Assembly (NCBI GenBank): GCA_964389905.1 | Contig: CAYMGD010000001.1 | Coordinates: 47,334-111,333, forward strand | Length of the DNA stretch: 64,000 bases | From: an uncultured Coprobacillus sp. | GTDB taxonomy: Bacteria > Bacillota_I > Bacilli_A > ML615J-28 > CAG-698 | Direction: 5' to 3' | Shown here: positions 1-64,000 of the stretch, one piece after another | Position numbering within the stretch: the stretch's first letter is position 1 | Layout: the number at the start of each line of letters is the position of its first letter | The notes under the pieces: generated by a model | What the model was told of the DNA's origin: nothing | The model's database searches: none | Seen by the model: the letters and a program-made list of their open reading frames with translations, nothing else | Program-made: the position numbers and the translations under genes

Positions 1-1143
1 AGAGGCTGTTTAGCTCATAGGTGTGAAGATGTTTGTAAAAGAGGTGCTATTACTTTTGATAGCAATCACGTGGCAAAAATTGATAAGAGTAAATGCATTG
101 AATGTGGTCAATGTGCTAAGGTATGCCCATATAGTGCCATTCATAACTACAAAAGGCCATGCGAAGTTGCTTGCAAAGTAAAAGCAATTTCTATGGGACA
201 AAACAAAGAAGCACAAATAAATAATGAAAAATGTATCGCTTGTGGGGCATGTGTTTATCAATGCCCATTTGGGGCTATAACTGACAAATCTTATATCATT
301 GATGTCATTGATCTCATCAAGAAAAGCAATAATAATCAAAATTATAAAGTATATGCTATTGTTGCTCCATCTGTATCAAGTCAATTCAAATATGCTAAAT
401 TAGGACAAGTTATAACAGGTTTAAAGAACTTAGGCTTTTATACAGTTATTGAAGCTGCACTAGGAGCTGATATGGTAGCTGCAAAAGAAGCTATAGAACT
501 AACAGAAAAAGGTTTCCTTACAAGTAGCTGTTGCCCAGCATTTGTTGATTACATCAACAAAGAATTTCCAAGTTTAGTGCAATATATTTCTCATAATTTA
601 TCGCCAATGGCCATTTTAGCAAAATACATAAAACAAGGCGATGAAAACTGTAAAGTTGTCTTTATCGGTCCGTGTACAGCTAAAAAGAAAGAAGCTAAAC
701 AAGAAAATGTCAAAGAGTATGTTGATGGTGTATTAACCTTCGAAGAGTTGCAAGCTTTATTCGATAGTAAAGATATAGATATCACAACACTTGAAGAAAG
801 TATCTTAAATAATGCTTCATACTATGGGAGAATCTTTGCTAGGTCTGGAGGCTTAACACAAGCTATTGAACAAGGTTTAAAAGAAAATAATTTGAATGAT
901 TTTAAGTTAAAAGCTACAGTATGTGATGGTATAGATGAATGTAGATTAGCACTTTTAAAGAAAAATAAAGGTTTATTAGATGCAAATTTCATCGAAGGAA
1001 TGGCTTGTAGTGGAGGATGCATTGGCGGAGCAGGTTGCTTGACTCACGGAGAGAAAAACAAATCTGAAGTCGACAAATATGGTAGTGAAGCTTTTGAAAA
1101 AACAATTAACGATGCTATTAAAGTCCTTGACCTTAATAAATAA
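1..1143 (+). CDS. [FeFe]-hydrogenase-like protein, 5' partial (ORF open to window start). Ferredoxin-type 4Fe-4S motifs plus H-cluster-like motifs.
   Basis: The frame is open from nt 1 through the annotated start at 70. Two CxxCxxCxxxCP ferredoxin motifs (CIECGQCAKVCP, CIACGACVYQCP). H-cluster signatures TSSCCPAF (L1), GPCTAKKKE (L2) and EGMACSGGCIGGAG (L3). Confidence 0.6.
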   Translation, partial: RGCLAHRCEDVCKRGAITFDSNHVAKIDKSKCIECGQCAKVCPYSAIHNYKRPCEVACKVKAISMGQNKEAQINNEKCIACGACVYQCPFGAITDKSYIIDVIDLIKKSNNNQNYKVYAIVAPSVSSQFKYAKLGQVITGLKNLGFYTVIEAALGADMVAAKEAIELTEKGFLTSSCCPAFVDYINKEFPSLVQYISHNLSPMAILAKYIKQGDENCKVVFIGPCTAKKKEAKQENVKEYVDGVLTFEELQALFDSKDIDITTLEESILNNASYYGRIFARSGGLTQAIEQGLKENNLNDFKLKATVCDGIDECRLALLKKNKGLLDANFIEGMACSGGCIGGAGCLTHGEKNKSEVDKYGSEAFEKTINDAIKVLDLNK

Positions 1144-1165
1144 TATAGAAAGAGATAAATAATAA

Positions 1166-1702
1166 ATGTATAATGATTTAATTACTTATAAAAACATAGT
1201 AATAAGAAGTGCTACCACAAAAGACGCAAAAACACTAGCAAACTGGTGGAACGATGGAAAAGTAATGGCACATGCAGGTTTTCCTAATGGTTTATTTATC
1301 ACCGAAGAAAGAGTAATAGAACAAATCAACTCAAATGATGGAAAACACAGATTAATAATTGAAATAGATAATCTTCCTATTGGGGAAATGTGTTACAAGG
1401 AATTAATCAATAAAAATGTTGAAATTGGAATAAAGATTTGTGATTTTACAAAACAAAACCAAGGATATGGTAAAGTAATTATAAGTATGTTAATAAATTA
1501 TTTGTTTAATGAAGGTTATCAAAAAATAATACTTGATACCAACTTAAAGAATACACGTGCTCAACATGTCTATGAAAGATTAGGTTTTCAAAAAGTAAAA
1601 GTAAACATCAATAGTTGGAAAAACCAATTAGGCGAACTAGAAAGTAGTGTTGATTACGAACTAACAAAAGAAAAATTTAATAGTTTTATTAAAGGAAAAT
1701 AG
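1166..1702 (+). CDS. GNAT family N-acetyltransferase
   Basis: 178 aa with acetyl-CoA binding motif QGYGKVIISMLINYLF and RAQHVYERLGF. RBS-like AGAGA upstream. Confidence 0.65.
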   Translation: MYNDLITYKNIVIRSATTKDAKTLANWWNDGKVMAHAGFPNGLFITEERVIEQINSNDGKHRLIIEIDNLPIGEMCYKELINKNVEIGIKICDFTKQNQGYGKVIISMLINYLFNEGYQKIILDTNLKNTRAQHVYERLGFQKVKVNINSWKNQLGELESSVDYELTKEKFNSFIKGK

Positions 1703-1726
1703 TCCTCGTGTGAGGACTATTTTTTA
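1701..1726 (+). terminator. Rho-independent terminator (AGTCCTC-GTGT-GAGGACT + T-run)
   Basis: Perfect 7-bp stem, 4-nt loop, then ATTTTTT directly after the GNAT stop. Confidence 0.7.
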
Positions 1727-1773
1727 GGAAGTGTTAATAAATATGATTTGAATAGAACTTAAATAAATAAAAT

Positions 1774-2151
1774 TTATAAAGGTTTGTTAATTTTTGAAAC
1801 ATGATTTTTAATAGCTTCAAATGTCTCTTTTGATAAATCGTGTTCAATCTTACAAGCATCTGCTTTAGCAATTTCTTCTGAAACACCTAAGGCCATAAAG
1901 TATTGTGTTAGAAGAGTATGTCTTTCGTAAATATTTGTGGCAATATCTAGCCCTTTTTGGGTTAGCTCGATTTCACCATTTGCACCAATGATAATATAGT
2001 TATTCTCTCTAAGGTTTTTCATAGCTCGAGAAATACTAGGTTTACTATAATTCATTGAATTTGCAATATCAATGGAAATTACTTTTCCGTTTTCTTTTTT
2101 TAGAATAAGTATTCTTTCTAAATAATCTTCAGCAGATTCATAGATTCGCAT
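1774..2151 (-). CDS. DtxR/MntR-family metal-dependent transcriptional repressor
   Basis: 125 aa. N-terminal wHTH (SISRAMKNLRENNYII) and DtxR-like dimerisation/metal-site region (ERHTLLTQYFMALGVSEEIAKADACKIEH). Confidence 0.7.
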   Translation of the reverse strand: MRIYESAEDYLERILILKKENGKVISIDIANSMNYSKPSISRAMKNLRENNYIIIGANGEIELTQKGLDIATNIYERHTLLTQYFMALGVSEEIAKADACKIEHDLSKETFEAIKNHVSKINKPL

Positions 2152-2249
2152 AAAAAACCTCCCAACATTAATACTATTTTATTTTAACATAATAAATGCA
2201 AAAAAGCAATTATTTGATAAAACTAATTAAAAAAATTATCATTTAAAAT

Positions 2250-2278
2250 TTGTAATAAGAAAATCATTGTGCTATAAT
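2250..2278 (+). promoter_or_regulatory. Sigma-70-like promoter (TTGTAA -17- TATAAT) for the HD-like gene
   Basis: Hexamers with a 17-nt spacer, about 30 nt upstream of the 2308 start. Confidence 0.4.
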
Positions 2279-2307
2279 TAACACAATATTATGAAAAGGA
2301 TAGAATT

Positions 2308-3408
2308 ATGAAGAAAAATTCAAATAATAATTCTGTATATGAAAAAATTATAACAGCACTTAAAAGCCGAAAAGAAAAACTGATTGAATGGGATAAAGCA
2401 GCAGATAATTTTGCAAATACAGGAAGAATTGCAAAAGAAAACACTATTGAAAAGTTTATTAATAATGAAGTTAAAGCTGCAGAATATATAAATAGATTAT
2501 TAAACACAATAGGGCTAAAAAATATTCAAATTAATAAAGATGAAGTCAAAGAAAGTATAACTGATAGATATTCACATACTTTATTTACCTTTTTATTAGG
2601 ACTTTTAATATGTAAATTTAATAATTTAGAGGAAAAAATAGAAAACCATTATAAGAAGTATTTTGATAATCAAGAAGATGTTTTTCTTAAAGTATGGATT
2701 TTTACAGCAATATTTCATGATATTGGGTATGTTTATATTAGAAAGAATAATGCAAGAGGAATAACGAAGTTATCAGAAATAAATGCAAATAATAATATAT
2801 TTGATTATAAAGAAGGTAATGAAAAAACTCGTTATTCGCAAGATTTATTTGAAAATTATTTTAGTGCATATGCAAAATCAAAAACACTAGAAACAGAATA
2901 TTTGGAACATGGAATAACTGGTGGCTATGTTTTATTTAATAAGTTATTAGAAAGTAAAATAAAGTTGGAAGGTGTAAAAGAAAATTATCTTTACCAAAAT
3001 ATTTGCTATAGAATTATGGAACATAATATATGGAAAATAACTGATGATGCATTCTTTAAAGACTTCAATAAGCAGTTATTTAGAGAAATATCAGAAGATA
3101 ACTTTACAAAAATAGATGATAGCGAACCTTTGCTTTTTCTCCTAGCGTTATGTGATTCAATAGAACATGTAAAAAGGCTTTGGACAGCGAATAAAAACAA
3201 TGGTGAGAGAAATACACGGGTGCTAACTTTCGCAAAGAAAATAGAAATAGATGTAACTGAAGAATCAATAATTATAAGTTACAATAATGTGAAAGATGCT
3301 TTAGGCTTTGAAAGATGGAAAAGTGGCATAGAAGGATTAAGTGCTTGGCTTAATGTTAAATATAAAGATGAAAATAACCAGTGGGAGATAACTATTGATA
3401 AGAAGTAA
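2308..3408 (+). CDS. HD-domain-like hypothetical protein, paralog A (H..HD..H..H..D pattern)
   Basis: 366 aa. Motifs SHTLFTF, IFHDIGY, LEHGITGG, IMEHNIW, LCDSIEH. Clear paralog of 15511..16650 (shared HTLFTF-LG-LL-CKF, FLKVW, IFHD-GY, YLEHG-GGYVLF, YQNICYRIMEHNIWKITDD, EPLLFLL-LCD-IEHVK). Confidence 0.45.
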   Translation: MKKNSNNNSVYEKIITALKSRKEKLIEWDKAADNFANTGRIAKENTIEKFINNEVKAAEYINRLLNTIGLKNIQINKDEVKESITDRYSHTLFTFLLGLLICKFNNLEEKIENHYKKYFDNQEDVFLKVWIFTAIFHDIGYVYIRKNNARGITKLSEINANNNIFDYKEGNEKTRYSQDLFENYFSAYAKSKTLETEYLEHGITGGYVLFNKLLESKIKLEGVKENYLYQNICYRIMEHNIWKITDDAFFKDFNKQLFREISEDNFTKIDDSEPLLFLLALCDSIEHVKRLWTANKNNGERNTRVLTFAKKIEIDVTEESIIISYNNVKDALGFERWKSGIEGLSAWLNVKYKDENNQWEITIDKK

Positions 3409-3543
3409 TTTCATAAACATAAGATTATTTTAAATGTCTTATGTTTTTTTTATTGTTAACTGAAAATGTAGTTCAATTAATCTAGGCGTTTTCTAGGGAT
3501 AAAAGGGTAAAAACACAAATGAATATGGGATTCTGGGTAAATC

Positions 3544-3648
3544 TTAGGCACTTTTAGAAACAACAAGTGTTGCTCCCAGAAATATGCCATAAAGAACTGC
3601 AATAAGTCCTGTGTGACAGCGAAAAAGTTGATTTATATGTTTATTCAT
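3544..3648 (-). CDS. Possible small hydrophobic peptide (34 aa, one TM helix), unannotated
   Basis: Minus-strand ATG with a GGGGAAAC RBS. MNKHINQLFRCHTGLIAVLYGIFLGATLVVSKSA. Lies in the 470-nt intergenic region between the HD-like and SIR2-like genes. Confidence 0.2.
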   Translation of the reverse strand: MNKHINQLFRCHTGLIAVLYGIFLGATLVVSKSA

Positions 3649-3843
3649 TTAAGTTTCCCCATTTTTTATTAATATTATTTTTTTATATATTTTGTTAAGG
3701 TTATTACTTTAAAATATGATTAGAGCTATATATTTAATGTTCAAATTTAGTGAATAATTCATGAAATTTGCAATTTGAAACATCGATTTTCAATAAAAAT
3801 AGAACTTATAAAAAATTTGGGGAAACTCAAAGTTTATTCATCG

Positions 3844-3871
3844 TTGACAAATGAGGGGGGGGGTATAAAAT
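3844..3871 (+). promoter_or_regulatory. Promoter with a G9 homopolymer in the -35/-10 spacer (candidate phase-variable promoter)
   Basis: TTGACA (3844-3849), then a spacer containing GGGGGGGGG (3855-3863), then TATAAAAT/TATAAT, then ATG at 3881. Confidence 0.5.
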
Positions 3872-3880
3872 ATAATATAT

Positions 3881-5203
3881 ATGAAGGGGAAAAATACGTA
3901 TAATAAAATGGAAGAACAGAAGCATAATAAAATAACATTTATATTTGGAGCAGGTGCTGAAGGAAAGGATTATGGTTTATCTTGTGGGAATGAATTTAAA
4001 AAGAATATATTACTGTGTGAAAATGTTTTGCAAATTTATAAGTTAATTAATAATGAAGATAGATTAATTCCATTAAAAAATGGGTTATTGATAAGGCATA
4101 ATTCAAGTAGTACTTTATATCAAACTCTAAAAGAAAATGAATCTACTTTTACTGATAAATTTTCAGGTAAAACAAAAAGAATTATTAATAACTATTTTAA
4201 TTACAAAATTGGCAAATGCAATAAAGAAGAAAAAAAGATATATCCAAAAGAATTTCACAATTTGTTTAAAACGGAAATATATAATAAGTTAAAAAATAGT
4301 AACAAAACTTCATATAGTAAAATACTTGATTTTTATCTAAATAATTTGTCATTTTGTTCGTTTGTAGATTCTTTATTCAATTATTTAAGGGATACAAATA
4401 ATTACCCTAAAGAATGTGCTAGAGTAATAAAACTATATTATTCTGCTTTTGTCTCCATTATTTCATGTTTAGATGAAAACTTTTTGGCAAATACTGAAAA
4501 AATATGTGCTGACAAGGATATAATGACAAATAGAAAAATAATAATTGAAGAAATTGATGAATATATTGAAAAAAGAAAAGAAAAAGTTGAAAAGGAACAT
4601 AAAGAAAATGGTTCGGCTGAAGAAAAACAAAAACCATATTATGAAATATTAAAAGAGAAAATTAGTGAAAACAAACAAAACTTTCCAATAAGAGTAATAA
4701 CAACAAATTATACATCTATTTGTCAGAAAGTATTAGGCCTAGATGATAATTACATTGCATACGTACATGGTAAATTGAATTTATTTGAAAACTTAAAAAC
4801 TAAAGAAATAAAAGATATAAGGGAATTTAATAAAGATGATATTATTTTCCCCTATATGATGGTACAAAGTGGTGTTAAACCTGTTATTTCTCCTTACCAA
4901 ATAAAAGAATGGCACAAAGCAATAGAATTTTTAGAAAATAGTGAGTATATATTTGTATTAGGATATAGTTTTAAATCTGATGACGAACACTTTCAAACAA
5001 TAATAAGAGATAGCATCAATAATAAAATAATGGTATTTTTCTTATATGTTGAAGAAAAGAATAATGATACTCAAAAAACAAAAAATGAACTAGAAAGTAA
5101 GTTTAAATCAAAAGCAAAGAATATTTACTTTTTTAATACAAAAGAATTTGAAGAAATAATAAAAAAAGTAATTAATAATGAAAAATTAATTTCATCAATA
5201 TAA
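3881..5203 (+). CDS. SIR2-like (SIR2_2/DHS-like NAD-binding) domain protein A
   Basis: 440 aa, no signal peptide. Motifs FIFGAGAEGKDYGL, ITTNYTSI, YVHGKLN, VLGYSFKSDDEHF match the four SIR2_2 signature blocks (GAGxS, TTNYD, HG, GYSxxD). Putative catalytic N and H are present. Confidence 0.55.
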   Translation: MKGKNTYNKMEEQKHNKITFIFGAGAEGKDYGLSCGNEFKKNILLCENVLQIYKLINNEDRLIPLKNGLLIRHNSSSTLYQTLKENESTFTDKFSGKTKRIINNYFNYKIGKCNKEEKKIYPKEFHNLFKTEIYNKLKNSNKTSYSKILDFYLNNLSFCSFVDSLFNYLRDTNNYPKECARVIKLYYSAFVSIISCLDENFLANTEKICADKDIMTNRKIIIEEIDEYIEKRKEKVEKEHKENGSAEEKQKPYYEILKEKISENKQNFPIRVITTNYTSICQKVLGLDDNYIAYVHGKLNLFENLKTKEIKDIREFNKDDIIFPYMMVQSGVKPVISPYQIKEWHKAIEFLENSEYIFVLGYSFKSDDEHFQTIIRDSINNKIMVFFLYVEEKNNDTQKTKNELESKFKSKAKNIYFFNTKEFEEIIKKVINNEKLISSI

Positions 5204-5219
5204 ACAACAGGAGGACAAA

Positions 5220-7955
5220 ATGAAAACAAAGAAATTAATAATTGTTTTATTATTTGTATTGTTATTAGGAATAGGTTGTAACCAAAATAATAATGAAGGT
5301 AGCAAATGTAAGCATGAAATTGAAAGCGTTGCAAAACAAGATGCAACGTGTACAAAAGAAGGTAATCAAGAATATTATCATTGCACTAAATGCAATAAAT
5401 ATTATACTGACAAAGAATTAACTAATGAAAAAACATATGAAGAGTTAGTTATACAAAAAACAAAACATACTGAATCCGATTGGATTATTGATAATAATGC
5501 ATCTTGTACTGAAAAAGGACTAAAACATAAGGAATGTACAGTTTGCAAAGAAAAACTTCAAGAGGAATCGATAGATATTATTAAGCATAACTATACTGAA
5601 ATTATTATTGCACCTACTTGTGATACGCAAGGATATACTCTTTATACATGTAGTTGTGGCGATGAATATAAAGATAATTATGTTGATGCTATAGGACATA
5701 ATTATAGTGATTGGGAAATACTTAATGAAGCAACTGAAAAAGAAACAGGCTTAAAGATGAGGAAATGCTTAGTTTGTAATAAACAAGAAACAGAGATTAT
5801 ACCAATGGTTAGTCATATACATAATTATACCGAAAGCACTATTGCACCAACTTGTGATACGCAAGGGTACACATTACATACATGTGCTTGCGGGGATAAT
5901 TATAAAGATAATTATTTGAGTGCAATGGGGCACACATATAATGATGAAGGTAAAATAATACTTTTAGAAAATGATAAGAAAGCTGTAACAAGATATACTT
6001 GTGATAAATGCTCATATTTCAAAGATGAAGTATACTCTGGATACTATTTACAAAGTAATGGTTTGTTTTACTTTGATTATTTTGGGAATAGAATTGATTT
6101 GAATGAAATATTTGTTGAAGTTAATGGTAATACATATTATGTAATCAACAATATAATTGTAAAAAATTATTATATGATTGATGGGACAATATATAATTTT
6201 GGTAGTGATGGTATAAAACAAGATACAATTCTTACAAACAAAATCATAACATACGGAAATGATAAATATTATGTCATTAATAATGTAATACAAAAGAATA
6301 CGTACGAAGTATATGAACAAAATATTTATTACTTTGATGAAAATGGAAAAGCTATAAAAAATACTTCATATGAAGGCTATACTTTTGGTGTGAGTGGATA
6401 TTTATTAGGAAATGATATATTAATTAAAATTAATAATGTATTATACTATGTAGTTAACAATTCAGCAAGTGTTCATAATCATACAATAGAAAATAGTCAA
6501 TATAAAGCAGCAACTTGCACAGAAAATGGTAATTATGAATATTATCACTGTACAGAATGCAATAGATATTATTCAGATAGTAATTATATGAAGGAAATTA
6601 ATGCTGATGAAATTGTTATAAAAGCAAAACATAAAGTTACAAAATATGAAAGAAAAGAAAATACTTGCGTTGATAATGGAAACATAGAGTATTTCCACTG
6701 TACAAAATGTAATAAGTATTATCAAGATAGTTCTTGTACAAAGCAAATAGAATACGAAGATACTATTATAAAAGCATCACATAATATTACTAAATATGAA
6801 GGTAAAGAATCAACTTGTACTGAACAAGGATATAAAGCATATGAAAAATGTGCAAACTGTTCATATACAACATTTGAGTCTCTTCCATTAAAAGAGCATA
6901 CACTAACTGATTGGATAATAGATACAGAAGCAACTTGCACACAAACAGGAAGTAAACATAAAGAATGTAGTGCTTGTATGAAGATAATTGAAACAGAAAC
7001 AATTGCTGCTTTAGGGCATAATTATGTCAGTAATGTATGTACAAACTGTGAAAAAATGAAAGTAGAAATTAAAGATGGATATATTTATTTTGGTGAGTAT
7101 CCTCAAACACTAAAAGAAAAAACTGTGAAAATAACAAGCACTGAACCAGATGCTGATGGCTACTATTTAGGAAGTGATGGTGAAAGATATGCTAGGGTTA
7201 CTGCTAAACCTTATAAAAATACATATTACTTTAATGACAAAGTAACTAGTATTATTGATGGTGTAACATATTACTTCAAAGTAGAACCAATTAAATGGAA
7301 AATTGAAGAAGAAGGTAGTGGCCCATATAAACTAATAAGTGATCTAATTATAGATTGCCAAATGTATTATTCATCATTAGATAACAGAACAATAGATGGA
7401 CAAACAATATACGCTAATAACTATAAATATTCTGATATAAGAAGTTGGTTAAATAATGAATTTATAAACAAAGCATTTACTGAAGACCTTCAAGAATACA
7501 TAAATACGATAGGCGTATATAATGGGGCATCATCAATGGGGGCTTCAAGTGATAAATTTGCATGTGAGAATACATATGATAAAGTGTATTTACCAAGTTA
7601 TCAAGAAATGGTAAATGTGAATTATGGCTATAGTAAAAGTGTTTCTGACTCTGATTCAGCAAGACGAAAACAAGTAACAGATTATGCTAAAGCAATGGGT
7701 TGTTATATGAATACTGGAAGTACATATTATAATAATGGTTATTATTGGCTTCGTTCACCTATTATTTATAAAGGTACAACTTATTATAATAAAGATTATA
7801 GTTCATGTAGTTATTGTGCATATAGTATAGATTATTATGGAGATATTGCTAATGGTGTATATTCTACATCGGAAGGAATTTTTTATTTTCAAAATCACGA
7901 AGTAAATAAAGAATATCGTGGTGTTGCCCCCGCTTTAACAATCCAAATCTACTAA
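5220..7955 (+). CDS. Cys-rich repeat surface lipoprotein A with a C-terminal C-type-lectin-fold (DUF1566/FGE-like) domain. Carries a degenerate VR-like 3' end.
   Basis: 911 aa. Signal peptide plus lipobox LLLGIGCN. Repeated CxxxGxxEYYHCTKCNKYY and HNYTE-I-APTC-GYT-H-C-CGD-YKD-Y modules. C-terminus YIYFGEYPQTLKE...DYAKAMG...YYWLRS...GVAPALTIQIY is paralogous to the DGR target 9319..13683. RBS AGGAGG 8 nt upstream. Sits 17 nt after the SIR2-like gene. Confidence 0.6.
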   Translation: MKTKKLIIVLLFVLLLGIGCNQNNNEGSKCKHEIESVAKQDATCTKEGNQEYYHCTKCNKYYTDKELTNEKTYEELVIQKTKHTESDWIIDNNASCTEKGLKHKECTVCKEKLQEESIDIIKHNYTEIIIAPTCDTQGYTLYTCSCGDEYKDNYVDAIGHNYSDWEILNEATEKETGLKMRKCLVCNKQETEIIPMVSHIHNYTESTIAPTCDTQGYTLHTCACGDNYKDNYLSAMGHTYNDEGKIILLENDKKAVTRYTCDKCSYFKDEVYSGYYLQSNGLFYFDYFGNRIDLNEIFVEVNGNTYYVINNIIVKNYYMIDGTIYNFGSDGIKQDTILTNKIITYGNDKYYVINNVIQKNTYEVYEQNIYYFDENGKAIKNTSYEGYTFGVSGYLLGNDILIKINNVLYYVVNNSASVHNHTIENSQYKAATCTENGNYEYYHCTECNRYYSDSNYMKEINADEIVIKAKHKVTKYERKENTCVDNGNIEYFHCTKCNKYYQDSSCTKQIEYEDTIIKASHNITKYEGKESTCTEQGYKAYEKCANCSYTTFESLPLKEHTLTDWIIDTEATCTQTGSKHKECSACMKIIETETIAALGHNYVSNVCTNCEKMKVEIKDGYIYFGEYPQTLKEKTVKITSTEPDADGYYLGSDGERYARVTAKPYKNTYYFNDKVTSIIDGVTYYFKVEPIKWKIEEEGSGPYKLISDLIIDCQMYYSSLDNRTIDGQTIYANNYKYSDIRSWLNNEFINKAFTEDLQEYINTIGVYNGASSMGASSDKFACENTYDKVYLPSYQEMVNVNYGYSKSVSDSDSARRKQVTDYAKAMGCYMNTGSTYYNNGYYWLRSPIIYKGTTYYNKDYSSCSYCAYSIDYYGDIANGVYSTSEGIFYFQNHEVNKEYRGVAPALTIQIY

Positions 7956-8081
7956 AAGGAGCCTAATCATAAATTTAGGTAAAATACTAAAAAATGGAAT
8001 AAGATTAATTAGAAGAACATAAATCACAAAATTTTATTAAGTATTATAAAAAGAAAAAATTACATTAAGGAGTAATATTAT

Positions 8082-9287
8082 ATGAAAAATGCCTTTTTCT
8101 TTGGAGCAGGTGCGGAAGATATCTATGGTTTACCACTAGGTGGTGAATATGTGTTAGATACTATGATGACAAAAAAGCCAAAATTATATGATGAATTAGA
8201 AAAGTTTTACGAAGGTTCAAAAATAGAATATCAAAAGGAATTTCTATTTTCTTCAAATAGTAACACGTTTGCAAATATTTTATTGGATGCATATAAGACT
8301 TTTATAAATGAAAAAGATTATAAAAAAGATGAAAACTGTTTAATAGAAAAGATATTTAAAGATGTTGATTTTAAGTATGATGAATCTAAAAAAAAGGAAG
8401 ATATTCTAAAGAAAATAAAAGATAATTTAAGTCAAGAAAAAGATAAAGAACAATTGTTTGATATCATAATTAACAGAAAATATAATGATTCAGAATTGGA
8501 CAAGTTTTTTAAAAAATTAAAATATTATGGAACAATAGAAAAAGATTTTTCTTGCTTGCTTGATTATAATGCATATATAAAAAGAGCCTCAAGACTAATT
8601 AATTATTTTTGGAGCTGTTATTTTTCTATTTTTATACCATATCTAAAAGCATATTATGGAGAAGAAAAATTTTATAAAGAACTTTTTAATAAAGAAAATG
8701 GTAAATATAAATTTTTAAAAATTATAGAAGAATTAAAAAAAGCAAATATAAGTGATTTTAAAACAAAAAATAATGAAAAAAGTTATTACCAAGTCATAGC
8801 TGAAAAGTATACAGATAATACTTTTGCCATTACAACAAATTACACTTTCTTTGTTGAAAAAGCTTTTAAAAATAATATTTATTTAGCAGGCAAATTAGAC
8901 GAATTTGAGGAAATTGATACATTTATGGTTTCAAATGAATTGAGCAATAATTCTATTCCATTTTTATATACACAAGCTCCAATTAAACCAATTATTGCAT
9001 ATAAAACTATTGAAAAGTATTATAATGCGATGAATGAGATGAAAAATGCTAATAATATTTTTGTTATTGGGTATGGCTTTTGTAACGAGGATTCACACAT
9101 AAAAACGTTATTTTTAGAACTTAGACAACAAAATAAAAACTTAAACATAATTTATTGTGATTATGGAAGTAATGTGGAAAAAAATAGTAAATTTGAAGAG
9201 TATTTAAAAAAATTAAATGCCAAAATTGAATCATACAGTAATTGTGAAGAACTAATGAAAATAATTGATAAATATCAAATAAATTAA
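8082..9287 (+). CDS. SIR2-like (SIR2_2) domain protein B
   Basis: 401 aa. Motifs FFFGAGAEDIYGL, ITTNYTFF, VIGYGFCNEDSH. The HG position reads YLAGKL, so the conserved His appears to be replaced. Confidence 0.5.
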   Translation: MKNAFFFGAGAEDIYGLPLGGEYVLDTMMTKKPKLYDELEKFYEGSKIEYQKEFLFSSNSNTFANILLDAYKTFINEKDYKKDENCLIEKIFKDVDFKYDESKKKEDILKKIKDNLSQEKDKEQLFDIIINRKYNDSELDKFFKKLKYYGTIEKDFSCLLDYNAYIKRASRLINYFWSCYFSIFIPYLKAYYGEEKFYKELFNKENGKYKFLKIIEELKKANISDFKTKNNEKSYYQVIAEKYTDNTFAITTNYTFFVEKAFKNNIYLAGKLDEFEEIDTFMVSNELSNNSIPFLYTQAPIKPIIAYKTIEKYYNAMNEMKNANNIFVIGYGFCNEDSHIKTLFLELRQQNKNLNIIYCDYGSNVEKNSKFEEYLKKLNAKIESYSNCEELMKIIDKYQIN

Positions 9288-9318
9288 TATGAATTATAAG
9301 TAAATAACAGGAGGAAAA

Positions 9319-12300
9319 ATGAAAACAAGAAAACTATTGATATTTGTATTATTCATATTACTACTAGGAATAGGATGTAATAATACAAGAGAATGTGAGC
9401 ATACTATTGAAAATATTAAAGCACAAGAAGCAACTTGCATAAAGGAAGGTAATATTGAGTATTATTATTGTACTAAATGTAATAAGTATTACACTGATGA
9501 AAAATTAACTACTGAGGTAAAGCATGAAGACTTAGTGTTACAAAAAACAAGCCATACAGAATCAGATTGGATAATAGATACTGAAGCAACTTGTAGTAAT
9601 CAAGGGTTAAAACATAAAGAATGTACAGTATGTAAAGAAAAGTTACAAGAAGAAGTAATAGGAGAAACAGAACATAGTTACACTGAAACTATAATCAATC
9701 CAACATGTGAGAAAGAAGGTTATACTCTTCATAAATGTTTATGTGGCGATGAATATAAAGATACTTATGTTGAAGCCTTAGGACATACTGAAGAAATCAT
9801 TTCAGGAATTGATGCAACATGTACAGAAAGTGGCCTAACAGAAGGAAAGAAGTGTTCAGTTTGTGGAGAAATATTAGTAAAACAAGAAGTAATCAAAGCT
9901 AAAGGACATAATCATACAGAAACAGTTATAGCACCAACTTGTACAAAGCAAGGTTATACAATTCATACTTGCCACTGTGGAGATAGCTATAAAGATACTT
10001 ATGTAGATGCTTTAGGACATACTGAAGAAATCATTTCAGGATTAGATGCAACATGTACAGAAAGTGGGCTAACAGAAGGAAAGAAATGTTCAGTTTGTGG
10101 AGAAATATTAGTTAACCAAGAAGTAATAAAAGCAAAAGGTCATAATCATACAGAAACAGTTATAGCACCAACTTGTACAGAAGATGGCTATACAATTCAT
10201 AAATGCCACTGTGGAGATGAATATAAAGATACTTATGTAAATGCTTTAGGACATACAGAAGAAATCATTTCAGGATTAGAAGCAACATGTACAGAAAATG
10301 GTCTAACAGAAGGAAAGAAATGCTCAGCTTGTGGAGAAATATTAGTTAAACAAGAAGTAATAAAAATAAAAGAACATAACTATGGTGATTGGATAATAGT
10401 TAAGCCTGCAACTGAACAAGAAACAGGTTTAAAAACAAGAAAATGTCTTGACTGTGAGAAAGAAGAAACAGTAGAAATCCCAACGCTAGATCATATTCAT
10501 TCTTATGATGAAACAGTTATAGCACCAACATGTACAGAAGATGGCTATACAATTCATAAATGCCACTGTGGAGATGAGTATAAAGATACTTATGTAAATG
10601 CTTTAGGACATACAGAAGAAATTATTTCAGGATTAGAAGCAACATGTACAGAAAGTGGACTAACAGAAGGAAAGAAATGTTCAGTCTGTGGAGAAATACT
10701 AGTAAAACAAGAAGTAATCAAAGCTAAAGGACATAATCATAGTACAAGTAATATAGTGCTCTTAGATGAAGGCAATAAAGCAGTAACAAGATATTATTGC
10801 TCTAATTGTACTAGTTATAAAGATGAAATATATTCAGGATATTATTTACTAAATGATATTGCTTATGAATTTGATAATTCAGGTAATAGAATTAATTTAA
10901 ATGAATCATTTATAGAAGTAAATGGAAACACATATTATATAATTAATAATACTATTATAAAGAATTATTATATAATAGATGGAACAATCTATGACTTTGG
11001 TAGTGATGGAATAAAACAAGAAACTGTTCTAACAGATACAATTATTACATTTGAAGATAATTTATATTATGTTATTAATAACATAATCCAAAAAGAAGTA
11101 TTTATAGTTTATGAACAATGTATATATTTCTTTGATGAAACTGGTAAAGCATTAGTAAATACAACATATAATGGATATACATTTAATGCAAATGGATATT
11201 TAATAGGTAATGATATATTAATAGAAATTAACAAAGTATTATATTATGTTGTTAATAATATTGCATCAGTACATAATCATAGTTTAGAACACAAACTATA
11301 TAATCCTGCAACTTGTACAGCTGATGGTAATATAGAATATTTCTACTGCACAATATGTAATAGATTATATAAAGATAATGAATGTATTAATGAAATAACT
11401 AATGAAGATATTATTATAAAAGCATCACATAATATTACTAAATATGAAGGTAAAGAATCAACTTGTACTGAACAAGGATATAAAGCATATGAAAAATGTG
11501 CAAATTGTTCTTATACGACATTTACATATCTTCCATTAAAAGAACATACACTAACAGACTGGATAATAGATACTGAAGCAACATGTACACAAACAGGAAG
11601 TAAACATAAAGAATGTAGTGTTTGTGAGAATATTCTTGAAACAGAAACAATTGAAGTTTTTAATCATAACTATGAAAATGGAAAATGTACTATTTGTGGG
11701 AAAACACAAAACGCTTCTACAGAAAGTAAAATATGGCAAGATAATGGTTACGTTTATTTTGGAGAATATCCTCAAACACTAAAAGAAGAAAGTATAACAA
11801 TTGTTAGCGATACACCAAATAGTGATGGATATTATTTAGGTAGTGATGGTGAAAGATACGCAAAAGTTACTGCAAAACCATATAGTAGTTCATATTATTT
11901 TAATGGCAATGCATCAAAAATAGTAAAAGGAACAACATACTATTTCAAAGTAGAACCAATTAGATGGAAGATTGAAGAACAAAGTAATGACACATATAAA
12001 CTAATATGCGATTTAGTTATTGATTGTCAAATGTATTACTCATCTAAAAATGAAAGAACAATAGATGGACAAACAATATATGCTAATAATTATAAATATT
12101 CTGATATAAGAAGTTGGTTAAATAATGAATTCTTAAACAAAACATTTACTGAAGATCTTCAAGAATATATAAATGTAACAGAAGTTGATAATAGTGCTTT
12201 ATCAACTGGGTATTCAGAAAATGAATATGTTTGCGAAAACACAATGGATAAAATATATTTACCAAGTTACGAAGAAATGTGTAAATATGCATATGGTTAT

Positions 12301-13683
12301 AGTACTGATTCATTAGAAAAAGATTATGCAAGGCAAAAACAACTAACAGATTATGCCAAAGCAATGGGATGTAGTATGAATACAACTGATGACTATTACA
12401 ATAGTGGCAGCTATTGGCTTCGTTCATCAACAAACTATATAGGTACATATGTACGTGGAGTAAGCACAGATGGTTATGTATTTAATGATTATATTAATCA
12501 TAGTGGCGTTGGTGTTATTCCTTCAATGTCAATAACAAAAGATAATATTCCTTTTATGCATAATATAGTAAAGTGCGAAGGAAAAGAATCTACATGTACA
12601 GAATATGGATACGAACCATACGAAAAATGTATTGATTGTTCATATACAACATTTACATATCTTCCATTAAAAGAGCATACATTAACAGACTGGATAATCG
12701 ATTCACAAGCAACTTGTATGCAAACTGGAAGTAAACATAAAGAATGTACAGTATGTGAAAATGTTGTTGAGACGGAAACAATAGAAGCAATTGGTCATAA
12801 TTATATTAATAATATATGCACAAAATGCAATATTAAAAGGATTGAAGTTGGCGATAAAGAAATCTTAATAGGTACAGGTTATATCTATTTTGGCGAATAT
12901 CCTCAAACACTAAAAGAAGAAAGTGTAACAATTGTTAGTGATGCACCAGATAGTGATGGCTATTATCTAGGTAGTGATGGCGAAAGATATGCGAAAGTTA
13001 CTGCAAAACCATATCCTTATCCTTATAGTTCATATTACTTTAATGATAAAACAACAAAAATAGTAAAAGGAACAACATACTATTTCAAAGTTGAACCAAT
13101 TAGATGGAAAATTGAGGCACAAACCAATAGTACATATAAACTAATAAGTGATTTAATTATTGATTGTCAAAAATATCATTCATCAACATCAACAAGAACA
13201 ATAGATGGAAAAACAATATGTGCTAATAATTATGAATATTCTGATATAAGAAATTGGTTAAATAATGAATTCTTAAACAAAGCATTCCAAGAAGTTCTTC
13301 AAGAATATATAAATGTAACAGAAGTAGATAATAGTGCTTCATCAACTGAGTATTCAGAAAATAAATATGCTTGTGAAAATACAATGGATAAAATATATTT
13401 ACCAAGCCGTGCAGAAATGCTAAAAGCAGAATATGACTATAGAACAAGTTCTGGAGAAGATACAGCAAGACAAAAGCAACTAACAGATTATGCTAAAGCA
13501 ATGGGATGTTTTATGAATACAACTGATGATTACTACAATAACGGTTATTATTGGCTTCGCTCGCCTTTCAGCGACGACTCGGACGGCGCGTACTTCGTTC
13601 ACTACTATGGCAATGTGCGCAACTACTACGTCTACGACGTCAGCATTGGCGTCGCCCCCGCTTTAACAATCCAAATCGACTAA
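9319..13683 (+). CDS. DGR target protein. Cys-rich repeat surface lipoprotein B with two C-type-lectin-fold domains; the C-terminal one carries the variable repeat.
   Basis: 1454 aa. Lipoprotein signal LLLGIGCN. Internal 78-aa tandem repeats. Two copies of the YxYFGEYPQTLKE...YYWLRS module. The last 110 nt of the coding sequence match the TR apart from adenine positions. Confidence 0.8.
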   Translation: MKTRKLLIFVLFILLLGIGCNNTRECEHTIENIKAQEATCIKEGNIEYYYCTKCNKYYTDEKLTTEVKHEDLVLQKTSHTESDWIIDTEATCSNQGLKHKECTVCKEKLQEEVIGETEHSYTETIINPTCEKEGYTLHKCLCGDEYKDTYVEALGHTEEIISGIDATCTESGLTEGKKCSVCGEILVKQEVIKAKGHNHTETVIAPTCTKQGYTIHTCHCGDSYKDTYVDALGHTEEIISGLDATCTESGLTEGKKCSVCGEILVNQEVIKAKGHNHTETVIAPTCTEDGYTIHKCHCGDEYKDTYVNALGHTEEIISGLEATCTENGLTEGKKCSACGEILVKQEVIKIKEHNYGDWIIVKPATEQETGLKTRKCLDCEKEETVEIPTLDHIHSYDETVIAPTCTEDGYTIHKCHCGDEYKDTYVNALGHTEEIISGLEATCTESGLTEGKKCSVCGEILVKQEVIKAKGHNHSTSNIVLLDEGNKAVTRYYCSNCTSYKDEIYSGYYLLNDIAYEFDNSGNRINLNESFIEVNGNTYYIINNTIIKNYYIIDGTIYDFGSDGIKQETVLTDTIITFEDNLYYVINNIIQKEVFIVYEQCIYFFDETGKALVNTTYNGYTFNANGYLIGNDILIEINKVLYYVVNNIASVHNHSLEHKLYNPATCTADGNIEYFYCTICNRLYKDNECINEITNEDIIIKASHNITKYEGKESTCTEQGYKAYEKCANCSYTTFTYLPLKEHTLTDWIIDTEATCTQTGSKHKECSVCENILETETIEVFNHNYENGKCTICGKTQNASTESKIWQDNGYVYFGEYPQTLKEESITIVSDTPNSDGYYLGSDGERYAKVTAKPYSSSYYFNGNASKIVKGTTYYFKVEPIRWKIEEQSNDTYKLICDLVIDCQMYYSSKNERTIDGQTIYANNYKYSDIRSWLNNEFLNKTFTEDLQEYINVTEVDNSALSTGYSENEYVCENTMDKIYLPSYEEMCKYAYGYSTDSLEKDYARQKQLTDYAKAMGCSMNTTDDYYNSGSYWLRSSTNYIGTYVRGVSTDGYVFNDYINHSGVGVIPSMSITKDNIPFMHNIVKCEGKESTCTEYGYEPYEKCIDCSYTTFTYLPLKEHTLTDWIIDSQATCMQTGSKHKECTVCENVVETETIEAIGHNYINNICTKCNIKRIEVGDKEILIGTGYIYFGEYPQTLKEESVTIVSDAPDSDGYYLGSDGERYAKVTAKPYPYPYSSYYFNDKTTKIVKGTTYYFKVEPIRWKIEAQTNSTYKLISDLIIDCQKYHSSTSTRTIDGKTICANNYEYSDIRNWLNNEFLNKAFQEVLQEYINVTEVDNSASSTEYSENKYACENTMDKIYLPSRAEMLKAEYDYRTSSGEDTARQKQLTDYAKAMGCFMNTTDDYYNNGYYWLRSPFSDDSDGAYFVHYYGNVRNYYVYDVSIGVAPALTIQID
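9781..10740 (+). repeat. Near-identical 234-bp (78-aa) tandem coding repeats (3 contiguous units plus a 4th after a ~120-bp insert)
   Basis: Units begin GGACATAC(T/A)GAAGAAATCATTTCAGG at 9781, 10015, 10249 and 10605, about 90-95% identical at DNA level (GHTEEIISG-DATCTESGLTEGKKCSVCGEILVKQEVIKAKGHNHTETVIAPTCT-GYTIH-CHCGD-YKDTYV-ALG). Confidence 0.8.
13549..13660 (+). repeat. DGR variable repeat (VR), in frame at the 3' end of 9319..13683
   Basis: 112 nt align to the TR at 14201..14312. There are about 21 mismatches; all but one lie where the TR has A (TR AAC codons vs VR TTC/AGC/GAC/GGC/CAC/TAC/CGC). Confidence 0.85.
13641..13680 (+). promoter_or_regulatory. IMH-like element (GC-rich ATTGGCGTCGCCCCCG core plus VR-specific CTTTAACAATCCAAATC)
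   Basis: The 14-nt GC-rich core is shared with the TR 3' end. The flanking 3' sequence differs (TR: ATTTATCTTAC), as expected for IMH vs IMH*. Confidence 0.6.
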
Positions 13684-13701
13684 AAGGAGATAAATCAATG
13701 G

Positions 13702-13745
13702 GGTTGGCCTCTCTAATCTTAAGCTTTAGCTTAGAGAGGCCAACC
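13702..13745 (+). repeat. Perfect 15-bp inverted repeat (hairpin/cruciform) 18 nt downstream of the VR stop
   Basis: GGTTGGCCTCTCTAA - 14 nt loop - TTAGAGAGGCCAACC. No T-run follows, so it is not a typical terminator. Matches the position of the hairpin that assists DGR retrohoming. Confidence 0.7.
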
Positions 13746-13762
13746 AGAAAAATTTAGAAAAA

Positions 13763-14146
13763 ATGCCAAAAATAAGAAAAGAAACAGAATTAAGAGTTAT
13801 AACAAGTACTAAAAAATTAGTTGATTATGTATTAACAGTAACAGAAAAAAGTCCTAAAAAGTATAGATACACTTTTGTAGAGAGAATTCATACTATATTA
13901 TTTGATTTAGTTGAATGTCTTTATAGAGCTAATATTGAAAAATTAGGAAATCCTAAAAGACAAGAATATCAAAAAGATGCATTAGTATGCTTACAGTTAC
14001 TAGATTATTTTTGTGATATTGCAGTTGATGAGAAATGTTTAATATTTAGACAATATGAAAACATATCAGAAATGATTTGTACAACAACTAATTTATTAAA
14101 TAGTTGGATATTAAGTGATTTAAGAAGAATCAATGAAAAGAAATAA
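13763..14146 (+). CDS. avd: DGR accessory variability determinant (Avd-like four-helix-bundle protein)
   Basis: 127 aa, basic and predicted helical. Sits between the VR and TR as in canonical DGR cassettes. Confidence 0.65.
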   Translation: MPKIRKETELRVITSTKKLVDYVLTVTEKSPKKYRYTFVERIHTILFDLVECLYRANIEKLGNPKRQEYQKDALVCLQLLDYFCDIAVDEKCLIFRQYENISEMICTTTNLLNSWILSDLRRINEKK

Positions 14147-14200
14147 TAATAATAATAATAATTATTATTATGGGGATAAGGTTGTAAAACTAGTGGAGGG

Positions 14201-14312
14201 TATTGGCTTCGCTCGCCTAACAACAACAACTCGAACAACGCGTACAACGTGAACAACAATGGCAATGTGAACAACAACAACGTCAACAACGACAACATTG
14301 GCGTCGCCCCCG
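14201..14312 (+). repeat. DGR template repeat (TR), AAC-codon rich
   Basis: TATTGGCTTCGCTCGCCT then AAC AAC AAC AAC TCG AAC AAC GCG TAC AAC GTG AAC AAC AAT ... ATTGGCGTCGCCCCCG. Non-coding, between avd and the RT. Confidence 0.85.
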
Positions 14313-14513
14313 ATTTATCTTACTAGTAGATGAAATAATCTATGGATTTACAGAATAATATTTTAGGTAAAATATTACAGTTTTAAGATAAAGGAACTTT
14401 ATTCCCTGTTATTAAATAACTAAATATAACCACTTGTACTAGTGACTTCATTAATGAATTTACTAGTTGAGCATAATGAATGTCAAGTGGTTTTCTTTTT
14501 TAAAGGAAGACTT

Positions 14514-15521
14514 ATGAAAACATATGATGAAGTATTCACATTTAGAAATCTATACAAAGCTCATAAAAAGGCAAGACTTTCCAAAAGAAACAAAAAAGAA
14601 GTCATTGAATTTGAGTTAGATGTTGGTAATAATATTTGGAAGCTAAAAAAGGAACTTAATAATCGAACTTACAAAGTGAAAGATTATCATCACTTTATGA
14701 TATACGAACCAAAGAAACGAAAAATAGAAGCATTATCATATAGTGATAGAGTACTTCAACACTGTATTGTTGATGAGTATTTGATGGAAATATTAGAAAG
14801 ACATCTAATATATGATAATGGTGCTTGTAGGAAGGGAAAAGGAACAGATTTCTGCAGAAAAAGAGTTAAATCCTTTCTTACTTCCTTCTACAAACAACAT
14901 AACATAAATGGCTACGTTTTACAGTTTGATATTCATCATTACTTCGAATCAATTAAACATAATATCCTAAAAGAAAAGATTAAGAAAATTGTTAAAGAAA
15001 AAGAAATCTTAAGTTTATTGAATGCAATAATAGATTCATATTCAGATTATGAAAATTCTGGTTTACCAATAGGAAATCAAACAAGCCAATGTTTTGCATT
15101 ATATTATTTAGATGGAATAGATCGCCTCATCAAAGGAAAATATCAAATGAAGTATTATTCAAGATATATGGATGATGGCATTATCATATGTGAAAGTAAA
15201 GATAAAGTAAGAAGTTTATTAAATGATATTACTAAAGAATGTGAAATAATAGGACTAAAACTTAATGAAACTAAAACAAGAATATATAAGTTAAAAGAAG
15301 GATTTACGTATTTAGGTTTTAGATATATGATTTTATCTAATGGCAAAATACTAATGAAAATACCCAAAGCTAAAAAACAAAGAATAAAAAGATATTTAAA
15401 AACATTAGATGATACAAAAGATAGAATAGTTTTCTATAAAGATTATTTATTAAAAGGTAATAATTATATGTTTTATCAAACAATTAGAAATAATACAAAA
15501 AGGAAGAAATATGGAAACTAA
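14514..15521 (+). CDS. DGR reverse transcriptase
   Basis: RT motifs including YMDDGII (motif C) and the DGR-typical IGNQTSQ motif. RBS AAAGGAAG before the ATG at 14514; the six-frame ORF extends back to 14442. Confidence 0.8.
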   Translation: MKTYDEVFTFRNLYKAHKKARLSKRNKKEVIEFELDVGNNIWKLKKELNNRTYKVKDYHHFMIYEPKKRKIEALSYSDRVLQHCIVDEYLMEILERHLIYDNGACRKGKGTDFCRKRVKSFLTSFYKQHNINGYVLQFDIHHYFESIKHNILKEKIKKIVKEKEILSLLNAIIDSYSDYENSGLPIGNQTSQCFALYYLDGIDRLIKGKYQMKYYSRYMDDGIIICESKDKVRSLLNDITKECEIIGLKLNETKTRIYKLKEGFTYLGFRYMILSNGKILMKIPKAKKQRIKRYLKTLDDTKDRIVFYKDYLLKGNNYMFYQTIRNNTKRKKYGN

Positions 15522-16650
15522 TAAACTAAATAATTCATTATTTGATAGAATAAAAGAAGTTCTTGAAGATAGAAAAATAATTAATAATAACGATTATAAT
15601 AATGTTAAAGGATTTGTTAATAAAGAAGATAAAACTGCGGGTTATATTAAAGAATTATTTAAAAGTGTTGGGCTAGAAAGTAAAATCATTAGTAAAAATT
15701 ATATAAAAAATAGTTTATCTAATAAAATTACTCACACTTTATTCACGTTCTTTTTGGGACTATTAGTATGTAAATTCGATGATTTAGAAACTAAAATAGA
15801 AAAAGAATATGAAAAATATTTTAAGGAAAAAGACAATATATTTCTAAAAGTATGGACAATAACTTCCATCTTTCATGATTATGGATATGCATATATCACA
15901 AAAAATAAAGACAAATTGCAAGGAATAGAAGAATTGTCAAAAATAAAGGTTGATAATAATATATTTGAATATGAGTATGAAAATGAGGAAATACGTTATT
16001 CAAGAAACTTGTTAGAAGCATATTTTAGTGAATTTGCAAAGAAAAAGAAAAAAGCAACAGACGAAAAAGATAAAGAGGAGTATTTAGAACACGGAACTAT
16101 AGGTGGATATGTACTGTTTGATGAAATGATAAAGAATAAAATGAAGTTTAATGATGTTGATGATAATTATTTATATCAAAATATCTGTTATCGAATAATG
16201 GAACATAACATATGGAAAATAACAGATGATAATAAATTCTTTGATGAATTTGATAAAGAAAAAGTTCAAGAAGTTTATAAAAATAATTTTAAAATAATTT
16301 ATGATAATGAACCTTTATTATTTTTATTATCATTATGTGATACGATAGAACATGTAAAAAAACTACACACAAAAAATAAAAAAGGTAAAACCGCTAATAC
16401 ACGTGTAACAACTTTTGCAAAGAAAATAGGATTTGAAGTTACTAGTGATAGTATATCTATAAATTATATAGATGTGAAAAAGGAAGTAGAAACGGGAATA
16501 AAAAAAAGGAAAGCAGAACAAAAAGAAGATGATCCAGAACCGGAAAATGAATTCGAGAAATGGAAAAGTGGTATTATAGGATTAAATGGATGGGTTAACG
16601 TTGATATCGATGATAGTGATGAAAAATGGACAATATCGAAAAAATCATAA
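15511..16650 (+). CDS. HD-domain-like hypothetical protein, paralog B. Overlaps the RT stop by 11 nt.
   Basis: 379 aa, paralog of 2308..3408 with the same H/HD/H/H/D motif pattern. The ATGGAAACTAA start overlaps the RT TAA, which argues for translational coupling to the DGR RT. Confidence 0.45.
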   Translation: METNKLNNSLFDRIKEVLEDRKIINNNDYNNVKGFVNKEDKTAGYIKELFKSVGLESKIISKNYIKNSLSNKITHTLFTFFLGLLVCKFDDLETKIEKEYEKYFKEKDNIFLKVWTITSIFHDYGYAYITKNKDKLQGIEELSKIKVDNNIFEYEYENEEIRYSRNLLEAYFSEFAKKKKKATDEKDKEEYLEHGTIGGYVLFDEMIKNKMKFNDVDDNYLYQNICYRIMEHNIWKITDDNKFFDEFDKEKVQEVYKNNFKIIYDNEPLLFLLSLCDTIEHVKKLHTKNKKGKTANTRVTTFAKKIGFEVTSDSISINYIDVKKEVETGIKKRKAEQKEDDPEPENEFEKWKSGIIGLNGWVNVDIDDSDEKWTISKKS

Positions 16651-16735
16651 TCAGAATATCTATACTACAGTATTTATAACTAAAATATAAAATACAATAA
16701 ATAATTAATATGCAATGCATTATACGAGGAAAATT

Positions 16736-17809
16736 ATGAACACTAATGAAAATACTGAAAAAATAAAGTTTTTTAGAGGAGAGTCTAAAGAATATGAACA
16801 ACCGTGTACACCAACGCTTTTTAGATTCTTGAATGGATGTAATAATTTACTATTACTTGAGAAGGCTTATTATGAACTTTCTATGAATCATATAAATATG
16901 TTTAATTTTACATCAAAAAAAGATGAACTATTGAAGTATATATATAATGTATGCTTTATGCAACATTATGGCTTTGGTACTAGGCTACTTGATATCACTG
17001 AAACAAAAGATGTAGCATATTATTTCGCTAGTTGTTCAAATTTTGATCGAGATGGATATGTTTATTCATTTGAGGTAAGTGAGGATATGAAGTTTTTTAA
17101 GAGTGCTGAAGCAGAAACAGTAAGAAGAAAGTTCTTATGTATTAAAAATATAAGTACAGAAAATAAATGCATTATCAATCTCATTGAGAATGAGACAGAT
17201 AATGTCATTCGTTATAATACTATAACTAACAATGCAATATTAAAGTATGAAAGTTTATTTGATATTTTGCCAGAAAATATAAGATATCAAAGACAAAATG
17301 GAGCATTCATTGTCCCAGGCAACAGATTAGAAGGTGATAACATTAGTGATGAACATAATGTTATAATGGGGAAAAAAGAAAATCTAGTTAAAAGCATTGA
17401 TAAAATAGATGAGTTATATAAACTATGTTTCGAAAATGATAAACATATAAATCACGTATATTTATTTCCAGATGACGATAATAGTTTATACCTTTGTTCT
17501 AGATATAATCTATTTATAAATAGTTACTATAATCAAAAAAGTAATTTATTTAAAAATATTTACACTAAGTTTTACCTAGATAATGATGAAAGTAAATATC
17601 CTAAAGAGCATTTTGAAAACAATTCAGTTTTATTTGAAGAATTAACCAATGAATATGCATTTTATTTTTTCTTTATTGAAATGAAAGATTGTTTATTCTA
17701 TATATTAGAAGATGCAACTAAAATTAATAAGTTTTTCAAAGAAAATAAAGAAAAAACTATCAAAGAACTAATTGAACAAGCAAAAAAACTTATAAGAGGA
17801 AAATTATGA
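16736..17809 (+). CDS. FRG-domain protein
   Basis: N-terminal FFRGESKEYEQPCTPTLFR and QHYGFGTRLLDITETKDVAYYFA match the FRG-domain consensus (FRGq ... QHYGLPTRLLDWT ... AlyFA). RBS GAGGAAA before the ATG at 16736; an alternative ATG lies at 16715. Confidence 0.5.
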   Translation: MNTNENTEKIKFFRGESKEYEQPCTPTLFRFLNGCNNLLLLEKAYYELSMNHINMFNFTSKKDELLKYIYNVCFMQHYGFGTRLLDITETKDVAYYFASCSNFDRDGYVYSFEVSEDMKFFKSAEAETVRRKFLCIKNISTENKCIINLIENETDNVIRYNTITNNAILKYESLFDILPENIRYQRQNGAFIVPGNRLEGDNISDEHNVIMGKKENLVKSIDKIDELYKLCFENDKHINHVYLFPDDDNSLYLCSRYNLFINSYYNQKSNLFKNIYTKFYLDNDESKYPKEHFENNSVLFEELTNEYAFYFFFIEMKDCLFYILEDATKINKFFKENKEKTIKELIEQAKKLIRGKL

Positions 17810-18180
17810 ACTATAAAAAATTAATATTAATAAGTATTATTTGTATTATTACTAGGAATAGGTTGTAACAAAGATAATACATATAAACATGAAATTGAAT
17901 GCATTGCTAGCAAACAAGCAACTTGTACAAAAGAAGGTAACATTGAATATTTTCACTGTTTAAAGTGCGATAAATATTATAGTGATAAAGAATTTACTAA
18001 AGAAAAAAACTCTTAAAGAATTAGTTATTTAAAAGACAAATTATATTGAGTCTGATTGGATAATTGATAAAAACCCTTCATATTGAGACAAGGAAAGTAA
18101 ACATAAAGAATGCACTGAGTGTGGCATAGTAACTACAACAGAAATAATAGAAGCTAAAAATATTAAATATGCTTTTAAAG
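17810..18180 (+). pseudogene. Decayed third paralog of the Cys-rich lipoprotein family (frameshift in the signal peptide, premature stop, deletions)
   Basis: MNYKKLILISIICII then a frameshift. The +1 frame gives LLLGIGCNKDNTYKHEIECIASKQATCTKEGNIEYFHCLKCDKYYSDKEF then a stop. Further remnants SDWIIDKN...GSKHKECTECG lie downstream in other frames. Starts 1 nt after the FRG gene stop. Confidence 0.7.
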
Positions 18181-18486
18181 AAGCATCTATTCCTTCAAAA
18201 GGATTACTATTTTGATTTTCACCATAAACTTTATATAAAAACCTAATCTTAAAAGTTGCCTTATGTAAGGCATCTTTTACTTTGGAAAACAACTGTGAAA
18301 ACTTTTTAAAGGATTGTTTATGGACTAAAAAATATCATAATGACTTTTTACTTAATTTTGTTTAGGTGAATCCTTTTATACGTGTATAATTATTATACAA
18401 AATTTAGGTATAAAGATATATAAAAATTGTATATTAATATATATAAAATCGTCTTGATAATAGTAGGCATTTGTAGTATAATTTAT

Positions 18487-18512
18487 ATGTTGTATAATAC
18501 ATTATACAACAT
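18487..18512 (+). promoter_or_regulatory. Perfect 12-bp-arm palindrome containing TATAAT, in the promoter region of the large surface protein gene
   Basis: ATGTTGTATAAT-AC-ATTATACAACAT, 26 nt upstream of the RBS. Candidate operator overlapping the -10. Confidence 0.35.
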
Positions 18513-18537
18513 ATATAACATCATAAAAGGAGAAATT

Positions 18538-21500
18538 ATGAGAGAAAAAAACAAGCATACTTATTCCCATTTAATGGGAGTTATTTTTAAAAAGGTAATT
18601 TTGATTGCAATAGTGATTTTGCTATGTGGTGCAATCTTTATACCACTGGAAAGTAATAAATTAAATGCTAAGATTGTAATCGAAGAAGATGAAACTGCAA
18701 TACCAACAATTGATACTTCGACTATTATTCCTGGTTCAAAGCCAACAGGAACAACAACAGCAGCACAAGCAGCTGCAAATTATGTGACGAATTTGGCTGT
18801 TGATTTAACAATTCTTCCTGAAACAATAACACCTACAACTTCAACATTTTCGAATCTTTGTACAGGTGCTATTACATGGATTGCTAATAGAGCACTTAAA
18901 GAATTTACTTCTTATGTTATTTCAGAAGATATAGATGTATTGAGTGATTTTCTTATTGCTGTGCAAGATCCAGCAACAAGAGCAGAAATGCAACATAAAG
19001 CTCTAGTTAAAGAAATTGCTACGATTGTAAAAGATATACAAGTAAGTGTAAATAAAATATCAAGTCAACTTGATGAAGTAGCAGATGAACTTGGGAAATA
19101 CGAAACAGCTAATGCGTATGAACGTGCAACAATTAGTTTACGTGATAATTACACACAAAAGTATCAAGCTGCTTGGTCAAATTATCAAAAAGTTGTAGAG
19201 ATAGGATTAGAACTTGATAATCTTGAAAAAAAATATCCAGAAAGCAGTCGAACTGACTCTCAAACAGCTGAAATTGAGGCGTTAGAATATGCCCTTGAAG
19301 TTGCAACTGAAATGTATATTAGTACTGCGAAAAATTTGGATTTTCTTACTGATATCCAAACTATTTCAGGAACTTTTTGGGATCCTAACAATAAAACATC
19401 TTCTTATTTAGGAGCATACGAAGCATTCTTGCGAGAAAGATATACTTTTGAGCATCAAATAATTGACAATTTTGGAGTAGCTATTTCTTCTTGTGTCGAT
19501 TTGTATAATGAAATATTTGTTCTTTATACTGAATATTATACATATTTAAAAGAAAAAGCTGAAGAAAATGGTGATTTTGAAACATATAAACTTTATACTG
19601 AAAATTATTTCAATAATATAAAATATAGTATTACGCAAAATATAAATGCGATGGTTGAATCTATTGGTGTAAGTAGTTGGTTAGTTGAAGATAAACTTAC
19701 TCAAGATGAAATAGACCAAGCAATGGAAATTTATTCTGATTTTACAGAACCAGAAACTATCAATTATAAAGTTTCAATTAATGGTACAACTTATAACTCA
19801 TATCGAGTAAGAGCAAATAAAGATCTTCAATATTATATTATTCTAAAAAAATCTTTTACAGGACGTGATTTAGTTACAGGTTATTCGATAACTGAAAGAA
19901 CCAACGGAGCATCTAAATTTGTTCTTTATCGTCCAGAGTTTATGTTTAATGGACAATATACCGATGATGGTCAATTTAAGATGATATCATCACTTAAGGA
20001 ACTTTCATTTATTAGTAATAGTTGGACAAATCTTAGAGCATCACTTCGTGATGATTATGGTGGTAATTTATCAGGCTTATCAGCTGATATAAATAAAGTT
20101 CTTTTGTATAATTTTGAATGGACAGAATCACTAAATGCTGCTTCAACTTATGCAAGTTGGCCGATGAAATTTAGTAGTATTGATCTTAGTAATATTGATG
20201 TTGAAGTTGAAGATGTAAAAGCAAGAGCAGTTTACGAAGGCAACACTAGTTATCAAGCAATGGTAATTTATAAAGATATTGTAACTTCTATGAGTTATGA
20301 TAAGACTGGAACAAAAAAGATTAATGATGTGGATAATCTATCAAATAGAGTATTCCATGTATCTTATGGCCAAACATTTGATATATCTTCACTAACAAAA
20401 GATGCATCTAATGTTACTATTTATATAACAGGTTCAGCTACAATAAAATCTAATCCTAAAATTAAATTAAATAATTCGAATATTATTATTTGTAATACTG
20501 ATGAAAGTGATGTTGTTGAGTTAGAGAACGTTAATGTTGTCGCAACAAAACTTAGTGAAGCAGCTTTAAAAATTAAAACTGCATGTACTGTAAAAATGAC
20601 AGGTACTAACACATTTGTAGGAACAGCTAGTGTTAGTAGTACAACAAATCGTGATGAATTTTATATGAATTATACAAAAACGCGACCAATATTTGCTAGC
20701 CATGGAATCATGACTGATGGCAATGTTACGTTAACAGGTGGTGGAAAAGTTGTCGCAACAGGTAAAGATGGGGGAGCAGGTATTTGCTTTAATAGTGGAA
20801 ATCTTACAATTGATAATCTTACATTAGAAGCAACTGGTTCAAAACTTGTTAATGACGTAATTACAGTTGGTGCAGGTATTGGCTCTTGTGTTTCATTCTA
20901 TATTAAAACATATACTGATACAACGACATGGGTTGTATCAAAACAAAATACTTTCATTTCGAAAAATGGTTTAATTTATCGAGGTGACTCGGGAAAAACA
21001 GGAACTGGAGTACTTTCAATTGTTGATTCAACGGTTAGTGCTTATGGTAGTGATGTTTACCAAAATGCAAAAATCAGTAAACCAGTTACAGTTGAAGATA
21101 TCGGTGGAGTAGAATTAACTGTTGGTGTCGATCCTAAAGGAGAAAGCGAAGAATGGCATTACTACTGTATGAAGGGTGGAACAATCAGAAATAGCACGAT
21201 AACAACTAAAAGTGCATCTATAACTTCAAGAATTGATAAGAAAGATGTGGAAAATGTGTTTAATCCAGAAGAAATAAAGATATCAGCATTTACAAAAGGC
21301 TCTAACGGAGTTACAACTGATGGAATTTCTTTTAAACTTTACGGAACAAAAGGAGAAAGTGATTGGATTGAAGCAAGTGAGATTGGTAACGATAAAGGGG
21401 ATTCTTCACAAACTGTTTTAGGAAAAACTGTTGGTGAAATAACAAAAGTTGATTTTAAAACTAATGCAGATAATGCTTGGTGGGCTGGTAAAATTACAAT

Positions 21501-22962
21501 TGAATGCCTTTATAGTGAAAACAGTGTAACACTATACGGAGGAAGATGGATTGGCAAAGGTGGAAAAACACTTAAACCAACTGATAACGTGTATGCGGTA
21601 ACTGTTAATACTGGAACAGAAAATGGCGCGGGAACTGATGCAGATATAACTCTTTATTTGCAGGATAGCAATGGCGAAAAAACTGATGTTGTTGAACTGA
21701 ATGATATATCACAATTCTCTAATGCATTTGAGAATGGAGACTCAGAAACATTCTATATTTATGCTCCTGACAAATTCGCAGAATGCACTTATGCATATTT
21801 CTATTCAAATCATAAATGGGCAAAAGCCGATTGGTTATTACAAAGTTTTACAGTTGAAAAAGTTTTAGGAACAAGTGCCGATAACGGATTCACACACAAT
21901 TGTGCTCAATGGCTTACAGAAGACAAAACCGTATGTTTTGGTAAATATTCAGGATATACTGGTCAATTCTATCTTGAAGTAAAAACATCAGACAGAAGTG
22001 GCGCAGGAACTGATTCTGCTATATATCTTACTATATATGGTGACAAAGGAGATACTGGTGAAGTTAATATTGGAAAATATGCAGGTGACGGCAATAATTT
22101 TGAAAGAAACGATAAAGATTGCTTTAATGTTGTATATGACAAAGGAACAGTAGGTACAATTAACAAAATAGTCATCCGAAAAGATAATAGTGGCGTAGGC
22201 CCAGATTGGTATTGTGATTACATTATCATAACTGAAAAAGTTGCCGAAGGACAAAAAGGTCAATGTGTTAAATTTAATTTAAACAAAAAACAAATAAAAA
22301 ATAAAACATATACTTTCGATTCAAGCTATATATCATCAAGTACTCGTAAATCAGGCCAAACTGTAAATAGAGAAATTCTATCAAACCTTGAAAAGAACGA
22401 TGATGGATCTTTCTCACTTGATGTTGATAGAACAATTGTTTTGAGCGAAGAAGCATTCACACTAATTTCTGAAAGTAATGCTATATTTACACTTAATATG
22501 AAAGATAGCGATGACAAACTACTTTATAGTGTAACATTTGATGGAAGTAAATTTGATTCACATACAGCACTAGAATTTAAGAGTGGATATTCATCAAGTA
22601 ATGGGTATGCAATAATAGACTTCCTTGCAAACGCAAAACTTCCTGCTGGAACGACTTTAAAAGTCAATGCTGCACAACTAGGATTTTCTGATACTGATTC
22701 AATTTGTGTACTTGAAAAAGGAGAAAACGGTTGGAGTGATGAAGTAGAAGTCGAAAGCAAAGAAGGAATAGTAACTTTAAATCTTGAAGATGGTAAACAA
22801 TTGCTTTTGAAAGCACATAATGTTGATATTCCATCAACTACTGAAACTGAAAAAGAAGGAAGTTACACGTGGATTTGGATTATTGCGGCAATATTCTTTG
22901 TTGCAGTGGTAACAGTAGTTGTTATATTGAGAAACAAAAAACAAACAAGGAAATCCGCTTAA
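18538..22962 (+). CDS. Large membrane-anchored surface protein with PLAT/LH2-like repeats (N-terminal TM segment, C-terminal TM anchor)
   Basis: RBS AAAGGAGAAATT before the ATG at 18538. N-terminal hydrophobic segment. GAGTDADITLYLQDSNGEKTD and SGAGTDSAIYLTIYGDKGDTGEV are PLAT-like GTD motifs. C-terminus WIWIIAAIFFVAVVTVVVILRNKKQTRKSA. Confidence 0.45.
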   Translation: MREKNKHTYSHLMGVIFKKVILIAIVILLCGAIFIPLESNKLNAKIVIEEDETAIPTIDTSTIIPGSKPTGTTTAAQAAANYVTNLAVDLTILPETITPTTSTFSNLCTGAITWIANRALKEFTSYVISEDIDVLSDFLIAVQDPATRAEMQHKALVKEIATIVKDIQVSVNKISSQLDEVADELGKYETANAYERATISLRDNYTQKYQAAWSNYQKVVEIGLELDNLEKKYPESSRTDSQTAEIEALEYALEVATEMYISTAKNLDFLTDIQTISGTFWDPNNKTSSYLGAYEAFLRERYTFEHQIIDNFGVAISSCVDLYNEIFVLYTEYYTYLKEKAEENGDFETYKLYTENYFNNIKYSITQNINAMVESIGVSSWLVEDKLTQDEIDQAMEIYSDFTEPETINYKVSINGTTYNSYRVRANKDLQYYIILKKSFTGRDLVTGYSITERTNGASKFVLYRPEFMFNGQYTDDGQFKMISSLKELSFISNSWTNLRASLRDDYGGNLSGLSADINKVLLYNFEWTESLNAASTYASWPMKFSSIDLSNIDVEVEDVKARAVYEGNTSYQAMVIYKDIVTSMSYDKTGTKKINDVDNLSNRVFHVSYGQTFDISSLTKDASNVTIYITGSATIKSNPKIKLNNSNIIICNTDESDVVELENVNVVATKLSEAALKIKTACTVKMTGTNTFVGTASVSSTTNRDEFYMNYTKTRPIFASHGIMTDGNVTLTGGGKVVATGKDGGAGICFNSGNLTIDNLTLEATGSKLVNDVITVGAGIGSCVSFYIKTYTDTTTWVVSKQNTFISKNGLIYRGDSGKTGTGVLSIVDSTVSAYGSDVYQNAKISKPVTVEDIGGVELTVGVDPKGESEEWHYYCMKGGTIRNSTITTKSASITSRIDKKDVENVFNPEEIKISAFTKGSNGVTTDGISFKLYGTKGESDWIEASEIGNDKGDSSQTVLGKTVGEITKVDFKTNADNAWWAGKITIECLYSENSVTLYGGRWIGKGGKTLKPTDNVYAVTVNTGTENGAGTDADITLYLQDSNGEKTDVVELNDISQFSNAFENGDSETFYIYAPDKFAECTYAYFYSNHKWAKADWLLQSFTVEKVLGTSADNGFTHNCAQWLTEDKTVCFGKYSGYTGQFYLEVKTSDRSGAGTDSAIYLTIYGDKGDTGEVNIGKYAGDGNNFERNDKDCFNVVYDKGTVGTINKIVIRKDNSGVGPDWYCDYIIITEKVAEGQKGQCVKFNLNKKQIKNKTYTFDSSYISSSTRKSGQTVNREILSNLEKNDDGSFSLDVDRTIVLSEEAFTLISESNAIFTLNMKDSDDKLLYSVTFDGSKFDSHTALEFKSGYSSSNGYAIIDFLANAKLPAGTTLKVNAAQLGFSDTDSICVLEKGENGWSDEVEVESKEGIVTLNLEDGKQLLLKAHNVDIPSTTETEKEGSYTWIWIIAAIFFVAVVTVVVILRNKKQTRKSA

Positions 22963-23026
22963 GATTAGGCTTTGTAAAAAAATATTGTGATAAATCGCCC
23001 CTGTCAAGAACTCTTGTAATGAGAAT

Positions 23027-23073
23027 AAGACCATAATTCAAAGCAAATAAACTTTGAAATTATGGTCTTTTAT
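23027..23073 (+). terminator. Rho-independent terminator (17-bp stem AAGACCATAATTCAAAG / CTTTGAAATTATGGTCTT + TTAT)
   Basis: Long, perfect hairpin downstream of the 22962 stop. Confidence 0.65.
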
Positions 23074-23100
23074 GTAAACTCGCGTTTTATCCTATGCCAA

Positions 23101-23925
23101 CAAAGAACTTATCTCTATGTATTTTAGAATAGGGAAAATTATAGACGAAAATGCAGAATATGGCAACGGATTTATTAATGAATTATCGAAACATCTAAAA
23201 TTAGAATTTCCTAACGCCAACGGATATTCTCCGAGAAATTATGCAAGAATGCGCATAATTTTATATTGATTGAAAAAGTAAAAGATTTGGATATGCGCAT
23301 TTGGTATGCAGAGAAATGTATTGAAAACGGTTGGAGCAAGGTTGTTTTAGAACATCAAATTGATTTGCAATTATATGAAAGGCAAGCAGATTCATCTAAA
23401 AAATTGACGAATTACGAAAGTCGATTGCCTTCACCACAAAGCGAACTTTCTCGCGATATTATTAAAGATCCGTATATTTTCGAACTCGTGGGTTTAAAAG
23501 AAAAAATCGTAGAAAAAGATATAGAAAAGGCAATGCTTGAACAAATAAAAACGGTATTGCTCGAACTTGGCAAGGGATTTTCGTTTGTTGGAAATCAATA
23601 TATGATTTCAACACCGAATAATGATTACTTGATAGATTTATTGTTTTATCATTTGGAACTTCGTTGTTATGTCGTTGTGGAATTGAAAAATGCAGATTTT
23701 AAGCCAGATTTTGTTGGACAGTTGCAGTTCTATATTACGGCTGTGGATGAAACGTTAAAAAAAGAACAAGATAATTCAACAATAGGATTATTGCTTTGTA
23801 GAGGAAGAGATAGATATTCGGTGGAATGGTCGCTTAAATCGACAACTGCGCCGATTGGTGTCGCTTCTTATGAAATAAGAAATTATTTACCGACTGAAGA
23901 AGAGTTAAATAGATATTTAAAATAA
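23101..23925 (+). pseudogene. DUF1016 (YhcG-like PD-(D/E)xK nuclease) paralog, N-terminally disrupted
   Basis: 23266..23925 is collinear with residues ~120-333 of the intact copy 25640..26641 (WSKVVLEHQI..LYERQ.., LELGKGFSFVGNQY, LRCYVVVELK, IGLLLC). Nucleotides 23101-23265 encode the preceding segment (GYSPRNYARM) in another frame, with an internal deletion. Confidence 0.65.
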
Positions 23926-24030
23926 AATGGAGGCCTTGAGATAGAACATAAGTTTTTTATAACCATTCAAACAAAATGAAGATGTAAAAGCATAGTAAAA
24001 GTTATATTAAAATAATATTTATATGAATTG

Positions 24031-24059
24031 TTGACATATCCCATGAGATATGATAAAAT
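24031..24059 (+). promoter_or_regulatory. Sigma-70 promoter (TTGACA -17- TAAAAT)
   Basis: Canonical hexamers. Followed by the 5'UTR hairpin TTTCACC-aaatc-GGTGAAA, then RBS GGAGG. Confidence 0.5.
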
Positions 24060-24092
24060 TATTTCACCAAATCGGTGAAACGGAGGATTATA

Positions 24093-25160
24093 ATGAAACA
24101 AAATTATTGTGAAAACCAATATATACAATTAGCAAAACAATTGTTTTATGAAACTCTTAATAAAATACCTTATGTATCAAATGTTGAAATAAGAAATATA
24201 AATACAAAAGATGAATTTGGTAGTTTTTATGCTCTTGTTAAATACTCTGATACTGATGATTCACAAAAATTTTGCATTGAGGTTAAGTCTAATGGTGAAA
24301 GAAGATATGTTAATACATTTATGGAAGTGGCTTCAAAATTTGATGATGCCTGTTATGTCTTTATGGCTCCATATATATCTGAATCTTCAGCAGTTAGTTT
24401 GATTAATAATTGCAATAGTTTTATGGATTTGTCAGGCAACTGTTATATACTAACAAAACGAATAATTATGCATTATCAAGGCAAAGAAAACAAATATCTC
24501 TTAAAAAAAGAGAAAAAACAATATTTTTCAAAGTCTTCTTCAGTTGCATCACAGATTATGCGAACAATGTTAGATAAGCCATATGAACGATGGGGAGTTA
24601 AATCATTATCAGAAATGACTGGTAAGGCAATCGGAACTGTATCAAATGTAAAAAACTTCTTAAAAGAGCGTTTATGGATAGAAGAATATCAGAATGGTTT
24701 TGAACTAAAAAACATTAAAGAACTATTATGTGAATGGTCAAAAGATTATCATAAAAAAGATTCACTTATATATGAATATTATTCATTGGATTCTATACCT
24801 GAAATTGAAAAACATATATCCGAATGGAATATGATTAATAATAGTAAAGTATATTTAGGGTATTTCTCAGCAGCTGATAGATATGCACCAACTGTTCGAT
24901 ATCAAAGAATAAACTTATATGTTGATTTACAGCTTCTAACAAAATTTATAGAATATTTAGATCTAAAACCAGTTGAATTTGGAGGTAATGTTATTATTAC
25001 AATTCCTCACGATGAAACTGTAGAAATGTTTTCACGAAAAATAAAGGAAGACTATGTTACATCACCAGTTCAAACTGTAATTGATTTATTAGGAGATGCA
25101 GGCAGGGGAGAAGAGGCTGCAGAAACAATTATTTTGAAGGAATATGGTGAAAAAGTATGA
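24093..25160 (+). CDS. Hypothetical protein (possible N-terminal PD-(D/E)xK-like motif plus a wHTH-like middle region)
   Basis: RBS CGGAGG 6 nt before the ATG at 24093. YSDTDDSQKFCIEVKS resembles a D..E.K nuclease core. No family recognised with confidence. Confidence 0.3.
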   Translation: MKQNYCENQYIQLAKQLFYETLNKIPYVSNVEIRNINTKDEFGSFYALVKYSDTDDSQKFCIEVKSNGERRYVNTFMEVASKFDDACYVFMAPYISESSAVSLINNCNSFMDLSGNCYILTKRIIMHYQGKENKYLLKKEKKQYFSKSSSVASQIMRTMLDKPYERWGVKSLSEMTGKAIGTVSNVKNFLKERLWIEEYQNGFELKNIKELLCEWSKDYHKKDSLIYEYYSLDSIPEIEKHISEWNMINNSKVYLGYFSAADRYAPTVRYQRINLYVDLQLLTKFIEYLDLKPVEFGGNVIITIPHDETVEMFSRKIKEDYVTSPVQTVIDLLGDAGRGEEAAETIILKEYGEKV

Positions 25161-25639
25161 AATATTAAAAGGCTACTTTTGAGAAATGGTTATGAAAAAC
25201 ATCATCAAAAGTATTTTACGTTTGTAAAGACAATAGTAATTGATAGTGCTTCACAACTGGAGGCAATTTTGCTTTTGATTGTCTTTCATATAATGTTAAA
25301 ATTGAATATATTCGTCAGGATGGTATATTTGATTACGGACATATACGAGTTATTTCAATTGTACCATATATAATAATGAAAACTTTAACACTTGGCTGTG
25401 GTGAACCGAACTAGATCATTCTGGACCCATTGATAGAGTAAAATTTTTAGGCGCTACGGGGAGTGAAGCTTTAAGAATAAAACAAGATTCTTATCAAAAA
25501 GTTAAATATCTTGTGGAAAAGATAAAAAATTAATTGAAAAATTAAAAATAAAGTATTAACAAGCATAATAAAAGCTATTGATGAATTATGCTTTTTGTAT
25601 TATACTATAATTGTAATTTTGTAATAATGAGGTAATTCT

Positions 25640-26641
25640 ATGCTTATAAACGATAATCAATATATAGGTGTAATCGAATCTATAAAGACTGAAATATCCA
25701 AAGCTCAATATAATGCCACATTGCAGGTGAATAAAGAACTTACTTTGTTGTATTATCATATTGGTTGCATTATTAACGAGCATAAATCGTGGGGAAACAA
25801 GTTCATAGATAATCTTGCCAGAGATATTAAACTTGCATATCCGAGCAGCACGGGCTATTCGGTAAGAAACTTAAAATATATGGCAAAATTTGCCACAGCC
25901 TATGATGAACAATTTGTGCAACAAGCTGCTGCACAAATTCCGTGGGGGCATAACATTGTTTTGCTTGATAAGATAGCCGATGTATCAATTCGCAAATGGT
26001 ATATAGGAAAAATTATAGAAAACGGTTGGTCGCGCAGCGTACTGGTTCATCAAATTGAAAGTGGATTGTATGAAAGACAAAAGGTAGCACAAAAGATAGC
26101 CAACTTTGAAAAGGTTTTGCCTACACCACAAAGTGAACTTGCTATGCAAGCGATGAAAGATCCCTATGTATTCGATTTTATTCCTCTCAAGGATGATATG
26201 GTCGAGCGTGATATCGAAAGCGCTCTTGTAAAAGACGTTACAGCTCTTTTATTGGAACTAAGCACGGGTTTTGCTTTTCTTGGAAATCAATATCATTTGA
26301 ACGTGGGAGGCGATGATTTTTATATTGATTTACTATTTTATAATCTTAATCTTCGTTGCTATGTTGTAATCGAATTAAAAACAGGTGAATTTAAGCCTGA
26401 ATACGCTGGACAACTGAATTTTTATCTTTCTGCCGTTGATGGTCAGTTGAAAAAGGAAAACGACAATCCCACTATCGGGTTGTTGCTGTGCAAAAGTAAA
26501 AATAATTTAGTTGCAGAATATTCTTTGAAAGATATGAGCAAGCCTATGGGAATTAGCGAATACAAAATAAGCAGCGTATTGCCTAAAGAATTAAACTATC
26601 AACTCCCATCGGTAGAAGATATTCAAAAACGTATAAAATAA
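25640..26641 (+). CDS. DUF1016 / YhcG-family PD-(D/E)xK nuclease (intact copy)
   Basis: 333 aa. Conserved blocks WSRSVLVHQIESGLYERQ, PYVFDFIPL, GFAFLGNQY, LRCYVVIELK, IGLLLCK. Confidence 0.6.
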   Translation: MLINDNQYIGVIESIKTEISKAQYNATLQVNKELTLLYYHIGCIINEHKSWGNKFIDNLARDIKLAYPSSTGYSVRNLKYMAKFATAYDEQFVQQAAAQIPWGHNIVLLDKIADVSIRKWYIGKIIENGWSRSVLVHQIESGLYERQKVAQKIANFEKVLPTPQSELAMQAMKDPYVFDFIPLKDDMVERDIESALVKDVTALLLELSTGFAFLGNQYHLNVGGDDFYIDLLFYNLNLRCYVVIELKTGEFKPEYAGQLNFYLSAVDGQLKKENDNPTIGLLLCKSKNNLVAEYSLKDMSKPMGISEYKISSVLPKELNYQLPSVEDIQKRIK

Positions 26642-26713
26642 ATTAGTCTTATAAAAAATGTGGTTTTACTATCTGTAAAGAACTCTTGTGATGATAACAA
26701 AAGTTCTTGACAG

Positions 26714-27193
26714 ATGTTTTTTTATTTTCACCGAAAAGGTACAAAAGACCTTTATATACGAATAAACATAAATAATCAAAAAACATCATACATTACTCTA
26801 AAGAAGAAAAACCTACTATTTTATTTGAAAAAAGAGTATTTAATCAAAATAAATAATATTGATCTTTTAAGAAACTATGAAAGTCGTCAAACCAGAAAAG
26901 TTTCTAAAGACTCAACAATTACATATTCTGGATGTAAATACTCAGTTCCAACTATTTACATTAATAAAATAGTTGAGATAGAATTTGATAGTAAAAAACT
27001 ATCAATATATTATAACAAAAAATTTATAACTTGTCATACAATTTCAAATAATATTTACAATTATCATAAAGAAGATTTAATAGATGTTATGAAAAGTGAT
27101 GTTTACAAAAATAAATCATATGAAGAGTTAGAAAAAATAGCTGATGCTCGTTTAGCTAGTTATGATAAATTAGGCAAGAAAGGTGGCAACTAA
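26714..27193 (+). pseudogene. istA: IS21 transposase IstA, C-terminal fragment only
   Basis: VSKDSTITYSGCKYSVPTIYINKIVEIEFDSKKLSIYYNKKFITCHTIS matches the IstA C-terminal region (..YSVP..). No upstream DDE domain. Confidence 0.5.
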
Positions 27194-27195
27194 AT

Positions 27196-27441
27196 ATGCA
27201 AAAAACTAGTACAAGCGAATTATTAAGCAAATTAAACGAATATTTTAATGTATATAATAAATTAAATAACATAACTTATCATAACTTACAAAAAACAAAA
27301 AAATTAATTCAAGAAATTAGTAAACAGATTAATGTTAATTCGGAACTAACAAAAGATATAAAGATACATTTGTACACATTGCAATTAACATTAGAAGAAA
27401 TTGATGAAATAATAAACAAACATTTAGAGGAGAATAAATAA
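27196..27441 (+). CDS. Small hypothetical ORF between the istA fragment and istB
   Basis: 81-aa ORF, no recognisable motif. Confidence 0.2.
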   Translation: MQKTSTSELLSKLNEYFNVYNKLNNITYHNLQKTKKLIQEISKQINVNSELTKDIKIHLYTLQLTLEEIDEIINKHLEENK

Positions 27442-28176
27442 ATGAGTAAATTAACAGAACTTAGTAACAATTTAATAAATTTAAATCTGACAAAAATGAA
27501 TGAAACATTACCATACATTTTAGAGAGAAAACAAATCGATAATAATATTTTAATTGATATATTGTATGAATTATCAACAAATGAATTACAATTTAGAGAT
27601 GAAAGGGCAAAGCAAATTAATATAACAGTATCAAACTTTCTAATAAAGAAAGATATAAATGAATTTGATTTTTCATTTCAACCTTCGATAGATAAAAATA
27701 AAATAATGGATTTATTAACACTAAGGTTTTTAGATAAAAATGAAAATATTCTATTTCAAGGAATGCCAGGAACAGGCAAAACGATGCTGGCGTGCTGTAT
27801 AGGAAGGGAAGCTGCAAGTAATAGGGTAAGTACATATTTTATTAATTGTAATGATTTAATAAATGATTTGAGAAAAGCAAAGTATGAAAATAAATTAGAA
27901 CAAAAGGTGAAATTTTATAATAAATACAAGTTATTAATAATTGATGAAATAGGCTTCTTACCATTATCAAAAGATGATGCAAATATGTTTTTTCAGTTAA
28001 TAGCAAAAAGATATGAAAAGAAATCAACAATAATAACAACAAATATACCATTTTCAAAATGGGGAGATACATTTAATGATTCAGTAATAGCAACAGCAAT
28101 ATTAGATAGATTATTGCATCATTCACATATATTTCAAATTGATGGACCTTCGTATAGGACCAAGGATATACTATAA
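27442..28176 (+). CDS. istB: IS21 helper ATPase IstB
   Basis: Walker A GMPGTGKT, Walker B LLIIDEIGF, C-terminal ILDRLLHHSHIFQIDGPSYR. Confidence 0.75.
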   Translation: MSKLTELSNNLINLNLTKMNETLPYILERKQIDNNILIDILYELSTNELQFRDERAKQINITVSNFLIKKDINEFDFSFQPSIDKNKIMDLLTLRFLDKNENILFQGMPGTGKTMLACCIGREAASNRVSTYFINCNDLINDLRKAKYENKLEQKVKFYNKYKLLIIDEIGFLPLSKDDANMFFQLIAKRYEKKSTIITTNIPFSKWGDTFNDSVIATAILDRLLHHSHIFQIDGPSYRTKDIL

Positions 28177-28505
28177 ATAAACATAGGCATTTTTGCACAT
28201 GATTTCTCAAGTATAAATTACCATAATTATTAATACTAATTTTACTTTTTTTAAAATTTTTATTGACAATTACACTATTTGCACAGTTTAAATAGTGAAA
28301 CTGTTATTTTTCGTAAAATAAAAAAATTTTATTTGAATTAAAAATGTTTATGATATTTATCATATCTAAATATGTTATCTCATCATATACTTAATGTGAA
28401 CTTATACAGACTAATTCAAATAATAATATGATTATTTTTTATAAAAGACAAAAAAGTCTCACCATCTTCATTAACGAATAAAAATGAGACTATCAGTATT
28501 ATTTT

Positions 28506-29321
28506 TTATTTATTATGTTTTTTATTTATCTTTCTTATCTCATCTTCTAAGTATTCATCTATGCAACTAATATTTTTATCTCTCACTTCTATGACATCAA
28601 ATCCTTTTGATTTATAATAAGCTAATTTCTTTAATTCTGTTTTCATATATTTTTCATTATCTTCTAAGCCGAAAAATTCAATATAAATTCCTTTTTCTTT
28701 ACCAAATGTTTTCCCTTCAAATGGCAAATAAAAATCAGGATAGTACTCTTCCTCGTTATCTTCATTAACAACTCTTTTTTCATAAATATGAAGTATTTGG
28801 GCTTCAAATAAGCTATCATCAATTATACGTTCTGATTTACTTCTCACATAATGACCATCTTTGCAACGATAAGACATAGGGTAAACTCTTCTATAATCAA
28901 GTATTTCGTCTGAACCGAATTGTTCTTCCTTGACTAAAACGCTTCTGTTATCAACTTGTACTGATGATTGTGCCTCTATTTCTATATCTTTTTTATTTTT
29001 AAGTGATTCTAAATATGCTTTCTTTTTATTCAACAAATCATCAGCATCTTTTTTTGATTTTTCAATATAATTTTTTTGATTATATTGTTTTTCTAATACT
29101 TCACCAATTGCAAGAAGTTTTAAACAAGCCGTTTTAGCATAATCCATTCTTTTAAGTTTAAAAATATTATATTTTAAATTATTATAATAATCTTTTGTAT
29201 CTTCTAATGTATTAATACTTCCTTCTAATTCAGTTTTTATTCTATTTTTATCTACAAAGCAGTTATAACATAAATCATATTTTGCTTTTGAGCCGCATAT
29301 TATGCATAATTGTTCTTCCAT
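28506..29321 (-). CDS. Hypothetical protein with an N-terminal zinc ribbon (CxxC...CxxC) and a possible C-terminal PD-(D/E)xK-like fold
   Basis: CIICGSKAKYDLCYNCF. C-terminal YPDFYLP...IYIEFFG pattern. Start chosen at the second ATG, which has RBS GAGGTG. Confidence 0.3.
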   Translation of the reverse strand: MEEQLCIICGSKAKYDLCYNCFVDKNRIKTELEGSINTLEDTKDYYNNLKYNIFKLKRMDYAKTACLKLLAIGEVLEKQYNQKNYIEKSKKDADDLLNKKKAYLESLKNKKDIEIEAQSSVQVDNRSVLVKEEQFGSDEILDYRRVYPMSYRCKDGHYVRSKSERIIDDSLFEAQILHIYEKRVVNEDNEEEYYPDFYLPFEGKTFGKEKGIYIEFFGLEDNEKYMKTELKKLAYYKSKGFDVIEVRDKNISCIDEYLEDEIRKINKKHNK

Positions 29322-29342
29322 AGTACACCTCATAATTATTCT

Positions 29343-29560
29343 ATCTTATTTAATAATTTTCTAATATTTACATCTTTCTTGTTTGTAACTTTATTTTCTA
29401 TGTATTCTTTTTCAACTACTGAAGCAAAAACTCGAGAAACAGTTCTACGAGATATCTTTAGTTTCTAACTAATTGATTATGTTAGATTGAAGAATTTTTA
29501 ATTAATTCTAATAATATTCTCTTTTCATTTTCTGTTAATTCATTATTAACAAGATTTTGC
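29343..29560 (-). pseudogene. IS30-like transposase N-terminal HTH remnant (frameshifted)
   Basis: Minus-strand frames encode ELTENEKRILLELIKNSS and KISRRTVSRVFASVVEKEY, typical of the N-terminal HTH of IS30-family transposases. No downstream catalytic domain. Confidence 0.3.
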
Positions 29561-29918
29561 CATCATTTCAACTGAAATTTATTATTTTAACAAAAATATT
29601 TTTTAATAATTATTTATGACTCTAACATTAAACAAGTGTTTGAAATCGTTCTAGATGATTCAAATCCGACTGATTTTCCATCACTTAATGTATAGTTCTT
29701 TATATTAATAATATTTTATCATTTTTTATGCATAAAGTCCATATTTTTGATATTTTTATACGTTTATTTAAAAATTTAATCAGTATAAAACGTATATTTT
29801 TTCATAATTATTTACATTATACAACTTTGTTCATATAGTATTATTCTAATAATAATATAACACTATATGATAATATCATAATATACTCATATCTGTTAAA
29901 TTTTTTTTAAAATAATAG

Positions 29919-30007
29919 TTGACATTGTTATTATAAAGTAATATAATATATATAGTTAGCAACAGCTAACTAATATTTAAACATAATGGTTAGCTTGTGC
30001 TAACTTG
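29919..30007 (+). promoter_or_regulatory. feo promoter (TTGACA -17- TATAAT) followed by two palindromic TTAGC-N4-GCTAA operator-like boxes (DtxR/IdeR-type iron box candidates)
   Basis: TAGTTAGCAACAGCTAACTA (29953-29972) and GGTTAGCTTGTGCTAACTT (29988-30006) lie between the -10 and the RBS. Resemble the TTAGGTTAGCCTAACCTAA DtxR box. Confidence 0.45.
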
Positions 30008-30024
30008 CAAAAGGAGGAAAACAT

Positions 30025-30237
30025 ATGCCTTTGTTTATAGCACCACTTGATGTGAATCTAAAGATAGCAAAAGTGCTAACAGATGAAAAAACAAAAAGAC
30101 ATTTATTAAATTTAGGTATAAATGTTGGTACAGAGATTAAAGTAATATCTCACACACCAAAGGATTTAATTGTGAAAATATTAGATACAACGCTTGCACT
30201 TAATAAAGAAACAGCTTTAAAAATTATCGTTGCTTAA
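30025..30237 (+). CDS. feoA: Ferrous iron transport protein A (FeoA)
   Basis: 70 aa, SH3-like FeoA pattern. RBS AAAGGAGG. Confidence 0.7.
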   Translation: MPLFIAPLDVNLKIAKVLTDEKTKRHLLNLGINVGTEIKVISHTPKDLIVKILDTTLALNKETALKIIVA

Positions 30238-30488
30238 TGAAAGGAAGATGTGAAATGGAAAAATATTTAAATCTGTTTGTAGTAGGACAAAAAGGAAAAG
30301 TGAAAAAAATCGAAGCTGAAGGGAAAATAAAAAGAAGATTATTCGATATGGGAGTTACTCCAGGAACTGAAGTGGAACTTAAGAAACTAGCTCCTCTAGG
30401 CGATCCTATTGAAATAACTATCAGAGGATATGAATTAACACTTCGTAAGGACGAAGCAAATAAGGTATTAATGGAGGTAATTGACTAA
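30237..30488 (+). CDS. feoA: Ferrous iron transport protein A (second FeoA)
   Basis: 83 aa. KIKRRLFDMGVTPGTEVELKKLAPLGDPIEITIRGYELTLRKDEA. Confidence 0.7.
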   Translation: MKGRCEMEKYLNLFVVGQKGKVKKIEAEGKIKRRLFDMGVTPGTEVELKKLAPLGDPIEITIRGYELTLRKDEANKVLMEVID

Positions 30489-32707
30489 TGAAATTTGCTT
30501 TAGCTGGAAATCCTAACTGTGGGAAAACTACATTATTTAACAGTTTAACTGGTGCTACAGCACATGTTGGAAATTGGCCTGGTGTAACAGTAGATAAACG
30601 TGAAGGTGTCTATAAGAAGCTTCCTGAAAAAATTGATATTGTGGATTTACCTGGAATTTACTCATTAAGTCCTTATACACCAGAAGAAATTGTTTCAAGA
30701 AACTTTTTAGTTGATGAGAATCCTGATTGTATCATTAACATTGTTGATGCTACGAATTTGGAAAGAAATCTTTATTTAACTACTCAATTATTAGAGATTG
30801 ATGCTCCAGTTATCATTGCTCTAAATATGATGGATCTTGTTAAGCAAGATGGTACTACTATTCTTGTTAAGGACTTAGAAGAAAAATTTGGTGTTCCAGT
30901 TGTTGAAATAAGTGCTTTGAAGAGTGATGGTATAGACCATTTAATGAAAAAGGCATATGAAATAACTAGGAAAAAACGCCTTGGTAAAACTGTTATTCAA
31001 AACAAAGAATTGGTTAATTTAATAGAGAATACAGAACGTGCTTTTACGGGAAAAGTGAAAAGCCCACTATTTCATGCTATTAAGTTAATTGAAAATGATG
31101 AAATAGAATTAAAGAGTCATCCTGAGATTGCAAAGGAAATTGCATCAATGAAAGAAAAAGTTGATACAATGGAATTTGAAGGTGACTTTGAAGCATTAGT
31201 TGCCGATGAAAGATATAAATTTATATCTGAAAGTTTCCGTAAATCGGTTATTAAAACAAAAAAAGCTGAGAAAATCACAAAATCAGATAAAATAGATAAA
31301 GTGTTAACTCACAGAATATGGAGTATTCCTATTTTCTTAGTTATCATGTTTGTTGTATTCCATTTAGTATTTTCAGAAGATTTACTCTTCTTAAATGGTT
31401 TATTTGGACTAGAAGTATCAAGTAAAGGTTGGGTAAACTTCTTTAGTGCTATGGGATATGAAGATTTAGTTGCTGAAGCATTAGAAGCAGGAGAAGTATT
31501 TACTGGTATAGCTATACCAGCTCCAGGTGTGTTCCTCCAAAGCTGGATGGGCTGGCTTACTGGTTTACTTTCAACTCTATTTGAAAGCTTTATGCCAGAA
31601 GGCACATGGTACACTGGTTTAGTAATTGATGGCTTAATCAATGGATTATCTTCAATTTTTAGTTTTATACCTCAAGTATTATTACTATTTCTATTTATAT
31701 CTATTTTGGAAGATTCAGGATATATGGCACGTGTTGCTTTCATTATGGATAGAGCCTTCAGAAAGTTTGGACTTTCAGGAAAAGCTTTTATTCCACTTCT
31801 AATGGGTTTTGGTTGCAGCGTTCCTGCAATGATGGCTACTAAAACTTTAGAAGATGAAAAAGAACGTGATATGACAATAAGATTAGCACCATTCTTCAGT
31901 TGTGGAGCTAAAGCACCAATTTGGGCAATGTTAGCTACAGTTATAGCAGGTAGCTTCCTTGGTGACATATTTGTATTTACTATTTACTTATTAGGTATAG
32001 TGATTGCTATCGTTTCAGCAATCATTATCAAAAGCTTTAGTAAAAACTACGATGTTCCTCCATTCATCATGGAATTACCTAGTTATCACAAACCACAACT
32101 TAAAAACTTATTAGCTCACCTTTGGGAGAAATTTAAACATTTCTTATACAAAGCTTCAACAATCATTACTGCTTCAATTATCGTTATTTGGTTCTTATCG
32201 AACTTTAAATGGGCATTCTGGCAAGGAATGGTTGATATCGAAGAAAGTATGCTTGCTGATTTAGGTAAAGTATTAAAATATGTTTTCTATCCATTAGGAT
32301 GGGCAATGGGAAGCGATGGTTGGAAATATTCTGTAGCTTCAATTACAGGTTTAATTGCCAAAGAAGATGTTGTTGCCACAATGGAATCTTTAGGATTAAC
32401 AGAAGGAACAATTGCCTTATCAAATGCTGCTATTTATGCTTTTGCTTCTTACAACTTATTTACTCTTCCTTGTTTTGCAGCAGTTGCAACTGCAAAATCA
32501 GAAAGCAGCAAAAAAGGCTTTATTGTAACAATGATATGGTGGCTTTCAGCTTCTTATGTTATCTCATTAGTCGTTTACTGGTTAGGAACTTTAATTTCAT
32601 ACTCATGGATTCTAGGAATAGTAGTGATACTTGTTCTAATTGCCGCACTAGTATTTGCTGGAATATCAATTAGTAAGAAAGCAAAGAATAACCTTAGAAC
32701 AAATTAG
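30488..32707 (+). CDS. feoB: Ferrous iron transporter FeoB
   Basis: N-terminal G-domain MKFALAGNPNCGKTTLFNSLTG, DLPGIYSL. Polytopic C-terminal permease. Confidence 0.9.
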   Translation: MKFALAGNPNCGKTTLFNSLTGATAHVGNWPGVTVDKREGVYKKLPEKIDIVDLPGIYSLSPYTPEEIVSRNFLVDENPDCIINIVDATNLERNLYLTTQLLEIDAPVIIALNMMDLVKQDGTTILVKDLEEKFGVPVVEISALKSDGIDHLMKKAYEITRKKRLGKTVIQNKELVNLIENTERAFTGKVKSPLFHAIKLIENDEIELKSHPEIAKEIASMKEKVDTMEFEGDFEALVADERYKFISESFRKSVIKTKKAEKITKSDKIDKVLTHRIWSIPIFLVIMFVVFHLVFSEDLLFLNGLFGLEVSSKGWVNFFSAMGYEDLVAEALEAGEVFTGIAIPAPGVFLQSWMGWLTGLLSTLFESFMPEGTWYTGLVIDGLINGLSSIFSFIPQVLLLFLFISILEDSGYMARVAFIMDRAFRKFGLSGKAFIPLLMGFGCSVPAMMATKTLEDEKERDMTIRLAPFFSCGAKAPIWAMLATVIAGSFLGDIFVFTIYLLGIVIAIVSAIIIKSFSKNYDVPPFIMELPSYHKPQLKNLLAHLWEKFKHFLYKASTIITASIIVIWFLSNFKWAFWQGMVDIEESMLADLGKVLKYVFYPLGWAMGSDGWKYSVASITGLIAKEDVVATMESLGLTEGTIALSNAAIYAFASYNLFTLPCFAAVATAKSESSKKGFIVTMIWWLSASYVISLVVYWLGTLISYSWILGIVVILVLIAALVFAGISISKKAKNNLRTN

Positions 32708-32721
32708 GAAGGTAACATAAT

Positions 32722-32907
32722 ATGAAATGGTTTGAACCTATCATTGCTATTGTTGCTATTGGCTTAGTGTTTTTACCATTTATATTAAAAATAATAGGCA
32801 AGAAAAAAGGTAAAGTGGTATGTAGTTCAAGGTGTTGCTGCTGCCCAATGCGAAGCCAATGTTGTAAAAACACTCAACAAACTAACAACTCAAAACTTAC
32901 AGGTTAA
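32722..32907 (+). CDS. FeoB-associated Cys-rich small membrane protein
   Basis: 61 aa. One TM helix then CSSRCCCCPMRSQCC. Directly downstream of feoB. Confidence 0.6.
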   Translation: MKWFEPIIAIVAIGLVFLPFILKIIGKKKGKVVCSSRCCCCPMRSQCCKNTQQTNNSKLTG

Positions 32908-32956
32908 TACTTGTAAGTTTTTTCTTTACAAAAATGAGGAATTAAAGCAATGAAAA

Positions 32957-32975
32957 AAGATGGAAAATCCATCTT
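32957..32975. terminator. Bidirectional terminator hairpin between the convergent feo operon and the DUF4143 ATPase gene
   Basis: AAGATGGA-AAA-TCCATCTT, flanked by A/T runs. Confidence 0.45.
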
Positions 32976-32979
32976 AATA

Positions 32980-34332
32980 TTATAATAATATATCTTTGCC
33001 ATAGTTTGAAGTACTTTTAAAAAACATAACAAAGTATATAGGATAATAAGTTATTTTATTAACTGTTTTAATTTCTCTTTCATTGGAAAGAACGACACCA
33101 TGTTTAACTGGGTAATCAGAATTATTCAAAAAACGGTTAATAGCACTATGAATCATATAATCTCTTCCACTTTTGACTTCGATTGGCAAAACGCATAAAG
33201 CTTCATAATCATTTATGAGAAAGTCCACTTCACCATTTTTACGATTGTCATAGTAATATAAGTCGTGTTCCATAACTTTAAGTTCACTTGCTACAACTGT
33301 CTCATAAAGCGAACCAAGATTTATCGAACTAATACTATCCATAATAGGCTTAATATTATACTTGAATAACACATTTGAAAGTAATCCTACATCATTCATA
33401 TATAACTTCAATAAATTCTTTTCTTGAGTTTGGCATAATGGAAATACTGGCGTTGAAACGGCTCTTACTTCGTTAGAAATACCACTATTAATTAAATAAT
33501 CAAATTCATCTGTGTAATCAGAATATCGTTTTCCGTTTTTTTCTTCTATATCTTTTATAATAATTCTTTTTTTTACATTTTGCATAACTGAAGGAAGCAT
33601 CTCATATATTCTTCGTATTTTAAGCTTTCTTTCATTATCACGTTTGCTTGCATCTGCTTTATAAAATTCTATAATATCTGTTTGAAGATTTCTTATTTTC
33701 ATAACATTTTGAGTTGAAATAAATGTTTTAACACATTCAGGCATACCTCCAACAATTAAATATTTTTTAAATAAGTCGAGCAATTTATTGTGCATAGGAG
33801 GTTCAAGAGAAATTTTATTTTTGAATTTCTCTTCCAAAGAAAGTATAGCAGAATGTGAGAATCCATTAGCAATAAGAAATTCTTCGAAGTCAAGTTGATA
33901 CATTCGTTTATGAAGAATAGAACCCATAGGGATAGAAGTAGTTTCAGATAATGCAATACCAAGTTGTGATCCACTTGCAATATAACTGAAATGGTTATCT
34001 TCTCTTAAAAATTTGAGTAGAGTAAAAAATTGAGGATATTCTTGTATTTCATCAAGAAAGATAATTGTTTTTTCTTTATCTATCATTTTATCACCAGCAA
34101 TAGTGCTTAAAACAAAATAGAAATCTTTAATAGAATAAATGTTTTCAAAAATTTTATCTTTGTTTTTATCTTCAACAAAATTAATTTCAATGTAATTTTC
34201 AAATAATTCTTGAGCTACTTTGCGAATAATATAAGTTTTTCCAATTTGCTTTGCGCCATCAATTAAAAGTATTTTATCACTTTTAGATTCTAAGTGATTT
34301 CTAATATATGATTCAATCTTACGATATAGCAT
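32980..34332 (-). CDS. AAA+ ATPase with C-terminal DUF4143-like domain
   Basis: 450 aa. Walker A GAKQIGKT, Walker B IIFLDEIQ. Architecture typical of the ATPase(AAA)-DUF4143 family. Confidence 0.6.
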   Translation of the reverse strand: MLYRKIESYIRNHLESKSDKILLIDGAKQIGKTYIIRKVAQELFENYIEINFVEDKNKDKIFENIYSIKDFYFVLSTIAGDKMIDKEKTIIFLDEIQEYPQFFTLLKFLREDNHFSYIASGSQLGIALSETTSIPMGSILHKRMYQLDFEEFLIANGFSHSAILSLEEKFKNKISLEPPMHNKLLDLFKKYLIVGGMPECVKTFISTQNVMKIRNLQTDIIEFYKADASKRDNERKLKIRRIYEMLPSVMQNVKKRIIIKDIEEKNGKRYSDYTDEFDYLINSGISNEVRAVSTPVFPLCQTQEKNLLKLYMNDVGLLSNVLFKYNIKPIMDSISSINLGSLYETVVASELKVMEHDLYYYDNRKNGEVDFLINDYEALCVLPIEVKSGRDYMIHSAINRFLNNSDYPVKHGVVLSNEREIKTVNKITYYPIYFVMFFKSTSNYGKDILL

Positions 34333-34404
34333 TTTTACCTCCTCGTATAATAATTACTATACTATATATTTATACATTTTTCAATACTTTTTACACTTTA
34401 AAAA

Positions 34405-34503
34405 ACATTTTTCATATAAAAATAAGTAATAAAAAATACACTTTTCATATTAAATTAAGTAATAAAAAATACACTTTTCAAATTAAAGAAATAATGGTAA
34501 AAA
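34405..34503. repeat. Three tandem ~33-bp AT-rich direct repeats in a divergent promoter region
   Basis: ACA(T/C)TTTTCATAT(A/T)AAA(A/T)TAAGTAATAAAAAAT x2 plus a degenerate third copy. Confidence 0.6.
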
Positions 34504-34548
34504 AGACTCAAAAGGTTTATAATATACATAATGGAGGTTTTATTATGA

Positions 34549-35471
34549 GTTCATTTAAAAATATACGAATAGTTGATAACTTTTATCAAACATCATCTTT
34601 CTTTCCAATGCCTTTATGCTTAATAGGTACTTTAGATGAAAGTGGTGAAAAGACTAGTTTTGGTGCTTACTCTTTGTGTTTTCCATATTACATTGCTGGT
34701 AAAGATTATTATGCGATGATATTAGAATGTCGTAATACATCAAATACTGCAAGAGGAATACTAAGACATAGTAAGTGCTCAATTAATTTTTTAGGTTATT
34801 CGAAGAAATCATTCAAGGAACACGTTCGTTTAGGTTTTCCTGGAGATACTCCAGAAGAAAAAATGAAGGATTTTAAATTTTCTTTAGAAGAAGGTCTTAT
34901 GACAGAAGAAACTAGTGAAAAACGTCCTAAAGTTATAAAAGAAGCTTTGCAAGTTTTTGAGTGTACTTGGATAAAAGAACTAGATAATTGTGAGAATGAT
35001 AAAGTTCAAGATGAGTATGATGGACCATATCATAACTTCAATGGTATTACATCTAAATATGGTGCTCATTTTATCTTAAAAATCGATAAAATACTTATAA
35101 AAGATAAGTATTATGATGCTTTAATTAATGGCGTCAATAAAAAGAATTTCTGCCCTCTGCCAACTAATTGGGGATATCGTGATTCAATTAACTTTTGGTG
35201 CTCGGATTTCACAAAACCAAGTCCAGAACCAATACCAAATCGTGAGGTCGATTTAACATCAATTAAATATGCCGCAAACAGAGCTGATGATGTAGTTAAA
35301 TTTTCTGATGATGCTTTACAAATGCTTGTGAAAGTACCAAGACCATTTTTGAAACTTGTTTTAAAGGGTTGTGTATCTTGGGCAAAAGAGAATAACTGTA
35401 CTTTAATTACCTCAAAAGAAATGAAAATAATCAACGATAAACGATCAAAAGAAAAACAAAATAAGGAGTAA
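34549..35471 (+). CDS. Hypothetical protein with an N-terminal flavin-reductase-like domain
   Basis: RBS GGAGG before the ATG at 34549. The six-frame ORF from 34308 is an artefactual extension across the repeats. NFYQTSSFFPMPLCLIGT resembles flavin reductase-like FMN-binding domains. Confidence 0.3.
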
Positions 35472-35474
35472 CAA

Positions 35475-36095
35475 ATGAAAGTATTATTAATAAATGGTAG
35501 CCCTAACCAAAATGGATGCACAAATAGAGCTTTAGAAGAAGTGAAAAAATCATTAAACGAAGAAAGTGTTCAGGCGGATATAAAATGGATTGGAAGAGAT
35601 GCGATTAGAGGCTGTCAAGACTGTGGTGCTTGCAAGAAAATAGGAAAGTGTGTTTATGATGATATTGTTAATGAAGTGGCTAGTACTTTAGAAGAATATG
35701 ATGGTTTTGTTTTTGGTACTCCAGTATATTACGCTTCAGCATCAGGTCAAATAACATCATTTATGGATAGGTTATTCTATTCGTCGGGAAGAAAACTAAA
35801 ACACAAACCTGCTTCTATCGTTGTTTCAGCGAGACGCTCTGGCACCACAACAACTTTTGACCAACTTAACAAATACTTATCAATTAGCAGTATGCCAATT
35901 ATCACCTCTTCATATTGGAATAATGTTCATGGAAATACTAAAGAAGAAGTAGAAGCAGATTTAGAAGGCTTACAAACAATGCGTAATTTAGGTAAAAATA
36001 TGGCTTATATTTTAAAATGTATAGAAACAGGTAAAGAGAAAGGCTTAAAAGAACCTATTGATGATAGAACTTATCGAACAAACTTTATTAGATGA
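35475..36095 (+). CDS. Flavodoxin-like NAD(P)H-dependent FMN reductase / iron-sulfur flavoprotein
   Basis: MKVLLINGSPNQNGCT (NADPH-dependent FMN reductase N-terminus) and a CQDCGACKKIGKC cysteine cluster. Confidence 0.6.
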   Translation: MKVLLINGSPNQNGCTNRALEEVKKSLNEESVQADIKWIGRDAIRGCQDCGACKKIGKCVYDDIVNEVASTLEEYDGFVFGTPVYYASASGQITSFMDRLFYSSGRKLKHKPASIVVSARRSGTTTTFDQLNKYLSISSMPIITSSYWNNVHGNTKEEVEADLEGLQTMRNLGKNMAYILKCIETGKEKGLKEPIDDRTYRTNFIR

Positions 36096-36138
36096 AATTT
36101 GAGCAAAATTATATAAAAATTTTCTTTTACATTAAATT

Positions 36139-36500
36139 TTGTGTTTTGAGAATATTATAGCAATTATCGAACAATCGAAAGCACGATCTATTAGAACTGT
36201 TAATGCTGAAATGATTGAAATGTATTGGCAAATTGGAAAATATATTAGTGAAAAAAGCATATCCTATCTCGAGCGGATTTTCAGCTCAAAACATATGGAG
36301 AATGAAGCAATTTTACGAAACTTATAAGGATAGCGAAAAACTCTCACCACTGGTGAGAGAAATTACGTGGTCGAATAACCTATTGATTATGTTGTGATGC
36401 AAGACAGATGAACCAAAGGAATTTTATTTAAGACTTACTATTGCAAATGGTTATGGAAAGAGAGAACTTGCAATGCTTGCTGATGGCAAGGATGATTAAG
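36139..36500 (+). pseudogene. Third DUF1016/YhcG nuclease copy, N-terminal fragment with frameshift
   Basis: Two overlapping ORFs encode IIEQSKARSIRTVNAEMIEMYWQIGKYISEK and AYPISSGFSAQNIWRMKQFYETY, collinear with the N-terminus of 25640..26641. Nothing downstream. Confidence 0.55.
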
Positions 36501-37097
36501 AAATTCTCGACAAAGATAAAATTTGATTAACAGAAAAACTAATAAAATAATAAGAATATCTAATATTTGGCAAAATTGTTTGAAATTTTCAGTTTATTTG
36601 AAGCTTTATGCTTTAAACAATTAAATAGCCGTGAAAAAATAAAAACGATTATAAAGAAAATTATAAAAGGATTGAAATGAATTCCATAATCTTACAGATT
36701 TAGCAAAATCAATTTTCATTGAAGTGAATGAATTGTTATAATGCTTTCAATGGAGTGATAATACTATAGTAATAATACTATTAGAATTAGAAAAAATAAA
36801 AGTGGCAAAATTCTGCAGCGATAAAACAATTTTAATGATAATAACAAAAACTCAAAATGCATATTAATAAAGCCCTAGATAAAGCCCTAGAATCAATCTA
36901 GGACTTTTGTATACTATATTTTTAGTAAATTTAGGATTACCAAGTTAAAATTGTAAAAATCTCCATTCGATAACTATGAGAAAAGAAAACACATTTTAAC
37001 TATAATCGGATAGATAAAATCCCAAATCTAAATGTTTATACAACAAATGTAAATTAAATATTGGTGTAAATAGCACAGCAAAGTTTGTCTAACTATT

Positions 37098-37593
37098 TTA
37101 TTGTTTTAAGAGATCAAAAAGATATCCTTCATCAGATTTATGTTTACTATGCGTGCGATGATATTCAGTAATTGACGAAACTAATAGGTTTATATTTTCC
37201 TTAAGGTATTCTTCATAAAACAATGTTGAATTATCGTATTTCTTATGATTTAAAACAATGTTTTGTTTGCAAAAGTCTTTCGGTTTTTGTTTTGATTTAA
37301 CTTTTTCAAAATCTTGCGTTTTTCCTGCAACTATAATAAAAAGCATTTCCAGTTCAGGCTTAGTACAAAATTTTTAATGTATCTGAAAGTTTGTCACCAA
37401 TACGATAAACATTAATGTTCCCATGATAAGCAACGAGAGCAGGTTTTAATTTTGTAGATGTTAGCTGTCTTGCGTGAAAAGGTCTCATATCAAGTAATTC
37501 ATCACGAGTGAATTTTAACTTATCATTATCTAGAAGAAGATTTATAATCTTTAGTTCATTTGGCCCTTCACACATTACAAGGATTTTCATCAT
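37098..37593 (-). pseudogene. DUF4276/RloB-like (Toprim-like) protein apparently split into two ORFs (37360..37593 and 37098..37346, different frames)
   Basis: N-terminal ILVMCEGPNE resembles the vEGeTE motif of DUF4276/RloB-like partners of AAA ATPases. The start overlaps the ATPase stop (ATGA). A frameshift or stop separates the two halves. Confidence 0.35.
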
Positions 37594-38720
37594 AAGAGCT
37601 CCTTTTTAATGCTCATAAGGTCGTCATAATTTACAGCAGTATTAAATACGTTGTTGTAAAATTGACGACTTTTAGATAGTTCAGTACGTATATTATAGTT
37701 TTCGTATATGTTTTCAGAAAATATTTGTTTATCTGAACGGCAGACAAAAATATTATCTTGGCGATTAAACAAATCTAAAAGTTCACAGTAATGTGTAGAA
37801 AAATAAAGTGTTGCATTAAGTTTATTTATAGATTTATCTTTATACAAATTAATGATATTCTCAACAAGTGTTTTGTGGAAATGGTTTTCAAGTTCATCGA
37901 TAATTAGATCAAAACCAGATTTTAGCGAAGCAATAATGGTAATATAAAGTAAAAGCCCTTTTGTTGTTCCACCTGATAAGAAATATAAAAGCTCTTTATC
38001 AGAGATTATTTTATTTCCATTAGATAAAGTAAGCCTGTAATTGTGTTCATCAAGCATAGATAAACCAAGGATATTATCATCAAACAAATGAAGAGTTTTA
38101 GAAAGTATTGAATCAGAAAGTTCATATCTTTTTAATGCATTAAACATTAAACGATAAGTATCTACACCTTCTCCATCAGAGTTAAAAAACATAGCTTTTG
38201 TTTCTTTTTTCTTTAAGACAAAAAATACAATAGATGTATCTTCAGGAAGGATACCGATATTTTGAACGGGAACAAAACCTTCTTCATCGAAAATTGTTTT
38301 AGCTTTTGATTTGTAATATACTTTTTCAAATAATTCTTGATTGAAAAAAGCAGCTTTGTTGTCCAATGCTTGTGTAGAAGAAATATCAGTACAATATTTG
38401 AATATCTTACCATCGTGATAGAAGAAAAGTGTAAGATGAATGCCATTATATGTATATCTTTTATTATCTAGTGAAAAATTACCAAGGATAGAGTAAGCAC
38501 AGTCAAGTAAATCCAGGAAAGTAGTTTTGCCAGAAGCATTTTTGCCAATAAAAGCAATTGTATTATAGGTAAATAAACCATCGGCTATTTCTTGAAGTTC
38601 ATATTCCTTATCTTCAGTTGTTTTTTTTGATTTAGCAGTAAAGTCTAATATTGAATTGTTTTTTAAATTCTTAAATCCTGATATTTTTATATAAAGTAAT
38701 TTCATAATCTTTACCTTCAT
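37590..38720 (-). CDS. AAA_21/ABC-like ATPase (AbiLi / OLD-family-like defence ATPase)
   Basis: Walker A GKNASGKTTFLDLL, Walker B LIIDELENHFH. Operon with the DUF4276-like ORF. Confidence 0.55.
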   Translation of the reverse strand: MKVKIMKLLYIKISGFKNLKNNSILDFTAKSKKTTEDKEYELQEIADGLFTYNTIAFIGKNASGKTTFLDLLDCAYSILGNFSLDNKRYTYNGIHLTLFFYHDGKIFKYCTDISSTQALDNKAAFFNQELFEKVYYKSKAKTIFDEEGFVPVQNIGILPEDTSIVFFVLKKKETKAMFFNSDGEGVDTYRLMFNALKRYELSDSILSKTLHLFDDNILGLSMLDEHNYRLTLSNGNKIISDKELLYFLSGGTTKGLLLYITIIASLKSGFDLIIDELENHFHKTLVENIINLYKDKSINKLNATLYFSTHYCELLDLFNRQDNIFVCRSDKQIFSENIYENYNIRTELSKSRQFYNNVFNTAVNYDDLMSIKKELL

Positions 38721-38723
38721 ATA

Positions 38724-38930
38724 TTATATAACAAAAACTCAAAATAAACAAGTTTTTTGTTTAAGTTTATTTAAAATTATATAAATATGTACATTTAAAC
38801 AAATAATAAATGAAAAAAATACGACAAATTTTATATATAGATTATGTGGCAAAGGAAATTACAAATGTCCTATGTGAAATATAATTTTTTGTTAGAATAA
38901 TTGATACTTCCAATAAAAGATAGTTTTTGT
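38724..38930. repeat. ~200-bp imperfect direct repeat, copy 1 (partner at 41021..41195)
   Basis: Shared ATTATATAACAAAAA..AAATAAACAAGTTTTTTGTTTAAGTTTATTTAAAATTATATAAATAT ... AAATGAAAAAAATACGACAAA ... TAATTGATACTTC(C)AATAAAAGATAGTT. Confidence 0.7.
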
Positions 38931-38988
38931 AATGATATAACTGTATTGTAAATAGAAGTGATTTTATGGATTTATATAAAAGAGAAGA

Positions 38989-39252
38989 ATGCTTAAAAAT
39001 GAAAAATACGCAGGTAATGTAATACTATTTAAAACTATTAACGAAATTAATACTCATAGATATATTGAGAATATGTCAAATCTCTATAATCCTAAGTACC
39101 ATGTTGTAAATAATCATTCAGCAATTATAAGTGCTAAACAATTTGAAAAAGTAATACAAGAAATTAAACGTCGTTCTAATGTATCATACGATGAGTATGG
39201 TAAGACACATAGAAAAGAAAGTAAATATTCTAGTAAAGCAAAAAACCATTAG
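38989..39252 (+). pseudogene. Large serine recombinase, C-terminal fragment
   Basis: NEKYAGNVILFKT...YHVVNNHSAIISAKQFEKVIQEIKRR matches the conserved C-terminal block of large serine recombinases (dEkYiGdlilqKT...yyvenhHeaIIs.elFe.VQ). Stop codons immediately upstream. Confidence 0.5.
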
Positions 39253-39347
39253 GACTATTATCTTTAGTGGTCTTTATTTTTTAATCATTCGATATATTTT
39301 TTAACATTTATGATAAACTAAAAAAGTAGGCTATATAAACCTACTTC

Positions 39348-39398
39348 CCCCATAAATGGAATATTTGGATTCAGGCATTACCCAAGCCTTCCTATGGT
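39348..39398. repeat. ~50-bp direct repeat, copy 1 (partner 40455..40505), flanking the Abi_2 gene
   Basis: CCCATAAATGGAATATTTGGATTCAGGCATTACCCAAGCCTTCC(T/C)ATGGT, identical over about 45 nt. Confidence 0.8.
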
Positions 39399-39449
39399 AT
39401 ACATATTATATGTACATTATATATTATTCCTTAAAAACATAATTTAATA

Positions 39450-40409
39450 CTAAAAAAATAATGAAATATTATCAAACTGTGTTTCCCAATCAATAGGAAG
39501 AATATTTATCAAATCAAAACTAATTGTACATTTTTCAAATTTTTTTATAAGTTTTGAAATTTTTTGTTTTAATTTATTCCTTTCAGATTGATTTAAAAAT
39601 TTACTTATTGCATATATTCTAGAAAATAAATCTGTTTGACTTGTCATATTAAATGCTACTGCTTCTTGGCTTGATTTACTAACAATACTTGACGTAGTAC
39701 CTATAACCCTATTATGGTGAGCACATTTATTACGCAAGTTTCTAACAGCATTTAGCCAAGTATCAAACTCTTTTGCAATCCTTTTATTAACATTTTTAAC
39801 ATTATACATTTTTGATAATATTTTGTTTCTGTGAACCGCATTTAAATATTCAAACAAAGTTACAATTGTTCCAAAATCAACATATTCAAACAATACCCAA
39901 GCAGGTAACTTCTCTTTATAATATTGACCACCTGTTCTATAATCCTTTAGTTCAGGATATTTTTTTACATCTGTTCTTATTGATTTTTCCTTTTCTTTTA
40001 GTTCATTAAGAAATTTAGGAAATGCAGCAATATTTTTGTTTCTTGATACTTTATTTTTTTCACTTTTTGAAGGAGTATAATAACTTTGATCCAAATAAAA
40101 TGTAGGATTAGAAGTACTAATAGTCATATAATAGCTTACATAATTTCTAAATACAATTTCAACATTACGAATTATTTTAAATAACTCCATTTTTAGTTCA
40201 TTATCAAACTCATATGGATTAAATAAAAATTTAGAATTAGGTTTTTTCTTTAAAACTGATGAGTAACTAATTGCAAATTTCGCATATCTACTTACTCTAT
40301 AATAGCCATTTTTAAAAAGAAATTGACTCATTGCCTTTTTGCCAGAAAAAGTTATATATTTACCAATCTCTATTACCTGTTTATTTATATCTATTGCTAC
40401 ATTTTTCAT
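39450..40409 (-). CDS. Abi_2 family (AbiD/AbiF-like) abortive infection protein
   Basis: GYYRVSRYAKF, LPAWVLFEYVDFGTIVTLF, WLNAVRNLRNKCAHHNRV match Abi_2 conserved blocks. Start chosen at the ATG at 40409 with RBS AAGAGGA. The longer six-frame ORF runs into the flanking repeat. Confidence 0.65.
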   Translation of the reverse strand: MKNVAIDINKQVIEIGKYITFSGKKAMSQFLFKNGYYRVSRYAKFAISYSSVLKKKPNSKFLFNPYEFDNELKMELFKIIRNVEIVFRNYVSYYMTISTSNPTFYLDQSYYTPSKSEKNKVSRNKNIAAFPKFLNELKEKEKSIRTDVKKYPELKDYRTGGQYYKEKLPAWVLFEYVDFGTIVTLFEYLNAVHRNKILSKMYNVKNVNKRIAKEFDTWLNAVRNLRNKCAHHNRVIGTTSSIVSKSSQEAVAFNMTSQTDLFSRIYAISKFLNQSERNKLKQKISKLIKKFEKCTISFDLINILPIDWETQFDNISLFF

Positions 40410-40454
40410 AATTATCCTCTTATAAATAAAAAAGAATGGCATGCCACTCTTAAT

Positions 40455-40505
40455 CCCATAAATGGAATATTTGGATTCAGGCATTACCCAAGCCTTCCCA
40501 TGGTT
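40455..40505. repeat. ~50-bp direct repeat, copy 2
   Basis: See copy 1 (39348..39398). Confidence 0.8.
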
Positions 40506-41020
40506 CGCTAGTATTATATCATACTTTTAATTTTTTCAGTAAATAATATTTACGAAAACGTTTTCTATTTTCGATTAACACTAAAAAATATTATCTCCAT
40601 CCTGATTCTTTTTTATTTGATCTTCAAAATCCCTTTGTTCTTCTTTGCTTATTTCAAGAACATCTTTTTTTACTATTTTTACAATTATATTCCATATCCT
40701 TGGTAATAGAAATGCTATGACTAATCCCATCACAATTTTAAACCACATATTACTAATAAAAATTAAAACTATACTTATAAGTGTAAATAGTATAATAAAA
40801 CTATAAGAACAAATGGCATAGTTGTATAACTTGTAACCATATGAACTTTATGCCATATTTCTTCTGACTTCATACATATGTTTCTTTTTAATCCCTATGA
40901 TCCTCTTTTTAAATATTGAAAACTAATTACAATTATTAAGTATAGTATCATCGAAAATATATTAAGAACTGTCACTTGTAATTGTCAATAACAAATTTAA
41001 ACATTAATTTTTTTCTTTGA

Positions 41021-41195
41021 ATTATATAACAAAAAAATAAACAAGTTTTTTGTTTAAGTTTATTTAAAATTATATAAATATAGATATTTAGATAAATAGT
41101 AAATGAAAAAATACGACAAAATTTTTTTGAGTATTAGAAAATGTTATATGAAGATTATGCGACATAAATAATTGATACTTCAAATAAAAGATAGT
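41021..41195. repeat. ~200-bp imperfect direct repeat, copy 2
   Basis: See copy 1 (38724..38930). Confidence 0.7.
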
Positions 41196-41419
41196 TCAAA
41201 ACAAAATATCTAAAAATCCTAAGAAATATCCAATTTATAAGTCTAAAGGTTATTTTTAAAAGTATAATAAGCTATAAAACTATTATTTTCCCAAAAATAA
41301 GAAAAAAGCAAATAAAACAATAATTTAAAACGTTTACATTTCAAAACTCTTTGACATTTATCAATGTTTAATATATAATTTATGCTATATAAGTAAATGC
41401 GCTGAGCAGAAAAGAGTAA

Positions 41420-41650
41420 CAATTTGCATTTGTCTATAGAGAGTTATCGTTTGGTGTAAGATAACGACAAGGAATAGTGAAAATCATTCTGTTAGCTGTC
41501 GTCTGAAAATAATAATAATTACTAAATAATTATTATGATTAAGATGGATCGTTTGGCACCCGTTAAAGTGCTGAAATGTGTTAGCATTTTCAAAAAGTGG
41601 TACGGGTAATTGCACTTTCGTCTTTTTGAACGAAGGTGTTTTTTTAAATC
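41420..41650 (+). promoter_or_regulatory. T-box riboswitch-like leader upstream of the liv operon
   Basis: AGAGAG (AG box, 41438-41443), F-box CCGTTA (41560-41565), T-box-like AAAAAGTGGTACGGG (~41592-41606). Followed by an imperfect terminator hairpin (CACTTTCGTC / GAACGAAGGTG) and a T-run at 41639-41645. Confidence 0.5.
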
Positions 41651-41706
41651 TAACTACTTAAACTCAGGCTTCTTATATGAAATTATATAAAAAAGGAGAA
41701 AAATTT

Positions 41707-42840
41707 ATGAAAAAATTATTAAGTCTTGTTGTAGTATTGCTATGTGCATTCGCATTCTTAGGTTGTGGTGAAACAGAAGAAGAAACCGTCACATTCGGTA
41801 TCTTAGGACCTTTTAGTGGAAGTTTACAAGTTTATGGCTCTTCAGTAAAAGAAGGAGCATTACTTGCTATTGAAGATTTAAATAGTAATGGTGGAATCCT
41901 TGGTAAAAAAGTTGTAGCTGTTTCTCAAGATGATGAAGGTGATTCAAAGAGCGTTTTATCTGCTTATAACAAAATGGCTGATGATATCGATTTCCTAATT
42001 GGTGAAGTAACAAGTGGTAACACTGAAATCGTTGCTGCTCAAATCAACACTGACAAAATGCCTACAATTACACCAAGTGCGACTGCAGCAGGTGTAACAA
42101 AAGATAGAGAATATATGTTTAGAGCTTGTTTCTTAGATCCTACACAAGGTGAAACAATGGCTTTATATGCTAAAGAAGAATTAAAAGTTACAAAAGTCGG
42201 TGTTGTATATGATGATTCTGATGATTATTCAAAAGGTGTAGCAGAAGCATTTAAGGCTGAAGCTGAAGAATTAGGTTTAGAAGTTGCTTTTTACGAAGGT
42301 GGTCTACCAGCTGGTAAAAATGATGAAAGAAATACTATGATAACTAAAATTAAGAGCGAAAATCCTGATGCTGTATTTGCACCTATTTATTATCAAGATG
42401 CTGCTTTATTAGCTCAAGGATTAAGAAAAGTTGGATATGATAAACCTTTATTAGGTGCAGATGGCTTTGATGGCGTTTTATCACAATTAGAAGGAACTGG
42501 TGATTATTCAGCTGCAAACAATGTTTATTTCTCAAATCATTACTGCTCTTCTGAAGCAAGTATTCAAGAATTTATAACTAAATATCAAAACAAATATGGA
42601 AAAACTCCAACTTCATTTGCTGCATTAGCATATGATTCAGTTATGATGGCTGCAAAAGCAATGGAAAGTGCTAAATCAACTGATAAAGAAGCTGTTAAAG
42701 CTGCTTTACAAACAGAAACATTTACAGGATTATTAACTGGTGATATCAAATTTGATGCAAGCGGTGATCCAATCAAAACTATCTCAATATGCGAATATAA
42801 AGATGGTGCAATGGTTCTAGCTAAAAAATATACAAAATAA
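41707..42840 (+). CDS. livK: Branched-chain amino acid ABC transporter substrate-binding lipoprotein (LivK/LivJ-like)
   Basis: Signal peptide plus lipobox LLCAFAFLGCG. Periplasmic-binding-protein type I fold motifs. RBS AAAGGAG. Confidence 0.75.
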   Translation: MKKLLSLVVVLLCAFAFLGCGETEEETVTFGILGPFSGSLQVYGSSVKEGALLAIEDLNSNGGILGKKVVAVSQDDEGDSKSVLSAYNKMADDIDFLIGEVTSGNTEIVAAQINTDKMPTITPSATAAGVTKDREYMFRACFLDPTQGETMALYAKEELKVTKVGVVYDDSDDYSKGVAEAFKAEAEELGLEVAFYEGGLPAGKNDERNTMITKIKSENPDAVFAPIYYQDAALLAQGLRKVGYDKPLLGADGFDGVLSQLEGTGDYSAANNVYFSNHYCSSEASIQEFITKYQNKYGKTPTSFAALAYDSVMMAAKAMESAKSTDKEAVKAALQTETFTGLLTGDIKFDASGDPIKTISICEYKDGAMVLAKKYTK

Positions 42841-42913
42841 TAAAAATAAAAAAGCCTATTCTATAGAATTATCTATTTTATAGGCTTTCCTCATATAAAG
42901 AAAGGATATAAAT

Positions 42914-43801
42914 ATGAGCGACATTATAAATCAAATTATTCTTGGAATTCAAACTGGTAGCATATATGCCTTAGTGGCAATAGGGTATACGATGGTTTAT
43001 GGTATTATTCGTCTAATAAACTTTGCTCATGGTGATTTTATTATGGTGGCTTGTTTTATGATGTATACTTTTTGGTATATGCTTGGTTTACCAGCAATTC
43101 TAGGAATAATTATTTCAATCCTTCTAACAATTGTTTTAGGATTGTTAACTGAACGAATTGCTTATAGACCACTAAGAAAAAACAATTCGCCTTCGATAAC
43201 AGCTTTAATAACTGCAATAGCAGTAAGCTTACTTTTACAAAATTCTTTTCAGAGAATTTATGGTGGAGATCAAAAAATGTATGGAGAAATAATTCCTAGC
43301 AAACAAATAAATGTTGGAGGTATTTCTTTCGATAACATTTCAGTTATTACAATTGGTATTTCAATTTTATTTATGGTTTTATTATCTTTATTTATTCAGA
43401 AAACTAAAACTGGAAAAGCGATGCGTGCTGTTAGTGAAAACCCTGATGCTGCTCGCTTAATGGGAATAAATATTGATAAAACAATTGCTATAACATTTGT
43501 AATTGGTACATTCTTAGCAGGTGTTGCTGCTATAATGTATTTTATGAAGTACGGAGCAATTGAACCACTACTTGGATCAAATTTAGGTTTATATGCCTTT
43601 GTTGCTGCTGTTGTTGGAGGCATTGGCAGTATACCTGGGGCGTGTTTAGGTGGCTTTTTGATAGGTTTAATAAAAGTATTACCTATTATATTAAATATAA
43701 ATAGTGCTTTCTCAGATATATTCTTATTTGGTATATTGATTATTATTTTAATATTTAAACCAGCAGGAATATTCGGAAAGAATGTTAGAGAGAAGGTGTA
43801 A
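42914..43801 (+). CDS. livH: Branched-chain amino acid ABC transporter permease (LivH-like)
   Basis: 295 aa polytopic. N-terminal IILGIQTGSIYALVAIGYTMVYGIIRLINFAHGD is typical of LivH. Confidence 0.75.
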   Translation: MSDIINQIILGIQTGSIYALVAIGYTMVYGIIRLINFAHGDFIMVACFMMYTFWYMLGLPAILGIIISILLTIVLGLLTERIAYRPLRKNNSPSITALITAIAVSLLLQNSFQRIYGGDQKMYGEIIPSKQINVGGISFDNISVITIGISILFMVLLSLFIQKTKTGKAMRAVSENPDAARLMGINIDKTIAITFVIGTFLAGVAAIMYFMKYGAIEPLLGSNLGLYAFVAAVVGGIGSIPGACLGGFLIGLIKVLPIILNINSAFSDIFLFGILIIILIFKPAGIFGKNVREKV

Positions 43802-43803
43802 TT

Positions 43804-44961
43804 ATGGATAAAAATATGAATTCAATGGTTCCATTATTTTCTCGAAAAAAACCTTATTTAATTAATTTAATATCTTGTATAGCTTTAGTTGCATTAGTAT
43901 ATGTAACTTTAGGTGCTGATTTCTCAAAATCAATTTATGTTAACCTAATAGGTATTAACTTTAGACAAATGTTAGGTTTAGCCTTTGTACTATCTTATAC
44001 CATAATACTTGCTGTTTCGTTAAACTTATCTTCTGGTTGTTTAGGAGAACTTGTATTAGGTCATGCGGGATTTATGGCTATAGGAGCTTATGCGGGTTCT
44101 TTATTCCTCAAAGGAATGGGTGATGCAGCAACTAACAATAATATATATACTGTTTTAGCAATAATAATTGGCTTTGCTTCAGCTGGCGTTGCTGGAATAT
44201 TAGTTGGTATACCTGCTTTAAGATTAAGAGGCGATTATCTAGCTATTATCACATTAGGCTTTGGCCAAATAATAGTAAAATTAATCGAAATATTTGATTT
44301 TACTGGTGGAGCTGCAGGTCTAAACAAAATTCCAACAAATAAAAACTTAATACTTTATGTTGTAATTGTAATAATTGTTATATCTGTTCTCTTTACTTTC
44401 ATGAGATCAAAATATGGAAGAACAATAATAGCTATCAGAGATGATGCTATAGCTGCTGAAGCATCTGGCGTAAATGTAACGAAATATAAAATTGCAACTT
44501 TTGCCTTTTCAGCTGCTTTAGCGGGAATTGGTGGCGTCTTATTTGCCCAATATCAAGGAACATTAAGACCAAATGATTTTGCTTTTGACTATTCAATAGA
44601 CTTACTTGTAATTGTAGTTTTAGGTGGTTTAGGATCATTTACTGGTTCAATCATTTCCGCAATCGTTTTAACATTATTACCAGAATCATTAAGATTCCTT
44701 GCTGATTATAGATTAATAATATATTCTGTTATTCTAATTATAATTATGTTAACTAAACCAGGAGGATTACTAGGAAGATATGAGTTCTCGATGACTCGTT
44801 TCTTACGTTTATTACCTCAAAGGATTAAGAATTTCCCAGCTAATTTCATAAAATTTATAAAGGGTATCCCTGAATTTGTAAAAGGCATTGGAAGAAGAAT
44901 AAAAAGCCGTATCCCAAAAGGCTTAAACAAAATAAAAAATGTATTTAAGGGAGGATACTAG
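43804..44961 (+). CDS. livM: Branched-chain amino acid ABC transporter permease (LivM-like)
   Basis: 385 aa polytopic. LGHAGFMAIGAYAG, ALRLRGDYLAIITLGFG. Confidence 0.7.
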   Translation: MDKNMNSMVPLFSRKKPYLINLISCIALVALVYVTLGADFSKSIYVNLIGINFRQMLGLAFVLSYTIILAVSLNLSSGCLGELVLGHAGFMAIGAYAGSLFLKGMGDAATNNNIYTVLAIIIGFASAGVAGILVGIPALRLRGDYLAIITLGFGQIIVKLIEIFDFTGGAAGLNKIPTNKNLILYVVIVIIVISVLFTFMRSKYGRTIIAIRDDAIAAEASGVNVTKYKIATFAFSAALAGIGGVLFAQYQGTLRPNDFAFDYSIDLLVIVVLGGLGSFTGSIISAIVLTLLPESLRFLADYRLIIYSVILIIIMLTKPGGLLGRYEFSMTRFLRLLPQRIKNFPANFIKFIKGIPEFVKGIGRRIKSRIPKGLNKIKNVFKGGY

Positions 44962-44962
44962 T

Positions 44963-45730
44963 ATGGACAAAAAGATTATTCTTGAAGCAAAAGATATTAG
45001 TATCGAATTTGGAGGCTTAAAAGCTGTATCAAACTTCAATATAACAATTAGAGAAAATGAACTAGTTGGACTAATTGGTCCAAACGGAGCAGGTAAAACA
45101 ACTGTTTTCAACCTTCTAACAGGAGTATATAAACCAACACATGGCGAAGTATATTTAGAAGGAGAAAATATAACTAAGTTTTCTTCTCACGTAAGAGTAT
45201 CAAAAGGAATAACAAGGACATTCCAAAATATTCGTTTATTTAAGAAAATGTCAGTAATGGATAATATCAAAACAGCTTGTGGATTCAAAATGAAATATTC
45301 ACCATTTGATGCAATCTTTAGAACTAAAAAGTTCTGGAGAATTGAAAAAGAAGTTAATGATGAAGTTAACGAAATAGTTGAGATATTAGGTTTAAAGGAT
45401 TTCACTGAAGAAATTGCGGCAAATCTTCCTTATGGTATGCAAAGAAAGTTAGAAATTGCTCGAGCATTAGCTACTTCACCTAAAATCATTTTGTTAGATG
45501 AACCAGCCGCTGGAATGAATCCTACTGAAACAGAGGAATTAATGAGAACAATAAAACTTGTAAGAGAAAGATTTAATACATCAATTTTATTAATTGAACA
45601 TGATATGAAACTTGTTATGGGAATATGTGAATGGATAACAGTGTTATCATTTGGCCAAATAATTGCCTCTGGTTCACCAGAAGAAATAAAAAATAATCCT
45701 GAAGTTATTTCAGCATATTTAGGAGAATAA
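44963..45730 (+). CDS. livG: Branched-chain amino acid ABC transporter ATP-binding protein (LivG-like)
   Basis: Walker A GPNGAGKTT, signature LPYGMQRKLEIARAL, Walker B ILLDEPAAG. RBS GGGAGG before the ATG at 44963. Confidence 0.8.
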   Translation: MDKKIILEAKDISIEFGGLKAVSNFNITIRENELVGLIGPNGAGKTTVFNLLTGVYKPTHGEVYLEGENITKFSSHVRVSKGITRTFQNIRLFKKMSVMDNIKTACGFKMKYSPFDAIFRTKKFWRIEKEVNDEVNEIVEILGLKDFTEEIAANLPYGMQRKLEIARALATSPKIILLDEPAAGMNPTETEELMRTIKLVRERFNTSILLIEHDMKLVMGICEWITVLSFGQIIASGSPEEIKNNPEVISAYLGE

Positions 45731-45731
45731 T

Positions 45732-46649
45732 ATGTTAAGCGTTAGGAATTTAAAAGTAACTTATAATGGCAATATCAAAGCTATTAAAGGAATAGATTTA
45801 GATGTAAATAAAGGCGAAATAGTAGTTCTTATTGGAGCAAATGGAGCTGGTAAAACAACTTTATTAAGAGCTTTAACAGGACTAGTAAAAGCTGATGAAG
45901 ATTCACATGCTAACCTAGATTTAACTGATTTAGTTGACAGAAGAACTCTAAACCGATTTGCTGGGCCTAAAATCACTGATAGACTGTTAGCAGTTTATGG
46001 GACAAGTGAAAAGGCATTTGAGAAAATCAAAAGTGATGAAGATATAACTTTAGAAGTTTTCAAAAAAAGCTCTTTTCTTAAAAAACGTAAGATTAATAAA
46101 CTAAGATTCAAATATAATAAATATGCTAAAGCAGATATTCTCAAAGTTCCTTCATACGAAGGTATAATGTATGGCGTAAGTCACGTTCCTGAAGGAAGAC
46201 AAGTTTTTGCTGGTCTAACAGTAAAAGAAAACTTAGAGATGGGAGCATTTAAACGCCATAACAACCAAAAGATAAAAGCAGATTTAGAAGAAATATACAA
46301 ATTATTTCCAAGACTAGAAGAAAGAAAAAAACAAAAAGCTGGAACTTTATCAGGAGGAGAACAACAAATGCTTGCTATTGCTAGAGCAATGATGAGTAAA
46401 CCTAAGATTCTCTTTCTTGATGAACCATCTATGGGTTTATCTCCAATCTTTGTTTCTGAAGTGTTTGATATTATCAAATCACTAAACGAAAAAGGAACAA
46501 CAATTTTGTTAGTTGAGCAAAATGCTAAGGCAGCTTTAAGTATTGCTGATAGAGGATATGTTCTAGAAACAGGAAAAGTTGTTCTCGAAGGAACAGGAAA
46601 AGAATTACTCGAAAATGAGCAAGTTAAAACTGCTTATTTAGGAATATAA
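45732..46649 (+). CDS. livF: Branched-chain amino acid ABC transporter ATP-binding protein (LivF-like) with a ~70-aa insertion after the Walker A motif
   Basis: Walker A GANGAGKTT, signature LSGGEQQMLAIARAM, Walker B LFLDEPSMG. Total 305 aa against the ~235 aa usual for LivF. Confidence 0.7.
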   Translation: MLSVRNLKVTYNGNIKAIKGIDLDVNKGEIVVLIGANGAGKTTLLRALTGLVKADEDSHANLDLTDLVDRRTLNRFAGPKITDRLLAVYGTSEKAFEKIKSDEDITLEVFKKSSFLKKRKINKLRFKYNKYAKADILKVPSYEGIMYGVSHVPEGRQVFAGLTVKENLEMGAFKRHNNQKIKADLEEIYKLFPRLEERKKQKAGTLSGGEQQMLAIARAMMSKPKILFLDEPSMGLSPIFVSEVFDIIKSLNEKGTTILLVEQNAKAALSIADRGYVLETGKVVLEGTGKELLENEQVKTAYLGI

Positions 46650-46654
46650 AATGT

Positions 46655-46680
46655 CACTAGATTTCTAGTGATTTTTTTAT
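46655..46680 (+). terminator. Rho-independent terminator (TCACTAG-ATTTC-TAGTGA + T7)
   Basis: Perfect stem then TTTTTTT after the livF stop. Confidence 0.7.
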
Positions 46681-46769
46681 GGTGATAGGTATATAAATAA
46701 TAATTCATTTTTTCTTTATTATTTATAGAAAGTATTGTATAATTATGATATAGATATTTGGAGGTAGAA

Positions 46770-47213
46770 ATGATTGATTTGTTCAAGGTTGGATATAAAA
46801 TATCGCAATACAGAAAAAAACTTAATTTATCACAAGAAGAACTTTCTGAAAAACTACATTATACAAAAGAAGAAATTGCAAAGATGGAAAATGGTATAAT
46901 TGCACCTACTATTGATAATATATTTGAACTTTGCAAAATGTTTAATACTAATTTTGATGATTTATTATGCTTAGATGAAATGAGAGTAGATGATGCTTGT
47001 TTTTTTACTACTTTTGGAAGAGAAAAAGCAGTCAATAACATTGTTTCAGGAAAAATAAAAGTTAATTTACCAGAAATTTTTTCTGAATTCACTTATAGAG
47101 AAAGAAGAAGATTACTAAATAAACTTAAAGATAAGAAGTTATATTGTGATTTGACACAACTTGCTTCAAATCTAACAGAAGAAGAAAAAAAGTATTTATT
47201 TGGAGAAATATAA
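46770..47213 (+). CDS. XRE-family HTH transcriptional regulator
   Basis: LSQEELSEKLHYTKEEIAKMENG is an HTH_XRE motif. RBS GGAGG before the ATG at 46770. Confidence 0.65.
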   Translation: MIDLFKVGYKISQYRKKLNLSQEELSEKLHYTKEEIAKMENGIIAPTIDNIFELCKMFNTNFDDLLCLDEMRVDDACFFTTFGREKAVNNIVSGKIKVNLPEIFSEFTYRERRRLLNKLKDKKLYCDLTQLASNLTEEEKKYLFGEI

Positions 47214-47214
47214 A

Positions 47215-48459
47215 ATGAAATTAAAAAAAGTTGTTATCAATGATAATGAATACTATAAAAATGAAGACGAAGAAAACAAAAATGCTGAAACTAAATCAAA
47301 TGATAGTTATACTATATTAAATATTAATGATTTTTTTGCTTTGGATGATGAAGATGATGACGTAGATAACTGGGAAGATGAAGATTGGGATGATGAAGAT
47401 TGGGAAGATGACGATTGGGAAGATGATGATTGGGAAGACGAAGATTGGGATGATGACGATTGGGAAGATGATGATTGGGAAGATGACGACTGGGATGATG
47501 AAGATGACGACTGGGATGATGAAGATGACGATTTAATTGTGGAAACATTTGAGAATCCACCAATAAAAGCAAATCTAACAGCAGGTGTAAGGTTTATAGA
47601 AAGAGTAGCTCTAGATGAAATTATAGAATTTTATATGGAGGAAAAACTAAAAGTTTTAAGTGGGAATATTTTATCAATTATTCCATTTGTATCAAAAGAA
47701 ACCGCAAACAATTTGTTTTTATGTGCAGTTCAAAAAGGTGAAACAATAGAACTTGGCACTATTGTAAAATATATATCAAAAGAAGTTCTAGAAGAATTTG
47801 CTGATTTATATATGAAAGGTAAAACAAACTATGCCAAAATATATATACCATTAATCGCTTCATTCTTATCAAAAGAAACTGTGACTAAAATGTTTATAAA
47901 TGAAATGGAAAAAGGAACATATTTTGAACCTCATACAATGGCTCCATATGTATTAAAAGAAGACCTTGATGAATTTGTTAATTTGTATATGGCAGGTAAA
48001 ACAAATTGCGAAAATATGAATATGTCATCAATAGCTTCTTTATTATCAAGGGAAGTTGCAGGAAAACTATTCATTTATTTAGTTCGAAGAGGAGATAATG
48101 TTTCTATTCATCAAATAATTTCATATATACCACGAGAAGAACTTGAAGAATTTGTTGATTTGTATGTTTCAGGTAAAACGAATTGTGATAATGTAAATAT
48201 GAGAAAACTTGCTCCATATATATCAAGAGAAGCAATTGGTAAATTATTTATTAATGCAATAGAAAAAGGAGAAGATATTGATATTTATTCAATTATTCCT
48301 TTTATAGGGGTTAGAACCTTAGATAAACTTGTTGAGGGATATGTAAATGGAAAATATCAAAATATTGATTTAAATAAGATATATCCATTCTTAAGCAAGA
48401 AGTCAGTTACAAAACTTTTTACCTTTCTTTCAAAAAATAAACAAGAAAATTGTGAATAA
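47215..48459 (+). CDS. Acidic repeat protein: (D/E)3W x12 low-complexity tract followed by five ~50-aa repeats
   Basis: DEDWDDEDWEDDDWEDDDW... then five repeats of the form [F/Y]..LYM.GKTN..N.N.....A..LS.E...K.FI......G. Starts 1 nt after the XRE stop. Confidence 0.5.
   Translation: MKLKKVVINDNEYYKNEDEENKNAETKSNDSYTILNINDFFALDDEDDDVDNWEDEDWDDEDWEDDDWEDDDWEDEDWDDDDWEDDDWEDDDWDDEDDDWDDEDDDLIVETFENPPIKANLTAGVRFIERVALDEIIEFYMEEKLKVLSGNILSIIPFVSKETANNLFLCAVQKGETIELGTIVKYISKEVLEEFADLYMKGKTNYAKIYIPLIASFLSKETVTKMFINEMEKGTYFEPHTMAPYVLKEDLDEFVNLYMAGKTNCENMNMSSIASLLSREVAGKLFIYLVRRGDNVSIHQIISYIPREELEEFVDLYVSGKTNCDNVNMRKLAPYISREAIGKLFINAIEKGEDIDIYSIIPFIGVRTLDKLVEGYVNGKYQNIDLNKIYPFLSKKSVTKLFTFLSKNKQENCE
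47371..47532 (+). repeat. 12-bp tandem repeat (GATGA(A/C)GATTGG-like) x ~13 encoding the D/E-W tract
   Basis: Read directly from the sequence. Near-perfect periodicity. Confidence 0.8.
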
Positions 48460-48575
48460 CTACATAAAAATGTACTATTCACATTTTTATTTTTGAAAAT
48501 TAAAATATTGTTAATAAAGCAAGAAAATGGTATAATTATTACGTAAGCGCTAACAAAAGCTTTAAATTATATTAT

Positions 48576-51500
48576 ATGGAGGTTAAAGTGAGTAAAACAA
48601 ACAAATTTATTATTTTAATAATATCAATATTCTTTCTTGCTATTTTCATAAGCTGCAAAGAAGAAAAATCAGAATTATTGCTATTAAAAGAAAGTTATTC
48701 ATTAGTAGAAGGTGAAAGCGTAAAAATCGAATATGAGATAAAAAACAAAAAAGATAATGATAAAGTTACAATAAAATCTTTAAACGAAAGCGTTGTTTTA
48801 ATTCAAGATAAGTATATAATTGCTCAAAAAGAAGGAACTTGTGAGATAGAATTATTACTTGTTAGTACAAATGATAAAAAAACAATCACGGTTACAGTAA
48901 ATAAAAAAATAGAAGAAGCTAAAGAAGAACTAATAGTTAATCAAAAAGAATATACTTTAGAACTTGGTGATAGTATATCATTAGATTTTGAAACTAAAAA
49001 TCTTAAAGATGGTACTAAAGTAATTATAGAAACATCAAATGAGGAAATAGTATCAGTTGAAAATAATAGTATTATTGCAAATAAAGCTGGAACAGCTATT
49101 ATAACAATATATTTATCAAGTGATATGCAAAAGAAAACTATAACTGTAACAGTTAATGAACCACCCAAACCATCTATTTCAATTGCTAATAAAGGTGAAA
49201 ATGTAAGCTTATATGGCTTTTTAACACTAATTTGTGATATAGATAATGCTATTAATGATGATTATATCATTGAATCATCAGACGAAAGTATTATCAAAAT
49301 AACAAATGATGGCCTATTAGAAGGTATATCTTTAGGTAAAGCTACAATTAAAGTAACATTAAAAGAAAATACTGAAGTAACTTGCGAGGCTGAATTTGAA
49401 GTTACTATTGATCCAATGATTATTATGGATAAACTTAATATTGCCGATGTTTTAGTTAAAGATGTTGTAACATTTGGGGAAAATCCTAAAGAAAGACATC
49501 AAACAGTTTTAGGAAGTGTATTAAGATATTCATTTAATGATTTAAATATCATAAGTCAAATAGCTCCTATTGATGAGAATCAGTACACAGGACAAGTTGC
49601 AACTGAAGAAATGCTTGAAACAGTTGAACCAATGAAACTAGTTAGACCTGGAATATATTTAGAAGAATTAAAGTATATTATATATCATGATACGGGTAAT
49701 ATAAATGCTGGTGCAAATGCGAAAATGCACGCTGATTATATGGTGTCAAGTGGAAATAGAAATCTAAGAGCCCGTTCATGGCATTATACTGTTGATGAAG
49801 ATGGCATTTACCAACAAGTACCAGATAACGAAATCACATGGCAAGGTGATTCATATGATGCTTATGCAAAATCAATTGGTATCGAAACTTGTGTCAATTA
49901 TGGTTCTGATTTGTATCGTGTATGGCTCAATGCCGCAAAACTAATGGCTAGTTTAATTGAAAAATATGGTTTATCAATTGAATGTATAAAGCAACATTAT
50001 GAAATGAGTGGCAAGAATTGTCCTCAAACTCTACGTGAAAACAATTTATATAGTTACGCAATTTCCCTAATCGAAGGAGAAATACTCTTCAATACATATA
50101 TGAAAGATTATAAAGTAACTTTTGAGTCGCTTTCACCAGAATATTTAGATAATACTGGAAAAGTTATCAAACAACCAACCCAAACAACTAGATTAGCATA
50201 TAAAATAGAAATCACTGGAAAAGGCTATAAAGAATCAAAAATTTATTATTCAGTAATTGCTGGCTCTGAGGATTCAAGCCCTATTTCCTCAAGTATAGAA
50301 GAAATTGAATGTGCTAATAACTTTGATAAGAAAGTTATTGAAATTGGTGATAATGTTACATTAGCTGATGAACAGAAAATAGAAGAATTAGTTAATGAAT
50401 ATTATTCATATAATGAAAAAGTTCAAACATTAATCACAACAAAAGAAATATTGTTTAAAAAGGAAGAAGAACTATTTGCCTTATATAATATCAAAACAGA
50501 TATTTTAATTAATGAAGTTTTTATAGGTGCTTTAACAGACAAAAGATATTATCGATATATTGAATTATATAATCCAACAGAAAACAATATTGATTTAAGT
50601 AATTTCATAATAAAAATTAACGAAATAGATTATAAAATAGAAAAAGGCATAATAAAAGCAAATGGCTATTATTTAATAGCAATATCTAAGAACTTAGCAG
50701 TTTCTGAGGATTTATCAATGGATAGTAATAAAATAGAATTGCCTTTACCAGATTATGTGATTGATTGTACTACTTCAGATAATATGTGTATTAGTTTGCT
50801 TAATGGTGATAAAGTTATTGATATGCTAGGTATAGGAAATATAGCAGGTGAAGGTACACCAGTTTCTTATAGTAATAACTTAAGTATTTCTCGAAAACAT
50901 AAGATTGATACAAATGATAATAATCGAGACTTTATAATAGGAAGTCTTACACCAACTAATAGTAATTTTGAAAGCCTTTTAGAAATAAAAACGGTAAATG
51001 AAATATTAGCTTATATATTAGATTATGAAATTATTTTCTATAATAAAGATGTTAATAGTGATAATTATGATGAAATAAATGATTTCTTTAAGAAATTCAA
51101 TGATATTTCAGAAGAAGTGAAGGAATGTATCAAGAAAGGTAAACTTCTAAAAAGTATTGAAGCTAATTTAATAGGTTTCAAAGATCCTGATATGAAAGTC
51201 CTATATGAATTAGTTTTAGAAATTCCTGAACAAATAATTGATGATTATAGTTTTCCAAAATATGAAGGTGTAGTATTTAGTTATGCAAATGGCGAAGATG
51301 AAAGTTATTTTGATATTGCAAGTGGTAAGTATTTAAAGACAAGTTACGAATATAAATTAATTAAACTTGTTGCTTCGTTAAACGATAGCAAATTAGAATT
51401 CGAAATTAATTTTGGCGTAGCAAAAGAAACTGATACAATCGTATATTATACAGGTGAATCTAAACCATCTTCTGGAAAAACATGCGATGGCAATGGTACT

Positions 51501-52055
51501 TATAATACTCAATTAAGCGCAACTGGTTTTGGTGGAGTAGCTATTAGAGTTGATAACAAATTATTCTTTATTGGTAAAGACTCATTAATCAATTTAAGTG
51601 CTCCGAAAAATGGAACATTACTAACAAAAGAAGAGTTAAGACCATTAAAAAATGATACAACTATCAATAATTTAGGAATTGTATTAGGAGCTGGAAAAGC
51701 ATATAAAGGTGCAGGAGCTCTTTATTACAATGCTACATCTGAACCACTAAAATTTGATTTAAGTGATACTTATGGAAGAAATAATAATGGATCCTATGGT
51801 TATGCTAAAATAATATTTGCGATTAACGAAAAAGGAGAATATGCTGTTTCAAAAATACTACCTGATACTGGTACTAATGATTCAACAACTAATTACATTT
51901 TAACTTTAAACCCTGGTGAATATTTGTGGTGCCCTCACACATATGATACAAGGGAAGAAACTGGTACATGGCTATCATATCCTGGTGCCTCAACAAATAG
52001 TGGTATTTTAACACTAGGCAAAGAACTTGAAATTATTTATTATACGAGGAGGTAA
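48576..52055 (+). CDS. Secreted/lipoprotein cell-wall hydrolase: Big_2-like Ig domains + N-acetylmuramoyl-L-alanine amidase (Amidase_2/PGRP) + lamin-tail (LTD) domain
   Basis: Signal peptide plus FISC lipobox (alternative GTG start at 48588 after GGAGG). Amidase_2 motifs YIIYHDTGN..NAKMHADYM, ARSWHYTVDEDG, NCPQTLREN. LTD motif VFIGALTDKRYYRYIELYNPTENNIDLSNF. Confidence 0.6.
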   Translation: MEVKVSKTNKFIILIISIFFLAIFISCKEEKSELLLLKESYSLVEGESVKIEYEIKNKKDNDKVTIKSLNESVVLIQDKYIIAQKEGTCEIELLLVSTNDKKTITVTVNKKIEEAKEELIVNQKEYTLELGDSISLDFETKNLKDGTKVIIETSNEEIVSVENNSIIANKAGTAIITIYLSSDMQKKTITVTVNEPPKPSISIANKGENVSLYGFLTLICDIDNAINDDYIIESSDESIIKITNDGLLEGISLGKATIKVTLKENTEVTCEAEFEVTIDPMIIMDKLNIADVLVKDVVTFGENPKERHQTVLGSVLRYSFNDLNIISQIAPIDENQYTGQVATEEMLETVEPMKLVRPGIYLEELKYIIYHDTGNINAGANAKMHADYMVSSGNRNLRARSWHYTVDEDGIYQQVPDNEITWQGDSYDAYAKSIGIETCVNYGSDLYRVWLNAAKLMASLIEKYGLSIECIKQHYEMSGKNCPQTLRENNLYSYAISLIEGEILFNTYMKDYKVTFESLSPEYLDNTGKVIKQPTQTTRLAYKIEITGKGYKESKIYYSVIAGSEDSSPISSSIEEIECANNFDKKVIEIGDNVTLADEQKIEELVNEYYSYNEKVQTLITTKEILFKKEEELFALYNIKTDILINEVFIGALTDKRYYRYIELYNPTENNIDLSNFIIKINEIDYKIEKGIIKANGYYLIAISKNLAVSEDLSMDSNKIELPLPDYVIDCTTSDNMCISLLNGDKVIDMLGIGNIAGEGTPVSYSNNLSISRKHKIDTNDNNRDFIIGSLTPTNSNFESLLEIKTVNEILAYILDYEIIFYNKDVNSDNYDEINDFFKKFNDISEEVKECIKKGKLLKSIEANLIGFKDPDMKVLYELVLEIPEQIIDDYSFPKYEGVVFSYANGEDESYFDIASGKYLKTSYEYKLIKLVASLNDSKLEFEINFGVAKETDTIVYYTGESKPSSGKTCDGNGTYNTQLSATGFGGVAIRVDNKLFFIGKDSLINLSAPKNGTLLTKEELRPLKNDTTINNLGIVLGAGKAYKGAGALYYNATSEPLKFDLSDTYGRNNNGSYGYAKIIFAINEKGEYAVSKILPDTGTNDSTTNYILTLNPGEYLWCPHTYDTREETGTWLSYPGASTNSGILTLGKELEIIYYTRR

Positions 52056-52061
52056 GCATTT

Positions 52062-52667
52062 ATGAATAGAATAATTACAATTGGTCGTGAATTTGGTAGT
52101 GGTGGAAGAGAATTCGGTAGAAGACTCGCTGAAGAACTTCACATTGAGTACTACGATAAGGAAATCATCACTGAAATCAGTAAACATACTGATTTATCAG
52201 AAGAGTATGTTAAAGCAGTATTAGAAAAGAAACCTCACAATTTGTATCCAATTACTGTTGGTCAAAGTATGACTTTCTTTAATGATTATCATACAAAACA
52301 AATTCAATCAGTTTTTGCTGCACAATGTGAAATATTAAAATATTTAGCTGATAAGAGCGACTGTGTAATAGTTGGTAGATGTGCTGATTACATTTTAAAA
52401 GATTATAAACCATATCGTATATTTATTCATGCTAGTATGGAAAGTAAAATCAATAGATGTTTAAGTCGTAAAAATGAACAAGAAGATTTACCAATCAAAA
52501 AACTAAAGAAGTATATTAAAAATGTCGATAAAGATAGAGCAAAATATTATGAGTTTTATACTTATCAAAAATGGGGAGCTAAAGAAAACTATGATCTATG
52601 TATTAATACTACTGATACAGTTATAAAAGATATTGTTCCTGTAATAGCAAAGATATTTCAAAAATAA
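52062..52667 (+). CDS. Cytidylate kinase-like family protein
   Basis: N-terminus MNRIITIGREFGSGGREFGRRLAEELHIEYYDKEII is characteristic of the cytidylate-kinase-like P-loop family. Confidence 0.55.
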   Translation: MNRIITIGREFGSGGREFGRRLAEELHIEYYDKEIITEISKHTDLSEEYVKAVLEKKPHNLYPITVGQSMTFFNDYHTKQIQSVFAAQCEILKYLADKSDCVIVGRCADYILKDYKPYRIFIHASMESKINRCLSRKNEQEDLPIKKLKKYIKNVDKDRAKYYEFYTYQKWGAKENYDLCINTTDTVIKDIVPVIAKIFQK

Positions 52668-52739
52668 AAATAAAAATTATTTTTAATTTCATTGACAAAG
52701 AAAAATAATTATGGTAAAATACTAGTATGAGGTGACAAG

Positions 52740-53135
52740 ATGTACTACAACTCGAAAATAAGAGAAATAATTAAAGAAGTTGTTCTAACTACTTTTACTC
52801 ATCCCACAGCAGAAGATGTTTATTTAATTTTGGTAAGCAAAGGTTACAAAACTAGTGTTAGCACAGTTTATCGTAATCTTCATCAGCTTAGTGAAGAAAA
52901 TGTCATCAAAGAAATTGTAATGCCCAATGGCAAAACACATTATGATGGAAAAATGATAAACCATCAACATGCTTATTGTGTAAAATGTAATCAAATATTT
53001 GATATAGAAACAAATATTGAAAAATTAGATGAATTATTATCTGATATGACAGGAATGAAAATTGTTGATAAATCAGTAATTATTCGAGGTGTATGCAAAG
53101 AGTGCCAAAACAAATTACATAAGGAGGAACAATAA
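52740..53135 (+). CDS. perR: Fur-family transcriptional regulator (PerR-like)
   Basis: 131 aa. DNA-binding N-terminus, HxH region, and two CxxC pairs (CVKCNQ, CKECQ). Sits upstream of rubrerythrin. Confidence 0.65.
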
Positions 53136-53668
53136 TGAAGTACAAATGTTTAGTTTGTGGACAAATAATTGACACTAATGAGAAGTGTCCTATATGTGGA
53201 GCTGGTCCAAATAAAATAATTCCATATGTGGAAGAAGAATTAGCTTGGGCAGATGAACATGTTATCGGTGTAGCAAAGGGCGTTGATGAAAAAGTATTAG
53301 AAGGTTTAAGAGATCATTTCAAAGGTGAGTGCAGTGAAGTTGGTATGTATCTAGCAATGGCTCGTCAAGCTTACAGAGAAGGATATCCTGAAATAGCTGT
53401 TGTTTTAGAAAAAATAGCTCACGAAGAAGCTGAACATGCCGCAAGATTCGGGGAAATGCTAGGAGAACTAGTAACTGATAGCACTGAAGAAAACCTAAAG
53501 AAGATGTTAGCTGGTGAAAATGGAGCTTGCAAGAGCAAGAAAGAAATTGCAACACGTGCTAAACAATTAAATTATGATGCTATTCATGATTCTGTTCATG
53601 AAATGTGTAAAGATGAAGCTCGTCATGGAAAGGCATTAGAAGCTTTATTAAAGAGATATTTTAAATAA
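53135..53668 (+). CDS. rbr: Reverse rubrerythrin (N-terminal rubredoxin-like CxxC...CxxC + ferritin-like diiron domain)
   Basis: CLVCGQ...CPICGA, then EEAEHAARF and KDEARHGKA diiron ligand motifs. Confidence 0.7.
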
Positions 53669-53674
53669 TAACAA

Positions 53675-53702
53675 AAAGTCAAGCGAAACGCTTGGCTTTT
53701 AC
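53675..53702. terminator. Bidirectional terminator between convergent rbr and cca
   Basis: GTCAAGCG-AAA-CGCTTGGC then TTTT, with an A-run on the other side. Confidence 0.55.
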
Positions 53703-55045
53703 TTATGCTTTTTATAATATGCAATAGTTTGTTTCAAGGCTAAATCTTTTTCAACTCCTGCTAGACGCATTTTATGAGCATAAGCTAAAAGTTCAGAAAA
53801 ATAGGTATCTGGTTTAATACCAGAATCTATTAAATCTTTTCCTGAAACAAAAGGTTTACTCATTGTTTCTTCGAAAATCTTTAATCGTGAATACAAGTAT
53901 TCGGAATTATCAGGGATCGTTTTTTCAGTAATGCGTCCTTTATTATCACATTCAGAAAGAATAATCAAATCTTTCGGATTGAGAGATTTATCAAACAAAG
54001 CATTAGTAACTTTAATTGAAGAATTTTCTTGAGCATATTGATTAGGCTTCATGTGAAATTCTACCATATTTAAAACATATTTTATAATATCTTTTTCATT
54101 AGTAATTCTTTTTAAAAACTTTAAAGCAATATCTTTTCCAACAATATCATGTTTATATGAATGAATAATACCATTTTCAATGTAACTACATTCACTTTTA
54201 CCAAGATCATGAGAAAGACACGCTAGCATAAAAGCTGTTTTATTGCTAACTTCATCAAGCCTTTTAGCACCTTCATCTAGAACCATCATTGTGTGATTCC
54301 ATACATCACCTTCTTTATGATAATCACTTCTTTGGTTTACATCAATTAAATCAGCGATTTCTGGAAACCAATAAGATAATTGATTCATTTTTCTTAAGTT
54401 ATCAAAGAAAATAGATGGTTTAGGAGACTTAAGAAGAGCTTTTTGAAGTTCTCCGAAGATGCGTTCTTTTGAAAGAGATGATATATCAATGCTCTTGCAA
54501 AGAGTAATGGTTTCATCAGCTATATCAAAAGAAAACCTTGAAGAGAATTGTGCAGCTCGTAATACTCTTAAAGGATCTTCAATAAATCTATTAGCATCAA
54601 TGTGACGAATGATATGATTATTTAGGTCACTAATACCATTAAACTTGTCTATTATTTCACCAGTAAGAATATTCTCCATCAAAGAGTTAATCGTAAAGTC
54701 CCTTCGTCTTGCTGCTTCGTATTCACCGATAAAGGGATTAACATCAACATCAAAATCATAATGATGAATACCAGTTTTCCTTTCACTACGTGGTAAAGCA
54801 ATATCAATATCAAACCCTTTTATATTATAAATACCAAAACTTTTTCCAAACTCTAATTTTCCACCGATTTTGTCTAAAATTTCTTCGAGGCTTTCTTTTG
54901 TAGTATTGTGTATTTCGATATCATAATCCTTGTTATCAATTCCTAAAAACTTATCTCTAACATATCCACCAACAAAATATGCTATTCCACCTTTTTCTTT
55001 AACTTTAGATGCTAAAGTATAAATTATTTCTTGTGTTTTATCCAT
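53699..55045 (-). CDS. cca: CCA tRNA nucleotidyltransferase (polyA polymerase head domain + HD domain)
   Basis: GGYVRDKFLGIDNKDYDIEI nucleotidyltransferase motif and HD motif LSHDLGK. Confidence 0.7.
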   Translation of the reverse strand: MDKTQEIIYTLASKVKEKGGIAYFVGGYVRDKFLGIDNKDYDIEIHNTTKESLEEILDKIGGKLEFGKSFGIYNIKGFDIDIALPRSERKTGIHHYDFDVDVNPFIGEYEAARRRDFTINSLMENILTGEIIDKFNGISDLNNHIIRHIDANRFIEDPLRVLRAAQFSSRFSFDIADETITLCKSIDISSLSKERIFGELQKALLKSPKPSIFFDNLRKMNQLSYWFPEIADLIDVNQRSDYHKEGDVWNHTMMVLDEGAKRLDEVSNKTAFMLACLSHDLGKSECSYIENGIIHSYKHDIVGKDIALKFLKRITNEKDIIKYVLNMVEFHMKPNQYAQENSSIKVTNALFDKSLNPKDLIILSECDNKGRITEKTIPDNSEYLYSRLKIFEETMSKPFVSGKDLIDSGIKPDTYFSELLAYAHKMRLAGVEKDLALKQTIAYYKKHK

Positions 55046-55193
55046 ATAAACCTCATAACATTCGATAAATATAGTATATCATTATTTGTATTTTTTTAAA
55101 AGTTATTATCATTATATATTGACATTATTATTAAAAATATATGAAAAAATAGAAAAAAGTGGTTGCTTAAAGCAATACCACCTTTAAAATTTA

Positions 55194-55718
55194 TTATTTC
55201 TTACTTACAAAATGTAAAGCAGAAACAAGTATACCAATGATAGAAAGCAATGCACCAATAACACTACCAATACCTAAAACATAATTTAGTTCAGTAAATG
55301 TAGAAACACTTGATGTACTTCCACCTAAAGCAGAAAGTGTTGTTGTAACGCTTGTTACTGAAGGAAGTAAGAATAATAAAATACATGAAGCAATAAAACT
55401 TATACATGTAATAAATCCAGTTAGATTTTGTTTCTTAAGAACAAAAACACAAATTACAGTAGCAATTATAGGTAATAAATATCCTAAAACAGCTAAAATA
55501 GAAAAGTTAATTTTTGCTCCTCCACCAAAACCAAATAATGAAGCTGAACCTAGGTTCTTTCCGAACATAACTTCAAAGCCATTATAACTATCATTACTGT
55601 TTTCCGCATTATAAGCTACAGCTGGTAATAATGCCGTTAATACAATTGCAAGAGAGATGATTAGAAGAATTAGTGTACCATATTTGGTAATTAATCCTTT
55701 AGATTTTCTTTTTGCCAT
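55194..55718 (-). CDS. Hypothetical integral membrane protein
   Basis: 174 aa, 4-5 predicted TM helices. No recognisable motif. Confidence 0.4.
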   Translation of the reverse strand: MAKRKSKGLITKYGTLILLIISLAIVLTALLPAVAYNAENSNDSYNGFEVMFGKNLGSASLFGFGGGAKINFSILAVLGYLLPIIATVICVFVLKKQNLTGFITCISFIASCILLFLLPSVTSVTTTLSALGGSTSSVSTFTELNYVLGIGSVIGALLSIIGILVSALHFVSKK

Positions 55719-55857
55719 TTAAGTATCCTCCTTTTTATATTTTAATTATAATATACTTTAATTAATTATTCAAGGAGATATTTAAGAAAAAAAATTAATC
55801 TTGACACAAGTATGAAGGTGGTATACAATAATTTTATACGAGGAGGAAGAATGAAAA

Positions 55858-58305
55858 ATGGTTCTTAAGAATAAAAAGATAAAGATAGATATAAAGAAAT
55901 TATTAATTTTATTATTTATATTAATATTAGGAATAGGATGTAATAAACAAGATAATTGTAATCATAATTTTGTTAATGGAATTTGTAGTATTTGCAAAAC
56001 TGAGGAATTTTCTGAAGGATTAGCATTTACTTTAATAAATAATGAATACTATGAAGTATCAAGTGTAGGTAGTTGTACAGATACTGATATAATTATACCA
56101 AGTATATATAATAAAAAACCTGTAAAAAGCATCGGAAATGAAGCGTTCTATGAATGTAGAAAAATAAGAAGCGTAATTATTGGCAATAACGTAACATATA
56201 TAGGAAATAATGCATTTACTTGTTGTGACAGCTTAATGGAAATAACAGTTCCAGAAAGCGTAATGAGTATTGGAGATGATGCTTTTTATGCTTGTGATAG
56301 TTTAAAATATAATATATATGATAATGCTAAATATTTAGGTAATAGCAGTAATCCTTATATGGTGTTAATGAAATCAACATCACTAAGTATAACAACTTGT
56401 ACTATAAATGTTAATTGTAAGTTTATATATGGTAATGCATTCTATGGATGTAATGATTTAGAATATAACATATATGATAATGCTAAATATTTAGGTAATA
56501 GTAGTAATCCTTATATGTGTTTGATAGAAGCAGTATCAAACAATATAACATCTTGTACTATAAATGATAATTGTAAATTTATATATTATGAAGCTTTCTA
56601 TGAATGCAACAACCTAACAAGCATAGTAATTCCAGAATGCGTAACAAGTATTGGAAAATTTGCATTTGGTAAATGTAATAACTTAACAAAAGTAACAACT
56701 TCCAATAGCATAACAAACATAGAAGAATTTGCATTTTTTGAATGTAATAACTTAATAGAAATAATAATTCCTGATAGTGTTATAAGCATAGGATATTCTG
56801 CTTTCAAAGATTGTAGCAGCTTAACAAGTGTAACGATTGGAAACAAGGTCACAAACATAGGATATCATTCGTTTGAAAATTGCAGCAGCTTAACAGAAAT
56901 AACAATCCCAGAAAGTGTAACAAACATAGGAGAATGTGCGTTTGAAAATTGTAGTAACTTAATAAAAGTAACAATTCCCAATAGCGTAACAATTATAGAT
57001 GCTTTTGCATTTCGTGAATGCGACAATTTAGAATATAACATATATGATAATGCTAAGTACTTAGGCAATAAAAAGAATCCTTATTTATGGCTAATAGAAG
57101 CAACATCAAAAGATATAGCATCTTGTACTATAAACAAAAAATGTAAGCATATATGTTATGGGGCGTTCTCTGATTGTAACAGCTTAACAAGCATAACTAT
57201 TCCTAAAAGCGTAACAAGTTTAGGTGGTGCAGCGTTCTCTAGTTGTAGCAGCTTAACGAGTGTAGTTATTGGTAATAGTATAACAACCATAGAAAATTCA
57301 ACATTCCATAACTGTAATAACTTAAAAGAAATAACAATCCCTCAAAGTGTAACAAGCATAGGAAATTCTGCATTTCAGAATTGTAAAAACTTAACAACAA
57401 TAACTATTCCTAATAACTTAATTAGTATAGGAGATTGCGTATTTTCTAACTGTGAAAATTTAACCAAAATAACAATTCCAGATAGCGTAACAAGCATAGG
57501 ATATGAAACATTTTCTAATTGTACTAGTTTAGAATATAACACATATGATAATGCAGAATACTTGGGTAATGATAATAATCCTTATCTATGGTTAATAAAA
57601 GCATCATCAGAAAGTATAAAATCGTGTACTATAAATGATAATTGTAAGTTTATAGGCAGTAAGGCATTCTATGAATGCAATGACCTAACAGAAATATCTC
57701 TTTCAGACAGTGTAACTGACATAGGAATTTATGCATTTGCTTATTGCAGAAATTTAAAAAGTGTAACAATCCCTGATAGCGTAACAAATATTGGAAGTTC
57801 TGCATTTTTTGATTGTTGGGACTTAGCAGAAATAACAATTCCCGATAGCGTAACAAATATTGGAAGTGATGTGTTCAGTGAATGTCATAACTTAACAGAA
57901 ATAACTCTTCCCGATAATATAGTAATTATAAGAAGTGGATTGTTTTATAACTGCCGCAAATTAACAAAAATAACAATTCCTGATAATGTGGTTTCTATAG
58001 GAAGTTATGCATTCTATGATTGTAGCAATTTAAAAGAAGTCATTATTCCTGAAAGTGTAACAATTATAATTGGTTATGCTTTCTATAAATGTAGTAAAAG
58101 TGAATTCTATTACAAAGGAGCTAAAAGCAATTGGGACTGTATATCTATAGAAAATGATAATTCTAGTCTAAAGGATACAACGATATATTTTTATAGTGAA
58201 AATGAACCACCATTAAATGATAGTGGAACGTCATATAATGGCAATTATTGGCATTACGATACTGATGGGAAAACTATTATTATATGGTATAAATGGTATT
58301 TTTAA
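55858..58305 (+). CDS. Leucine-rich-repeat (BspA-type LRR_5) surface lipoprotein
   Basis: Lipoprotein signal LILGIGCNK. Over 20 repeats of IP.SVTSIG..AF..C.NLT.ITI. Confidence 0.7.
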   Translation: MVLKNKKIKIDIKKLLILLFILILGIGCNKQDNCNHNFVNGICSICKTEEFSEGLAFTLINNEYYEVSSVGSCTDTDIIIPSIYNKKPVKSIGNEAFYECRKIRSVIIGNNVTYIGNNAFTCCDSLMEITVPESVMSIGDDAFYACDSLKYNIYDNAKYLGNSSNPYMVLMKSTSLSITTCTINVNCKFIYGNAFYGCNDLEYNIYDNAKYLGNSSNPYMCLIEAVSNNITSCTINDNCKFIYYEAFYECNNLTSIVIPECVTSIGKFAFGKCNNLTKVTTSNSITNIEEFAFFECNNLIEIIIPDSVISIGYSAFKDCSSLTSVTIGNKVTNIGYHSFENCSSLTEITIPESVTNIGECAFENCSNLIKVTIPNSVTIIDAFAFRECDNLEYNIYDNAKYLGNKKNPYLWLIEATSKDIASCTINKKCKHICYGAFSDCNSLTSITIPKSVTSLGGAAFSSCSSLTSVVIGNSITTIENSTFHNCNNLKEITIPQSVTSIGNSAFQNCKNLTTITIPNNLISIGDCVFSNCENLTKITIPDSVTSIGYETFSNCTSLEYNTYDNAEYLGNDNNPYLWLIKASSESIKSCTINDNCKFIGSKAFYECNDLTEISLSDSVTDIGIYAFAYCRNLKSVTIPDSVTNIGSSAFFDCWDLAEITIPDSVTNIGSDVFSECHNLTEITLPDNIVIIRSGLFYNCRKLTKITIPDNVVSIGSYAFYDCSNLKEVIIPESVTIIIGYAFYKCSKSEFYYKGAKSNWDCISIENDNSSLKDTTIYFYSENEPPLNDSGTSYNGNYWHYDTDGKTIIIWYKWYF

Positions 58306-58681
58306 GATTTGAATCTTGTATGTTTTGTGTAATTGAACAGTTATGACAATCACTAACTCATAATATTTAAATATGAAAATAAGAAGATATTGTATTTGTT
58401 GGTCTTTCAAAATCAGATTATAAATAAGTAGAATAATAAATATTAGCATAACTATTAATTATAGTATGCTAATTTTTTTAGGTTTTAATTAAGGTTTTAT
58501 ATAAATCTACAACTATACAAATAGAAAAAATAATTAAAGAAAAAGGACTAATAAACAACTAATATATTTAGAGAGTTATTAATTAATTCTTTACAAATAT
58601 GTTGACAGAATACTCTTTTATGGGTATAATAATTATGTATGATAATATTGAACATAAAAAGTTCAATATTGTCTAATCGTA

Positions 58682-59341
58682 TTGAATGAAATAAAGGAGG
58701 TGCAAATTGTGTTAATTGAGAGATTAAAAACCCGTTTTGACATAGATGAACCCATATTTACAAATGAAATACTTGAAATAATGCAAGACTATTCTCGCCA
58801 AAGAGTATATCAGTTGATAGACGAGGCTATTAAAAAAGAAACTCTTGTGCGTTTTGATACTGGTATATATTATTTGCCCACAGAAACGGAATTTGGACGT
58901 TCTGTACTGACGGTAAATGATGTTGTAAACAGAAAATATGTAAAATATAAAGGCGAAACGTTTGGAATATATGGAAGGTTTGTGATTGAATTAAATTTTT
59001 TGGTAAGCTATCAGGTTCCGAATGTAATTGAGGTTATAACAAATAATGAATCACGTAAGATGCGAGAAATTGAAATCAGAGGACGAAAAGTTATTTTACG
59101 TAAATCACGTTTGCCAATCACAAATGAAAATGAAGGAGCTTATACACTTATGGAATTATTTAACAATATCGATATGAGGCAATATTATGAGGAAAAAATG
59201 ATTAGAGATTCAGTTTCTGAATATATCAGAAAAAAACAAATTACAAGAAGTGATATATTAAGTCTTGCAGATGCATTTCCTGCAAAAGCTATGAAAAATT
59301 TAGCAACAAGTGGTGTATTATATGAAATTGCACAACAGTAA
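58682..59341 (+). CDS. abiEi: AbiEi-like antitoxin / transcriptional regulator (type IV TA)
   Basis: 219 aa. Overlaps the downstream AbiEii-like nucleotidyltransferase gene. Confidence 0.5.
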   Translation: MNEIKEVQIVLIERLKTRFDIDEPIFTNEILEIMQDYSRQRVYQLIDEAIKKETLVRFDTGIYYLPTETEFGRSVLTVNDVVNRKYVKYKGETFGIYGRFVIELNFLVSYQVPNVIEVITNNESRKMREIEIRGRKVILRKSRLPITNENEGAYTLMELFNNIDMRQYYEEKMIRDSVSEYIRKKQITRSDILSLADAFPAKAMKNLATSGVLYEIAQQ

Positions 59342-60233
59342 AAAATCTTTTGAGAAATTGGTTAGATTAGTGAGTTTTCATTATGGAATGGATCCAGCGC
59401 TTGTTGAAAAGGATTACTTTGTAACGTTGCTTTTAAAAGAATTAACTACAAGAGTTCCGAGTCTTTTATTCAAAGGTGGTACATCACTTTCAAAATGTTA
59501 CAGGATAATTGATAGATTTTCTGAAGATATAGATTTGACTTTAGATGAAAATCATCAGACACAGGGAAAAAAACAAATGAAAGCAGAACTTGTCGAGGCT
59601 TGTGAAGTACTAGGTTTGCACTTAATAAACTTTGATGAGATAAGAAGTAGACGAGATTATAATTGCTATAAAATTGAATATCCGATTCAACACCCATCAG
59701 TAAAAGTAAACCCTTTGTTGTTAGTTGAAACGACATACATAACAAAAGCGTATCCAAGTGAATTGAAATTAGTTAGTTCAATTATTTATGACTACTTGAA
59801 AGAGAAGGATAATGAAACAGCCATTGAAAAATACGAATTGCAACCGTTTGAAATTCGGGTACAAACACTTGACAGAACATTGGTTGATAAGGTATTTGCT
59901 ATTTGCGATTATGTTGTAGGTAGGCGAATAGAAAGAAATTCAAGGCATATTTACGATTTATCGTGTTTGCTTACAAAAGTAAAACTTGATGAAAAACTTA
60001 AGAATCTGATAAAAGAAGTTCGTACTGAAAGAAAGCCGCATGCTCTTTGCTATTCAGCACAAGATGGTGCAAATGTTTCATCAATGCTTTACGATATTAT
60101 AAAATCAGATATTTATAAGGAAGATTATGAAACGATAACAAAAGTTATGATGTTTAAATATGTATCATATGAAAAAACCATAAAGGCGTTAGAAACGATT
60201 ATTGCAAGCGGCGTGTTTGAAACAGAAAACTAA
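59322..60233 (+). CDS. abiEii: AbiEii/AbiGii-family nucleotidyltransferase toxin (DUF1814)
   Basis: FKGGTSLSKCYRIIDRFSEDIDLTLDE is the GG-S...D.D nucleotidyltransferase motif of AbiEii. Confidence 0.65.
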   Translation: MKLHNSKKSFEKLVRLVSFHYGMDPALVEKDYFVTLLLKELTTRVPSLLFKGGTSLSKCYRIIDRFSEDIDLTLDENHQTQGKKQMKAELVEACEVLGLHLINFDEIRSRRDYNCYKIEYPIQHPSVKVNPLLLVETTYITKAYPSELKLVSSIIYDYLKEKDNETAIEKYELQPFEIRVQTLDRTLVDKVFAICDYVVGRRIERNSRHIYDLSCLLTKVKLDEKLKNLIKEVRTERKPHALCYSAQDGANVSSMLYDIIKSDIYKEDYETITKVMMFKYVSYEKTIKALETIIASGVFETEN

Positions 60234-60530
60234 ATAGAGATAACTATAATTCATTAGATAATATAAGGGTTTGGTTGTTTAGAAGAACAGTCAGACCCTT
60301 TATTTTTTTGAAAAGTTACGAAAGTTGACTAATATTTAATAAAAATAATTAATAAATAATAAGAATATCTATAAATATACTATTTACATTATGCAAAACT
60401 GCAGCTATACAAGAATGTTAAAAAATGATATAATTAATTAAATAATCAAGTGAAATAGTATTAAAAGCAAAAGGACTAATTATATATAACTATATGTTTG
60501 ATAAAGAATATATAACAGAAGGAGCAAGAA

Positions 60531-61334
60531 ATGATTTTTATAATAATAATTCTTATAATAATAGCATTACTAATTACACTTAAGTATAGAAACAAAAAAT
60601 ATGAGCAATTTGTGTTAGAACATAGTATATTATTAGCTAATGTTCGCCAAATCAATGAAAAGTATAAGTTTAAAGAAGTTCATAAATTAAAACTTACACA
60701 TAGGTACGATAATGAAGTATTTTATAATGAGATATCTCCTAGTGATTATTTAACCTATCAACTTGTATATATTAAGAAAAGTGTGAAGTCTGCAATGAGG
60801 GATACTTTAGATAATTGTAATAAATTTGATTTTTACTCACATGAATTAGATGAACTTGATTTCCAATGTCAATTTGATGCTGAGTGTCCTTTTCATAATA
60901 AAAGGAAACTGTTTCGAACGGAAATAAAGCTTTACAAACAATTGGTCCAAGAGCCAATTACTTCTTATACTATTGAAGTTGAACTTATTCAAACTAATAT
61001 TAATGGTAAAGTATTAGCTAAAAAATATGATATCATTTGTGCTGATGAAATCGAAAGCATAATTAAAAGATTAGAGAACAAAAGAGGAGATTTTTATTTG
61101 GATAGAGAAATATGGGAAGCAATATGCCGAGTAGAAAGAGGTAAAGTATCTAATAAAATGCGTTTTGCAATTTACAAGAGAGATAACTATCAATGTCAAA
61201 AATGTGGAAGAAAAAATGTTGAACTGGAAATTGACCATATATATCCAATAGCTAAAGGTGGTAAAACTACCATAGATAATTTGCAAACTCTATGCAAGAG
61301 GTGTAATAAGGCTAAATCAGATAAAATAGAATAA
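60531..61334 (+). CDS. HNH endonuclease domain protein with an N-terminal TM segment
   Basis: C-terminal CQKCGRKNVELEIDHIYPIAKGGKTTIDNLQTLCKRCNKAKSDK. Confidence 0.6.
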   Translation: MIFIIIILIIIALLITLKYRNKKYEQFVLEHSILLANVRQINEKYKFKEVHKLKLTHRYDNEVFYNEISPSDYLTYQLVYIKKSVKSAMRDTLDNCNKFDFYSHELDELDFQCQFDAECPFHNKRKLFRTEIKLYKQLVQEPITSYTIEVELIQTNINGKVLAKKYDIICADEIESIIKRLENKRGDFYLDREIWEAICRVERGKVSNKMRFAIYKRDNYQCQKCGRKNVELEIDHIYPIAKGGKTTIDNLQTLCKRCNKAKSDKIE

Positions 61335-61430
61335 TATATTAATATTTAATAGAAATCATATAAACTTTTTGTTTTAAAAAATGCCTTTTTATGGTATACT
61401 AATAATAAATATATTAAAGGAGTGATTATT

Positions 61431-64000
61431 TTGAATTTATACAATTTAAAAAGTTATAAAGTGCTTGAAGAAAGATTTATCAAAGAGATTGATTCTCGTG
61501 CTTTTCTATTAGAACATAACAAAACAAAAGCTAAAGTTTTAGTTATGGCAAATGATGATAAGAATAAAACTTTTGCTATTTCTTTTAGAACACCACCAAC
61601 AAATGATACGGGAATACCTCATATTATCGAGCATTCTGTTTTGTGTGGCTCGAAGAAGTTTCCTTCGAAGGAACCATTTGTTGAGTTGTTGAAAGCTTCT
61701 TTGAATACCTTTTTAAATGCAATGACTTATCCTGATAAAACAGTATACCCTGTTTCAAGTTGTAATGATAAAGATTTTCAAAATTTAATGGAAGTTTATT
61801 TGGATGCAGTCCTTTATCCTAACATTTATACCAATGAAAAGATATTTAAACAAGAAGGATGGCATTATGAATTAGATAAACCAGATGGTGAACTAATTTA
61901 TAATGGCGTAGTTTATAATGAAATGAAAGGTGCTTTTTCTTCACCTGAACAAGTTCTAATGCGAGAGATTTTACATGTAATGTATAAAGATAATTGCTAT
62001 ACGGTTGAGTCTGGTGGTAATCCTGATTTTATTCCTGATTTAACATATAATGAATTTTTAGATTTTCATAAGAAGTATTATCATCCTTCTAATTCATATA
62101 TATATCTATATGGTGATTGTGATTTCGAGGAAAAACTTGAATGGATGGATAAAGAGTATTTATCGAAGTTCGAGGAAAGACAAATTGATTCTCGAATCAA
62201 CAAGCAAAAAGATTTTAAAGAAACAATTAAACATTATGTAGATTATCCAATTGGTGCAGAAGAATCATTAGAAGGTAAAACATATATATCAGAAAACTAT
62301 CTAATTGGTGAGAGCAAAGATACATTATTGTGGATGACATTTACTATTCTTTCTTATGTATTGTTTGAGGCACCTGGGGCAGCTGTTAAACAAGCTTTAC
62401 TTGATGCTAACATTGGAAAAGAAGTATCATCTTCTTATGATAGTGGTTTAATACAACCTTTATTTACAATTTATGCAAGCGGAACTGACAAAGATAAAGA
62501 AGAAGATTTCCATCGCATCATTAAAGAAACATTAGAAAAATGCGTTAAGGAAGGTATTGATAAGAAGGCTATTCAAGCTGCTATCAATGTTTACGAATTC
62601 AAATATCGTGAAGCTGATTTCGGTAGTGAACCTAAAGGTTTAATCTATGGTTTAAATCTTGCTGATACGTGGACGTATGATGAAAGCCCATTCTTGCGTT
62701 TAGAAACTGGTGCCATTTTCGAAGAGCTAAAGAAACTTGTTCCAACAAATTATTTCGAAGAAACAGTAATTAAGTATTTACTCAATAACAAGAATAAAGG
62801 ATTTGTTGTATGCTCACCAAATAAAGAGTTAGGCAAACAAAAAGAAGCAAAAGTAAAGGAAAAACTTGCTAATTATAAAAATTCACTAACTAAAGAACAG
62901 ATTGAACAAATAATTCTTGAAACAAAAGAATTAAAAGAATATCAAGCATCACCTTCAAAGAAAGAAGATTTAGATAAGATTCCATATCTTACAAGAGAAG
63001 ATTTAAAATCTGATTTAGAGAAAACAAGTAATATAGTTTTAAATGAAGATAATGTAAAAGTAATTCACCACAATCATTTTACAAATGGCATAGGATATTT
63101 AAATATTTTATTCGACACAAATGATGTTAGCGAAGAATTGCTTCCATATGTTTCTATTCTAACAGCTATTCTTGGTAAGATTAATACTAAGAATTATACA
63201 TATAACGAAATTAATATTGAAAAGAATCTTAATAGTGGTGGCATAAGCTTTTCAACGTATCAAACTTCTGGAAAGAATGCTAAACTATATTTATCTTGCA
63301 ATGCAAGTGTGTTATATGAAAAAATACCTTTTGCTTTTGCAATGATTAAAGAAATGATCAATAATTCTTTATTTGATGATAAGAAACGTATTAAAGAAAT
63401 TATCCTTGAATTAAAGAATCAAAAAGAAAATGCTATTATTGGCCGAGGTAATGTATATTCATTCCTTAAAGCCTTAGGATATATCGATAAAGCATCATAT
63501 ATGTCAGATTTATTAAGCGGTATCGAATTCTATAAGAAACTTGATAAAATAGTTGATAATTATGACAAAGAATTTGATAATTTAGTATCTAATATAAATA
63601 CATTAGCAGGTTATATTTTCCAAAAACAAAATATGCTTATTTCATATACTTCTAATCAAGAAGGATTCGAATTAATGCGTAAGGAAATAAAAGGTTTTTC
63701 TAATGACTTACGAACAGGAAAATATGAAATGGATAAATTTGATTACAAAGTTAATATCTTAAATGAAGGAATAAAAACTTCATCAAATATTCAATTTGTA
63801 TCAAGGGTTGGCAATTATGTAAATCATGGTTATAAGTATGCAGGTGCTTTAGCTGTTCTTAATAATATTCTCAATACCGAATATTTGTGGGTTAAGGGTC
63901 GTGTTTTAGGTGGTGCTTATGGCTGTTCGTGCGTTTTTAGAAGAAATGGTAATACAGTATTCACATCATATCGTGATCCAAATCTTAGAGAAACAAATAA
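61431..64000 (+). CDS. M16-family (insulinase-like) Zn metallopeptidase, 3' partial (runs off the window end)
   Basis: TTG start after RBS AAAGGAG. Inverted zinc motif HIIEHSVLCGSKKFP (HxxEH). The frame is open to nt 64000. Not in the ORF track because no stop falls inside the window. Confidence 0.65.
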   Translation, partial: MNLYNLKSYKVLEERFIKEIDSRAFLLEHNKTKAKVLVMANDDKNKTFAISFRTPPTNDTGIPHIIEHSVLCGSKKFPSKEPFVELLKASLNTFLNAMTYPDKTVYPVSSCNDKDFQNLMEVYLDAVLYPNIYTNEKIFKQEGWHYELDKPDGELIYNGVVYNEMKGAFSSPEQVLMREILHVMYKDNCYTVESGGNPDFIPDLTYNEFLDFHKKYYHPSNSYIYLYGDCDFEEKLEWMDKEYLSKFEERQIDSRINKQKDFKETIKHYVDYPIGAEESLEGKTYISENYLIGESKDTLLWMTFTILSYVLFEAPGAAVKQALLDANIGKEVSSSYDSGLIQPLFTIYASGTDKDKEEDFHRIIKETLEKCVKEGIDKKAIQAAINVYEFKYREADFGSEPKGLIYGLNLADTWTYDESPFLRLETGAIFEELKKLVPTNYFEETVIKYLLNNKNKGFVVCSPNKELGKQKEAKVKEKLANYKNSLTKEQIEQIILETKELKEYQASPSKKEDLDKIPYLTREDLKSDLEKTSNIVLNEDNVKVIHHNHFTNGIGYLNILFDTNDVSEELLPYVSILTAILGKINTKNYTYNEINIEKNLNSGGISFSTYQTSGKNAKLYLSCNASVLYEKIPFAFAMIKEMINNSLFDDKKRIKEIILELKNQKENAIIGRGNVYSFLKALGYIDKASYMSDLLSGIEFYKKLDKIVDNYDKEFDNLVSNINTLAGYIFQKQNMLISYTSNQEGFELMRKEIKGFSNDLRTGKYEMDKFDYKVNILNEGIKTSSNIQFVSRVGNYVNHGYKYAGALAVLNNILNTEYLWVKGRVLGGAYGCSCVFRRNGNTVFTSYRDPNLRETN

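Follow-up and report, generated by a model that had tools for sequence, protein, structure and literature searches.

C-type-lectin (CLec) domains diversified by diversity-generating retroelements (DGRs) have been described as putative sensors of conflict systems (PMC7159879, PMC8195603, PMC10907252). FRG domains belong to the ART superfamily and are predicted NADases (PMC9503650). The nearest structural relatives of the SIR2-like proteins considered here work with HerA, which is absent from the locus described below. We analyzed a 64-kb stretch of DNA (the window) from a gut-type bacterium in which genes for CLec-type surface lipoproteins, one of them a DGR target, lie beside genes for SIR2-like, FRG-domain and HD-like proteins. 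We read this array as an NAD/ADPr conflict module linked to a surface receptor that the DGR diversifies, a tentative reading to which we give a probability of about 0.45 and whose mechanism we infer.

Organization of the locus

The array spans positions 2308–18200, with all features on the + strand (Table 1). It forms the left part of a ∼26-kb island between housekeeping genes, flanked on the left by Fe-hydrogenase, GNAT and Fe repressor genes and on the right by FeoB. A PLAT-domain membrane protein, two YhcG nuclease genes, AbiEi_2 and IS21 remnants are also found in the island. AbiEi_2, the YhcG nucleases and the IS remnants were counted as supporting island context for a conflict module.

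Table 1. Features of the array, with positions in the window
Feature	Coordinates	Strand	Evidence
HD-like A, stand-alone member of an uncharacterised HD/PDE-fold phosphohydrolase family; opens the island	2308..3408	+	family HMM, E 1e-82
Promoter-like site with G9 tract, just upstream of SIR2-like A	3844..3876 (G9 at 3855-3863, in spacer)	+	TTGACA-16-TAAAAT
SIR2-like A, cytoplasmic SIR2-fold protein	3881..5203	+	motifs GAGAE, TTNYT, HG, GY..DDEH
lipoA, Cys-rich-repeat surface lipoprotein, C-terminal DUF6273 (C-type-lectin-type)	5220..7955	+	Pfam DUF6273 8e-21; lipobox
SIR2-like B, divergent paralog of SIR2-like A	8082..9287	+	family HMM, E 2e-86
lipoB, 1454-aa surface lipoprotein, Cys-rich repeats, two DUF6273 domains	9319..13683	+	Pfam DUF6273 4.7e-40 over two stretches; lipobox
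Variable repeat (VR), 3' end of lipoB	13549..13665	+	TR/VR comparison
avd, accessory variability determinant	13763..14146	+	Pfam bAvd, NCBIfam, PHROG
Template repeat (TR), between avd and RT	14201..14317	+	TR/VR comparison
DGR reverse transcriptase (RT)	14442..15521	+	Pfam RVT_1 3.9e-22
HD-like B	15511..16650	+	start overlaps RT stop by 11 nt; own RBS aaAGGAAGaaatATG
FRG-domain protein (ART superfamily, predicted NADase-type effector per literature)	16715..17809	+	Pfam FRG 8.1e-12, over cut-off
lipoC, frameshifted, shortened remnant of third lipoprotein paralog	17806..18200	+	DNA repeat families D5, D12, D13, D19
Terminator-like hairpin, first 3' of array	18257..18272	+	hairpin prediction, weak

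Gene order, gaps, overlaps and paralogies given in a sequence-only reading of this DNA were all recovered, apart from small corrections. The gap between SIR2-like A and lipoA is 16 nt instead of 17, with the strong RBS that had been claimed (cAGGAGGacaaaATG); that between SIR2-like B and lipoB is 31 nt, as reported (RBS cAGGAGGaaaaATG), and the overlap of the HD-like B start with the RT stop likewise measures 11 nt. lipoC is a pseudogene as described, but does not merely abut the FRG gene: its ATG at 17806 overlaps the FRG stop as ATGA. Its frame shifts after ∼17 codons, with more stops beyond; the sequence after the frameshift is 64% identical to lipoA residues 17–71, and homology ends near 18200. 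The HD-like paralogs were said to bracket the array, yet strictly they do not, because FRG and lipoC sit past HD-like B. A better parse would be two triplets of HD-like gene, NAD-type enzyme gene and lipoprotein gene, with SIR2-like B, lipoB and the DGR between them.

The promoter-like site upstream of SIR2-like A is the best + strand promoter match in the locus. Its G9 tract is the sole G/C run of ≥7 in the 64 kb (∼0.03 G8 runs expected), and we infer that it is a candidate phase-variation switch. Two terminator-like + strand sites were seen in 2000–18600 (18257–18272 and 18563–18581), a count not above chance; only the former lies ahead of the next gene (at 18427).

An apparently active DGR targets lipoB

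avd, TR and RT make up a canonical and apparently active DGR. Avd matches Pfam bAvd over cut-off (2.2e-11), NCBIfam DivGenRetAVD under cut-off (1.4e-13) and the PHROG family 'Avd protein of DGR' (4.5e-19). The RT translation bears IGNQTSQ and YMDD and is 69–76% identical to its counterparts in other DUF6273/Avd DGRs. Its more likely start is ATG 14514, rather than 14442, because this agrees with a 335-aa deposited protein.

VR and TR are the same at 74/75 non-A positions, and 22/42 TR adenines are substituted. Hence 22 of the 23 differences fall at TR adenines, the single non-A one being G14251>T. This adenine specificity, together with the location of VR in the lipoB 3' end, bears out the earlier proposal that lipoB is the DGR target. 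The lipoB VR stands alone, with no second VR-like site in the 64-kb window. At the sequence level, rewriting of the C-terminal one of the two DUF6273 domains is well established. TR is copied into the lipoB 3' end by way of a cDNA prone to errors at adenines, and this hypermutates the ligand-binding face of the C-type-lectin-type domain.

lipoA and lipoB are 52–62% identical, and each opens with a signal peptide and an LLLGIGC lipobox. lipoB contains tandem repeats with a 234-nt period (9672–10743). lipoA gave no VR match when the window was searched with TR. It retains the TR 5' anchor, and its 3' end is still GC-rich and IMH-like; the interior has diverged and carries insertions. To judge from these remnants, lipoA is no longer a DGR target, its VR having decayed.

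Enzyme-type genes of the array

The SIR2, FRG and HD assignments of the sequence-only reading held overall, FRG by its Pfam threshold, but the Pfam SIR2_2 and HD models that it had proposed gave no match. For the SIR2-like proteins, a match to AbiH was sub-threshold and PADLOC SIR2 matches were weak (∼2e-4 for SIR2-like B). Their best structural matches are antiphage NADases; SirTM-type sirtuins are also among the matches. No recognisable signal-sensing domain such as SLOG was found in them. SIR2-like A and B share 26% identity (E 4e-18). SIR2-like B has YLAGK where the family has Y.HGK, and so lacks a near-invariant His, a His>Ala change seen in 1 of 27 aligned family sequences. The product of this gene, which precedes the sole active DGR target, looks catalytically dead. 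The FRG protein also matches PADLOC PDC-S15 (1.3e-19).

HD-like A and B are 47% identical (E 3e-114). HD-like A falls within alignments A2/A4, where the H..HD..H..H..D pattern is invariant, and matched nothing in Pfam, NCBIfam, PADLOC or PHROG. No signal peptide was detected in the SIR2-like, FRG or HD-like proteins.

Coupling of HD-like B to the RT

The overlap of RT and HD-like B raised the idea, put forward in the sequence-only reading, of a new DGR accessory. Translated with the RT, HD-like B could have the cDNA/RNA intermediate or dNTP pools as its target, as a nuclease or SAMHD1-like dNTPase, and so modulate mutagenic retrohoming. HD-fold relatives do include nucleases (Cas3-HD, YhaM) and dNTPases (SAMHD1, dGTPase), and the literature searched describes no such DGR partner. 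The same 11-nt overlap recurs at one other locus only, on a sporeformer contig (L005); the junction is conserved there even though the two HD-like proteins are just 36% identical. A shared junction of this kind points to one ancestral event, not to repeated recruitment. Moreover, neither an HD-like nor a SIR2-like gene lies downstream of the RT in the three nearest RT relatives, and HD-like A, in the same window, adjoins no RT. The HD-like family comprises ∼1,300 clusters, and most examined members are far from any RT or Avd. With the overlap found at only one other locus and absent at the three nearest RTs, the coupling is best described as descent in one lineage, and HD is not a general DGR accessory. 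We consider the accessory role highly improbable.

SIR2-like genes pair with surface-protein genes in other genomes

The conflict-module reading draws on the wider neighborhood of SIR2-like genes. The neighborhood counts cover ∼16 and ∼13 loci, several of them incomplete, and are not a genome-wide statistic. At least two phyla are represented among the ∼16 distinct loci, and in 11 of them a secreted or surface protein gene lay directly beside the SIR2-like gene. A CLec gene lay within 5 kb in 5 of 13 independently fetched loci; by a rough estimate in which no genome has more than a few DUF6273 genes, this would arise by chance with a probability of ∼1e-6. The partner is often a CLec protein, either DUF6273 (the window twice, L005, L021, L023 and L046, a Treponemataceae MAG) or FGE-sulfatase, which flanks the SIR2-like gene on both sides in L030/31. 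Elsewhere (L024, L025, L027, L033) it is an LRR_5 surface protein or other lipoprotein; the SIR2-like loci L032 and L045, and many HD-like loci, lack a surface-protein partner. Partners lie on the same strand, overlapping by 10 nt at the closest (L025) and 176 nt apart at the widest, and a stand-alone HD/PDE-fold phosphohydrolase is often present as well. In L006–L010, HD-like genes adjoin TIR-TM-LRR, AAA and trypsin genes, which we count for the module. L005 repeats the order of the window (SIR2-like, DGR target, avd, RT, overlapping HD-like, SIR2-like) with proteins 36–75% identical.

Adjacency unique to this strain, a prospect raised in the sequence-only reading, is thus not what was seen for the core pairing: SIR2-like genes stand beside CLec or secreted protein genes on many unrelated contigs. 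Synteny is conserved in part. Comparative genomics establishes, on the evidence of gene arrangement, a recurrent pairing at operon spacing, in which a surface protein with a CLec or LRR ectodomain is encoded next to a cytoplasmic enzyme of predicted NAD-using type.

Some relatives carry fusions. In L005, L021 and L009, a Zn-ribbon-TPR-TIR region is joined via one TM helix to Flg_new/LRR and DUF6273; the TIR lies on the cytoplasmic side, where a KQKQKR stretch precedes the helix. The TIR-DUF6273 protein of L042 showed no TM segment. The TIR domains conserve the W.KNEW Glu motif, and the fused protein of L005 is a true DGR target, with all 19 TR/VR differences at TR adenines. Because relatives fuse TIR to the same lectin domain, three unrelated NAD-using folds, SIR2, FRG (ART superfamily) and TIR, occupy the same position.

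Alternatively, these genes came together independently. The DGR and lipoproteins would then be a surface-variation system of the ordinary kind, diversifying adhesins or ligand binding as with Treponema TvpA or Legionella LdtA, and the SIR2-like, FRG and HD-like genes would be unrelated, stand-alone defence genes that had gathered in the same hypervariable island. The AbiEi_2, YhcG and IS21 content of the island fits this, as do the FRG match to PDC-S15, a stand-alone defence candidate, the nearness of the SIR2-like proteins to AbiH, a single-gene abortive-infection family, and the many other contexts of HD-like genes. The nearest DGR relatives, without SIR2-like or HD-like genes downstream, and lipoproteins without a membrane-spanning link to the cytoplasm point the same way. 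Yet the recurrent pairing across phyla, the low chance estimate for nearby CLec genes and the three NAD-using folds in one position, one of them fused to the lectin protein, argue against it, and we judge this explanation rather unlikely. The chance co-localization allowed for earlier is unlikely for SIR2-like with lipoprotein; it is possible for FRG, which is paired with a lipoprotein gene at this locus alone among those compared, and with a pseudogene.

A possible receptor-linked module

The comparative data favor the 'modular sensor/effector' option of the sequence-only reading, since relatives have a TIR joined to this lectin domain by a membrane helix. In the conflict module that we propose, the surface protein would be the receptor arm and an NAD-cleaving enzyme the output arm, in anti-phage/abortive-infection conflict or in signalling. 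In the fused relatives, an outside ligand would cluster the cytoplasmic TIR, leading to NAD+ cleavage or ADPr-type signalling. NAD+ depletion would fall to the SIR2-like protein, the HD-like enzyme might hydrolyse a nucleotide product or be a second effector, and the DGR would supply receptor diversity. In the window, receptor and enzymes are separate proteins, and the lectin proteins are tethered outside the cell by a lipid anchor. The window yielded neither a TIR nor a transmembrane transducer, so a path from receptor to cytoplasmic enzyme is not evident. Also counting against the module are the lost His of SIR2-like B, the absence of a SLOG-type sensing domain and of HerA, the FRG–lipoprotein pairing limited to this locus and to a pseudogene, the three nearest RT relatives without HD-like or SIR2-like genes downstream, and the SIR2-like and HD-like loci that lack a surface-protein partner.

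The NAD-type enzymes might instead serve the surface proteins, for example by ADP-ribosylating or deacylating the precursor or the machinery for its export or expression. Or they might leave the cell alongside adhesins and act on the host as NADase effectors, a role that has been suggested for certain bacterial TIR proteins. In E. faecium, release of TIR proteins and a benefit to survival in blood have been reported (PMC6304867), which we count in favor of such a role. Operon-like spacing and strong RBSs are consistent with it, as are the G9 tract in the SIR2-like A/lipoA promoter, reminiscent of phase-variable surface-antigen operons, the adhesin-type partners (LRR_5/BspA, Big_2, CWB2, Flg_new, CLec) and the structural matches to SirTM-type sirtuins, which ADP-ribosylate proteins. 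However, the lack of signal peptides on the SIR2-like, FRG and HD-like proteins and the fact that the best structural matches are antiphage NADases speak against it, as does the absence of a partner, for instance a macrodomain, that would read or erase a modification. In the fused relatives, signalling fits better than secretion, because the TIR is cytoplasmic, next to KQKQKR before the helix. We regard service to the surface proteins as improbable, and prefer the receptor-linked conflict module. That genes for NAD-cleaving-type enzymes and for a new HD-type phosphohydrolase accompany this lipoprotein family, both in the window and in distant bacteria, is a hint of a defence or signalling module linked to a surface receptor.

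Gene order and regulatory features of the locus

The ORF map reproduces exactly the gene order proposed in the sequence-only reading, with three lipoprotein genes (lipoA, lipoB, lipoC) among those for the five SIR2-like, HD-like and FRG partner proteins. The claimed paralogy is likewise backed, with identities of 47% for HD-like A/B, 26% for SIR2-like A/B and 52-62% for lipoA/lipoB. From SIR2-like stop to lipoprotein start we measured 16 nt for the A pair (earlier given as 17 nt) and, as given, 31 nt for the B pair. An AGGAGG ribosome-binding site precedes the starts of both lipoA and lipoB. HD-like B, which is preceded by an AGGAAG site of its own, shares 11 nt with the end of the reverse transcriptase (RT) gene, and the FRG stop codon and lipoC start codon overlap within the sequence ATGA. 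None of the five partner proteins contains a hydrophobic segment.

The sole G/C run of at least 7 nt in the 64-kb window (27% GC) is a G9 tract. It lies in the spacer between a perfect TTGACA box and TAAAAT/TATAAT boxes, 18 nt 5' of the SIR2-like A start. The tract resembles a switch by which slipped-strand mispairing would make the SIR2-like A/lipoA pair phase-variable. The promoter and terminator scan did not exceed chance expectation for such AT-rich DNA (128 promoter-like sites versus 135 expected) and was used solely to flag this site. No Rfam family matched anywhere in the window.

Directly 3' of the lipoC remnant is a gene for a 1,511-residue protein with membrane helices at its N- and C-terminus and two PLAT/LH2 domains (Pfam 4.7e-30), a domain unusual among bacteria. 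The remainder of the island contains two YhcG/DUF1016 PDDEXK nuclease genes, one truncated and the other full, besides an AbiEi_2-type gene and IS21 remnants (a Mu-transposase C-terminal fragment and IstB), with FeoB beyond.

Features of the window and of related loci (L numbers, contig loci from other genomes)
Contig	Feature	Position	Strand	Basis or remark
Window	HD-like A	2308-3408	+	ORF map
Window	Promoter-like boxes around G9 tract	3844-3876
Window	G9 tract	3855-3863
Window	SIR2-like A	3881-5203	+	ORF map
Window	lipoA	5220-7955	+	ORF map
Window	lipoA C-terminus, VR-like	7733-7950
Window	SIR2-like B	8082-9287	+	ORF map
Window	lipoB	9319-13683	+	ORF map
Window	lipoB Cys-rich units	9672-10743
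Window	Variable repeat (VR)	13549-13665
Window	avd	13763-14146	+	ORF map
Window	Template repeat (TR)	14201-14317
Window	RT	14442-15521	+	ORF map
Window	HD-like B	15511-16650	+	ORF map
Window	FRG	16715-17809	+	ORF map
Window	lipoC remnant	from 17806	+	ORF map
Window	PLAT/LH2 protein	18427-22962
Window	Nuclease, AbiEi_2-type and IS21 stretch	23266-28176
Window	FeoB	30488
L005	SIR2-like, split	3333-4512		first in order; two ORFs
L005	DGR target	4545-8180		1,211 residues
L005	VR	8039-8157
L005	TR	8672-8790
L005	avd			68% identical to window avd
L005	RT			75% identical to window RT
L005	HD-like			36% identical; 11-nt RT overlap
L005	SIR2-like, full-length			41.5% identical to SIR2-like A
L006	ATPase/TPR-TIR/HD-like cluster	183-11252
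L009	ATPase/TPR-TIR/HD-like cluster	581-13073
L011	Metallo-beta-lactamase-fold gene	4625-5728
L016	Metallo-beta-lactamase-fold gene	3499-4374
L019	Zn-ribbon stand-alone protein	10419-11381
L021	TIR-DUF6273, split	4612-7144		two ORFs
L022	Zn-ribbon stand-alone protein	7195-8376
L026	Zn-ribbon stand-alone protein	1931-3115
L031	SIR2-like, split	1940-3202		two ORFs

A canonical DGR with one apparently live target

The TR and VR are identical at 74 of 75 non-adenine positions. Adenines of the TR are changed in the VR at 22 of 42 sites, and these account for 22 of the 23 TR/VR differences. A second VR-like site matching the TR was not found across the 64-kb window. The RT matches Pfam RVT_1 (3.9e-22), its translation includes IGNQTSQ and YMDD, and its nearest relatives lie inside Avd plus DUF6273 cassettes; its classification as DGR-type is based on these three lines rather than on a DGR-specific RT profile. 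Avd scores 44.7 bits against Pfam bAvd (cut-off 40) and 4.5e-19 against the PHROG 'Avd protein of DGR', with 51 bits, under the cut-off of 80, for the NCBIfam model. The VR covers the last 45 codons of lipoB, within a DUF6273 domain (Pfam), which we take to have a C-type-lectin (CLec) fold. Judged from these features, the DGR is canonical and active-looking.

At the N-terminus, both lipoA and lipoB carry a signal peptide and a lipobox of sequence LLLGIGC. The C-terminus of lipoA retains a TR-like 5' anchor (TATTGGCTTCGTTCACCTA) and a GC-rich, IMH-like 3' end, around a VR interior that is diverged, longer and interrupted by insertions. This region is a decayed or dormant VR, and a candidate acceptor of TR cDNA. 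An internal DUF6273 of lipoB retains the 5' anchor alone. Neither was accepted as an extra live target, as neither gives a VR-grade match. In lipoC, a frameshift after ~17 codons is followed by more stops, and homology is lost near 18200. Of the three paralogs, one is thus an apparently live target, the second a decayed one and the third a pseudogene. Further upstream in lipoB are four tandem 234-nt (78-residue) Cys-rich units, 80-90% identical. Related units occur in lipoA, and no Pfam family covers the units of either protein.

Partner proteins carry SIR2, FRG and HD folds

The earlier assignment of both SIR2-like proteins to SIR2_2 (PF13289) holds for the fold but not for the family: Pfam SIR2 and SIR2_2 match neither protein, whereas the model shows a SIR2 core with a helical insertion only. 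PADLOC SIR2 matches are weak (E 1e-3 to 2e-4). AbiH provides the only Pfam match, below threshold (24 bits; cut-off 30.9), and SIR2-HerA (Nezha) the sole PDB profile match. Yet sequence identity is 13-16%, and neither HerA nor another ATPase was found in 2308-18180 by Pfam or PADLOC. AbiH, moreover, is a stand-alone gene, whereas SIR2-like genes have a conserved surface-protein neighbour. We found ~40 clusters of this AbiH-like SIR2 family.

An alignment of 27 SIR2-like sequences revealed the motifs GAGAE, TTNYT, HG and GY..DDEH. The first three, including N267 and H287, are conserved across the family, SIR2-like A included, with putative equivalence to catalytic residues judged by motif and not by superposition. 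In SIR2-like B, Ala (~residue 268) replaces the HG-motif His present in 26 of 26 other aligned members. The product of the gene directly 5' of the live DGR target is therefore probably catalytically inactive.

The FRG assignment (PF08867) was confirmed, with a score of 46.3 bits (cut-off 25) over residues 19-111. This protein also matches PADLOC defence candidate PDC-S15 (1.3e-19). FRG belongs to the ADP-ribosyltransferase (ART) superfamily and is a predicted NADase-type antiviral effector (Iyer et al. 2022, PMC9503650).

Searches of Pfam, NCBIfam, PADLOC and PHROGs with HD-like A and B returned nothing, and for the SIR2-like proteins no match in these libraries passed its threshold. Pfam HD (PF01966), which matches neither, recognizes one of 60 family members (E 6e-4). 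Yet H75, H122-D123, H194, H232 and D277 are invariant in those 60 members, which are 19-45% identical to HD-like B, and the protein has a helical HD/PDE fold. Thus, the HD call made earlier stands on its invariant H..HD..H..H..D pattern and on fold, not on PF01966. We compared HD-like with the Ppx/GppA C-terminal domain, class I cyclic-nucleotide PDEs, PgpH, YqeK, HD-GYP and Cas3-HD. It shares with HD phosphohydrolases and phosphodiesterases the helical fold and the six-ligand pattern of dinuclear HD enzymes, but differs in lacking sequence-level membership and in having an extra C-terminal alpha/beta region. HD-like is an uncurated branch of the HD superfamily. A word-indexed search had given 17 clusters, suggesting a rare family; this was rejected when exhaustive profile search gave 1,314, nearly all of which comprise stand-alone proteins 340-400 residues long. 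In two unrelated contigs (L011, L016), metallo-beta-lactamase-fold genes adjoin HD-like.

SIR2-like genes recurrently neighbor surface-protein genes

No lectin query was used in retrieving the SIR2-like loci. Adjacency of SIR2-like genes to those for CLec or other surface proteins is recurrent and crosses phyla. The gene is flanked on both sides by TIR-TM-DUF6273 genes in L021 and by secreted FGE-sulfatase-type CLec proteins in L030/31. Its neighbor is a DUF6273 protein in L023, a 1,273-residue DUF6273 lipoprotein in L046 (a Treponemataceae MAG), LRR_5 surface proteins in L024 and L025, and lipoproteins in L027 and L033. A TIR-DUF6273 protein lies 4 kb away in L042-44. No surface-protein partner is present in L032 or L045, and in L022 the neighborhood ends at the contig end. 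Overall, a secreted or ectodomain protein is directly adjacent at 11 of ~16 distinct loci, window and L005 included, and a CLec gene lies within 5 kb at 5 of 13 independently fetched loci. By a rough estimate that assumes at most a few such genes per genome, the latter would arise by chance with a probability of ~1e-6. Plain co-localisation, with the genes sharing an island and nothing more, has to be set against these counts. The pairing of FRG with a lipoprotein is compatible with it, being seen in the window alone and with a pseudogene (lipoC) as partner. We regard plain co-localisation as rather unlikely, though the strongest of the alternatives.

Contexts of the HD-like family are more varied. 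HD-like follows TIR-TM-LRR/Flg_new giants in L006-L010, the only loci with AAA ATPase and trypsin genes beside HD-like/TIR proteins. It follows a DUF6273 membrane protein in L019 and SLH surface proteins in L017 and L020, and in L001 and L018 it occurs in recombinase, Schlafen or HEPN contexts. An HMM match to TIR in L019 was withdrawn, as it covers an N-terminal Zn-ribbon only. Conserved synteny, on which the sequence-only reading turned, therefore applies to SIR2-like plus surface protein but not to FRG plus lipoprotein, nor to RT plus HD-like, which is confined to the window and L005.

Several other features of these loci were observed. L006 and L009 share a recurrent order of AAA ATPase, TPR-TIR, HD-like, AAA ATPase, (UvrD-like) and trypsin-like protease, with the TPR-TIR protein present with or without a TM and giant LRR_5/Flg_new ectodomain. 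This cluster resembles a conflict system of several genes, so far undescribed, and has the HD-like family in common with the window. Stand-alone proteins with an N-terminal Zn-ribbon like that of the TIR-TM-lectin proteins are encoded next to SIR2-like or HD-like genes in L026, L022 and L019. The split ORFs of L005, L031 and L021, together with lipoC, indicate frequent decay in such loci. The metagenome contigs of L021, L022, L025, L030 and L046 have 3' ends ~0.1-1.4 kb past the SIR2-like gene, and those of L035 and L038 have 5' ends inside avd, just upstream of TR and RT. Such breaks are expected if repeats or hypervariable DNA lie adjacent, and public assemblies therefore under-report these neighborhoods. 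No relatives of HD-like, SIR2-like or RT were found in IMG/VR viral contigs, and so there is no sign of phage carriage for the three. Against plasmids, tblastn gave none for HD-like and two short, weak matches for SIR2-like.

A second copy of the arrangement with a TIR-containing target

L005, a 41-kb sporeformer contig, has the same order as the window. The RT/HD-like junctions of the two are homologous and have one shared origin. All TR/VR differences in L005 fall at adenines. Its target is no lipoprotein: an N-terminal region with Zn-ribbon, TPR and TIR_2 is followed by KQKQKR and one membrane helix (654-672), then by Flg_new repeats and DUF6273. The W.KNEW Glu motif of its TIR is conserved. 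This domain order and single helix predict that TIR lies in the cytoplasm and is connected to a hypervariable lectin domain outside the cell. By its sequence, the protein is a genuine DGR target, arranged topologically like a Toll-like receptor. TIR and the lectin domain found in the window are thus fused via a membrane helix in relatives, in this one case as a proven DGR target.

The shared junction raises the alternative, put forward earlier, that HD-like B is a new DGR accessory factor. HD-like is next to RT only in the window and L005, however. It is absent downstream of the three nearest RTs (76, 70 and 69% identical), where ABC transporter, Big_2 metallophosphatase and RsgI/sigma genes are found; SIR2-like is absent there too. 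The predicted presence across related DGRs thus fails, and we consider an accessory role very improbable.

Discussion

DGR-varied lectin domains attached to conflict effectors are a published concept. The window resembles canonical CLec-lipoprotein DGRs, among which we would count Treponema denticola TvpA, Legionella LdtA and the DUF6273-type targets of gut Firmicute/phage DGRs, in having Avd, TR and RT after the target gene, a 3'-end VR with a GC-rich 3' end in a CLec-type domain, adenine-specific substitutions and a lipoprotein signal on the target. It differs in having SIR2-like, FRG and HD-like genes interspersed among the target paralogs, an RT gene that overlaps one for an HD-like protein, and three paralogs in unlike states (active, decayed VR, pseudogene). 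The literature searched links no DGR with a SIR2, FRG or HD accessory gene.

Thoeris combines a TIR sensor, ThsB, with a SIR2-SLOG effector, ThsA. Similarly, TIR and SIR2-fold genes occur together in L005, L021 (several TIR genes with one SIR2-like gene) and L042, with NAD-based logic. But the window has no TIR by Pfam, tblastn or TIR-module HMM, its SIR2-like proteins lack SLOG, Macro or similar signal-binding domains by Pfam and model, and the TIR of relatives sits in a membrane protein with a large ectodomain. Keyword search of a 2025 systematic TIR survey gave no transmembrane TIR receptor with an ectodomain.

DGR-diversified CLec/FGS 'antigen sensors' have been described in MoxR-vWA ternary and STAND systems (Kaur et al. 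2020/2021, PMC7159879, PMC8195603; Dore et al. 2024, PMC10907252). There, too, hypervariable CLec domains are joined, genomically or physically, to conflict effectors (TIR and trypsin among them), a location outside the cytoplasm is predicted for some targets, and loci are duplicated and decayed. In contrast, the window has no MoxR, vWA or STAND NTPase; the partners here and in relatives are SIR2-like, FRG and the new HD family. Relatives also encode a cytoplasmic Zn-ribbon-TPR-TIR, one TM helix and an extracellular Flg_new/LRR plus CLec. The hosts here are low-GC gut-type Firmicutes and a spirochaete rather than multicellular cyanobacteria, proteobacteria and actinobacteria.

Our favored, still tentative, reading (probability roughly 0.45) is that surface receptor and cytoplasmic enzyme form one conflict or signaling module, with NAD+-cleaving output tied to the receptor. 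Receptor diversity would come from the DGR, with the HD enzyme acting on a nucleotide product or being a second effector. Because three unrelated NAD-using folds share a position relative to surface proteins, we infer that SIR2, FRG/ART and TIR are non-homologous replacements in a single functional role. Such a module would extend the idea of DGR-diversified conflict sensors to another architecture and other hosts (PMC7159879, PMC8195603, PMC10907252). Its weak point is the lipid anchoring of the receptors, for which the window revealed no transducer to the cytoplasm. The probable inactivity of SIR2-like B, the lack of a signal-binding domain in SIR2-like, the uniqueness of the FRG pairing and the small locus sample weaken it further. 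We find a surface-protein-serving or host-directed role for the partners improbable.

A broader form of the coupled module is more speculative, and we hold it to be unlikely, somewhat more so than plain co-localisation. Gut Firmicutes and spirochaetes may possess an outside-in, Toll-like-receptor-like family with an adaptive tip. An extracellular lectin/LRR ectodomain, DGR-hypermutated in some members, would control intracellular NAD+ cleavage by one of two routes, a TIR domain to which it is fused across the membrane or SIR2-like or FRG enzymes whose genes lie immediately 5' of its own. Processing of the nucleotide product would fall to a dedicated HD-family phosphodiesterase, and the window would represent a split, lipoprotein version with phase-variable expression.

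To our knowledge, DGRs are the only bacterial system of targeted protein hypermutation, and the idea that they serve the bacterium's own immune sensing, as opposed to adhesion or phage tropism, has so far been based on NTPase-linked cytoplasmic sensors of multicellular bacteria. The loci described here add a configuration from gut-type anaerobes, in which hypervariable extracellular lectin domains are tied to SIR2-like, FRG/ART and TIR, and one relative adds a proven DGR target with Toll-like-receptor topology. Two uncharacterised families, AbiH-like SIR2 and HD (~1,300 clusters), can now be named. If the link is not functional, the locus is a clear example of a DGR within a defence/contingency island. 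If it is functional, cell-surface sensing can drive bacterial NAD-based immunity or signaling, and the gene pair would be an experimentally tractable case.

Follow-up and report, generated by a model that had tools for sequence, protein, structure and literature searches.

A run of nine guanines occupies nine of the 16 spacer positions of a near-consensus promoter at the head of a gene cluster that encodes SIR2-fold proteins, surface lipoproteins and a DGR, and we regard it as an evenly balanced proposition that this tract serves as a length-variable promoter switch of the cluster. The window, that is, the whole stretch of 64,000 bases analysed here, carries the tract at positions 3855–3863, and a second copy of the locus is found on the Logan contig L011 (from run SRR25400530), which encodes the protein P0002. 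The terminator hairpin, the promoter and the genes of the cluster described below lie on the plus strand. The tract itself is real and, judging from the comparison of these two copies, is part of a functional-looking unit; from this arrangement we infer its variation in length, the dependence of expression on it and the extent of the operon.

Read directly from the sequence, the region runs 5' to 3' as ATCG, TTGACA, AATGA, GGGGGGGGG, TA, TAAAAT, ATAATATAT and ATG. The nine consecutive G thus lie between TTGACA and the ATG at 3881, and are followed on their 3' side by TATAAAATATAATATAT, which leads to that ATG; a second in-frame ATG stands at 3908. This agrees with the original prediction, which had placed TTGACA at 3844–3849, AATGA at 3850–3854, the G run at 3855–3863 and the start codon at 3881, and which had put the GC content around the tract at about 28%, against the 28.1% that we measure for the window. 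Its view that the tract sits within a promoter spacer is supported; its -10 hexamer, on the other hand, needs correction, as TATAAT (3871–3876) would give a spacer of 21 nt, and TATAAA (3864–3869) one of 14 nt. The correct partner of TTGACA (a 6/6 match, identical in L011) is TAAAAT at 3866–3871 (5/6), 16 nt away. Together the two hexamers form an 11/12 match to a sigma-70-type promoter, the best one that a promoter scan returned between 3300 and 5400, and the only strong intergenic promoter-like site on the plus strand from 3.3 to about 18 kb. By the geometry of the hexamers, transcription would start near 3877–3880. The window holds six other intergenic, gene-oriented sites that match at 11 or more of 12 positions (24031, 29919, 41351, 52692, 55801 and 58602), three of them perfect, and every one has a 17-nt spacer. 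The host therefore appears to use the canonical geometry, and the spacer with nine G, at 16 nt, is one base short of it; ten G would make 17.

The perfect TATAAT hexamer, only 4 nt in front of ATG 3881, is relevant under one different reading of this region, in which it is the true -10 element, the mRNA is leaderless and begins at or near ATG 3881, TTGACA is not a -35 element, and the G run becomes an upstream element whose length is of little weight. A Shine–Dalgarno sequence at the usual distance of 4–9 nt is absent for ATG 3881 and ATG 3908 alike, whereas most genes of the window have one, and the gene caller chose the equivalent of ATG 3881 for P0002. However, no acceptable -35 hexamer lies 16–18 nt upstream of TATAAT, while TTGACA is already accounted for by its 11/12 pairing with TAAAAT, and the conservation shared with L011 starts at about TTGACA. 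The choice of start codon bears on the same point. From ATG 3881, gene A (3881–5203) would encode 440 amino acids, of which residues 1–14 are predicted to be disordered; the public annotation (P0001) begins at ATG 3908 and gives 431 amino acids, and the N-termini of the family favor the same codon. ATG 3881, moreover, follows the -10 hexamer TAAAAT at a distance of just 10 nt. We consider a leaderless transcript improbable and favor ATG 3908 as the more probable start of gene A, which would leave a leader of about 30 nt.

That the cluster depends on a promoter of its own follows from what lies upstream. A terminator-like hairpin at 3415–3454, with an 11-bp stem (3415–3425 paired with 3436–3446) followed by a U run, has a minimum free energy of -10.1 kcal/mol and a z score of -3.86, and none of 200 shuffled sequences was equally stable; it closes the upstream gene (2308–3408), and so the genes behind it require a separate promoter. 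The predicted promoter TTGACA-16-TAAAAT probably drives them. The placement of the tract in the promoter spacer of the SIR2-like/lipoprotein cluster, as originally put forward, is supported by this terminator, by the conservation of the block described below and by the lack of another strong promoter on the same strand. No second copy of the promoter block occurs elsewhere in the window. Further downstream, no plus-strand terminator-like site was detected before 18257, in a scan that demands three G-C pairs and is therefore blind to hairpins rich in A and T, of which the hairpin at 3415 is an example.

We also considered that the tract might act in the RNA, with GAGGGGGGGGG serving a transcript whose start is farther upstream, either as a Shine–Dalgarno-like sequence or as an element of the 5' UTR. 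The GAGG/GGGG letters do resemble a Shine–Dalgarno core, but the G run is 17–24 nt from ATG 3881 and farther still from ATG 3908, compared with 4–9 nt for the genes of the window. There is, in addition, no upstream promoter common to the window and L011, no Rfam match even at a permissive threshold, and nothing unusual in the structure of the leader, all of which makes an RNA-level role very improbable. A switch by translational frameshifting was rejected as well: the tract is outside the open reading frame, no change of frame joins it to gene A because a TAA at 3866–3868 stands in the gene's frame, and the reading frames that do cross the tract are short and not conserved.

The tract stands out sharply from the sequence around it. 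It is the sole run of six or more G or C in the entire window, where the next longest has five, and under a first-order Markov model the expected number of runs of at least nine is 0.0065 for G and 0.0002 for C per window. Related contigs, 135 kb in all, contain a single run of at least six G or C, the homologous G9 of L011. Homopolymer tracts of this length are intrinsically prone to slippage; slippage is expected from about 7–8 G/C on, and the run of nine G is uninterrupted both in the window and in L011. Other simple-repeat loci were not found in the window. Such a low expectation speaks against a chance occurrence. Two-colour Illumina chemistry is able to produce poly-G, but the tract lies in the interior of a contig of 150 kb, and the same nine G in the same context are present in L011, an independent assembly of another run, which excludes a sequencing or assembly artefact for the tract. 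Overall, chance or artefact is an extremely improbable explanation.

P0002 is, apart from the window's own annotated protein, the nearest relative of the gene A product (53% identity), and the agreement between the two loci is concentrated around the promoter. L011 has an identical ATCGTTGACAAATGA-G9-TATAAAATATAATATATATGAAGGG, with its tract at 166–174, and over window positions 3840–3888, which span the -35 hexamer, the tract, the -10 hexamer and the ATG, all 49 bases are the same. The conserved promoter/5' block extends over 3840–3977 with 132 of 138 positions identical, in comparison with 84.5% for the upstream flank at 3529–3643 (P = 3e-5) and about 61% for the 70 nt after 3977. It begins at 3840, four bases 5' of the -35 hexamer, and reaches about 23 codons into the gene as counted from ATG 3908 (about 32 from ATG 3881). 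Such a block would be either strongly constrained or recently exchanged.

The difference between the two loci upstream of 3840 is due to a 183-nt insertion in the window (3649–3831, without an assigned strand). It looks like a MITE because it has imperfect terminal inverted repeats, with the core AGTTTCCCCA, and is flanked by a 10-bp duplication, the direct repeat GTTTATTCAT at 3639–3648 and 3832–3841; its 3' end is 2 nt from the -35 hexamer. The insertion is absent from L011 and has no further copy in the window. Beyond it, the non-coding block at 3529–3643 (L011 33–147) is 84% conserved and has a GC content above that of its surroundings. It has neither an Rfam match nor a conserved open reading frame, and may represent the remains of a gene or encode a small RNA. 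We do not count as a gene the 34-aa open reading frame on the minus strand (3544–3648), which starts inside the target duplication and lacks a conserved counterpart in L011.

A search for further copies brought no difference in length to light. It left two copies of the tract in all, those of the window and of L011, both with nine G in consensus assemblies, which hide minority lengths. A DNA pattern that allows any tract length had no match in genome contigs or viral contigs, and among metagenome contigs it returned two unrelated chance promoters. A protein scan of genome contigs for gene A gave no further locus, a query with its N-terminal 60 amino acids no matches, and a viral profile scan and BLAST against plasmids and phages nothing. 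The contig of a related strain, L026, ends about 1.7 kb before the tract. Upstream of the gene A homologues at the P0003, P0004 and P0007 loci, where the upstream regions are ordinary, a G/C tract is absent, and these tract-less loci include one in a Coprobacillus-labelled MAG. Homologous loci in other lineages thus do without the tract, and we take it to be specific to a sub-lineage and not a trait of the family. The host is rare: in clustering at 90% identity, most of the host proteins that we looked up have no cluster partner. The closest matches of the host FeoB (77%) come from MAGs that carry the labels "Bacilli bacterium" and "Acholeplasmataceae bacterium".

The main alternative is that the G run is a fixed element. 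It would be the spacer of a promoter that is either constitutive or regulated, and maybe a protein-binding site too, and would stay at nine G because of selection or because a portable block of 138 nt underwent gene conversion recently, with no use as a switch. We see this as a serious possibility, though on the unlikely side. It fits with the uninterrupted G9 in both copies, with a block far more conserved than its flanks, with the lack of any other simple-repeat locus in the window and with the homologous loci that manage without a tract. Against it, G and C runs otherwise reach no more than five bases in 64 kb; they are strictly avoided, which makes nine G surprising in a spacer of neutral sequence, and a tract of this length is, as noted above, inherently liable to slip. 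A shared modal length is also seen at proven tracts: that of tprL in T. pallidum is mostly G9 in every strain, with lengths from 7 to 11 coexisting (PMC7864442). For this reason, two copies with nine G are weak evidence against switching.

In the switch that we propose, the G tract accounts for the greater part of the 16-nt spacer in a near-consensus promoter of the housekeeping sigma type, which would start transcription of SIR2-fold gene A, lipoprotein A, SIR2-like gene B and lipoprotein B, and probably of the DGR cassette as well. Since the length of the tract determines how far apart the -35 and -10 hexamers lie and in what rotational register, each G gained or lost would shift the strength of the promoter stepwise, and single-G gains and losses would arise by slipped-strand mispairing at replication. 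The state present, nine G, has a 16-nt spacer; a tenth G would bring it to the 17 nt found at every other strong promoter of the window, eight G (15 nt) would be weak, and with 12 or more the promoter would be off. As a result, the level at which the cluster is expressed would vary among cell lineages in a heritable but reversible manner.

The cluster encodes products typical of those that contingency loci control, namely surface lipoproteins, here with a lectin domain that is diversified by a DGR. The first gene encodes a predicted cytoplasmic protein of the SIR2 fold. Its profile matches, to the AbiH and SIR2 HMMs, are weak, but its AlphaFold2 model (pLDDT 84.8) finds the SIR2 subunits of SIR2-HerA (E values of 7e-7 to 1e-4) and sirtuins as top Foldseek matches, and on this basis the label "SIR2-like" stands. 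In the family alignment GAG.E is invariant, as are N276 and G297, and H296 is nearly so (the HG motif). With an N-terminal GAGxS/E loop, a conserved His and the SIR2 Rossmann fold, gene A is predicted to encode a SIR2 (sirtuin-fold) protein of the defence type.

The same-strand cluster, gene A included, extends over roughly 14 kb. Lipoprotein A (5220–7955) has the signal MKTKKLIIVLLFVLLLGIGC and a C-terminal DUF6273 domain, which is C-type-lectin-like. SIR2-like gene B (8082–9287) is preceded by a canonical AAGGAG Shine–Dalgarno sequence 9 nt upstream, and is followed by lipoprotein B (9319–13683), a protein of 1454 amino acids with two DUF6273 domains that is the DGR target, with its VR at 13549–13665. 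Just 3' of the VR, in the usual position of a DGR target hairpin, there is a GC-rich inverted repeat (13702–13746), and then come the bAvd accessory gene (13763–14146; PF22296, 2.2e-11), an AAC-codon-rich template repeat (TR) of 117 nt (14201–14317) and the DGR reverse transcriptase (14442–15521; RVT_1, 3.9e-22). TR and VR are 80% identical, and every core mismatch falls at an adenine of the TR. By these sequence features, 13549–15521 is a complete DGR, with reverse transcriptase, bAvd and TR, and with the VR located 3'-terminally in the target gene. DUF6273 has been described as a C-type-lectin-like DGR target domain (PMC10743442; bioRxiv 10.1101/2024.10.15.618418). The genes are separated by gaps of 16, 126, 31 and 79 nt, and gaps this short make a single long transcript from the G9 promoter plausible, one that would run on into the downstream modules. 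The original prediction had already allowed for such read-through; the DGR and its target lipoprotein, identified here from the reverse transcriptase, bAvd and the TR/VR pair, had escaped it.

A related strain (L012, 1–404), 94% identical over window positions 7939–9373, has a lipoprotein A equivalent whose C-terminus matches the TR (window 14200–14317; compared with 7590–7955) and which thus carries a VR. In lipoprotein A of the window, similarity is left only in the last ~50 nt (7919–7969), and the likeness to the TR is lost. At 17806 begins a third lipoprotein-type gene with the same signal-peptide sequence (17806–18270), which is frameshifted and riddled with stops and therefore a pseudogene. 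A terminator-like hairpin follows at 18257–18272, and after it an open reading frame with PLAT domains that has its own TTGATA-17-TATAAT promoter at 18454–18482.

Among known systems, the closest case appears to be TP0126 of T. pallidum, a spirochaete pathogen with a genome of about 53% GC. According to PMC7864442, which cites Giacani 2015 (PMC4432754), TP0126 has a poly-G run between its -35 and -10 elements and is transcribed best with a 17-nt spacer. TP0126, tprE/G/J and tprL resemble the window in having a promoter G homopolymer, of about 8–11, and surface or outer-membrane products. They differ in that T. pallidum has many poly-G tracts, with length variation and reporter effects established by experiment, whereas the window has one tract, in DNA of 28% GC and in front of a putative operon that includes a DGR. 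The porA (poly-G) and opc (poly-C) genes of N. meningitidis likewise have a homopolymer in the spacer, and their expression is graded by its length. The position of the tract, between -35 and -10, is as predicted for the window; N. meningitidis, however, is Gram-negative and has dozens of contingency loci with documented switching rates. In M. hyorhinis, as reported in PMC10502178 with reference to Citti and Wise 1995, insertions and deletions in a promoter poly-A tract switch the surface lipoproteins of the vlp family. Surface lipoproteins, a promoter homopolymer and the low-GC Mollicutes/Bacilli branch are common to both. The vlp system, unlike the window, has poly-A, a tract for each vlp gene and unrelated proteins, as opposed to one poly-G in front of a multi-gene cluster whose first gene encodes a cytoplasmic SIR2-fold protein.

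On the side of the DGR, the location of the VR at a DUF6273 C-terminus places lipoprotein B beside the C-type-lectin-fold targets Mtd of BPP-1, TvpA of T. denticola and the DUF6273 "tentaclins"; in contrast to these, the target-type genes of the window are each preceded by a SIR2-fold gene. In our literature search, no DGR with a homopolymer switch in its upstream promoter was described. What is unusual here is the host lineage and a candidate switch before a DGR with SIR2-paired lectin lipoproteins.

A broader model can be drawn from these parts, with two layers of diversification at a single locus of an uncultured Acholeplasma-like gut bacterium. In it, a slippage-prone G tract stochastically gates or tunes a cluster whose surface lectin-lipoprotein is rewritten by the DGR, every lipoprotein gene has a SIR2-fold gene as its partner, and the 138-nt block is a conserved, exchangeable expression site before highly diverged SIR2 alleles; as a whole we hold this model to be doubtful. 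If the tract does switch, it would exemplify phase variation by a simple repeat in a commensal-type, uncultured lineage close to the Mollicutes and, as far as the searched literature shows, be the first promoter homopolymer before a cluster with a DGR. Cells would hedge their bets on expressing a product whose ligand-binding surface hypermutates, which would bear on how both DGR activity and the cost of variable surface proteins are controlled. If it does not switch, the G9 promoter would be an ordinary one of unusual appearance.

Two further observations concern the neighborhoods of gene A and its homologues. In the Coprobacillus-like loci (L001/L002, from 11446), a gene A homologue has nearby a TIR_2-DUF6273 fusion protein, with genes for an RNase III-like protein and a resolvase between the two, so the link of an NADase-type domain with a lectin-like domain, fused or neighboring, recurs. 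An invertible segment near this resolvase was considered as a parallel switch and rejected, as the contigs are collinear; the sole length difference located among them, an upstream one of 1 nt, is a haplotype-linked T4/T5 indel. In the window itself, 23266–40484 looks like a defence/mobile-element island, with two YhcG/PDDEXK nucleases, an AbiEi-like protein, an IS21 IstB with a Mu-transposase fragment, an AAA_21/AbiEii-like ATPase and an Abi_2 protein; the end of the related strain's contig L026 at about window position 2180 suggests that the island is strain-variable.

Follow-up and report, generated by a model that had tools for sequence, protein, structure and literature searches.

The window, the whole stretch of 64,000 nucleotides that was analysed, is from an uncultured, low-GC gut bacterium that is Bacilli/Acholeplasma-like and Acholeplasmataceae-like. 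Its forward strand carries a gene for a large predicted surface lipoprotein, followed by a small accessory gene, a non-coding repeat and a reverse transcriptase (RT) gene (Table 1). All parts of this cassette are present and intact, with three unbroken open reading frames (ORFs) and catalytic motifs kept. The first-pass annotation had read the order variable repeat (VR), avd, template repeat (TR) and RT as canonical for a diversity-generating retroelement (DGR), and the coordinates were confirmed; target-avd-TR-RT is the commonest DGR architecture.

Table 1. Features of the cassette, in window coordinates (Sp, spacer).
Feature	Position	Strand	Remarks
Target gene	9319..13683	+	1454-aa predicted surface lipoprotein; Cys-rich repeats, two DUF6273 domains
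Variable repeat (VR)	13549..13661	+	Codons 1411-1448 of target gene
GC-rich VR 3' end GGCGTCGCCCCCG, IMH-like	13648..13660	+	Identical to TR 14300-14312; sequences diverge downstream
Four strand-specific AATC motifs	13668, 13674, 13693, 13715 (13668..13718)	+	Last opens hairpin loop
Post-VR hairpin or cruciform	13702..13745	+	Perfect 15-bp stem, 14-nt loop
avd, accessory variability determinant	13763..14146	+	127 aa, pI 8.8
Pre-TR strand GGGGAUAAGGUU	14172..14183	+	12 bp with 14395-14406, brackets TR
Template repeat (TR)	14201..14313	+	Non-coding, between avd and RT as in relatives
TR 3' flank strand UUUAUCUUA	14314..14322	+	Pairs with 14384-14392, predicted template:primer duplex, 9 bp
Sp hairpin 1 (UAGAU-GAAAUA-AUCUA)	14327..14342	+	Helix 3: 3/8 pairs changed on both sides
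Sp hairpin 2 (UAAUAUUUUA-GG-UAAAAUAUUA)	14356..14377	+	Helix 4: 4/9 pairs changed on both sides
Primer strand UAAGAUAAA, then GG linker	14384..14394	+	AAAGG-type core; pairing register
Sp strand AACUUUAUUCCC	14395..14406	+	Partner of 14172-14183
Short stem-loop GUUAU-UAA-AUAAC, then A-rich single strand UAAAUAUAA	14408..14429	+	Predicted by single-sequence fold
Long bipartite 3' stem	14430..14501	+	14430-14436/14484-14490 and 14437-14445/14459-14467, then U-run
DGR reverse transcriptase	14514..15521	+	335 aa; FDIHHYF, IGNQTSQ, YMDD motifs

Base-by-base alignment of VR 13549-13660 with TR 14201-14312 (112 nt each) gave 22 mismatches, 21 of which fall on TR adenines (A to T, 10; A to G, 9; A to C, 2). 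The sole exception, G in TR and T in VR at 13599, lies at codon position 3 and is synonymous (GTG/GTT, Val). No mismatch has its adenine on the VR side, and the difference between the repeats is directional. By the hypergeometric distribution, 21 or more of 22 mismatches would fall on the 40 adenine positions with P = 8e-11, which bears out the adenine confinement proposed in the first-pass annotation and is at odds with mismatches spread evenly over the four bases. Every adenine change in VR is at codon position 1 or 2 of an AAC or AAT codon, and 71 of 72 non-adenine positions are the same in TR and VR. The proportion of changed TR adenines (52%) equals the approximately 50% measured in vitro and in vivo for bRT-Avd from the DGR in Bordetella phage BPP-1. 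The repeat probably extends by one base, as TR A14313 and VR C13661 would make a 22nd adenine change and bring the mismatches to 23. TR 14201-14313 has 41 adenines and, in the VR frame, 16 AAC and 2 AAT codons, and no adenine substitution in it can reach a stop codon. An earlier description of TR as almost entirely AAC is right as to its richness in this codon but overstated, given the invariant scaffold codons interspersed among its approximately 38 codons. Similarly, the VR does lie in the 3' end of the target gene, but it is not the last 112 nt, as had been thought; 23 nt including the stop codon come after it. No second VR matching TR was found in the window, where the repeat is unique.

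Both repeats end in the same GC-rich block and diverge after it, as annotated: the VR flank (CTTTAACAATCC...) is coding (..ALTIQID*), and RNA pairing holds the TR flank (ATTTATCTTAC...). A perfect hairpin, its 15-bp arms at 13702-13716 and 13731-13745, was also found where it had been placed, 18 nt past the TAA stop; it lies 41 nt past the GC-rich block and has a folding z of -3.75. Given the absence of a T-run after it, this hairpin is not an intrinsic terminator of the + strand. Classical post-VR hairpins have a 7-10-bp stem and a 4-nt GRNA loop (8 bp and GAAA in BPP-1), whereas the stem here is 15 bp and the loop 14 nt long. Such a loop is unusual, a tetraloop being usual; homing was lost in BPP-1 when the loop was made 2 nt longer. 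In sub-clade relatives the post-VR hairpin has a stem of 10-12 bp, unrelated in sequence, and its loop of 13-19 nt starts (A/C)ATC(A/T). Furthermore, AATC occurs 3.1 times per 90 nt after the VR in 18 sub-clade loci; the figure is 0.57 for random windows and 0.33 when the reverse complement GATT is counted.

The assignment of the target as a lipoprotein is plausible from its sequence, in which MKTRKLLIFVLFILLLGIGC ends in a lipobox-like cysteine. Diversification is limited to its C-terminal DUF6273 domain, a published DGR target domain. This domain models as a C-type-lectin (CLec) fold, and the VR occupies residues 157-195 of the model, comprising the last four strands and loops. Paralogous DUF6273 genes lie nearby. 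The adjacent paralogue is not diversified, and its stretch equivalent to the VR (186 nt, 29% G+C) has no TR match. The G+C content of the VR is 58%, compared with 29% for the target gene and 28% for the genome; a VR so unlike both its own gene and the corresponding stretch of the paralogue argues that it was recently written from TR.

The 127-aa ORF had been proposed to be Avd, and profile searches agree: it passes the Pfam bAvd threshold (44.7 bits; threshold 40) and matches PHROG 3206 'Avd protein of DGR' at E = 4.5e-19, with 51 bits against NCBIfam DivGenRetAVD, under the equivalog cut-off of 80. No PDB entry matches it in sequence, and tblastn found Avd homologues in 142 of the examined loci. 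The RT gene has a Shine-Dalgarno sequence (AGGAAG) at 14504-14509. The YMDD and DGR-specific IGNQTSQ motifs noted earlier are at residues 218 and 186, and in 30 RT relatives there is no variation at P185, G187, N188, Q189, S191, Q192, Y218, D220 or D221. Among solved structures the RT is best matched by the 328-aa 'Reverse transcriptase' chain of 8ub7-8ube (E = 3.8e-30), in our reading the RT of the Bordetella phage DGR (bRT), whereas group II intron and retron-type RTs reached only about 5e-13 in the PDB comparison. Intact DGR-type avd and RT genes, and a repeat pair with adenine-only divergence, are established by this analysis.

A TR-bracketing duplex, a template:primer duplex, two hairpins and a long 3' stem covary across relatives. 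In the helix model 95% of cells are paired, compared with 41-53% when partners are slid, and 24 pairs are changed on both sides, compared with 2-7 in the slid controls; the observed values were not equalled in any of 500 shuffles. From six sequences, RNAalifold independently arrived at the same six helices, long-range duplexes included. Cognate strands exceeded non-cognate ones in 51 of 57 non-redundant loci for the bracketing duplex 14172-14183/14395-14406 (p = 6e-10) and in 51 of 57 loci for the duplex 14314-14322/14384-14392 (p = 2e-9). The stem of Sp hairpin 2 is quite different in sequence in four relatives (L010, L013, L018 and L020), and the long 3' stem (helices 5 and 6) is paired in 100% of cells, with 13 of 19 pairs altered in both partners. 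In a scan of 80 RT genes, most had an AAAGG(A/G)-type core upstream.

This RNA resembles that of BPP-1 in its stem-loop(s), template:primer duplex, 2-nt linker, pre-TR duplex, short stem-loop with adenosines and long 3' stem, and it shares the order seen by cryo-EM of the BPP-1 RNP (primer strand, 2 nt, Stop-duplex strand, short stem-loop, A-rich strand, long stem). By analogy, the pre-TR duplex is the putative counterpart of the avd:Sp 'cPRT Stop' duplex of Bordetella DGR RNA, although the pre-TR strand lies inside avd in BPP-1 and in the avd-TR intergenic spacer here. The short stem-loop matches in position the short stem-loop and adenosines of the BPP-1 cPRT Stop. One hairpin separates TR from the primer strand in BPP-1, but two are present here; Sp hairpin 1 is, by position and by analogy with Handa et al. 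only, a candidate Avd-binding stem-loop. The long 3' stem would, by position, be the counterpart of the RT-binding stem, and with its U-run it may be the end of the DGR RNA. Priming is predicted to start from A14392, the last A of the AAA right before the invariant GG, on the model of BPP-1 (Sp A56 / TR G117), and the first template base is predicted to be A14313 or G14312. We infer this cis-priming, the roles of individual hairpins and that of the post-VR hairpin from the Bordetella phage DGR. No Rfam family reached its gathering score on the spacer, where RT-14 (RF02921) gave a weak match at 14340-14472 (28.8 bits; gathering score 48.1), and none of the relatives tested reached the gathering score of the Rfam RT motifs. 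RT-14 and RT-10, both RT-associated motifs (Weinberg et al., 2017), also lie between TR and the RT gene, RT-10 being the corresponding motif in BPP-1. The spacer aligns with RT-14 over its full length, with shared CAGA...ACAGU, UAAAGGxxUUUAUUCC, UAGU and GAAU segments, but the Rfam model is without long-range pairings to the TR flanks.

Apart from the Avd and RT families, no phage-family match was found in the flanking ORFs tested (2308 to 22962), and the remainder of the window consists of chromosomal genes. The RT shares 38-47% identity with relatives on phage contigs and 69-76% with those in cellular Bacilli/'Mollicutes' MAGs, in keeping with the chromosomal, non-phage DGR that had been suggested. 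The cassette sits among Abi-like and candidate defence genes. An adenine-biased TR/VR pair of their own was found in 61 of 81 loci of RT relatives, mostly in the same VR-avd-TR-RT order. L008 and L009 have 24 differences in the 110-nt VR (21 at TR adenines) and 4 in the next 1790 nt, and L045 and L047 have 22 differences in 7173 nt, of which 20 are in the VR, all at TR adenines. Variation between near-identical relatives is thus all but confined to TR-adenine sites of the VR, which indicates that the clade is active. This VR-restricted variation, the covarying RNA helices and the target-domain fold are likewise established here. A single NCBI contig carries these exact RT and Avd proteins, and searches for a further strain or read set found none; we infer the present-day activity of this copy from the Bordetella phage DGR.

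The prototype DGR of BPP-1 (mtd-avd-TR-brt) has the same gene order, a VR at the target 3' end, Avd, adenine-only mismatches, a GC-rich block common to the VR and TR 3' ends, an inverted repeat after the VR and an RT with I/LGxxxSQ and YMDD motifs, with which the present RT aligns (8ub7). However, it is phage-borne and its target is the Mtd tail fibre, whereas the element here is chromosomal and its target is a lipoprotein with a DUF6273-type CLec domain. Cellular DGRs diversifying surface lipoproteins are known from Legionella pneumophila (LdtA) and Treponema denticola (TvpA). Their CLec sub-family is FGE-sulfatase/DUF1566-type rather than DUF6273; in comparison with these systems, the present host is low-GC and Bacilli/Acholeplasmataceae-like, the element lacks any HRDC or MutS-like accessory gene, and the target is much larger, with a second, non-diversified DUF6273 domain. 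DGRs of gut Bacillota and their phages (Faecalibacterium prophages; 'tentaclins') share the target domain family, a VR placed at the DUF6273 C-terminal end, a CLec-like model and a related RT family, but their targets are phage receptor-binding or decoration proteins. MAGs with the nearest RT relatives carry similar lipoprotein targets (e.g., the 987-aa target of L009).

The element is very probably a complete DGR of target-avd-TR-RT architecture on the chromosome, an interpretation upheld by separate tests of Avd, RT, relatives and phage context. It is exceedingly improbable that the RT is of some other class (group II intron, retron or defence-associated DRT) and the repeat pair an unrelated duplication. 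The top NCBIfam matches are indeed group II intron RT (117.9 bits) and Drt3a (77.9 bits), PADLOC DRT models score up to 92 bits, and defence-like genes surround the cassette, but the RT falls far under the curated NCBIfam cut-offs for these matches (300 and 200 bits) and under those for retron RTs, and Rfam finds no group II intron or retron RNA in the whole window. With Avd adjoining, a DGR RT as best solved relative, TR/VR pairs beside the RT relatives and the mismatch pattern, this alternative is refuted for practical purposes. There is equally little room for the view that a low-complexity Asn-rich segment was duplicated by chance or recombination, without reverse transcription. The simple AAC unit of TR and the nearby paralogues would suit it, yet the directionality statistics, with mismatched A in one copy only, already refute it; moreover, the non-coding copy lies exactly between avd and RT, the paralogue's equivalent region is AT-rich and lacks a TR match, and a tandem-repeat account predicts no covarying RNA round TR, where such RNA is present.

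An intact but presently silent DGR, which wrote the VR in the past and is now unexpressed or non-mutagenic in this lineage, is unlikely, though less so than the foregoing. It accords with the failure to find other strains or reads of this element and with the failure to identify a convincing promoter, and the synonymous difference at 13599 could be a post-homing point mutation. Against it, the ORFs, catalytic motifs and RNA helices are all intact and close relatives are demonstrably variable; furthermore, a VR of such G+C content in this genome, identical to TR at all but one non-adenine position, implies little time since the last homing.

The favoured reading, a DGR, is of an ordinary, well-made member of a large family already known, apparently working and rewriting a large surface lipoprotein at its tip. 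In the proposed mechanism, a transcript from just past avd through TR and the approximately 200-nt Sp would fold into a defined structure, with the 12-bp duplex bracketing TR and nine bases (14314-14322) paired with 14384-14392. A14392 of the invariant AAA-GG would thereby be placed as cis-primer beside the first template bases A14313/G14312. RT and pentameric Avd would copy TR to cDNA, faithfully at C, G and U and with any base opposite roughly half the adenines, and this cDNA would replace VR 13549-13661, guided by the GC-rich 3' block common to both repeats and by the hairpin close by. Up to 23 codons would be recoded in the C-type-lectin-fold tip of the 1454-aa protein, allowing approximately 1e24 theoretical protein variants, none with a stop codon.

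The element at the 3' end of the target lipoprotein gene is very probably a canonical and complete diversity-generating retroelement (DGR), and both the observation and the interpretation of the first-pass annotation hold. An adenine-confined repeat pair, a reverse transcriptase (RT), an in-frame variable repeat (VR) at the 3' end of the target gene, Avd, an IMH with an inverted repeat, the RNA elements and a C-type-lectin (CLec) fold were all found. The base-by-base comparison recommended by that annotation aligns the VR (13549-13660) with the non-coding template repeat (TR; 14201-14312) over 112 nt with 22 mismatches, of which 21 lie at TR adenines and one is a G/T difference, as had been described. 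This sole non-adenine mismatch (TR G, VR T at 13599) falls at codon position 3 and is synonymous (GTG/GTT). At the 21 adenine sites the VR carries T ten times, G nine times and C twice; A stands on the VR side in none of the mismatches, and the divergence is therefore directional. Given 40 adenines among the 112 TR positions, the probability of at least 21 of 22 random mismatches falling on adenines is P = 8e-11. The base after the repeat also differs (TR A14313, VR C13661) and, if counted, brings the total to 22/23 mismatches at TR adenines. A TTTA beyond these positions is common to both copies, and the functional 3' end of the TR is placed at 14313 because of the RNA pairing evidence.

The VR is in frame and occupies codons 1411-1448 of the 1454 codons of the target gene, with every adenine change at codon position 1 or 2. 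Read in the same frame, the TR holds 16 AAC and two AAT codons, from which no adenine substitution can produce a stop codon. Changes are seen at 52% of the TR adenines, matching the value published for the Bordetella enzyme, which alters approximately 50% of adenines in vitro and in vivo (PMC6182149). The 13-nt GC block (IMH; 13648-13660 in the VR, 14300-14312 in the TR) is the same in both repeats and the sequences flanking it diverge; the GC-rich IMH, its differing 3' flanks and the downstream inverted repeat are thus all present as annotated. The VR has a G+C content of 58%, compared with 29% for the surrounding gene and 28% for the window. Scanning both strands with adenines masked revealed no second copy of the TR in the window.

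The proteins encoded downstream of the VR agree with this reading. The 127-aa product of avd (13763-14146), which had been put forward for a search against Avd models, matches the Pfam bAvd family (44.7 bits; threshold 40) and PHROG 3206, 'Avd protein of DGR' (E = 4.5e-19), is basic (pI 8.8) and scores below the NCBIfam equivalog cut-off (51 vs 80 bits). Avd is found in approximately 74% of DGRs. The coordinates of the genes and the YMDD and IGNQTSQ motifs of the RT (335 aa; 14514-15521) were reproduced. The best match of the RT in the Protein Data Bank is the 328-aa RT chain of 8ub7-8ube (E = 3.8e-30, residues 4-300 aligned), entries that we take to correspond to the cryo-EM structures of Bordetella phage bRT by Handa et al. 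The IGNQTSQ motif lines up with IGSLTSQ of the 8ub7 chain, and P185, G187, N188, Q189, S191, Q192, Y218, D220 and D221 do not vary across 30 aligned relatives. Judged by its sequence, the protein is predicted to be a DGR-clade reverse transcriptase with intact catalytic motifs.

Other classes of reverse transcriptase were weighed against this assignment, including the group II intron and retron origins that the first-pass annotation had named as competing outcomes. Members of these two classes do match the RT in the Protein Data Bank search, but only at approximately 5e-13, and all matches to the NCBIfam group II intron, retron and defence-associated RT (DRT) models lie far under their cut-offs. 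The group II intron model TIGR04416 gives 117.9 bits, where the cut-off is 300, and Rfam detects no intron RNA in the window, while the retron St85 model reaches 49.5 of 235 bits and the DRT model Drt3a 77.9 of 200 bits, neither with an Rfam match; the assignment to the DGR clade is preferred. An open reading frame at 15511-16650 (379 aa), which shares 11 nt with the 3' end of the RT gene, was examined as a potential accessory gene of the DGR and discarded. Pfam, NCBIfam, PHROGs and PADLOC contain no family that it matches, and it probably lies outside the DGR, since no homologue occurs beside any of approximately 160 related RT loci.

The sequences flanking the TR are conserved among relatives and can be arranged into an RNA map (see table). 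In the Bordetella RNA, an Avd-binding stem-loop is followed by a template:primer duplex between the TR and the spacer (Sp) that extends to the priming adenosine, then by two linker nucleotides and an avd:Sp duplex termed the 'cPRT Stop', and finally by a short stem-loop with adenosines, a single-stranded 'thumb ring' and a long RT-binding stem (Handa et al., bioRxiv 10.1101/2023.10.23.563531). The elements of the window RNA occur in the same order. By analogy with that RNA, A14392 would be the priming nucleotide and A14313/G14312 the first template bases, and the 23rd mismatch (13661) would therefore be explained.

Positions of the RNA elements and adjoining signals of the DGR (window coordinates, + strand)
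Element	Sequence	Position
Pre-TR strand	GGGGAUAAGGUU	14172-14183
TR		14201-14313
TR flank strand	UUUAUCUUA	14314-14322
Hairpin 1		14327-14342
Hairpin 2		14356-14377
Primer strand	UAAGAUAAA	14384-14392
Linker	GG	14393-14394
Sp strand, partner of the pre-TR strand	AACUUUAUUCCC	14395-14406
Short stem-loop and A-rich strand		14408-14429
Long bipartite stem		14430-14490
U-run		14491-14501
Shine-Dalgarno sequence		14504-14509
RT start codon		14514

Both long-range duplexes are supported by comparison across loci. In 51 of 57 non-redundant loci each, a strand's own partner gave a more stable duplex than the partners of other loci (p = 6e-10 for the pre-TR:Sp duplex, p = 2e-9 for the TR flank:primer duplex). 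These tests used short strands; whole-region RNAduplex on long segments gave multi-loop interactions. Compensatory changes are numerous in the listed duplexes (e.g., GGGGAUUCGAUU/AAUCGGAUUCCC and GGGAUAGGGUU/AACCCUAUUCC), and RNAalifold recovered the same helices from six sequences without guidance. In this six-sequence alignment 95% of cells are paired, compared with 41-53% in controls whose partners were shifted by 1-3 columns; 24 of 56 pairs have changed on both sides, compared with 2-7 in these controls, and none of 500 shuffles reached the observed values. Most of the 80 related RT genes that were scanned are also preceded by an AAAGG(A/G)-type core, typically 100-250 nt before the start codon.

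The spacer RNA resembles the Rfam family RT-14 (RF02921), which aligns over 14340-14472, but is not a member by the Rfam criterion (28.8 bits vs a gathering score of 48.1; E = 0.04 for the 371 nt searched). At the gathering threshold there were no Rfam matches in the window, in 15 genomic relatives or in 14 viral relatives. Such RT motifs were earlier proposed to be parts of DGRs (Weinberg et al.). Within 14393-14406 the invariant GGAA...UUCC spacer core can fold into a local 4-bp hairpin or, alternatively, take part in the 12-bp long-range pairing to the pre-TR strand. These two structures are mutually exclusive, which makes a conformational switch conceivable.

Searches with the RT returned 522 homologues at E <= 1e-10. 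The nearest are 76% identical (Logan assemblies), followed at 69-71% by proteins from metagenome-assembled genomes (MAGs) labelled Bacillota, Bacilli, 'uncultured Mollicutes', Coprobacillus and Ca. Enterosoma; RTs on phage contigs reach at most 47% identity. Contigs of the relatives were found by an alignment-based scan, a scan with the single RT sequence giving no match. A diagonal scan that tolerated mismatches only at adenines of the RT-proximal copy recovered the window's own repeat pair and showed that 61 of 81 genomic loci of RT relatives have an adenine-biased TR/VR pair, many of the pairless loci being contigs truncated on the upstream side of the RT. Most pairs show the order VR-avd-TR-RT, with a TR-VR offset of approximately 580-940 nt (652 in the window). 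As its relatives share the pair, order and offset, the window element is one ordinary representative of a large clade of DGRs. The order target-avd-TR-RT is 'architecture B' of Wu et al., the commonest, and is common to the Bordetella and Legionella elements.

Hypervariability of the VR between strains, which the first-pass annotation had suggested looking for, was observed in relatives. Between L008 and L009, loci from two MAGs whose RTs are 69% identical to the window RT, there are 24 differences in the 110-nt VR, 21 of them at TR adenines, compared with only four in the next 1790 nt (avd, TR, spacer and RT). Similarly, the loci L045 and L047 have 22 differences in 7173 nt, of which 20 fall within the VR, all at TR adenines. 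For the window's own element no second strain or copy was found: exact-protein look-ups of the RT, Avd and protein P0001 gave no contig on record, and metagenome DNA scans with the 3' half of the TR/VR (adenines masked) and with the IMH and VR flank gave no match. We infer that the window element is active from its intact parts, the 52% adenine substitution and the 58% G+C VR in a 29% G+C gene. Several contigs with the closest RT relatives (L001-L007) start inside or just before avd, right after the expected VR position, and the VR/TR repeat or VR heterogeneity may be what interrupts these assemblies.

The perfect hairpin with 15-bp arms annotated after the stop codon was confirmed; it has a 14-nt loop and lies 41 nt downstream of the GC block. 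Classical DGR hairpins have GC-rich stems of 7-10 bp and 4-nt GRNA loops at 4-34 bp from the VR, and in BPP-1 homing was abolished by two extra loop bases (PMC3240598). The window hairpin is unlike these in geometry. In the sub-clade nearest the window, stems of 10-12 bp with unrelated sequences carry loops of 13-19 nt starting with (A/C)ATC(A/T), whereas more distant relatives have classical 3-4-nt loops (GAAA, GCA, GTA). Of the post-VR regions, 26% contain a perfect stem of 10 bp or more, compared with 1% of control windows. A role as a terminator was rejected, given that a T-run is absent after the hairpin both here and in 17 relatives.

Among the 4-mers of the 90 nt that follow the VR (L008-L031 and L069, loci of RT relatives), AATC is the most frequent, with 3.1 copies per locus compared with 0.57 in control windows and with 0.33 copies of the reverse complement, GATT. 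The window has a strand-specific AATC cluster at 13668-13718, and one motif always stands at the start of the large hairpin loop. Part of the excess may derive from ATC Ile codons of the conserved C-terminal strand. A tentative and rather doubtful proposal is that the sub-clade uses a target-site signal unlike the classical one, comprising a 10-15-bp stem of free sequence, a 13-19-nt loop with an (A/C)ATC(A/T) start and 1-3 preceding strand-specific AATC motifs. Either the RT-Avd-RNA particle or a host factor might recognise these motifs by their sequence. If such a distinct DNA signal exists, the determinants of the cDNA landing site would differ between DGR lineages. A relation between the hairpin loop and the Sp single strands, sought by eye as AATCA-like words or 5-nt complementarity, was too weak to claim.

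The target (1454 aa) begins with a lipoprotein-type signal, MKTRKLLIFVLFILLLGIGC, which presumably satisfies the PROSITE lipobox rule, and it is predicted to be a lipoprotein. It contains Cys-rich repeats and two DUF6273 domains. A model of its last 200 residues, built from a 48-sequence alignment, has a pLDDT of 95.9 and places the VR at model residues 157-195, in the last four strands and their loops. In this model the variable protein adopts a CLec ligand-binding fold with the VR on its surface. That DGRs target DUF6273, and that this domain has a CLec-like model, has been documented before. L009, the nearest relative with a full upstream region, diversifies a 987-aa lipoprotein with a terminal DUF6273 among ordinary chromosomal genes.

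Two genes upstream of the target lies a paralogous 911-aa lipoprotein gene (5220-7955) with a C-terminal DUF6273. The start (TATTGGCTTCGTTCACCT) and end (GGTGTTGCCCCCGCTTTAACAATCCAAATC) of its VR-like stretch (approximately 7745-7935) resemble the VR region and its middle of approximately 186 nt is AT-rich (29% G+C) without a TR match. The stretch has the look of the diversified segment in an unwritten state. The target's second, internal DUF6273 domain is located at 12121-12738 (..YWLRSSTNYIGTYVRGVSTDGYVF..). Both this domain and the paralogue's 7745-7935 stretch were considered as further DGR targets and rejected, as the TR matches neither; hence one of three DUF6273 domains in two paralogous genes is diversified. 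Between the two lipoprotein genes, a 401-aa open reading frame (8082-9287) has faint SIR2-like PADLOC matches only (E ~2e-4) and no match in Pfam, NCBIfam or PHROG.

The location is chromosomal: the window encodes an Fe-only hydrogenase, a GNAT acetyltransferase, FeoB, a Liv-type ABC transporter, a CCA-adding-type nucleotidyltransferase, an amidase-domain wall protein and a BspA-type LRR protein, and contains no tRNA or Rfam families. FeoB, which is encoded with the RT on one 150,130-bp NCBI contig, shares 77% identity with proteins labelled Bacilli and Acholeplasmataceae, and Logan assemblies contain relatives of it at 96-97% identity. In line with the earlier remark that phage genes are absent, no tested flanking open reading frame matches a phage structural family. 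The surroundings of the DGR are rich in Abi-like and candidate defence genes and insertion sequence (IS) fragments, and the DGR looks to be embedded in a defence or variable island. Upstream is a weak AbiH-like protein (3881-5203); downstream, an FRG-domain protein matching the PADLOC candidate system PDC-S15 (16715-17809; E = 1e-19) is followed by a 1511-aa protein with PLAT/LH2 domains (18427-22962). The region 23266-28176 holds truncated and full YhcG/DUF1016 PDDEXK nuclease genes, an AbiEi-like regulator, a Mu-transposase C-terminal domain fragment and an IS21 IstB ATPase, and these genes are mobile-element remnants. Further defence-type genes occur at 37590-40484 and 59310-61334 (AbiLi-like, E = 1e-30; AbiD/Abi_2, E = 2e-38; an AbiEii nucleotidyltransferase; an HNH endonuclease).

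The element is a new member of a large clade that was already known, and it leaves the current understanding of DGRs unchanged. What is added is a covariation-supported RNA map, the fold of the target domain, evidence of activity in the nearest relatives and a large-loop hairpin with AATC repeats. The RNA map and its approximately 57 covarying relatives carry the model of DGR priming that is based on cryo-EM over to low-GC Bacillota, and the map could aid the design of compact DGR RNAs for engineered mutagenesis. The two adjacent paralogues, with one of their three DUF6273 domains diversified, provide a natural control for the effect of DGR writing on composition. This further example of a cellular, non-phage DGR acts on a very large surface lipoprotein and comes from a poorly known, uncultured gut lineage that is Bacilli/Acholeplasmataceae-like; as a DGR-diversified surface protein of such a host, the target is a candidate for an adhesin or receptor that is adapting rapidly.

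Follow-up and report, generated by a model that had tools for sequence, protein, structure and literature searches.

Known HD Enzymes, DGR Accessory Proteins, and Conflict-Island Effectors

HD proteins with the metal-ligand order H..HD..H..H..D, such as RNase Y, PgpH, and HD-GYP, are of the two-metal phosphodiesterase type. The reverse transcriptases (RTs) of DGRs are not known to carry an RNase H domain. The recognized classes of DGR accessory proteins are Avd, HRDC, MSL, and CH1, with no HD protein among them, and genes common to few DGRs are considered weak indicators of a DGR function (Wu et al. 2018, PMC5758913). Effectors of defense or conflict islands include HD nucleases or phosphohydrolases, the SIR2/TIR NADase pairs of Thoeris, and AAA-plus-peptidase ternary systems (Kaur et al. 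2020/2021; Dore et al. 2024).

Here we report on HD-like B, a 379-amino-acid protein translated from an open reading frame at positions 15511-16650 of the window (the whole 64,000-nucleotide stretch of DNA that was analyzed). All genes given with coordinates below, as well as the template repeat and the gene overlap, are read from the plus strand. Judging from its sequence, HD-like B is probably a divergent HD-type metal-dependent phosphohydrolase. Our main reading, to which we assign a probability of about 60%, is that this protein serves a conflict island as an effector of the phosphodiesterase or nuclease kind. Its gene would stand at the head of the next gene module, tightly abutting a DGR RT gene.

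As is typical of DGR accessory proteins, HD-like B is encoded on the same strand as the RT and directly adjoins it, and a gene of this kind is common to at least two DGR cassettes. However, it is an enzymatic-looking protein of considerable length rather than a small nucleic-acid binder, and the locus already has an Avd gene. It also lacks homology to Avd and HRDC, since a Pfam scan gave no bAvd, HRDC, or other match. Moreover, the gene is missing from the closest RT relatives, and its family is overwhelmingly found without an RT. The family shares with the conflict-island effectors named above a neighborhood vocabulary, a patchy distribution, and fast divergence, although the HD-like protein matches no PADLOC model and has no constant partner across contexts. 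By analogy, members of this family are candidate defense effectors.

An HD-Like Gene Begins Within the Last Codons of a DGR RT

The gene upstream of HD-like B is a genuine DGR RT, as the earlier note had proposed. The RT (14514-15521) matches RVT_1 with an E value of 3.9e-22 and carries the motifs IGNQTSQ and YMDD. Its ATG start codon at 14514 agrees with that of the database protein P0166, whereas the mechanically called open reading frame begins with a GTG at 14442. An Avd accessory protein (13763-14146; PF22296 bAvd, 2.2e-11) and a template repeat (TR, 14201-14317) precede the RT. The TR is 80% identical to the VR (13549-13665), which lies within target 2 (9319-13683), a lipoprotein with Cys-rich repeats and a C-terminal DUF6273 domain. 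Nearly all of the mismatches between TR and VR (22 of 23) fall at TR adenines.

The same note had placed the HD-like B start codon inside the last codons of the RT, and this is indeed the case. The ATG at 15511 lies in a frame differing from that of the RT, whose TAA stop codon occupies 15519-15521, and thus the two genes overlap by 11 nucleotides (ATGGAAACTAA, 15511-15521). A Shine-Dalgarno-like AGGAAG is located 7 nucleotides 5′ of the ATG. Because short start/stop overlaps are common in compact operons, the overlap is unremarkable by itself. However, an unrelated metagenome contig, L005, carries an RT/HD-like overlap of equal length with the sequence ATGGAAGCTAA, and about 40 nucleotides 5′ of the overlap are similar between the window and L005. 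Given that the two HD-like proteins are only about 36-42% identical, the recurrence of the 11-nucleotide overlap could reflect selection for RT-coupled expression.

HD-like B has no hydrophobic segment and is a cytoplasmic protein. Gene-wise GC and GC3 values gave no signal of foreign insertion. Scans of this 25% GC DNA for promoters and terminators were uninformative.

Proposed Tandem Modules in the Island

A second HD-like gene lies at the other end of the locus without an RT, again in agreement with the earlier note. This gene, HD-like A (2308-3408, 366 amino acids), is the first of the island, and its product is 47% identical to HD-like B (E value 1e-88) and matches the family HMM with an E value of 3.9e-86. 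On its 3′ side is a gene for a 440-amino-acid AbiH/SIR2-like protein (3881-5203) that matches Pfam AbiH at 4.8e-5, which is under the curated cutoff, and that is 41.5% identical to the product of the gene following the HD-like gene in L005. Immediately 3′ of this gene is target-family paralog 1 (5220-7955), a lipoprotein with DUF6273 whose VR-equivalent has diverged from the TR.

An AbiH/SIR2-like paralog of 401 amino acids (8082-9287) with weak PADLOC SIR2 matches is encoded immediately 5′ of target 2, and it is 26% identical to the protein of 3881-5203 (E value 2e-14). This paralog had been considered as a second HD-like copy, but it is unrelated to HD-like B. Thus, an AbiH-like gene lies 5′ of each target gene in the window, and one follows the HD-like gene both at HD-like A and in L005.

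The 3′ neighbor of HD-like B encodes an FRG-domain protein (16715-17809; Pfam FRG, 8.1e-12) that also matches the candidate defense family PDC-S15 of PADLOC (1.3e-19). It is followed by a gene for a third large repeat protein, with PLAT domains (17806-22962), in which a frameshift and in-frame stops interrupt the 5′ portion (17806-18426), the frames there having been read by eye from the repeats. A comparable order is seen in L040, which carries the closest homolog of HD-like B, then an FRG remnant, and then a T-like lipoprotein, all without an RT. In L042, the HD-like gene overlaps the gene for a T-like lipoprotein.

These arrangements are consistent with an island built from tandem modules, each of which would consist of an HD-like gene, an AbiH-like or FRG gene, and a gene for a large Cys-rich lipoprotein. 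Module 2 would end with the DGR cassette (target, Avd, TR, and RT), and module 3 would begin with HD-like B. Tight packing of these modules would place the HD-like B start codon within the last RT codons. Such packing makes cotranscription with the RT probable and translational coupling possible, and we infer that HD-like B is coexpressed with the RT. Its role, however, would most likely be that of an effector or enzymatic partner of the genes on its 3′ side, and a part in mutagenic retrohoming is unlikely. The locus serves as a caution for neighborhood-based annotation, in that a start/stop overlap alone does not assign a gene to the adjoining system.

The HD-Like Family Is Rarely Associated With DGR RTs in the Sampled Contexts

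The family comprises at least 1,314 cluster representatives at E ≤ 1e-3 (clusters formed at 50% identity), and the large alignment, when used in a second word-index search, contributed few additional proteins. Sampling of these more than 1,300 clusters covered about 19 distinct genomic contexts. An RT detected by HMM adjoins the HD-like gene in two of these contexts, namely the window and L005, and the other 17 have none. The earlier note had called for a survey of DGR RT neighborhoods. An HD-like homolog is present beside the L005 RT, but none is found beside the three nearest relatives of the window RT (P0167, P0168, and P0171; 69-76% identity), whose cassettes have the RT as their last gene, with unrelated genes beyond it. 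One of these three RTs, that of L037, is 93.4% identical to the L005 RT, yet L037 has no HD-like gene.

The relationships among the HD-like proteins point in the same direction. Both RT-linked copies have closer relatives than each other, P0002 (65% identity) for HD-like B and P0005 (51%) for the L005 copy, and no RT was found 5′ of the nearest homologs of either. Thus, the proposal that HD-like B is a DGR accessory factor is not supported, and nothing in these contexts suggests that the family assists the retroelement in general.

Genes that recur near family members instead encode SIR2/AbiH-like or FRG proteins, TIR, HEPN, and Schlafen proteins, AAA ATPases with trypsin-like peptidases (AAA+trypsin), recombinases, and toxin-antitoxin systems, as well as surface or sensor proteins that are large and variable and resemble DGR targets in type. 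These neighborhoods suggest that the family resides in mobile and defense ("conflict") islands with changing partners, which often include a large repeat-bearing surface or sensor protein. A defense role would be assigned through guilt by association alone. No PADLOC, PHROGs, Pfam, or NCBIfam model matches the family. HD-like B had a lone match in PADLOC-DB v2 (CARF3, E value 0.004) that is not meaningful, and four relatives had none. Likewise, tblastn searches of phage and plasmid collections and a scan of viral contigs found nothing. A family of this size, with a strict HD-type signature and no model in these four collections, is a candidate new family of conflict-island effectors. Its members recur beside large, variable proteins of the surface or sensor kind, among them some DGR targets.

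Alternative Explanations

An unlikely alternative, but the one that survives best, is that the HD-like enzyme together with its SIR2/AbiH-like or FRG neighbor forms an output arm, with the large repeat protein serving as the input that is diversified by a DGR at some loci. A comparable pairing of sensor and effector has been proposed for conflict systems in which C-type-lectin sensors are diversified by a DGR. Consistent with this possibility, at least 10 of the approximately 19 contexts have a T-like, DUF6273, FGE-sulfatase, TIR/LRR/Flg_new, SLH, or LRR_5 protein within a few genes, and the AAA+trypsin neighbors resemble published ternary conflict systems (PMC10907252, PMC8195603). The target in L005 has a cytoplasmic TIR domain that is 32% identical to a TIR protein encoded beside P0013, one transmembrane helix, and an external region with Flg_new and DUF6273. 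However, the targets in the window are lipoproteins without a cytoplasmic domain, which leaves a signal no obvious path to a cytoplasmic enzyme. Many contexts also have no such large protein (L001, L013, L020, and L027), and adjacency may merely reflect co-residence in hypervariable islands.

A functional link of the HD-like enzyme and its SIR2/AbiH-like or FRG neighbor to the retroelement is rather improbable for this Firmicute DGR lineage and could take either of two forms. The enzyme could be a nuclease or phosphohydrolase whose translation is coupled to the RT and which aids in making or integrating the cDNA, or it could act in the cytoplasm as the effector arm of receptors that are diversified by the DGR. 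The latter version fits the L005 target, whose TIR domain, single transmembrane helix, and external hypervariable lectin-like domain give it an architecture similar to that of a Toll-like receptor.

The narrower proposal that HD-like B is a lineage-specific DGR accessory enzyme, translationally coupled to the RT and aiding retrohoming in this DGR clade, is improbable as well. Such an enzyme might remove the TR-RNA template by degradation, process the ends of the cDNA, or change the local dNTP pool in a manner that favors adenine misincorporation. The same-strand overlap with the RT stop codon, the Shine-Dalgarno-like sequence, and the absence of a known RNase H domain from DGR RTs favor this proposal. 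So does L005, where the arrangement is identical and the DGR is intact, with all 17 TR/VR mismatches at adenines. An HD accessory would also be an addition to the four recognized classes (PMC5758913). If true, this proposal would reveal a further step in how mutagenic retrohoming works. However, the gene is missing beside the 93%-identical RT of L037 and two further close RTs, the RT-linked HD-like copies are not mutually closest and have nearest relatives without an RT, HD-like A occupies the same island without an RT, and most contexts lack one. The caution of Wu et al. (PMC5758913) about genes common to few DGRs applies here too. The evidence against an enzymatic accessory thus saves follow-up effort.

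The HD Signature and Predicted Fold

The metal-binding residues that the earlier note had named (H, HD, H, H, D) are all invariant. In an alignment of 139 diverse relatives (A3), the only invariant positions are H75, H122-D123, Y171, H194-G195, H232, and D277, and six of these eight are the six HD ligand positions in the order H..HD..H..H..D. The same six residues are likewise invariant in an alignment of 119 diverse members (A4). They lie within conserved blocks characteristic of the family (RxxH, W..LYHDxGY, DHGIxGG, HNIxK, and LLSLVDTIE). The complete ligand set suggests a two-metal phosphodiesterase or nuclease, and the catalytic activity and substrate of HD-like B are putative assignments of this kind.

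The HD fold, for which the earlier note had asked for profile searches and structure prediction, is only weakly supported. The AF2 model of HD-like B (pLDDT 85.7, pTM 0.90) has a confident all-alpha core in which the conserved His and Asp residues are placed inside helices or at helix ends, as in the HD superfamily (PF01966 clan). The relatives P0095, P0112, and P0087 have in-register Pfam HD matches of 14-15 bits, under the 22-bit cutoff, and HD proteins are the top Foldseek matches for the full model in both PDB (SAMHD1, E value 0.25) and BFVD (an entomopoxvirus HD protein, E value 0.5, probability 0.57), neither match being significant.

Other searches gave less. HD-like B has no Pfam match at E ≤ 0.1, and neither it nor its relatives matched any family in Pfam, NCBIfam, PADLOC, or PHROGs. 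Family profiles built from 17- and 139-sequence alignments gave only spurious matches to PDB sequences, and a Foldseek search of PDB with the isolated core returned no significant match and no notable HD protein. When the family profile was aligned by hhalign with one canonical HD domain (from P0159), the probability was 2% and the HN motif alone was aligned. None of these scores is significant enough to establish HD membership. The most likely placement of the family is on a far-diverged branch of the HD-superfamily metal-dependent phosphohydrolases. A novel all-alpha fold whose His and Asp residues bind a metal or ligand in a nonhydrolytic role, such as that of a sensor or regulator, would agree with the absence of significant matches to HD models or structures and with Foldseek TM-scores of about 0.2, but it is very improbable given that the invariant residues fit the HD signature exactly in both order and identity, that three members have in-register HD matches, and that an HD protein ranks first in two independent structure libraries.

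The Pfam HD match of P0159 (8e-12) was dropped as evidence on the family domain because it falls in a separate, extra N-terminal domain; this relative has a canonical HD domain fused to the family domain. Further distinctions from the HD superfamily are the longer spacers between motifs (approximately 47, 71, 38, and 45 residues), the additional invariant residues Y171 and G195, and the family's own HNIxK and DTIE blocks. In HD-like B, all six ligand-type residues fall in the core (approximately amino acids 61-285), to which the family adds a helical N-terminal region and a small alpha/beta C-terminal domain (amino acids 286-379).

An HD-Like Gene Overlapping a Reverse Transcriptase Gene

The region from 13.5 to 15.5 kb of the window, whose GC content is 28%, is a textbook diversity-generating retroelement (DGR). 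Its target gene, T2 (9319-13683), encodes a 1,454-amino-acid lipoprotein that contains Cys-rich repeats and has a DUF6273 domain at the C-terminus. This is followed by the gene for the accessory protein Avd (13763-14146; PF22296), by the template repeat (TR; 14201-14317), and by a reverse transcriptase (RT) gene ending at 15521 whose product carries IGNQTSQ and YMDD motifs (RVT_1, 3.9e-22). The TR and the variable repeat (VR; 13549-13665) differ at 23 positions, 22 of which are TR adenines; the sole other mismatch pairs G at TR position 14251 with T at VR position 13599. In the compared stretches (7800-7969 against 13528-13697), the target-family paralog T1 (5220-7955) retains the GC-rich, IMH-like end GGTGTTGCCCCCGCTTTAACAATCC, which is 88% identical to that of T2. 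Because the remainder of its VR-equivalent is far diverged from the TR, diversification of T1 by this template has probably ceased.

The gene for HD-like B (HD-B; 15511-16650; 379 amino acids) begins inside the end of the RT gene. Nucleotides 15511-15521 (ATGGAAACTAA) include both the HD-B ATG and, in another frame, the RT stop codon TAA, and AGGAAG precedes the ATG by 7 nt. Its paralog, HD-like A (HD-A; 2308-3408; 366 amino acids; 47% identity, E 1e-88), is found at the island's left edge with no adjoining RT. The earlier note had described this open reading frame, its start within the RT gene, and the RT-free second copy at the other end of the locus correctly in every detail.

Tandem Modules and a Proposed Role for HD-B

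Among close relatives of HD-B, the conserved neighbours are those downstream of the HD-like gene. For HD-A these are an AbiH/SIR2-like gene (3881-5203) and then T1, and the HD-like copy in L005, a genomic locus fetched around a relative, is followed by an AbiH-like gene whose product is 41.5% identical to that of 3881-5203. Downstream of HD-B are a gene for an FRG-domain protein (16715-17809; PADLOC candidate defence family PDC-S15, 1.3e-19; phrog_4962) and a third large repeat-protein gene. The locus carrying the closest HD-B homolog (L040) has an HD-like gene, an FRG remnant, and a T-like lipoprotein gene in the same order without any RT, and a T-like lipoprotein gene in L042 begins within the HD-like gene. 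An AbiH-like gene is also located directly 5′ of each target gene (3881-5203 for T1 and 8082-9287 for T2; 1772-2512 in L005). Given these recurring gene orders, the island reads as a series of tandem modules, each composed of an HD-like gene, a SIR2-like or FRG gene, and a large lipoprotein gene. The DGR cassette would then close module 2 at its 3′ end, with HD-B as the opening gene of module 3, a layout that would account for the adjacency of the RT and HD-B with no need for the two proteins to be functionally linked.

Several other features of the modules were observed. Every target-family gene in the window and L005 is preceded, at a distance of 17-33 nt, by an AbiH/SIR2-like gene with an N-terminal GAGAE motif, and a related copy lies 3′ of the HD-like gene (3881-5203 in the window; 9212-10513 in L005). 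The N-termini of T1 and T2 have a homologous counterpart, lipoprotein signal sequence included, in the 5′ part of the third repeat-protein gene (17806-18426). A frameshift and in-frame TAA and TGA codons interrupt this part, which has likely been pseudogenised or is phase-variable. The uninterrupted remainder (18427-22962) encodes PLAT domains and no DUF6273 domain.

We read HD-B as an HD-type effector or partner of a conflict island, and assign this joint reading, in which mutagenic retrohoming would not need the protein, a probability of about 0.6. HD-B, which has no hydrophobic segment, would be a cytoplasmic enzyme and probably a phosphodiesterase or nuclease of the two-metal HD type, working in its module alongside the SIR2/AbiH-like or FRG protein. 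The tight packing of the modules would place HD-B on one transcript with the RT and might couple its translation to that of the RT. The interest of this undescribed protein, apparently an ordinary HD-superfamily enzyme of conflict islands, lies in its unmodelled family and in the repeated association of that family with variable surface or sensor proteins rather than in the mechanism of DGRs.

The wider neighbours of HD-like genes are the vocabulary of mobile and defence islands. They include HEPN_Toprim_N and HTH proteins (L001-4); TIR protein, AAA ATPase, UvrD-like helicase, and trypsin-like peptidase, in that order (L006-8); a 2,698-amino-acid TIR/LRR/Flg_new protein followed by AAA and trypsin proteins (L009-10); metallo-beta-lactamase-fold proteins (L011, L018); RNase III-like and LRR-methylase proteins (L017); SLH proteins (L019, L022); a recombinase and a Schlafen protein (L020); ORF6N and TPR proteins (L024-25); and integrases, Rep, and FtsK (L021, L027). 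In the window itself, the region 3′ of the third repeat gene (23266-28176) contains one truncated and one full YhcG/DUF1016 PDDEXK nuclease gene, an AbiEi-like gene, the C-terminal fragment of a Mu transposase, and IS21 IstB, as would fit a mobile or defence island.

Three loci (L006:5555-11252, L009:8001-11073, and L015:600-2734) share a conserved trio consisting of an HD-like protein, a ~375-amino-acid AAA ATPase, and a trypsin-like peptidase. Its ATPase is 75-94% identical between loci, L006 adds the UvrD-like helicase, and two of the loci have a gene for a TIR-containing protein upstream of the trio. The trio appears to be a multi-gene conflict system not described before. At two loci with no RT in the fetched flanks, HD-like genes are neighbours of genes for proteins with DGR-target-type folds: one adjoins a DUF6273 protein gene (L021:2190-3614), and the other is near an FGE-sulfatase protein gene (L023:10314-13178) and also has ParE in its neighbourhood. 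These two proteins with target-type folds may be trans-targets of a distant DGR.

HD-B might instead be the output arm of the large variable proteins, which we consider unlikely. What speaks for it is that the DGR target of L005 (2545-6180) has a cytoplasmic TIR domain, one transmembrane helix, and an external DGR-diversified domain, and that proposals exist for other phyla in which sensors diversified by DGRs work with TIR or peptidase effectors (PMC10907252, PMC8195603). However, the window's own targets are plain lipoproteins. The L005 target has a receptor-like (Toll-like) layout: a single helix (approximately residues 651-680) separates a cytoplasmic part, with an N-terminal zinc-ribbon-like CxxC pair, a TIR_2 domain, and TPR-like repeats, from external Flg_new repeats and the DUF6273 domain. 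The TIR protein encoded near the HD-like protein P0013 in L006 shares 32% identity with this TIR region.

Association of HD-Like Genes with DGRs

The earlier note had proposed HD-B as a possible novel DGR accessory factor and suggested a survey of RT neighbourhoods. With an HMM built from 114 DGR RTs, an RT was found beside the HD-like gene in two of ~19 distinct neighbourhoods seeded on the HD-like protein, those of the window and L005. The latter is an intact DGR (17 of 17 TR/VR mismatches at adenines) with the order target, Avd, RT, HD-like gene. Its RT and HD-like genes also overlap by 11 nt (ATGGAAGCTAA), and this recurrence is what favours a lineage-specific DGR helper. The two RTs are 76% identical, whereas the HD-like proteins are only 36-42% identical. 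Moreover, each copy has a closer relative that lacks an upstream RT: P0002 (65% identical to HD-B) is preceded by 306 non-coding nt, and P0005 (51% identical to the L005 copy) by a gene on the opposite strand. Together with the RT-free HD-A, these sequence comparisons count against co-evolution of HD-like genes with the DGR.

The RT-seeded contexts comprised the three nearest RT relatives with fetched contexts (69-76% identity to the window RT). In all three the cassette terminates at the RT, the genes 3′ of it are unrelated (an ABC transporter gene; a convergent metallophosphatase gene; RsgI and sigma factor genes), and the family HMM finds no HD-like gene. One of these three RTs, that of L037, is 93.4% identical to the HD-linked RT of L005 and diverges only over the last ~12 codons, which indicates gain or loss of the HD-like gene while the RT hardly changes. 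Wu et al. recognize accessory genes by conservation among related DGRs, and their catalogue lists Avd, HRDC, MSL, and CH1, with no HD protein (PMC5758913); the HD-like gene is not conserved in this way. Full-text literature searches likewise found no description of an HD-type DGR accessory. The accessory role is thus not supported, and we judge a helper function distinctly improbable.

A Large Family with an HD-Type Signature

Pfam and NCBIfam hold no family for HD-B or HD-A, and PADLOC and PHROG none for HD-B. A word-index search returned only 17 relatives, but an exhaustive profile search recovered 1,314 cluster representatives at E ≤ 1e-3, including 944 at E ≤ 1e-10. Thus, the HD-like family is large and modelled by nobody. 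No match was found in phage genomes, plasmids, or viral contigs.

In an alignment of 139 full-length members, most only 20-30% identical to HD-B, the sole invariant columns are H75, H122, D123, Y171, H194, G195, H232, and D277, within the blocks RxxH, W..LYHDxGY, DHGIxGG, HNIxK, and LLSLVDTIE. A second set, of 119 members, shows identical invariant columns. These include the H..HD..H..H..D series that the earlier note had guessed. The AlphaFold model of HD-B is confident (pLDDT 85.7, pTM 0.90), with an all-alpha core (approximately residues 61-285) and a small alpha/beta C-terminal domain.

Database comparisons gave no significant match to set beside this ligand signature. Foldseek returned SAMHD1 as the best PDB match (E 0.25, not significant), with PgpH-HD and dGTPase further down, and an entomopoxvirus HD-domain protein as the best BFVD match (E 0.5, probability 0.57, not significant); a core-only model gave no improvement. 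We regard these searches as weak support for an HD fold. Family profiles had no meaningful match among PDB sequences, and hhalign against a single canonical HD domain aligned the HN motif alone. Pfam HD matched 7 of 119 members. In three members (P0095, E 0.027; P0112, E 0.045; P0087, E 0.058; all under Pfam's 22-bit cutoff), the match lies in the homologous region and keeps the first His and the HD doublet in register. We conclude that HD-B is probably a very divergent HD-superfamily enzyme; that it is no HD enzyme at all would fit the lack of a significant sequence or structure match, but is very improbable given the residue signature.

The best Pfam HD match (8e-12) was rejected as evidence on the family domain because it falls outside the family region, in an extra N-terminal domain of P0159. 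This 519-amino-acid protein has a canonical Pfam HD domain (residues 15-110) fused before the family domain (residues 191-514), and so carries two HD-type signatures.
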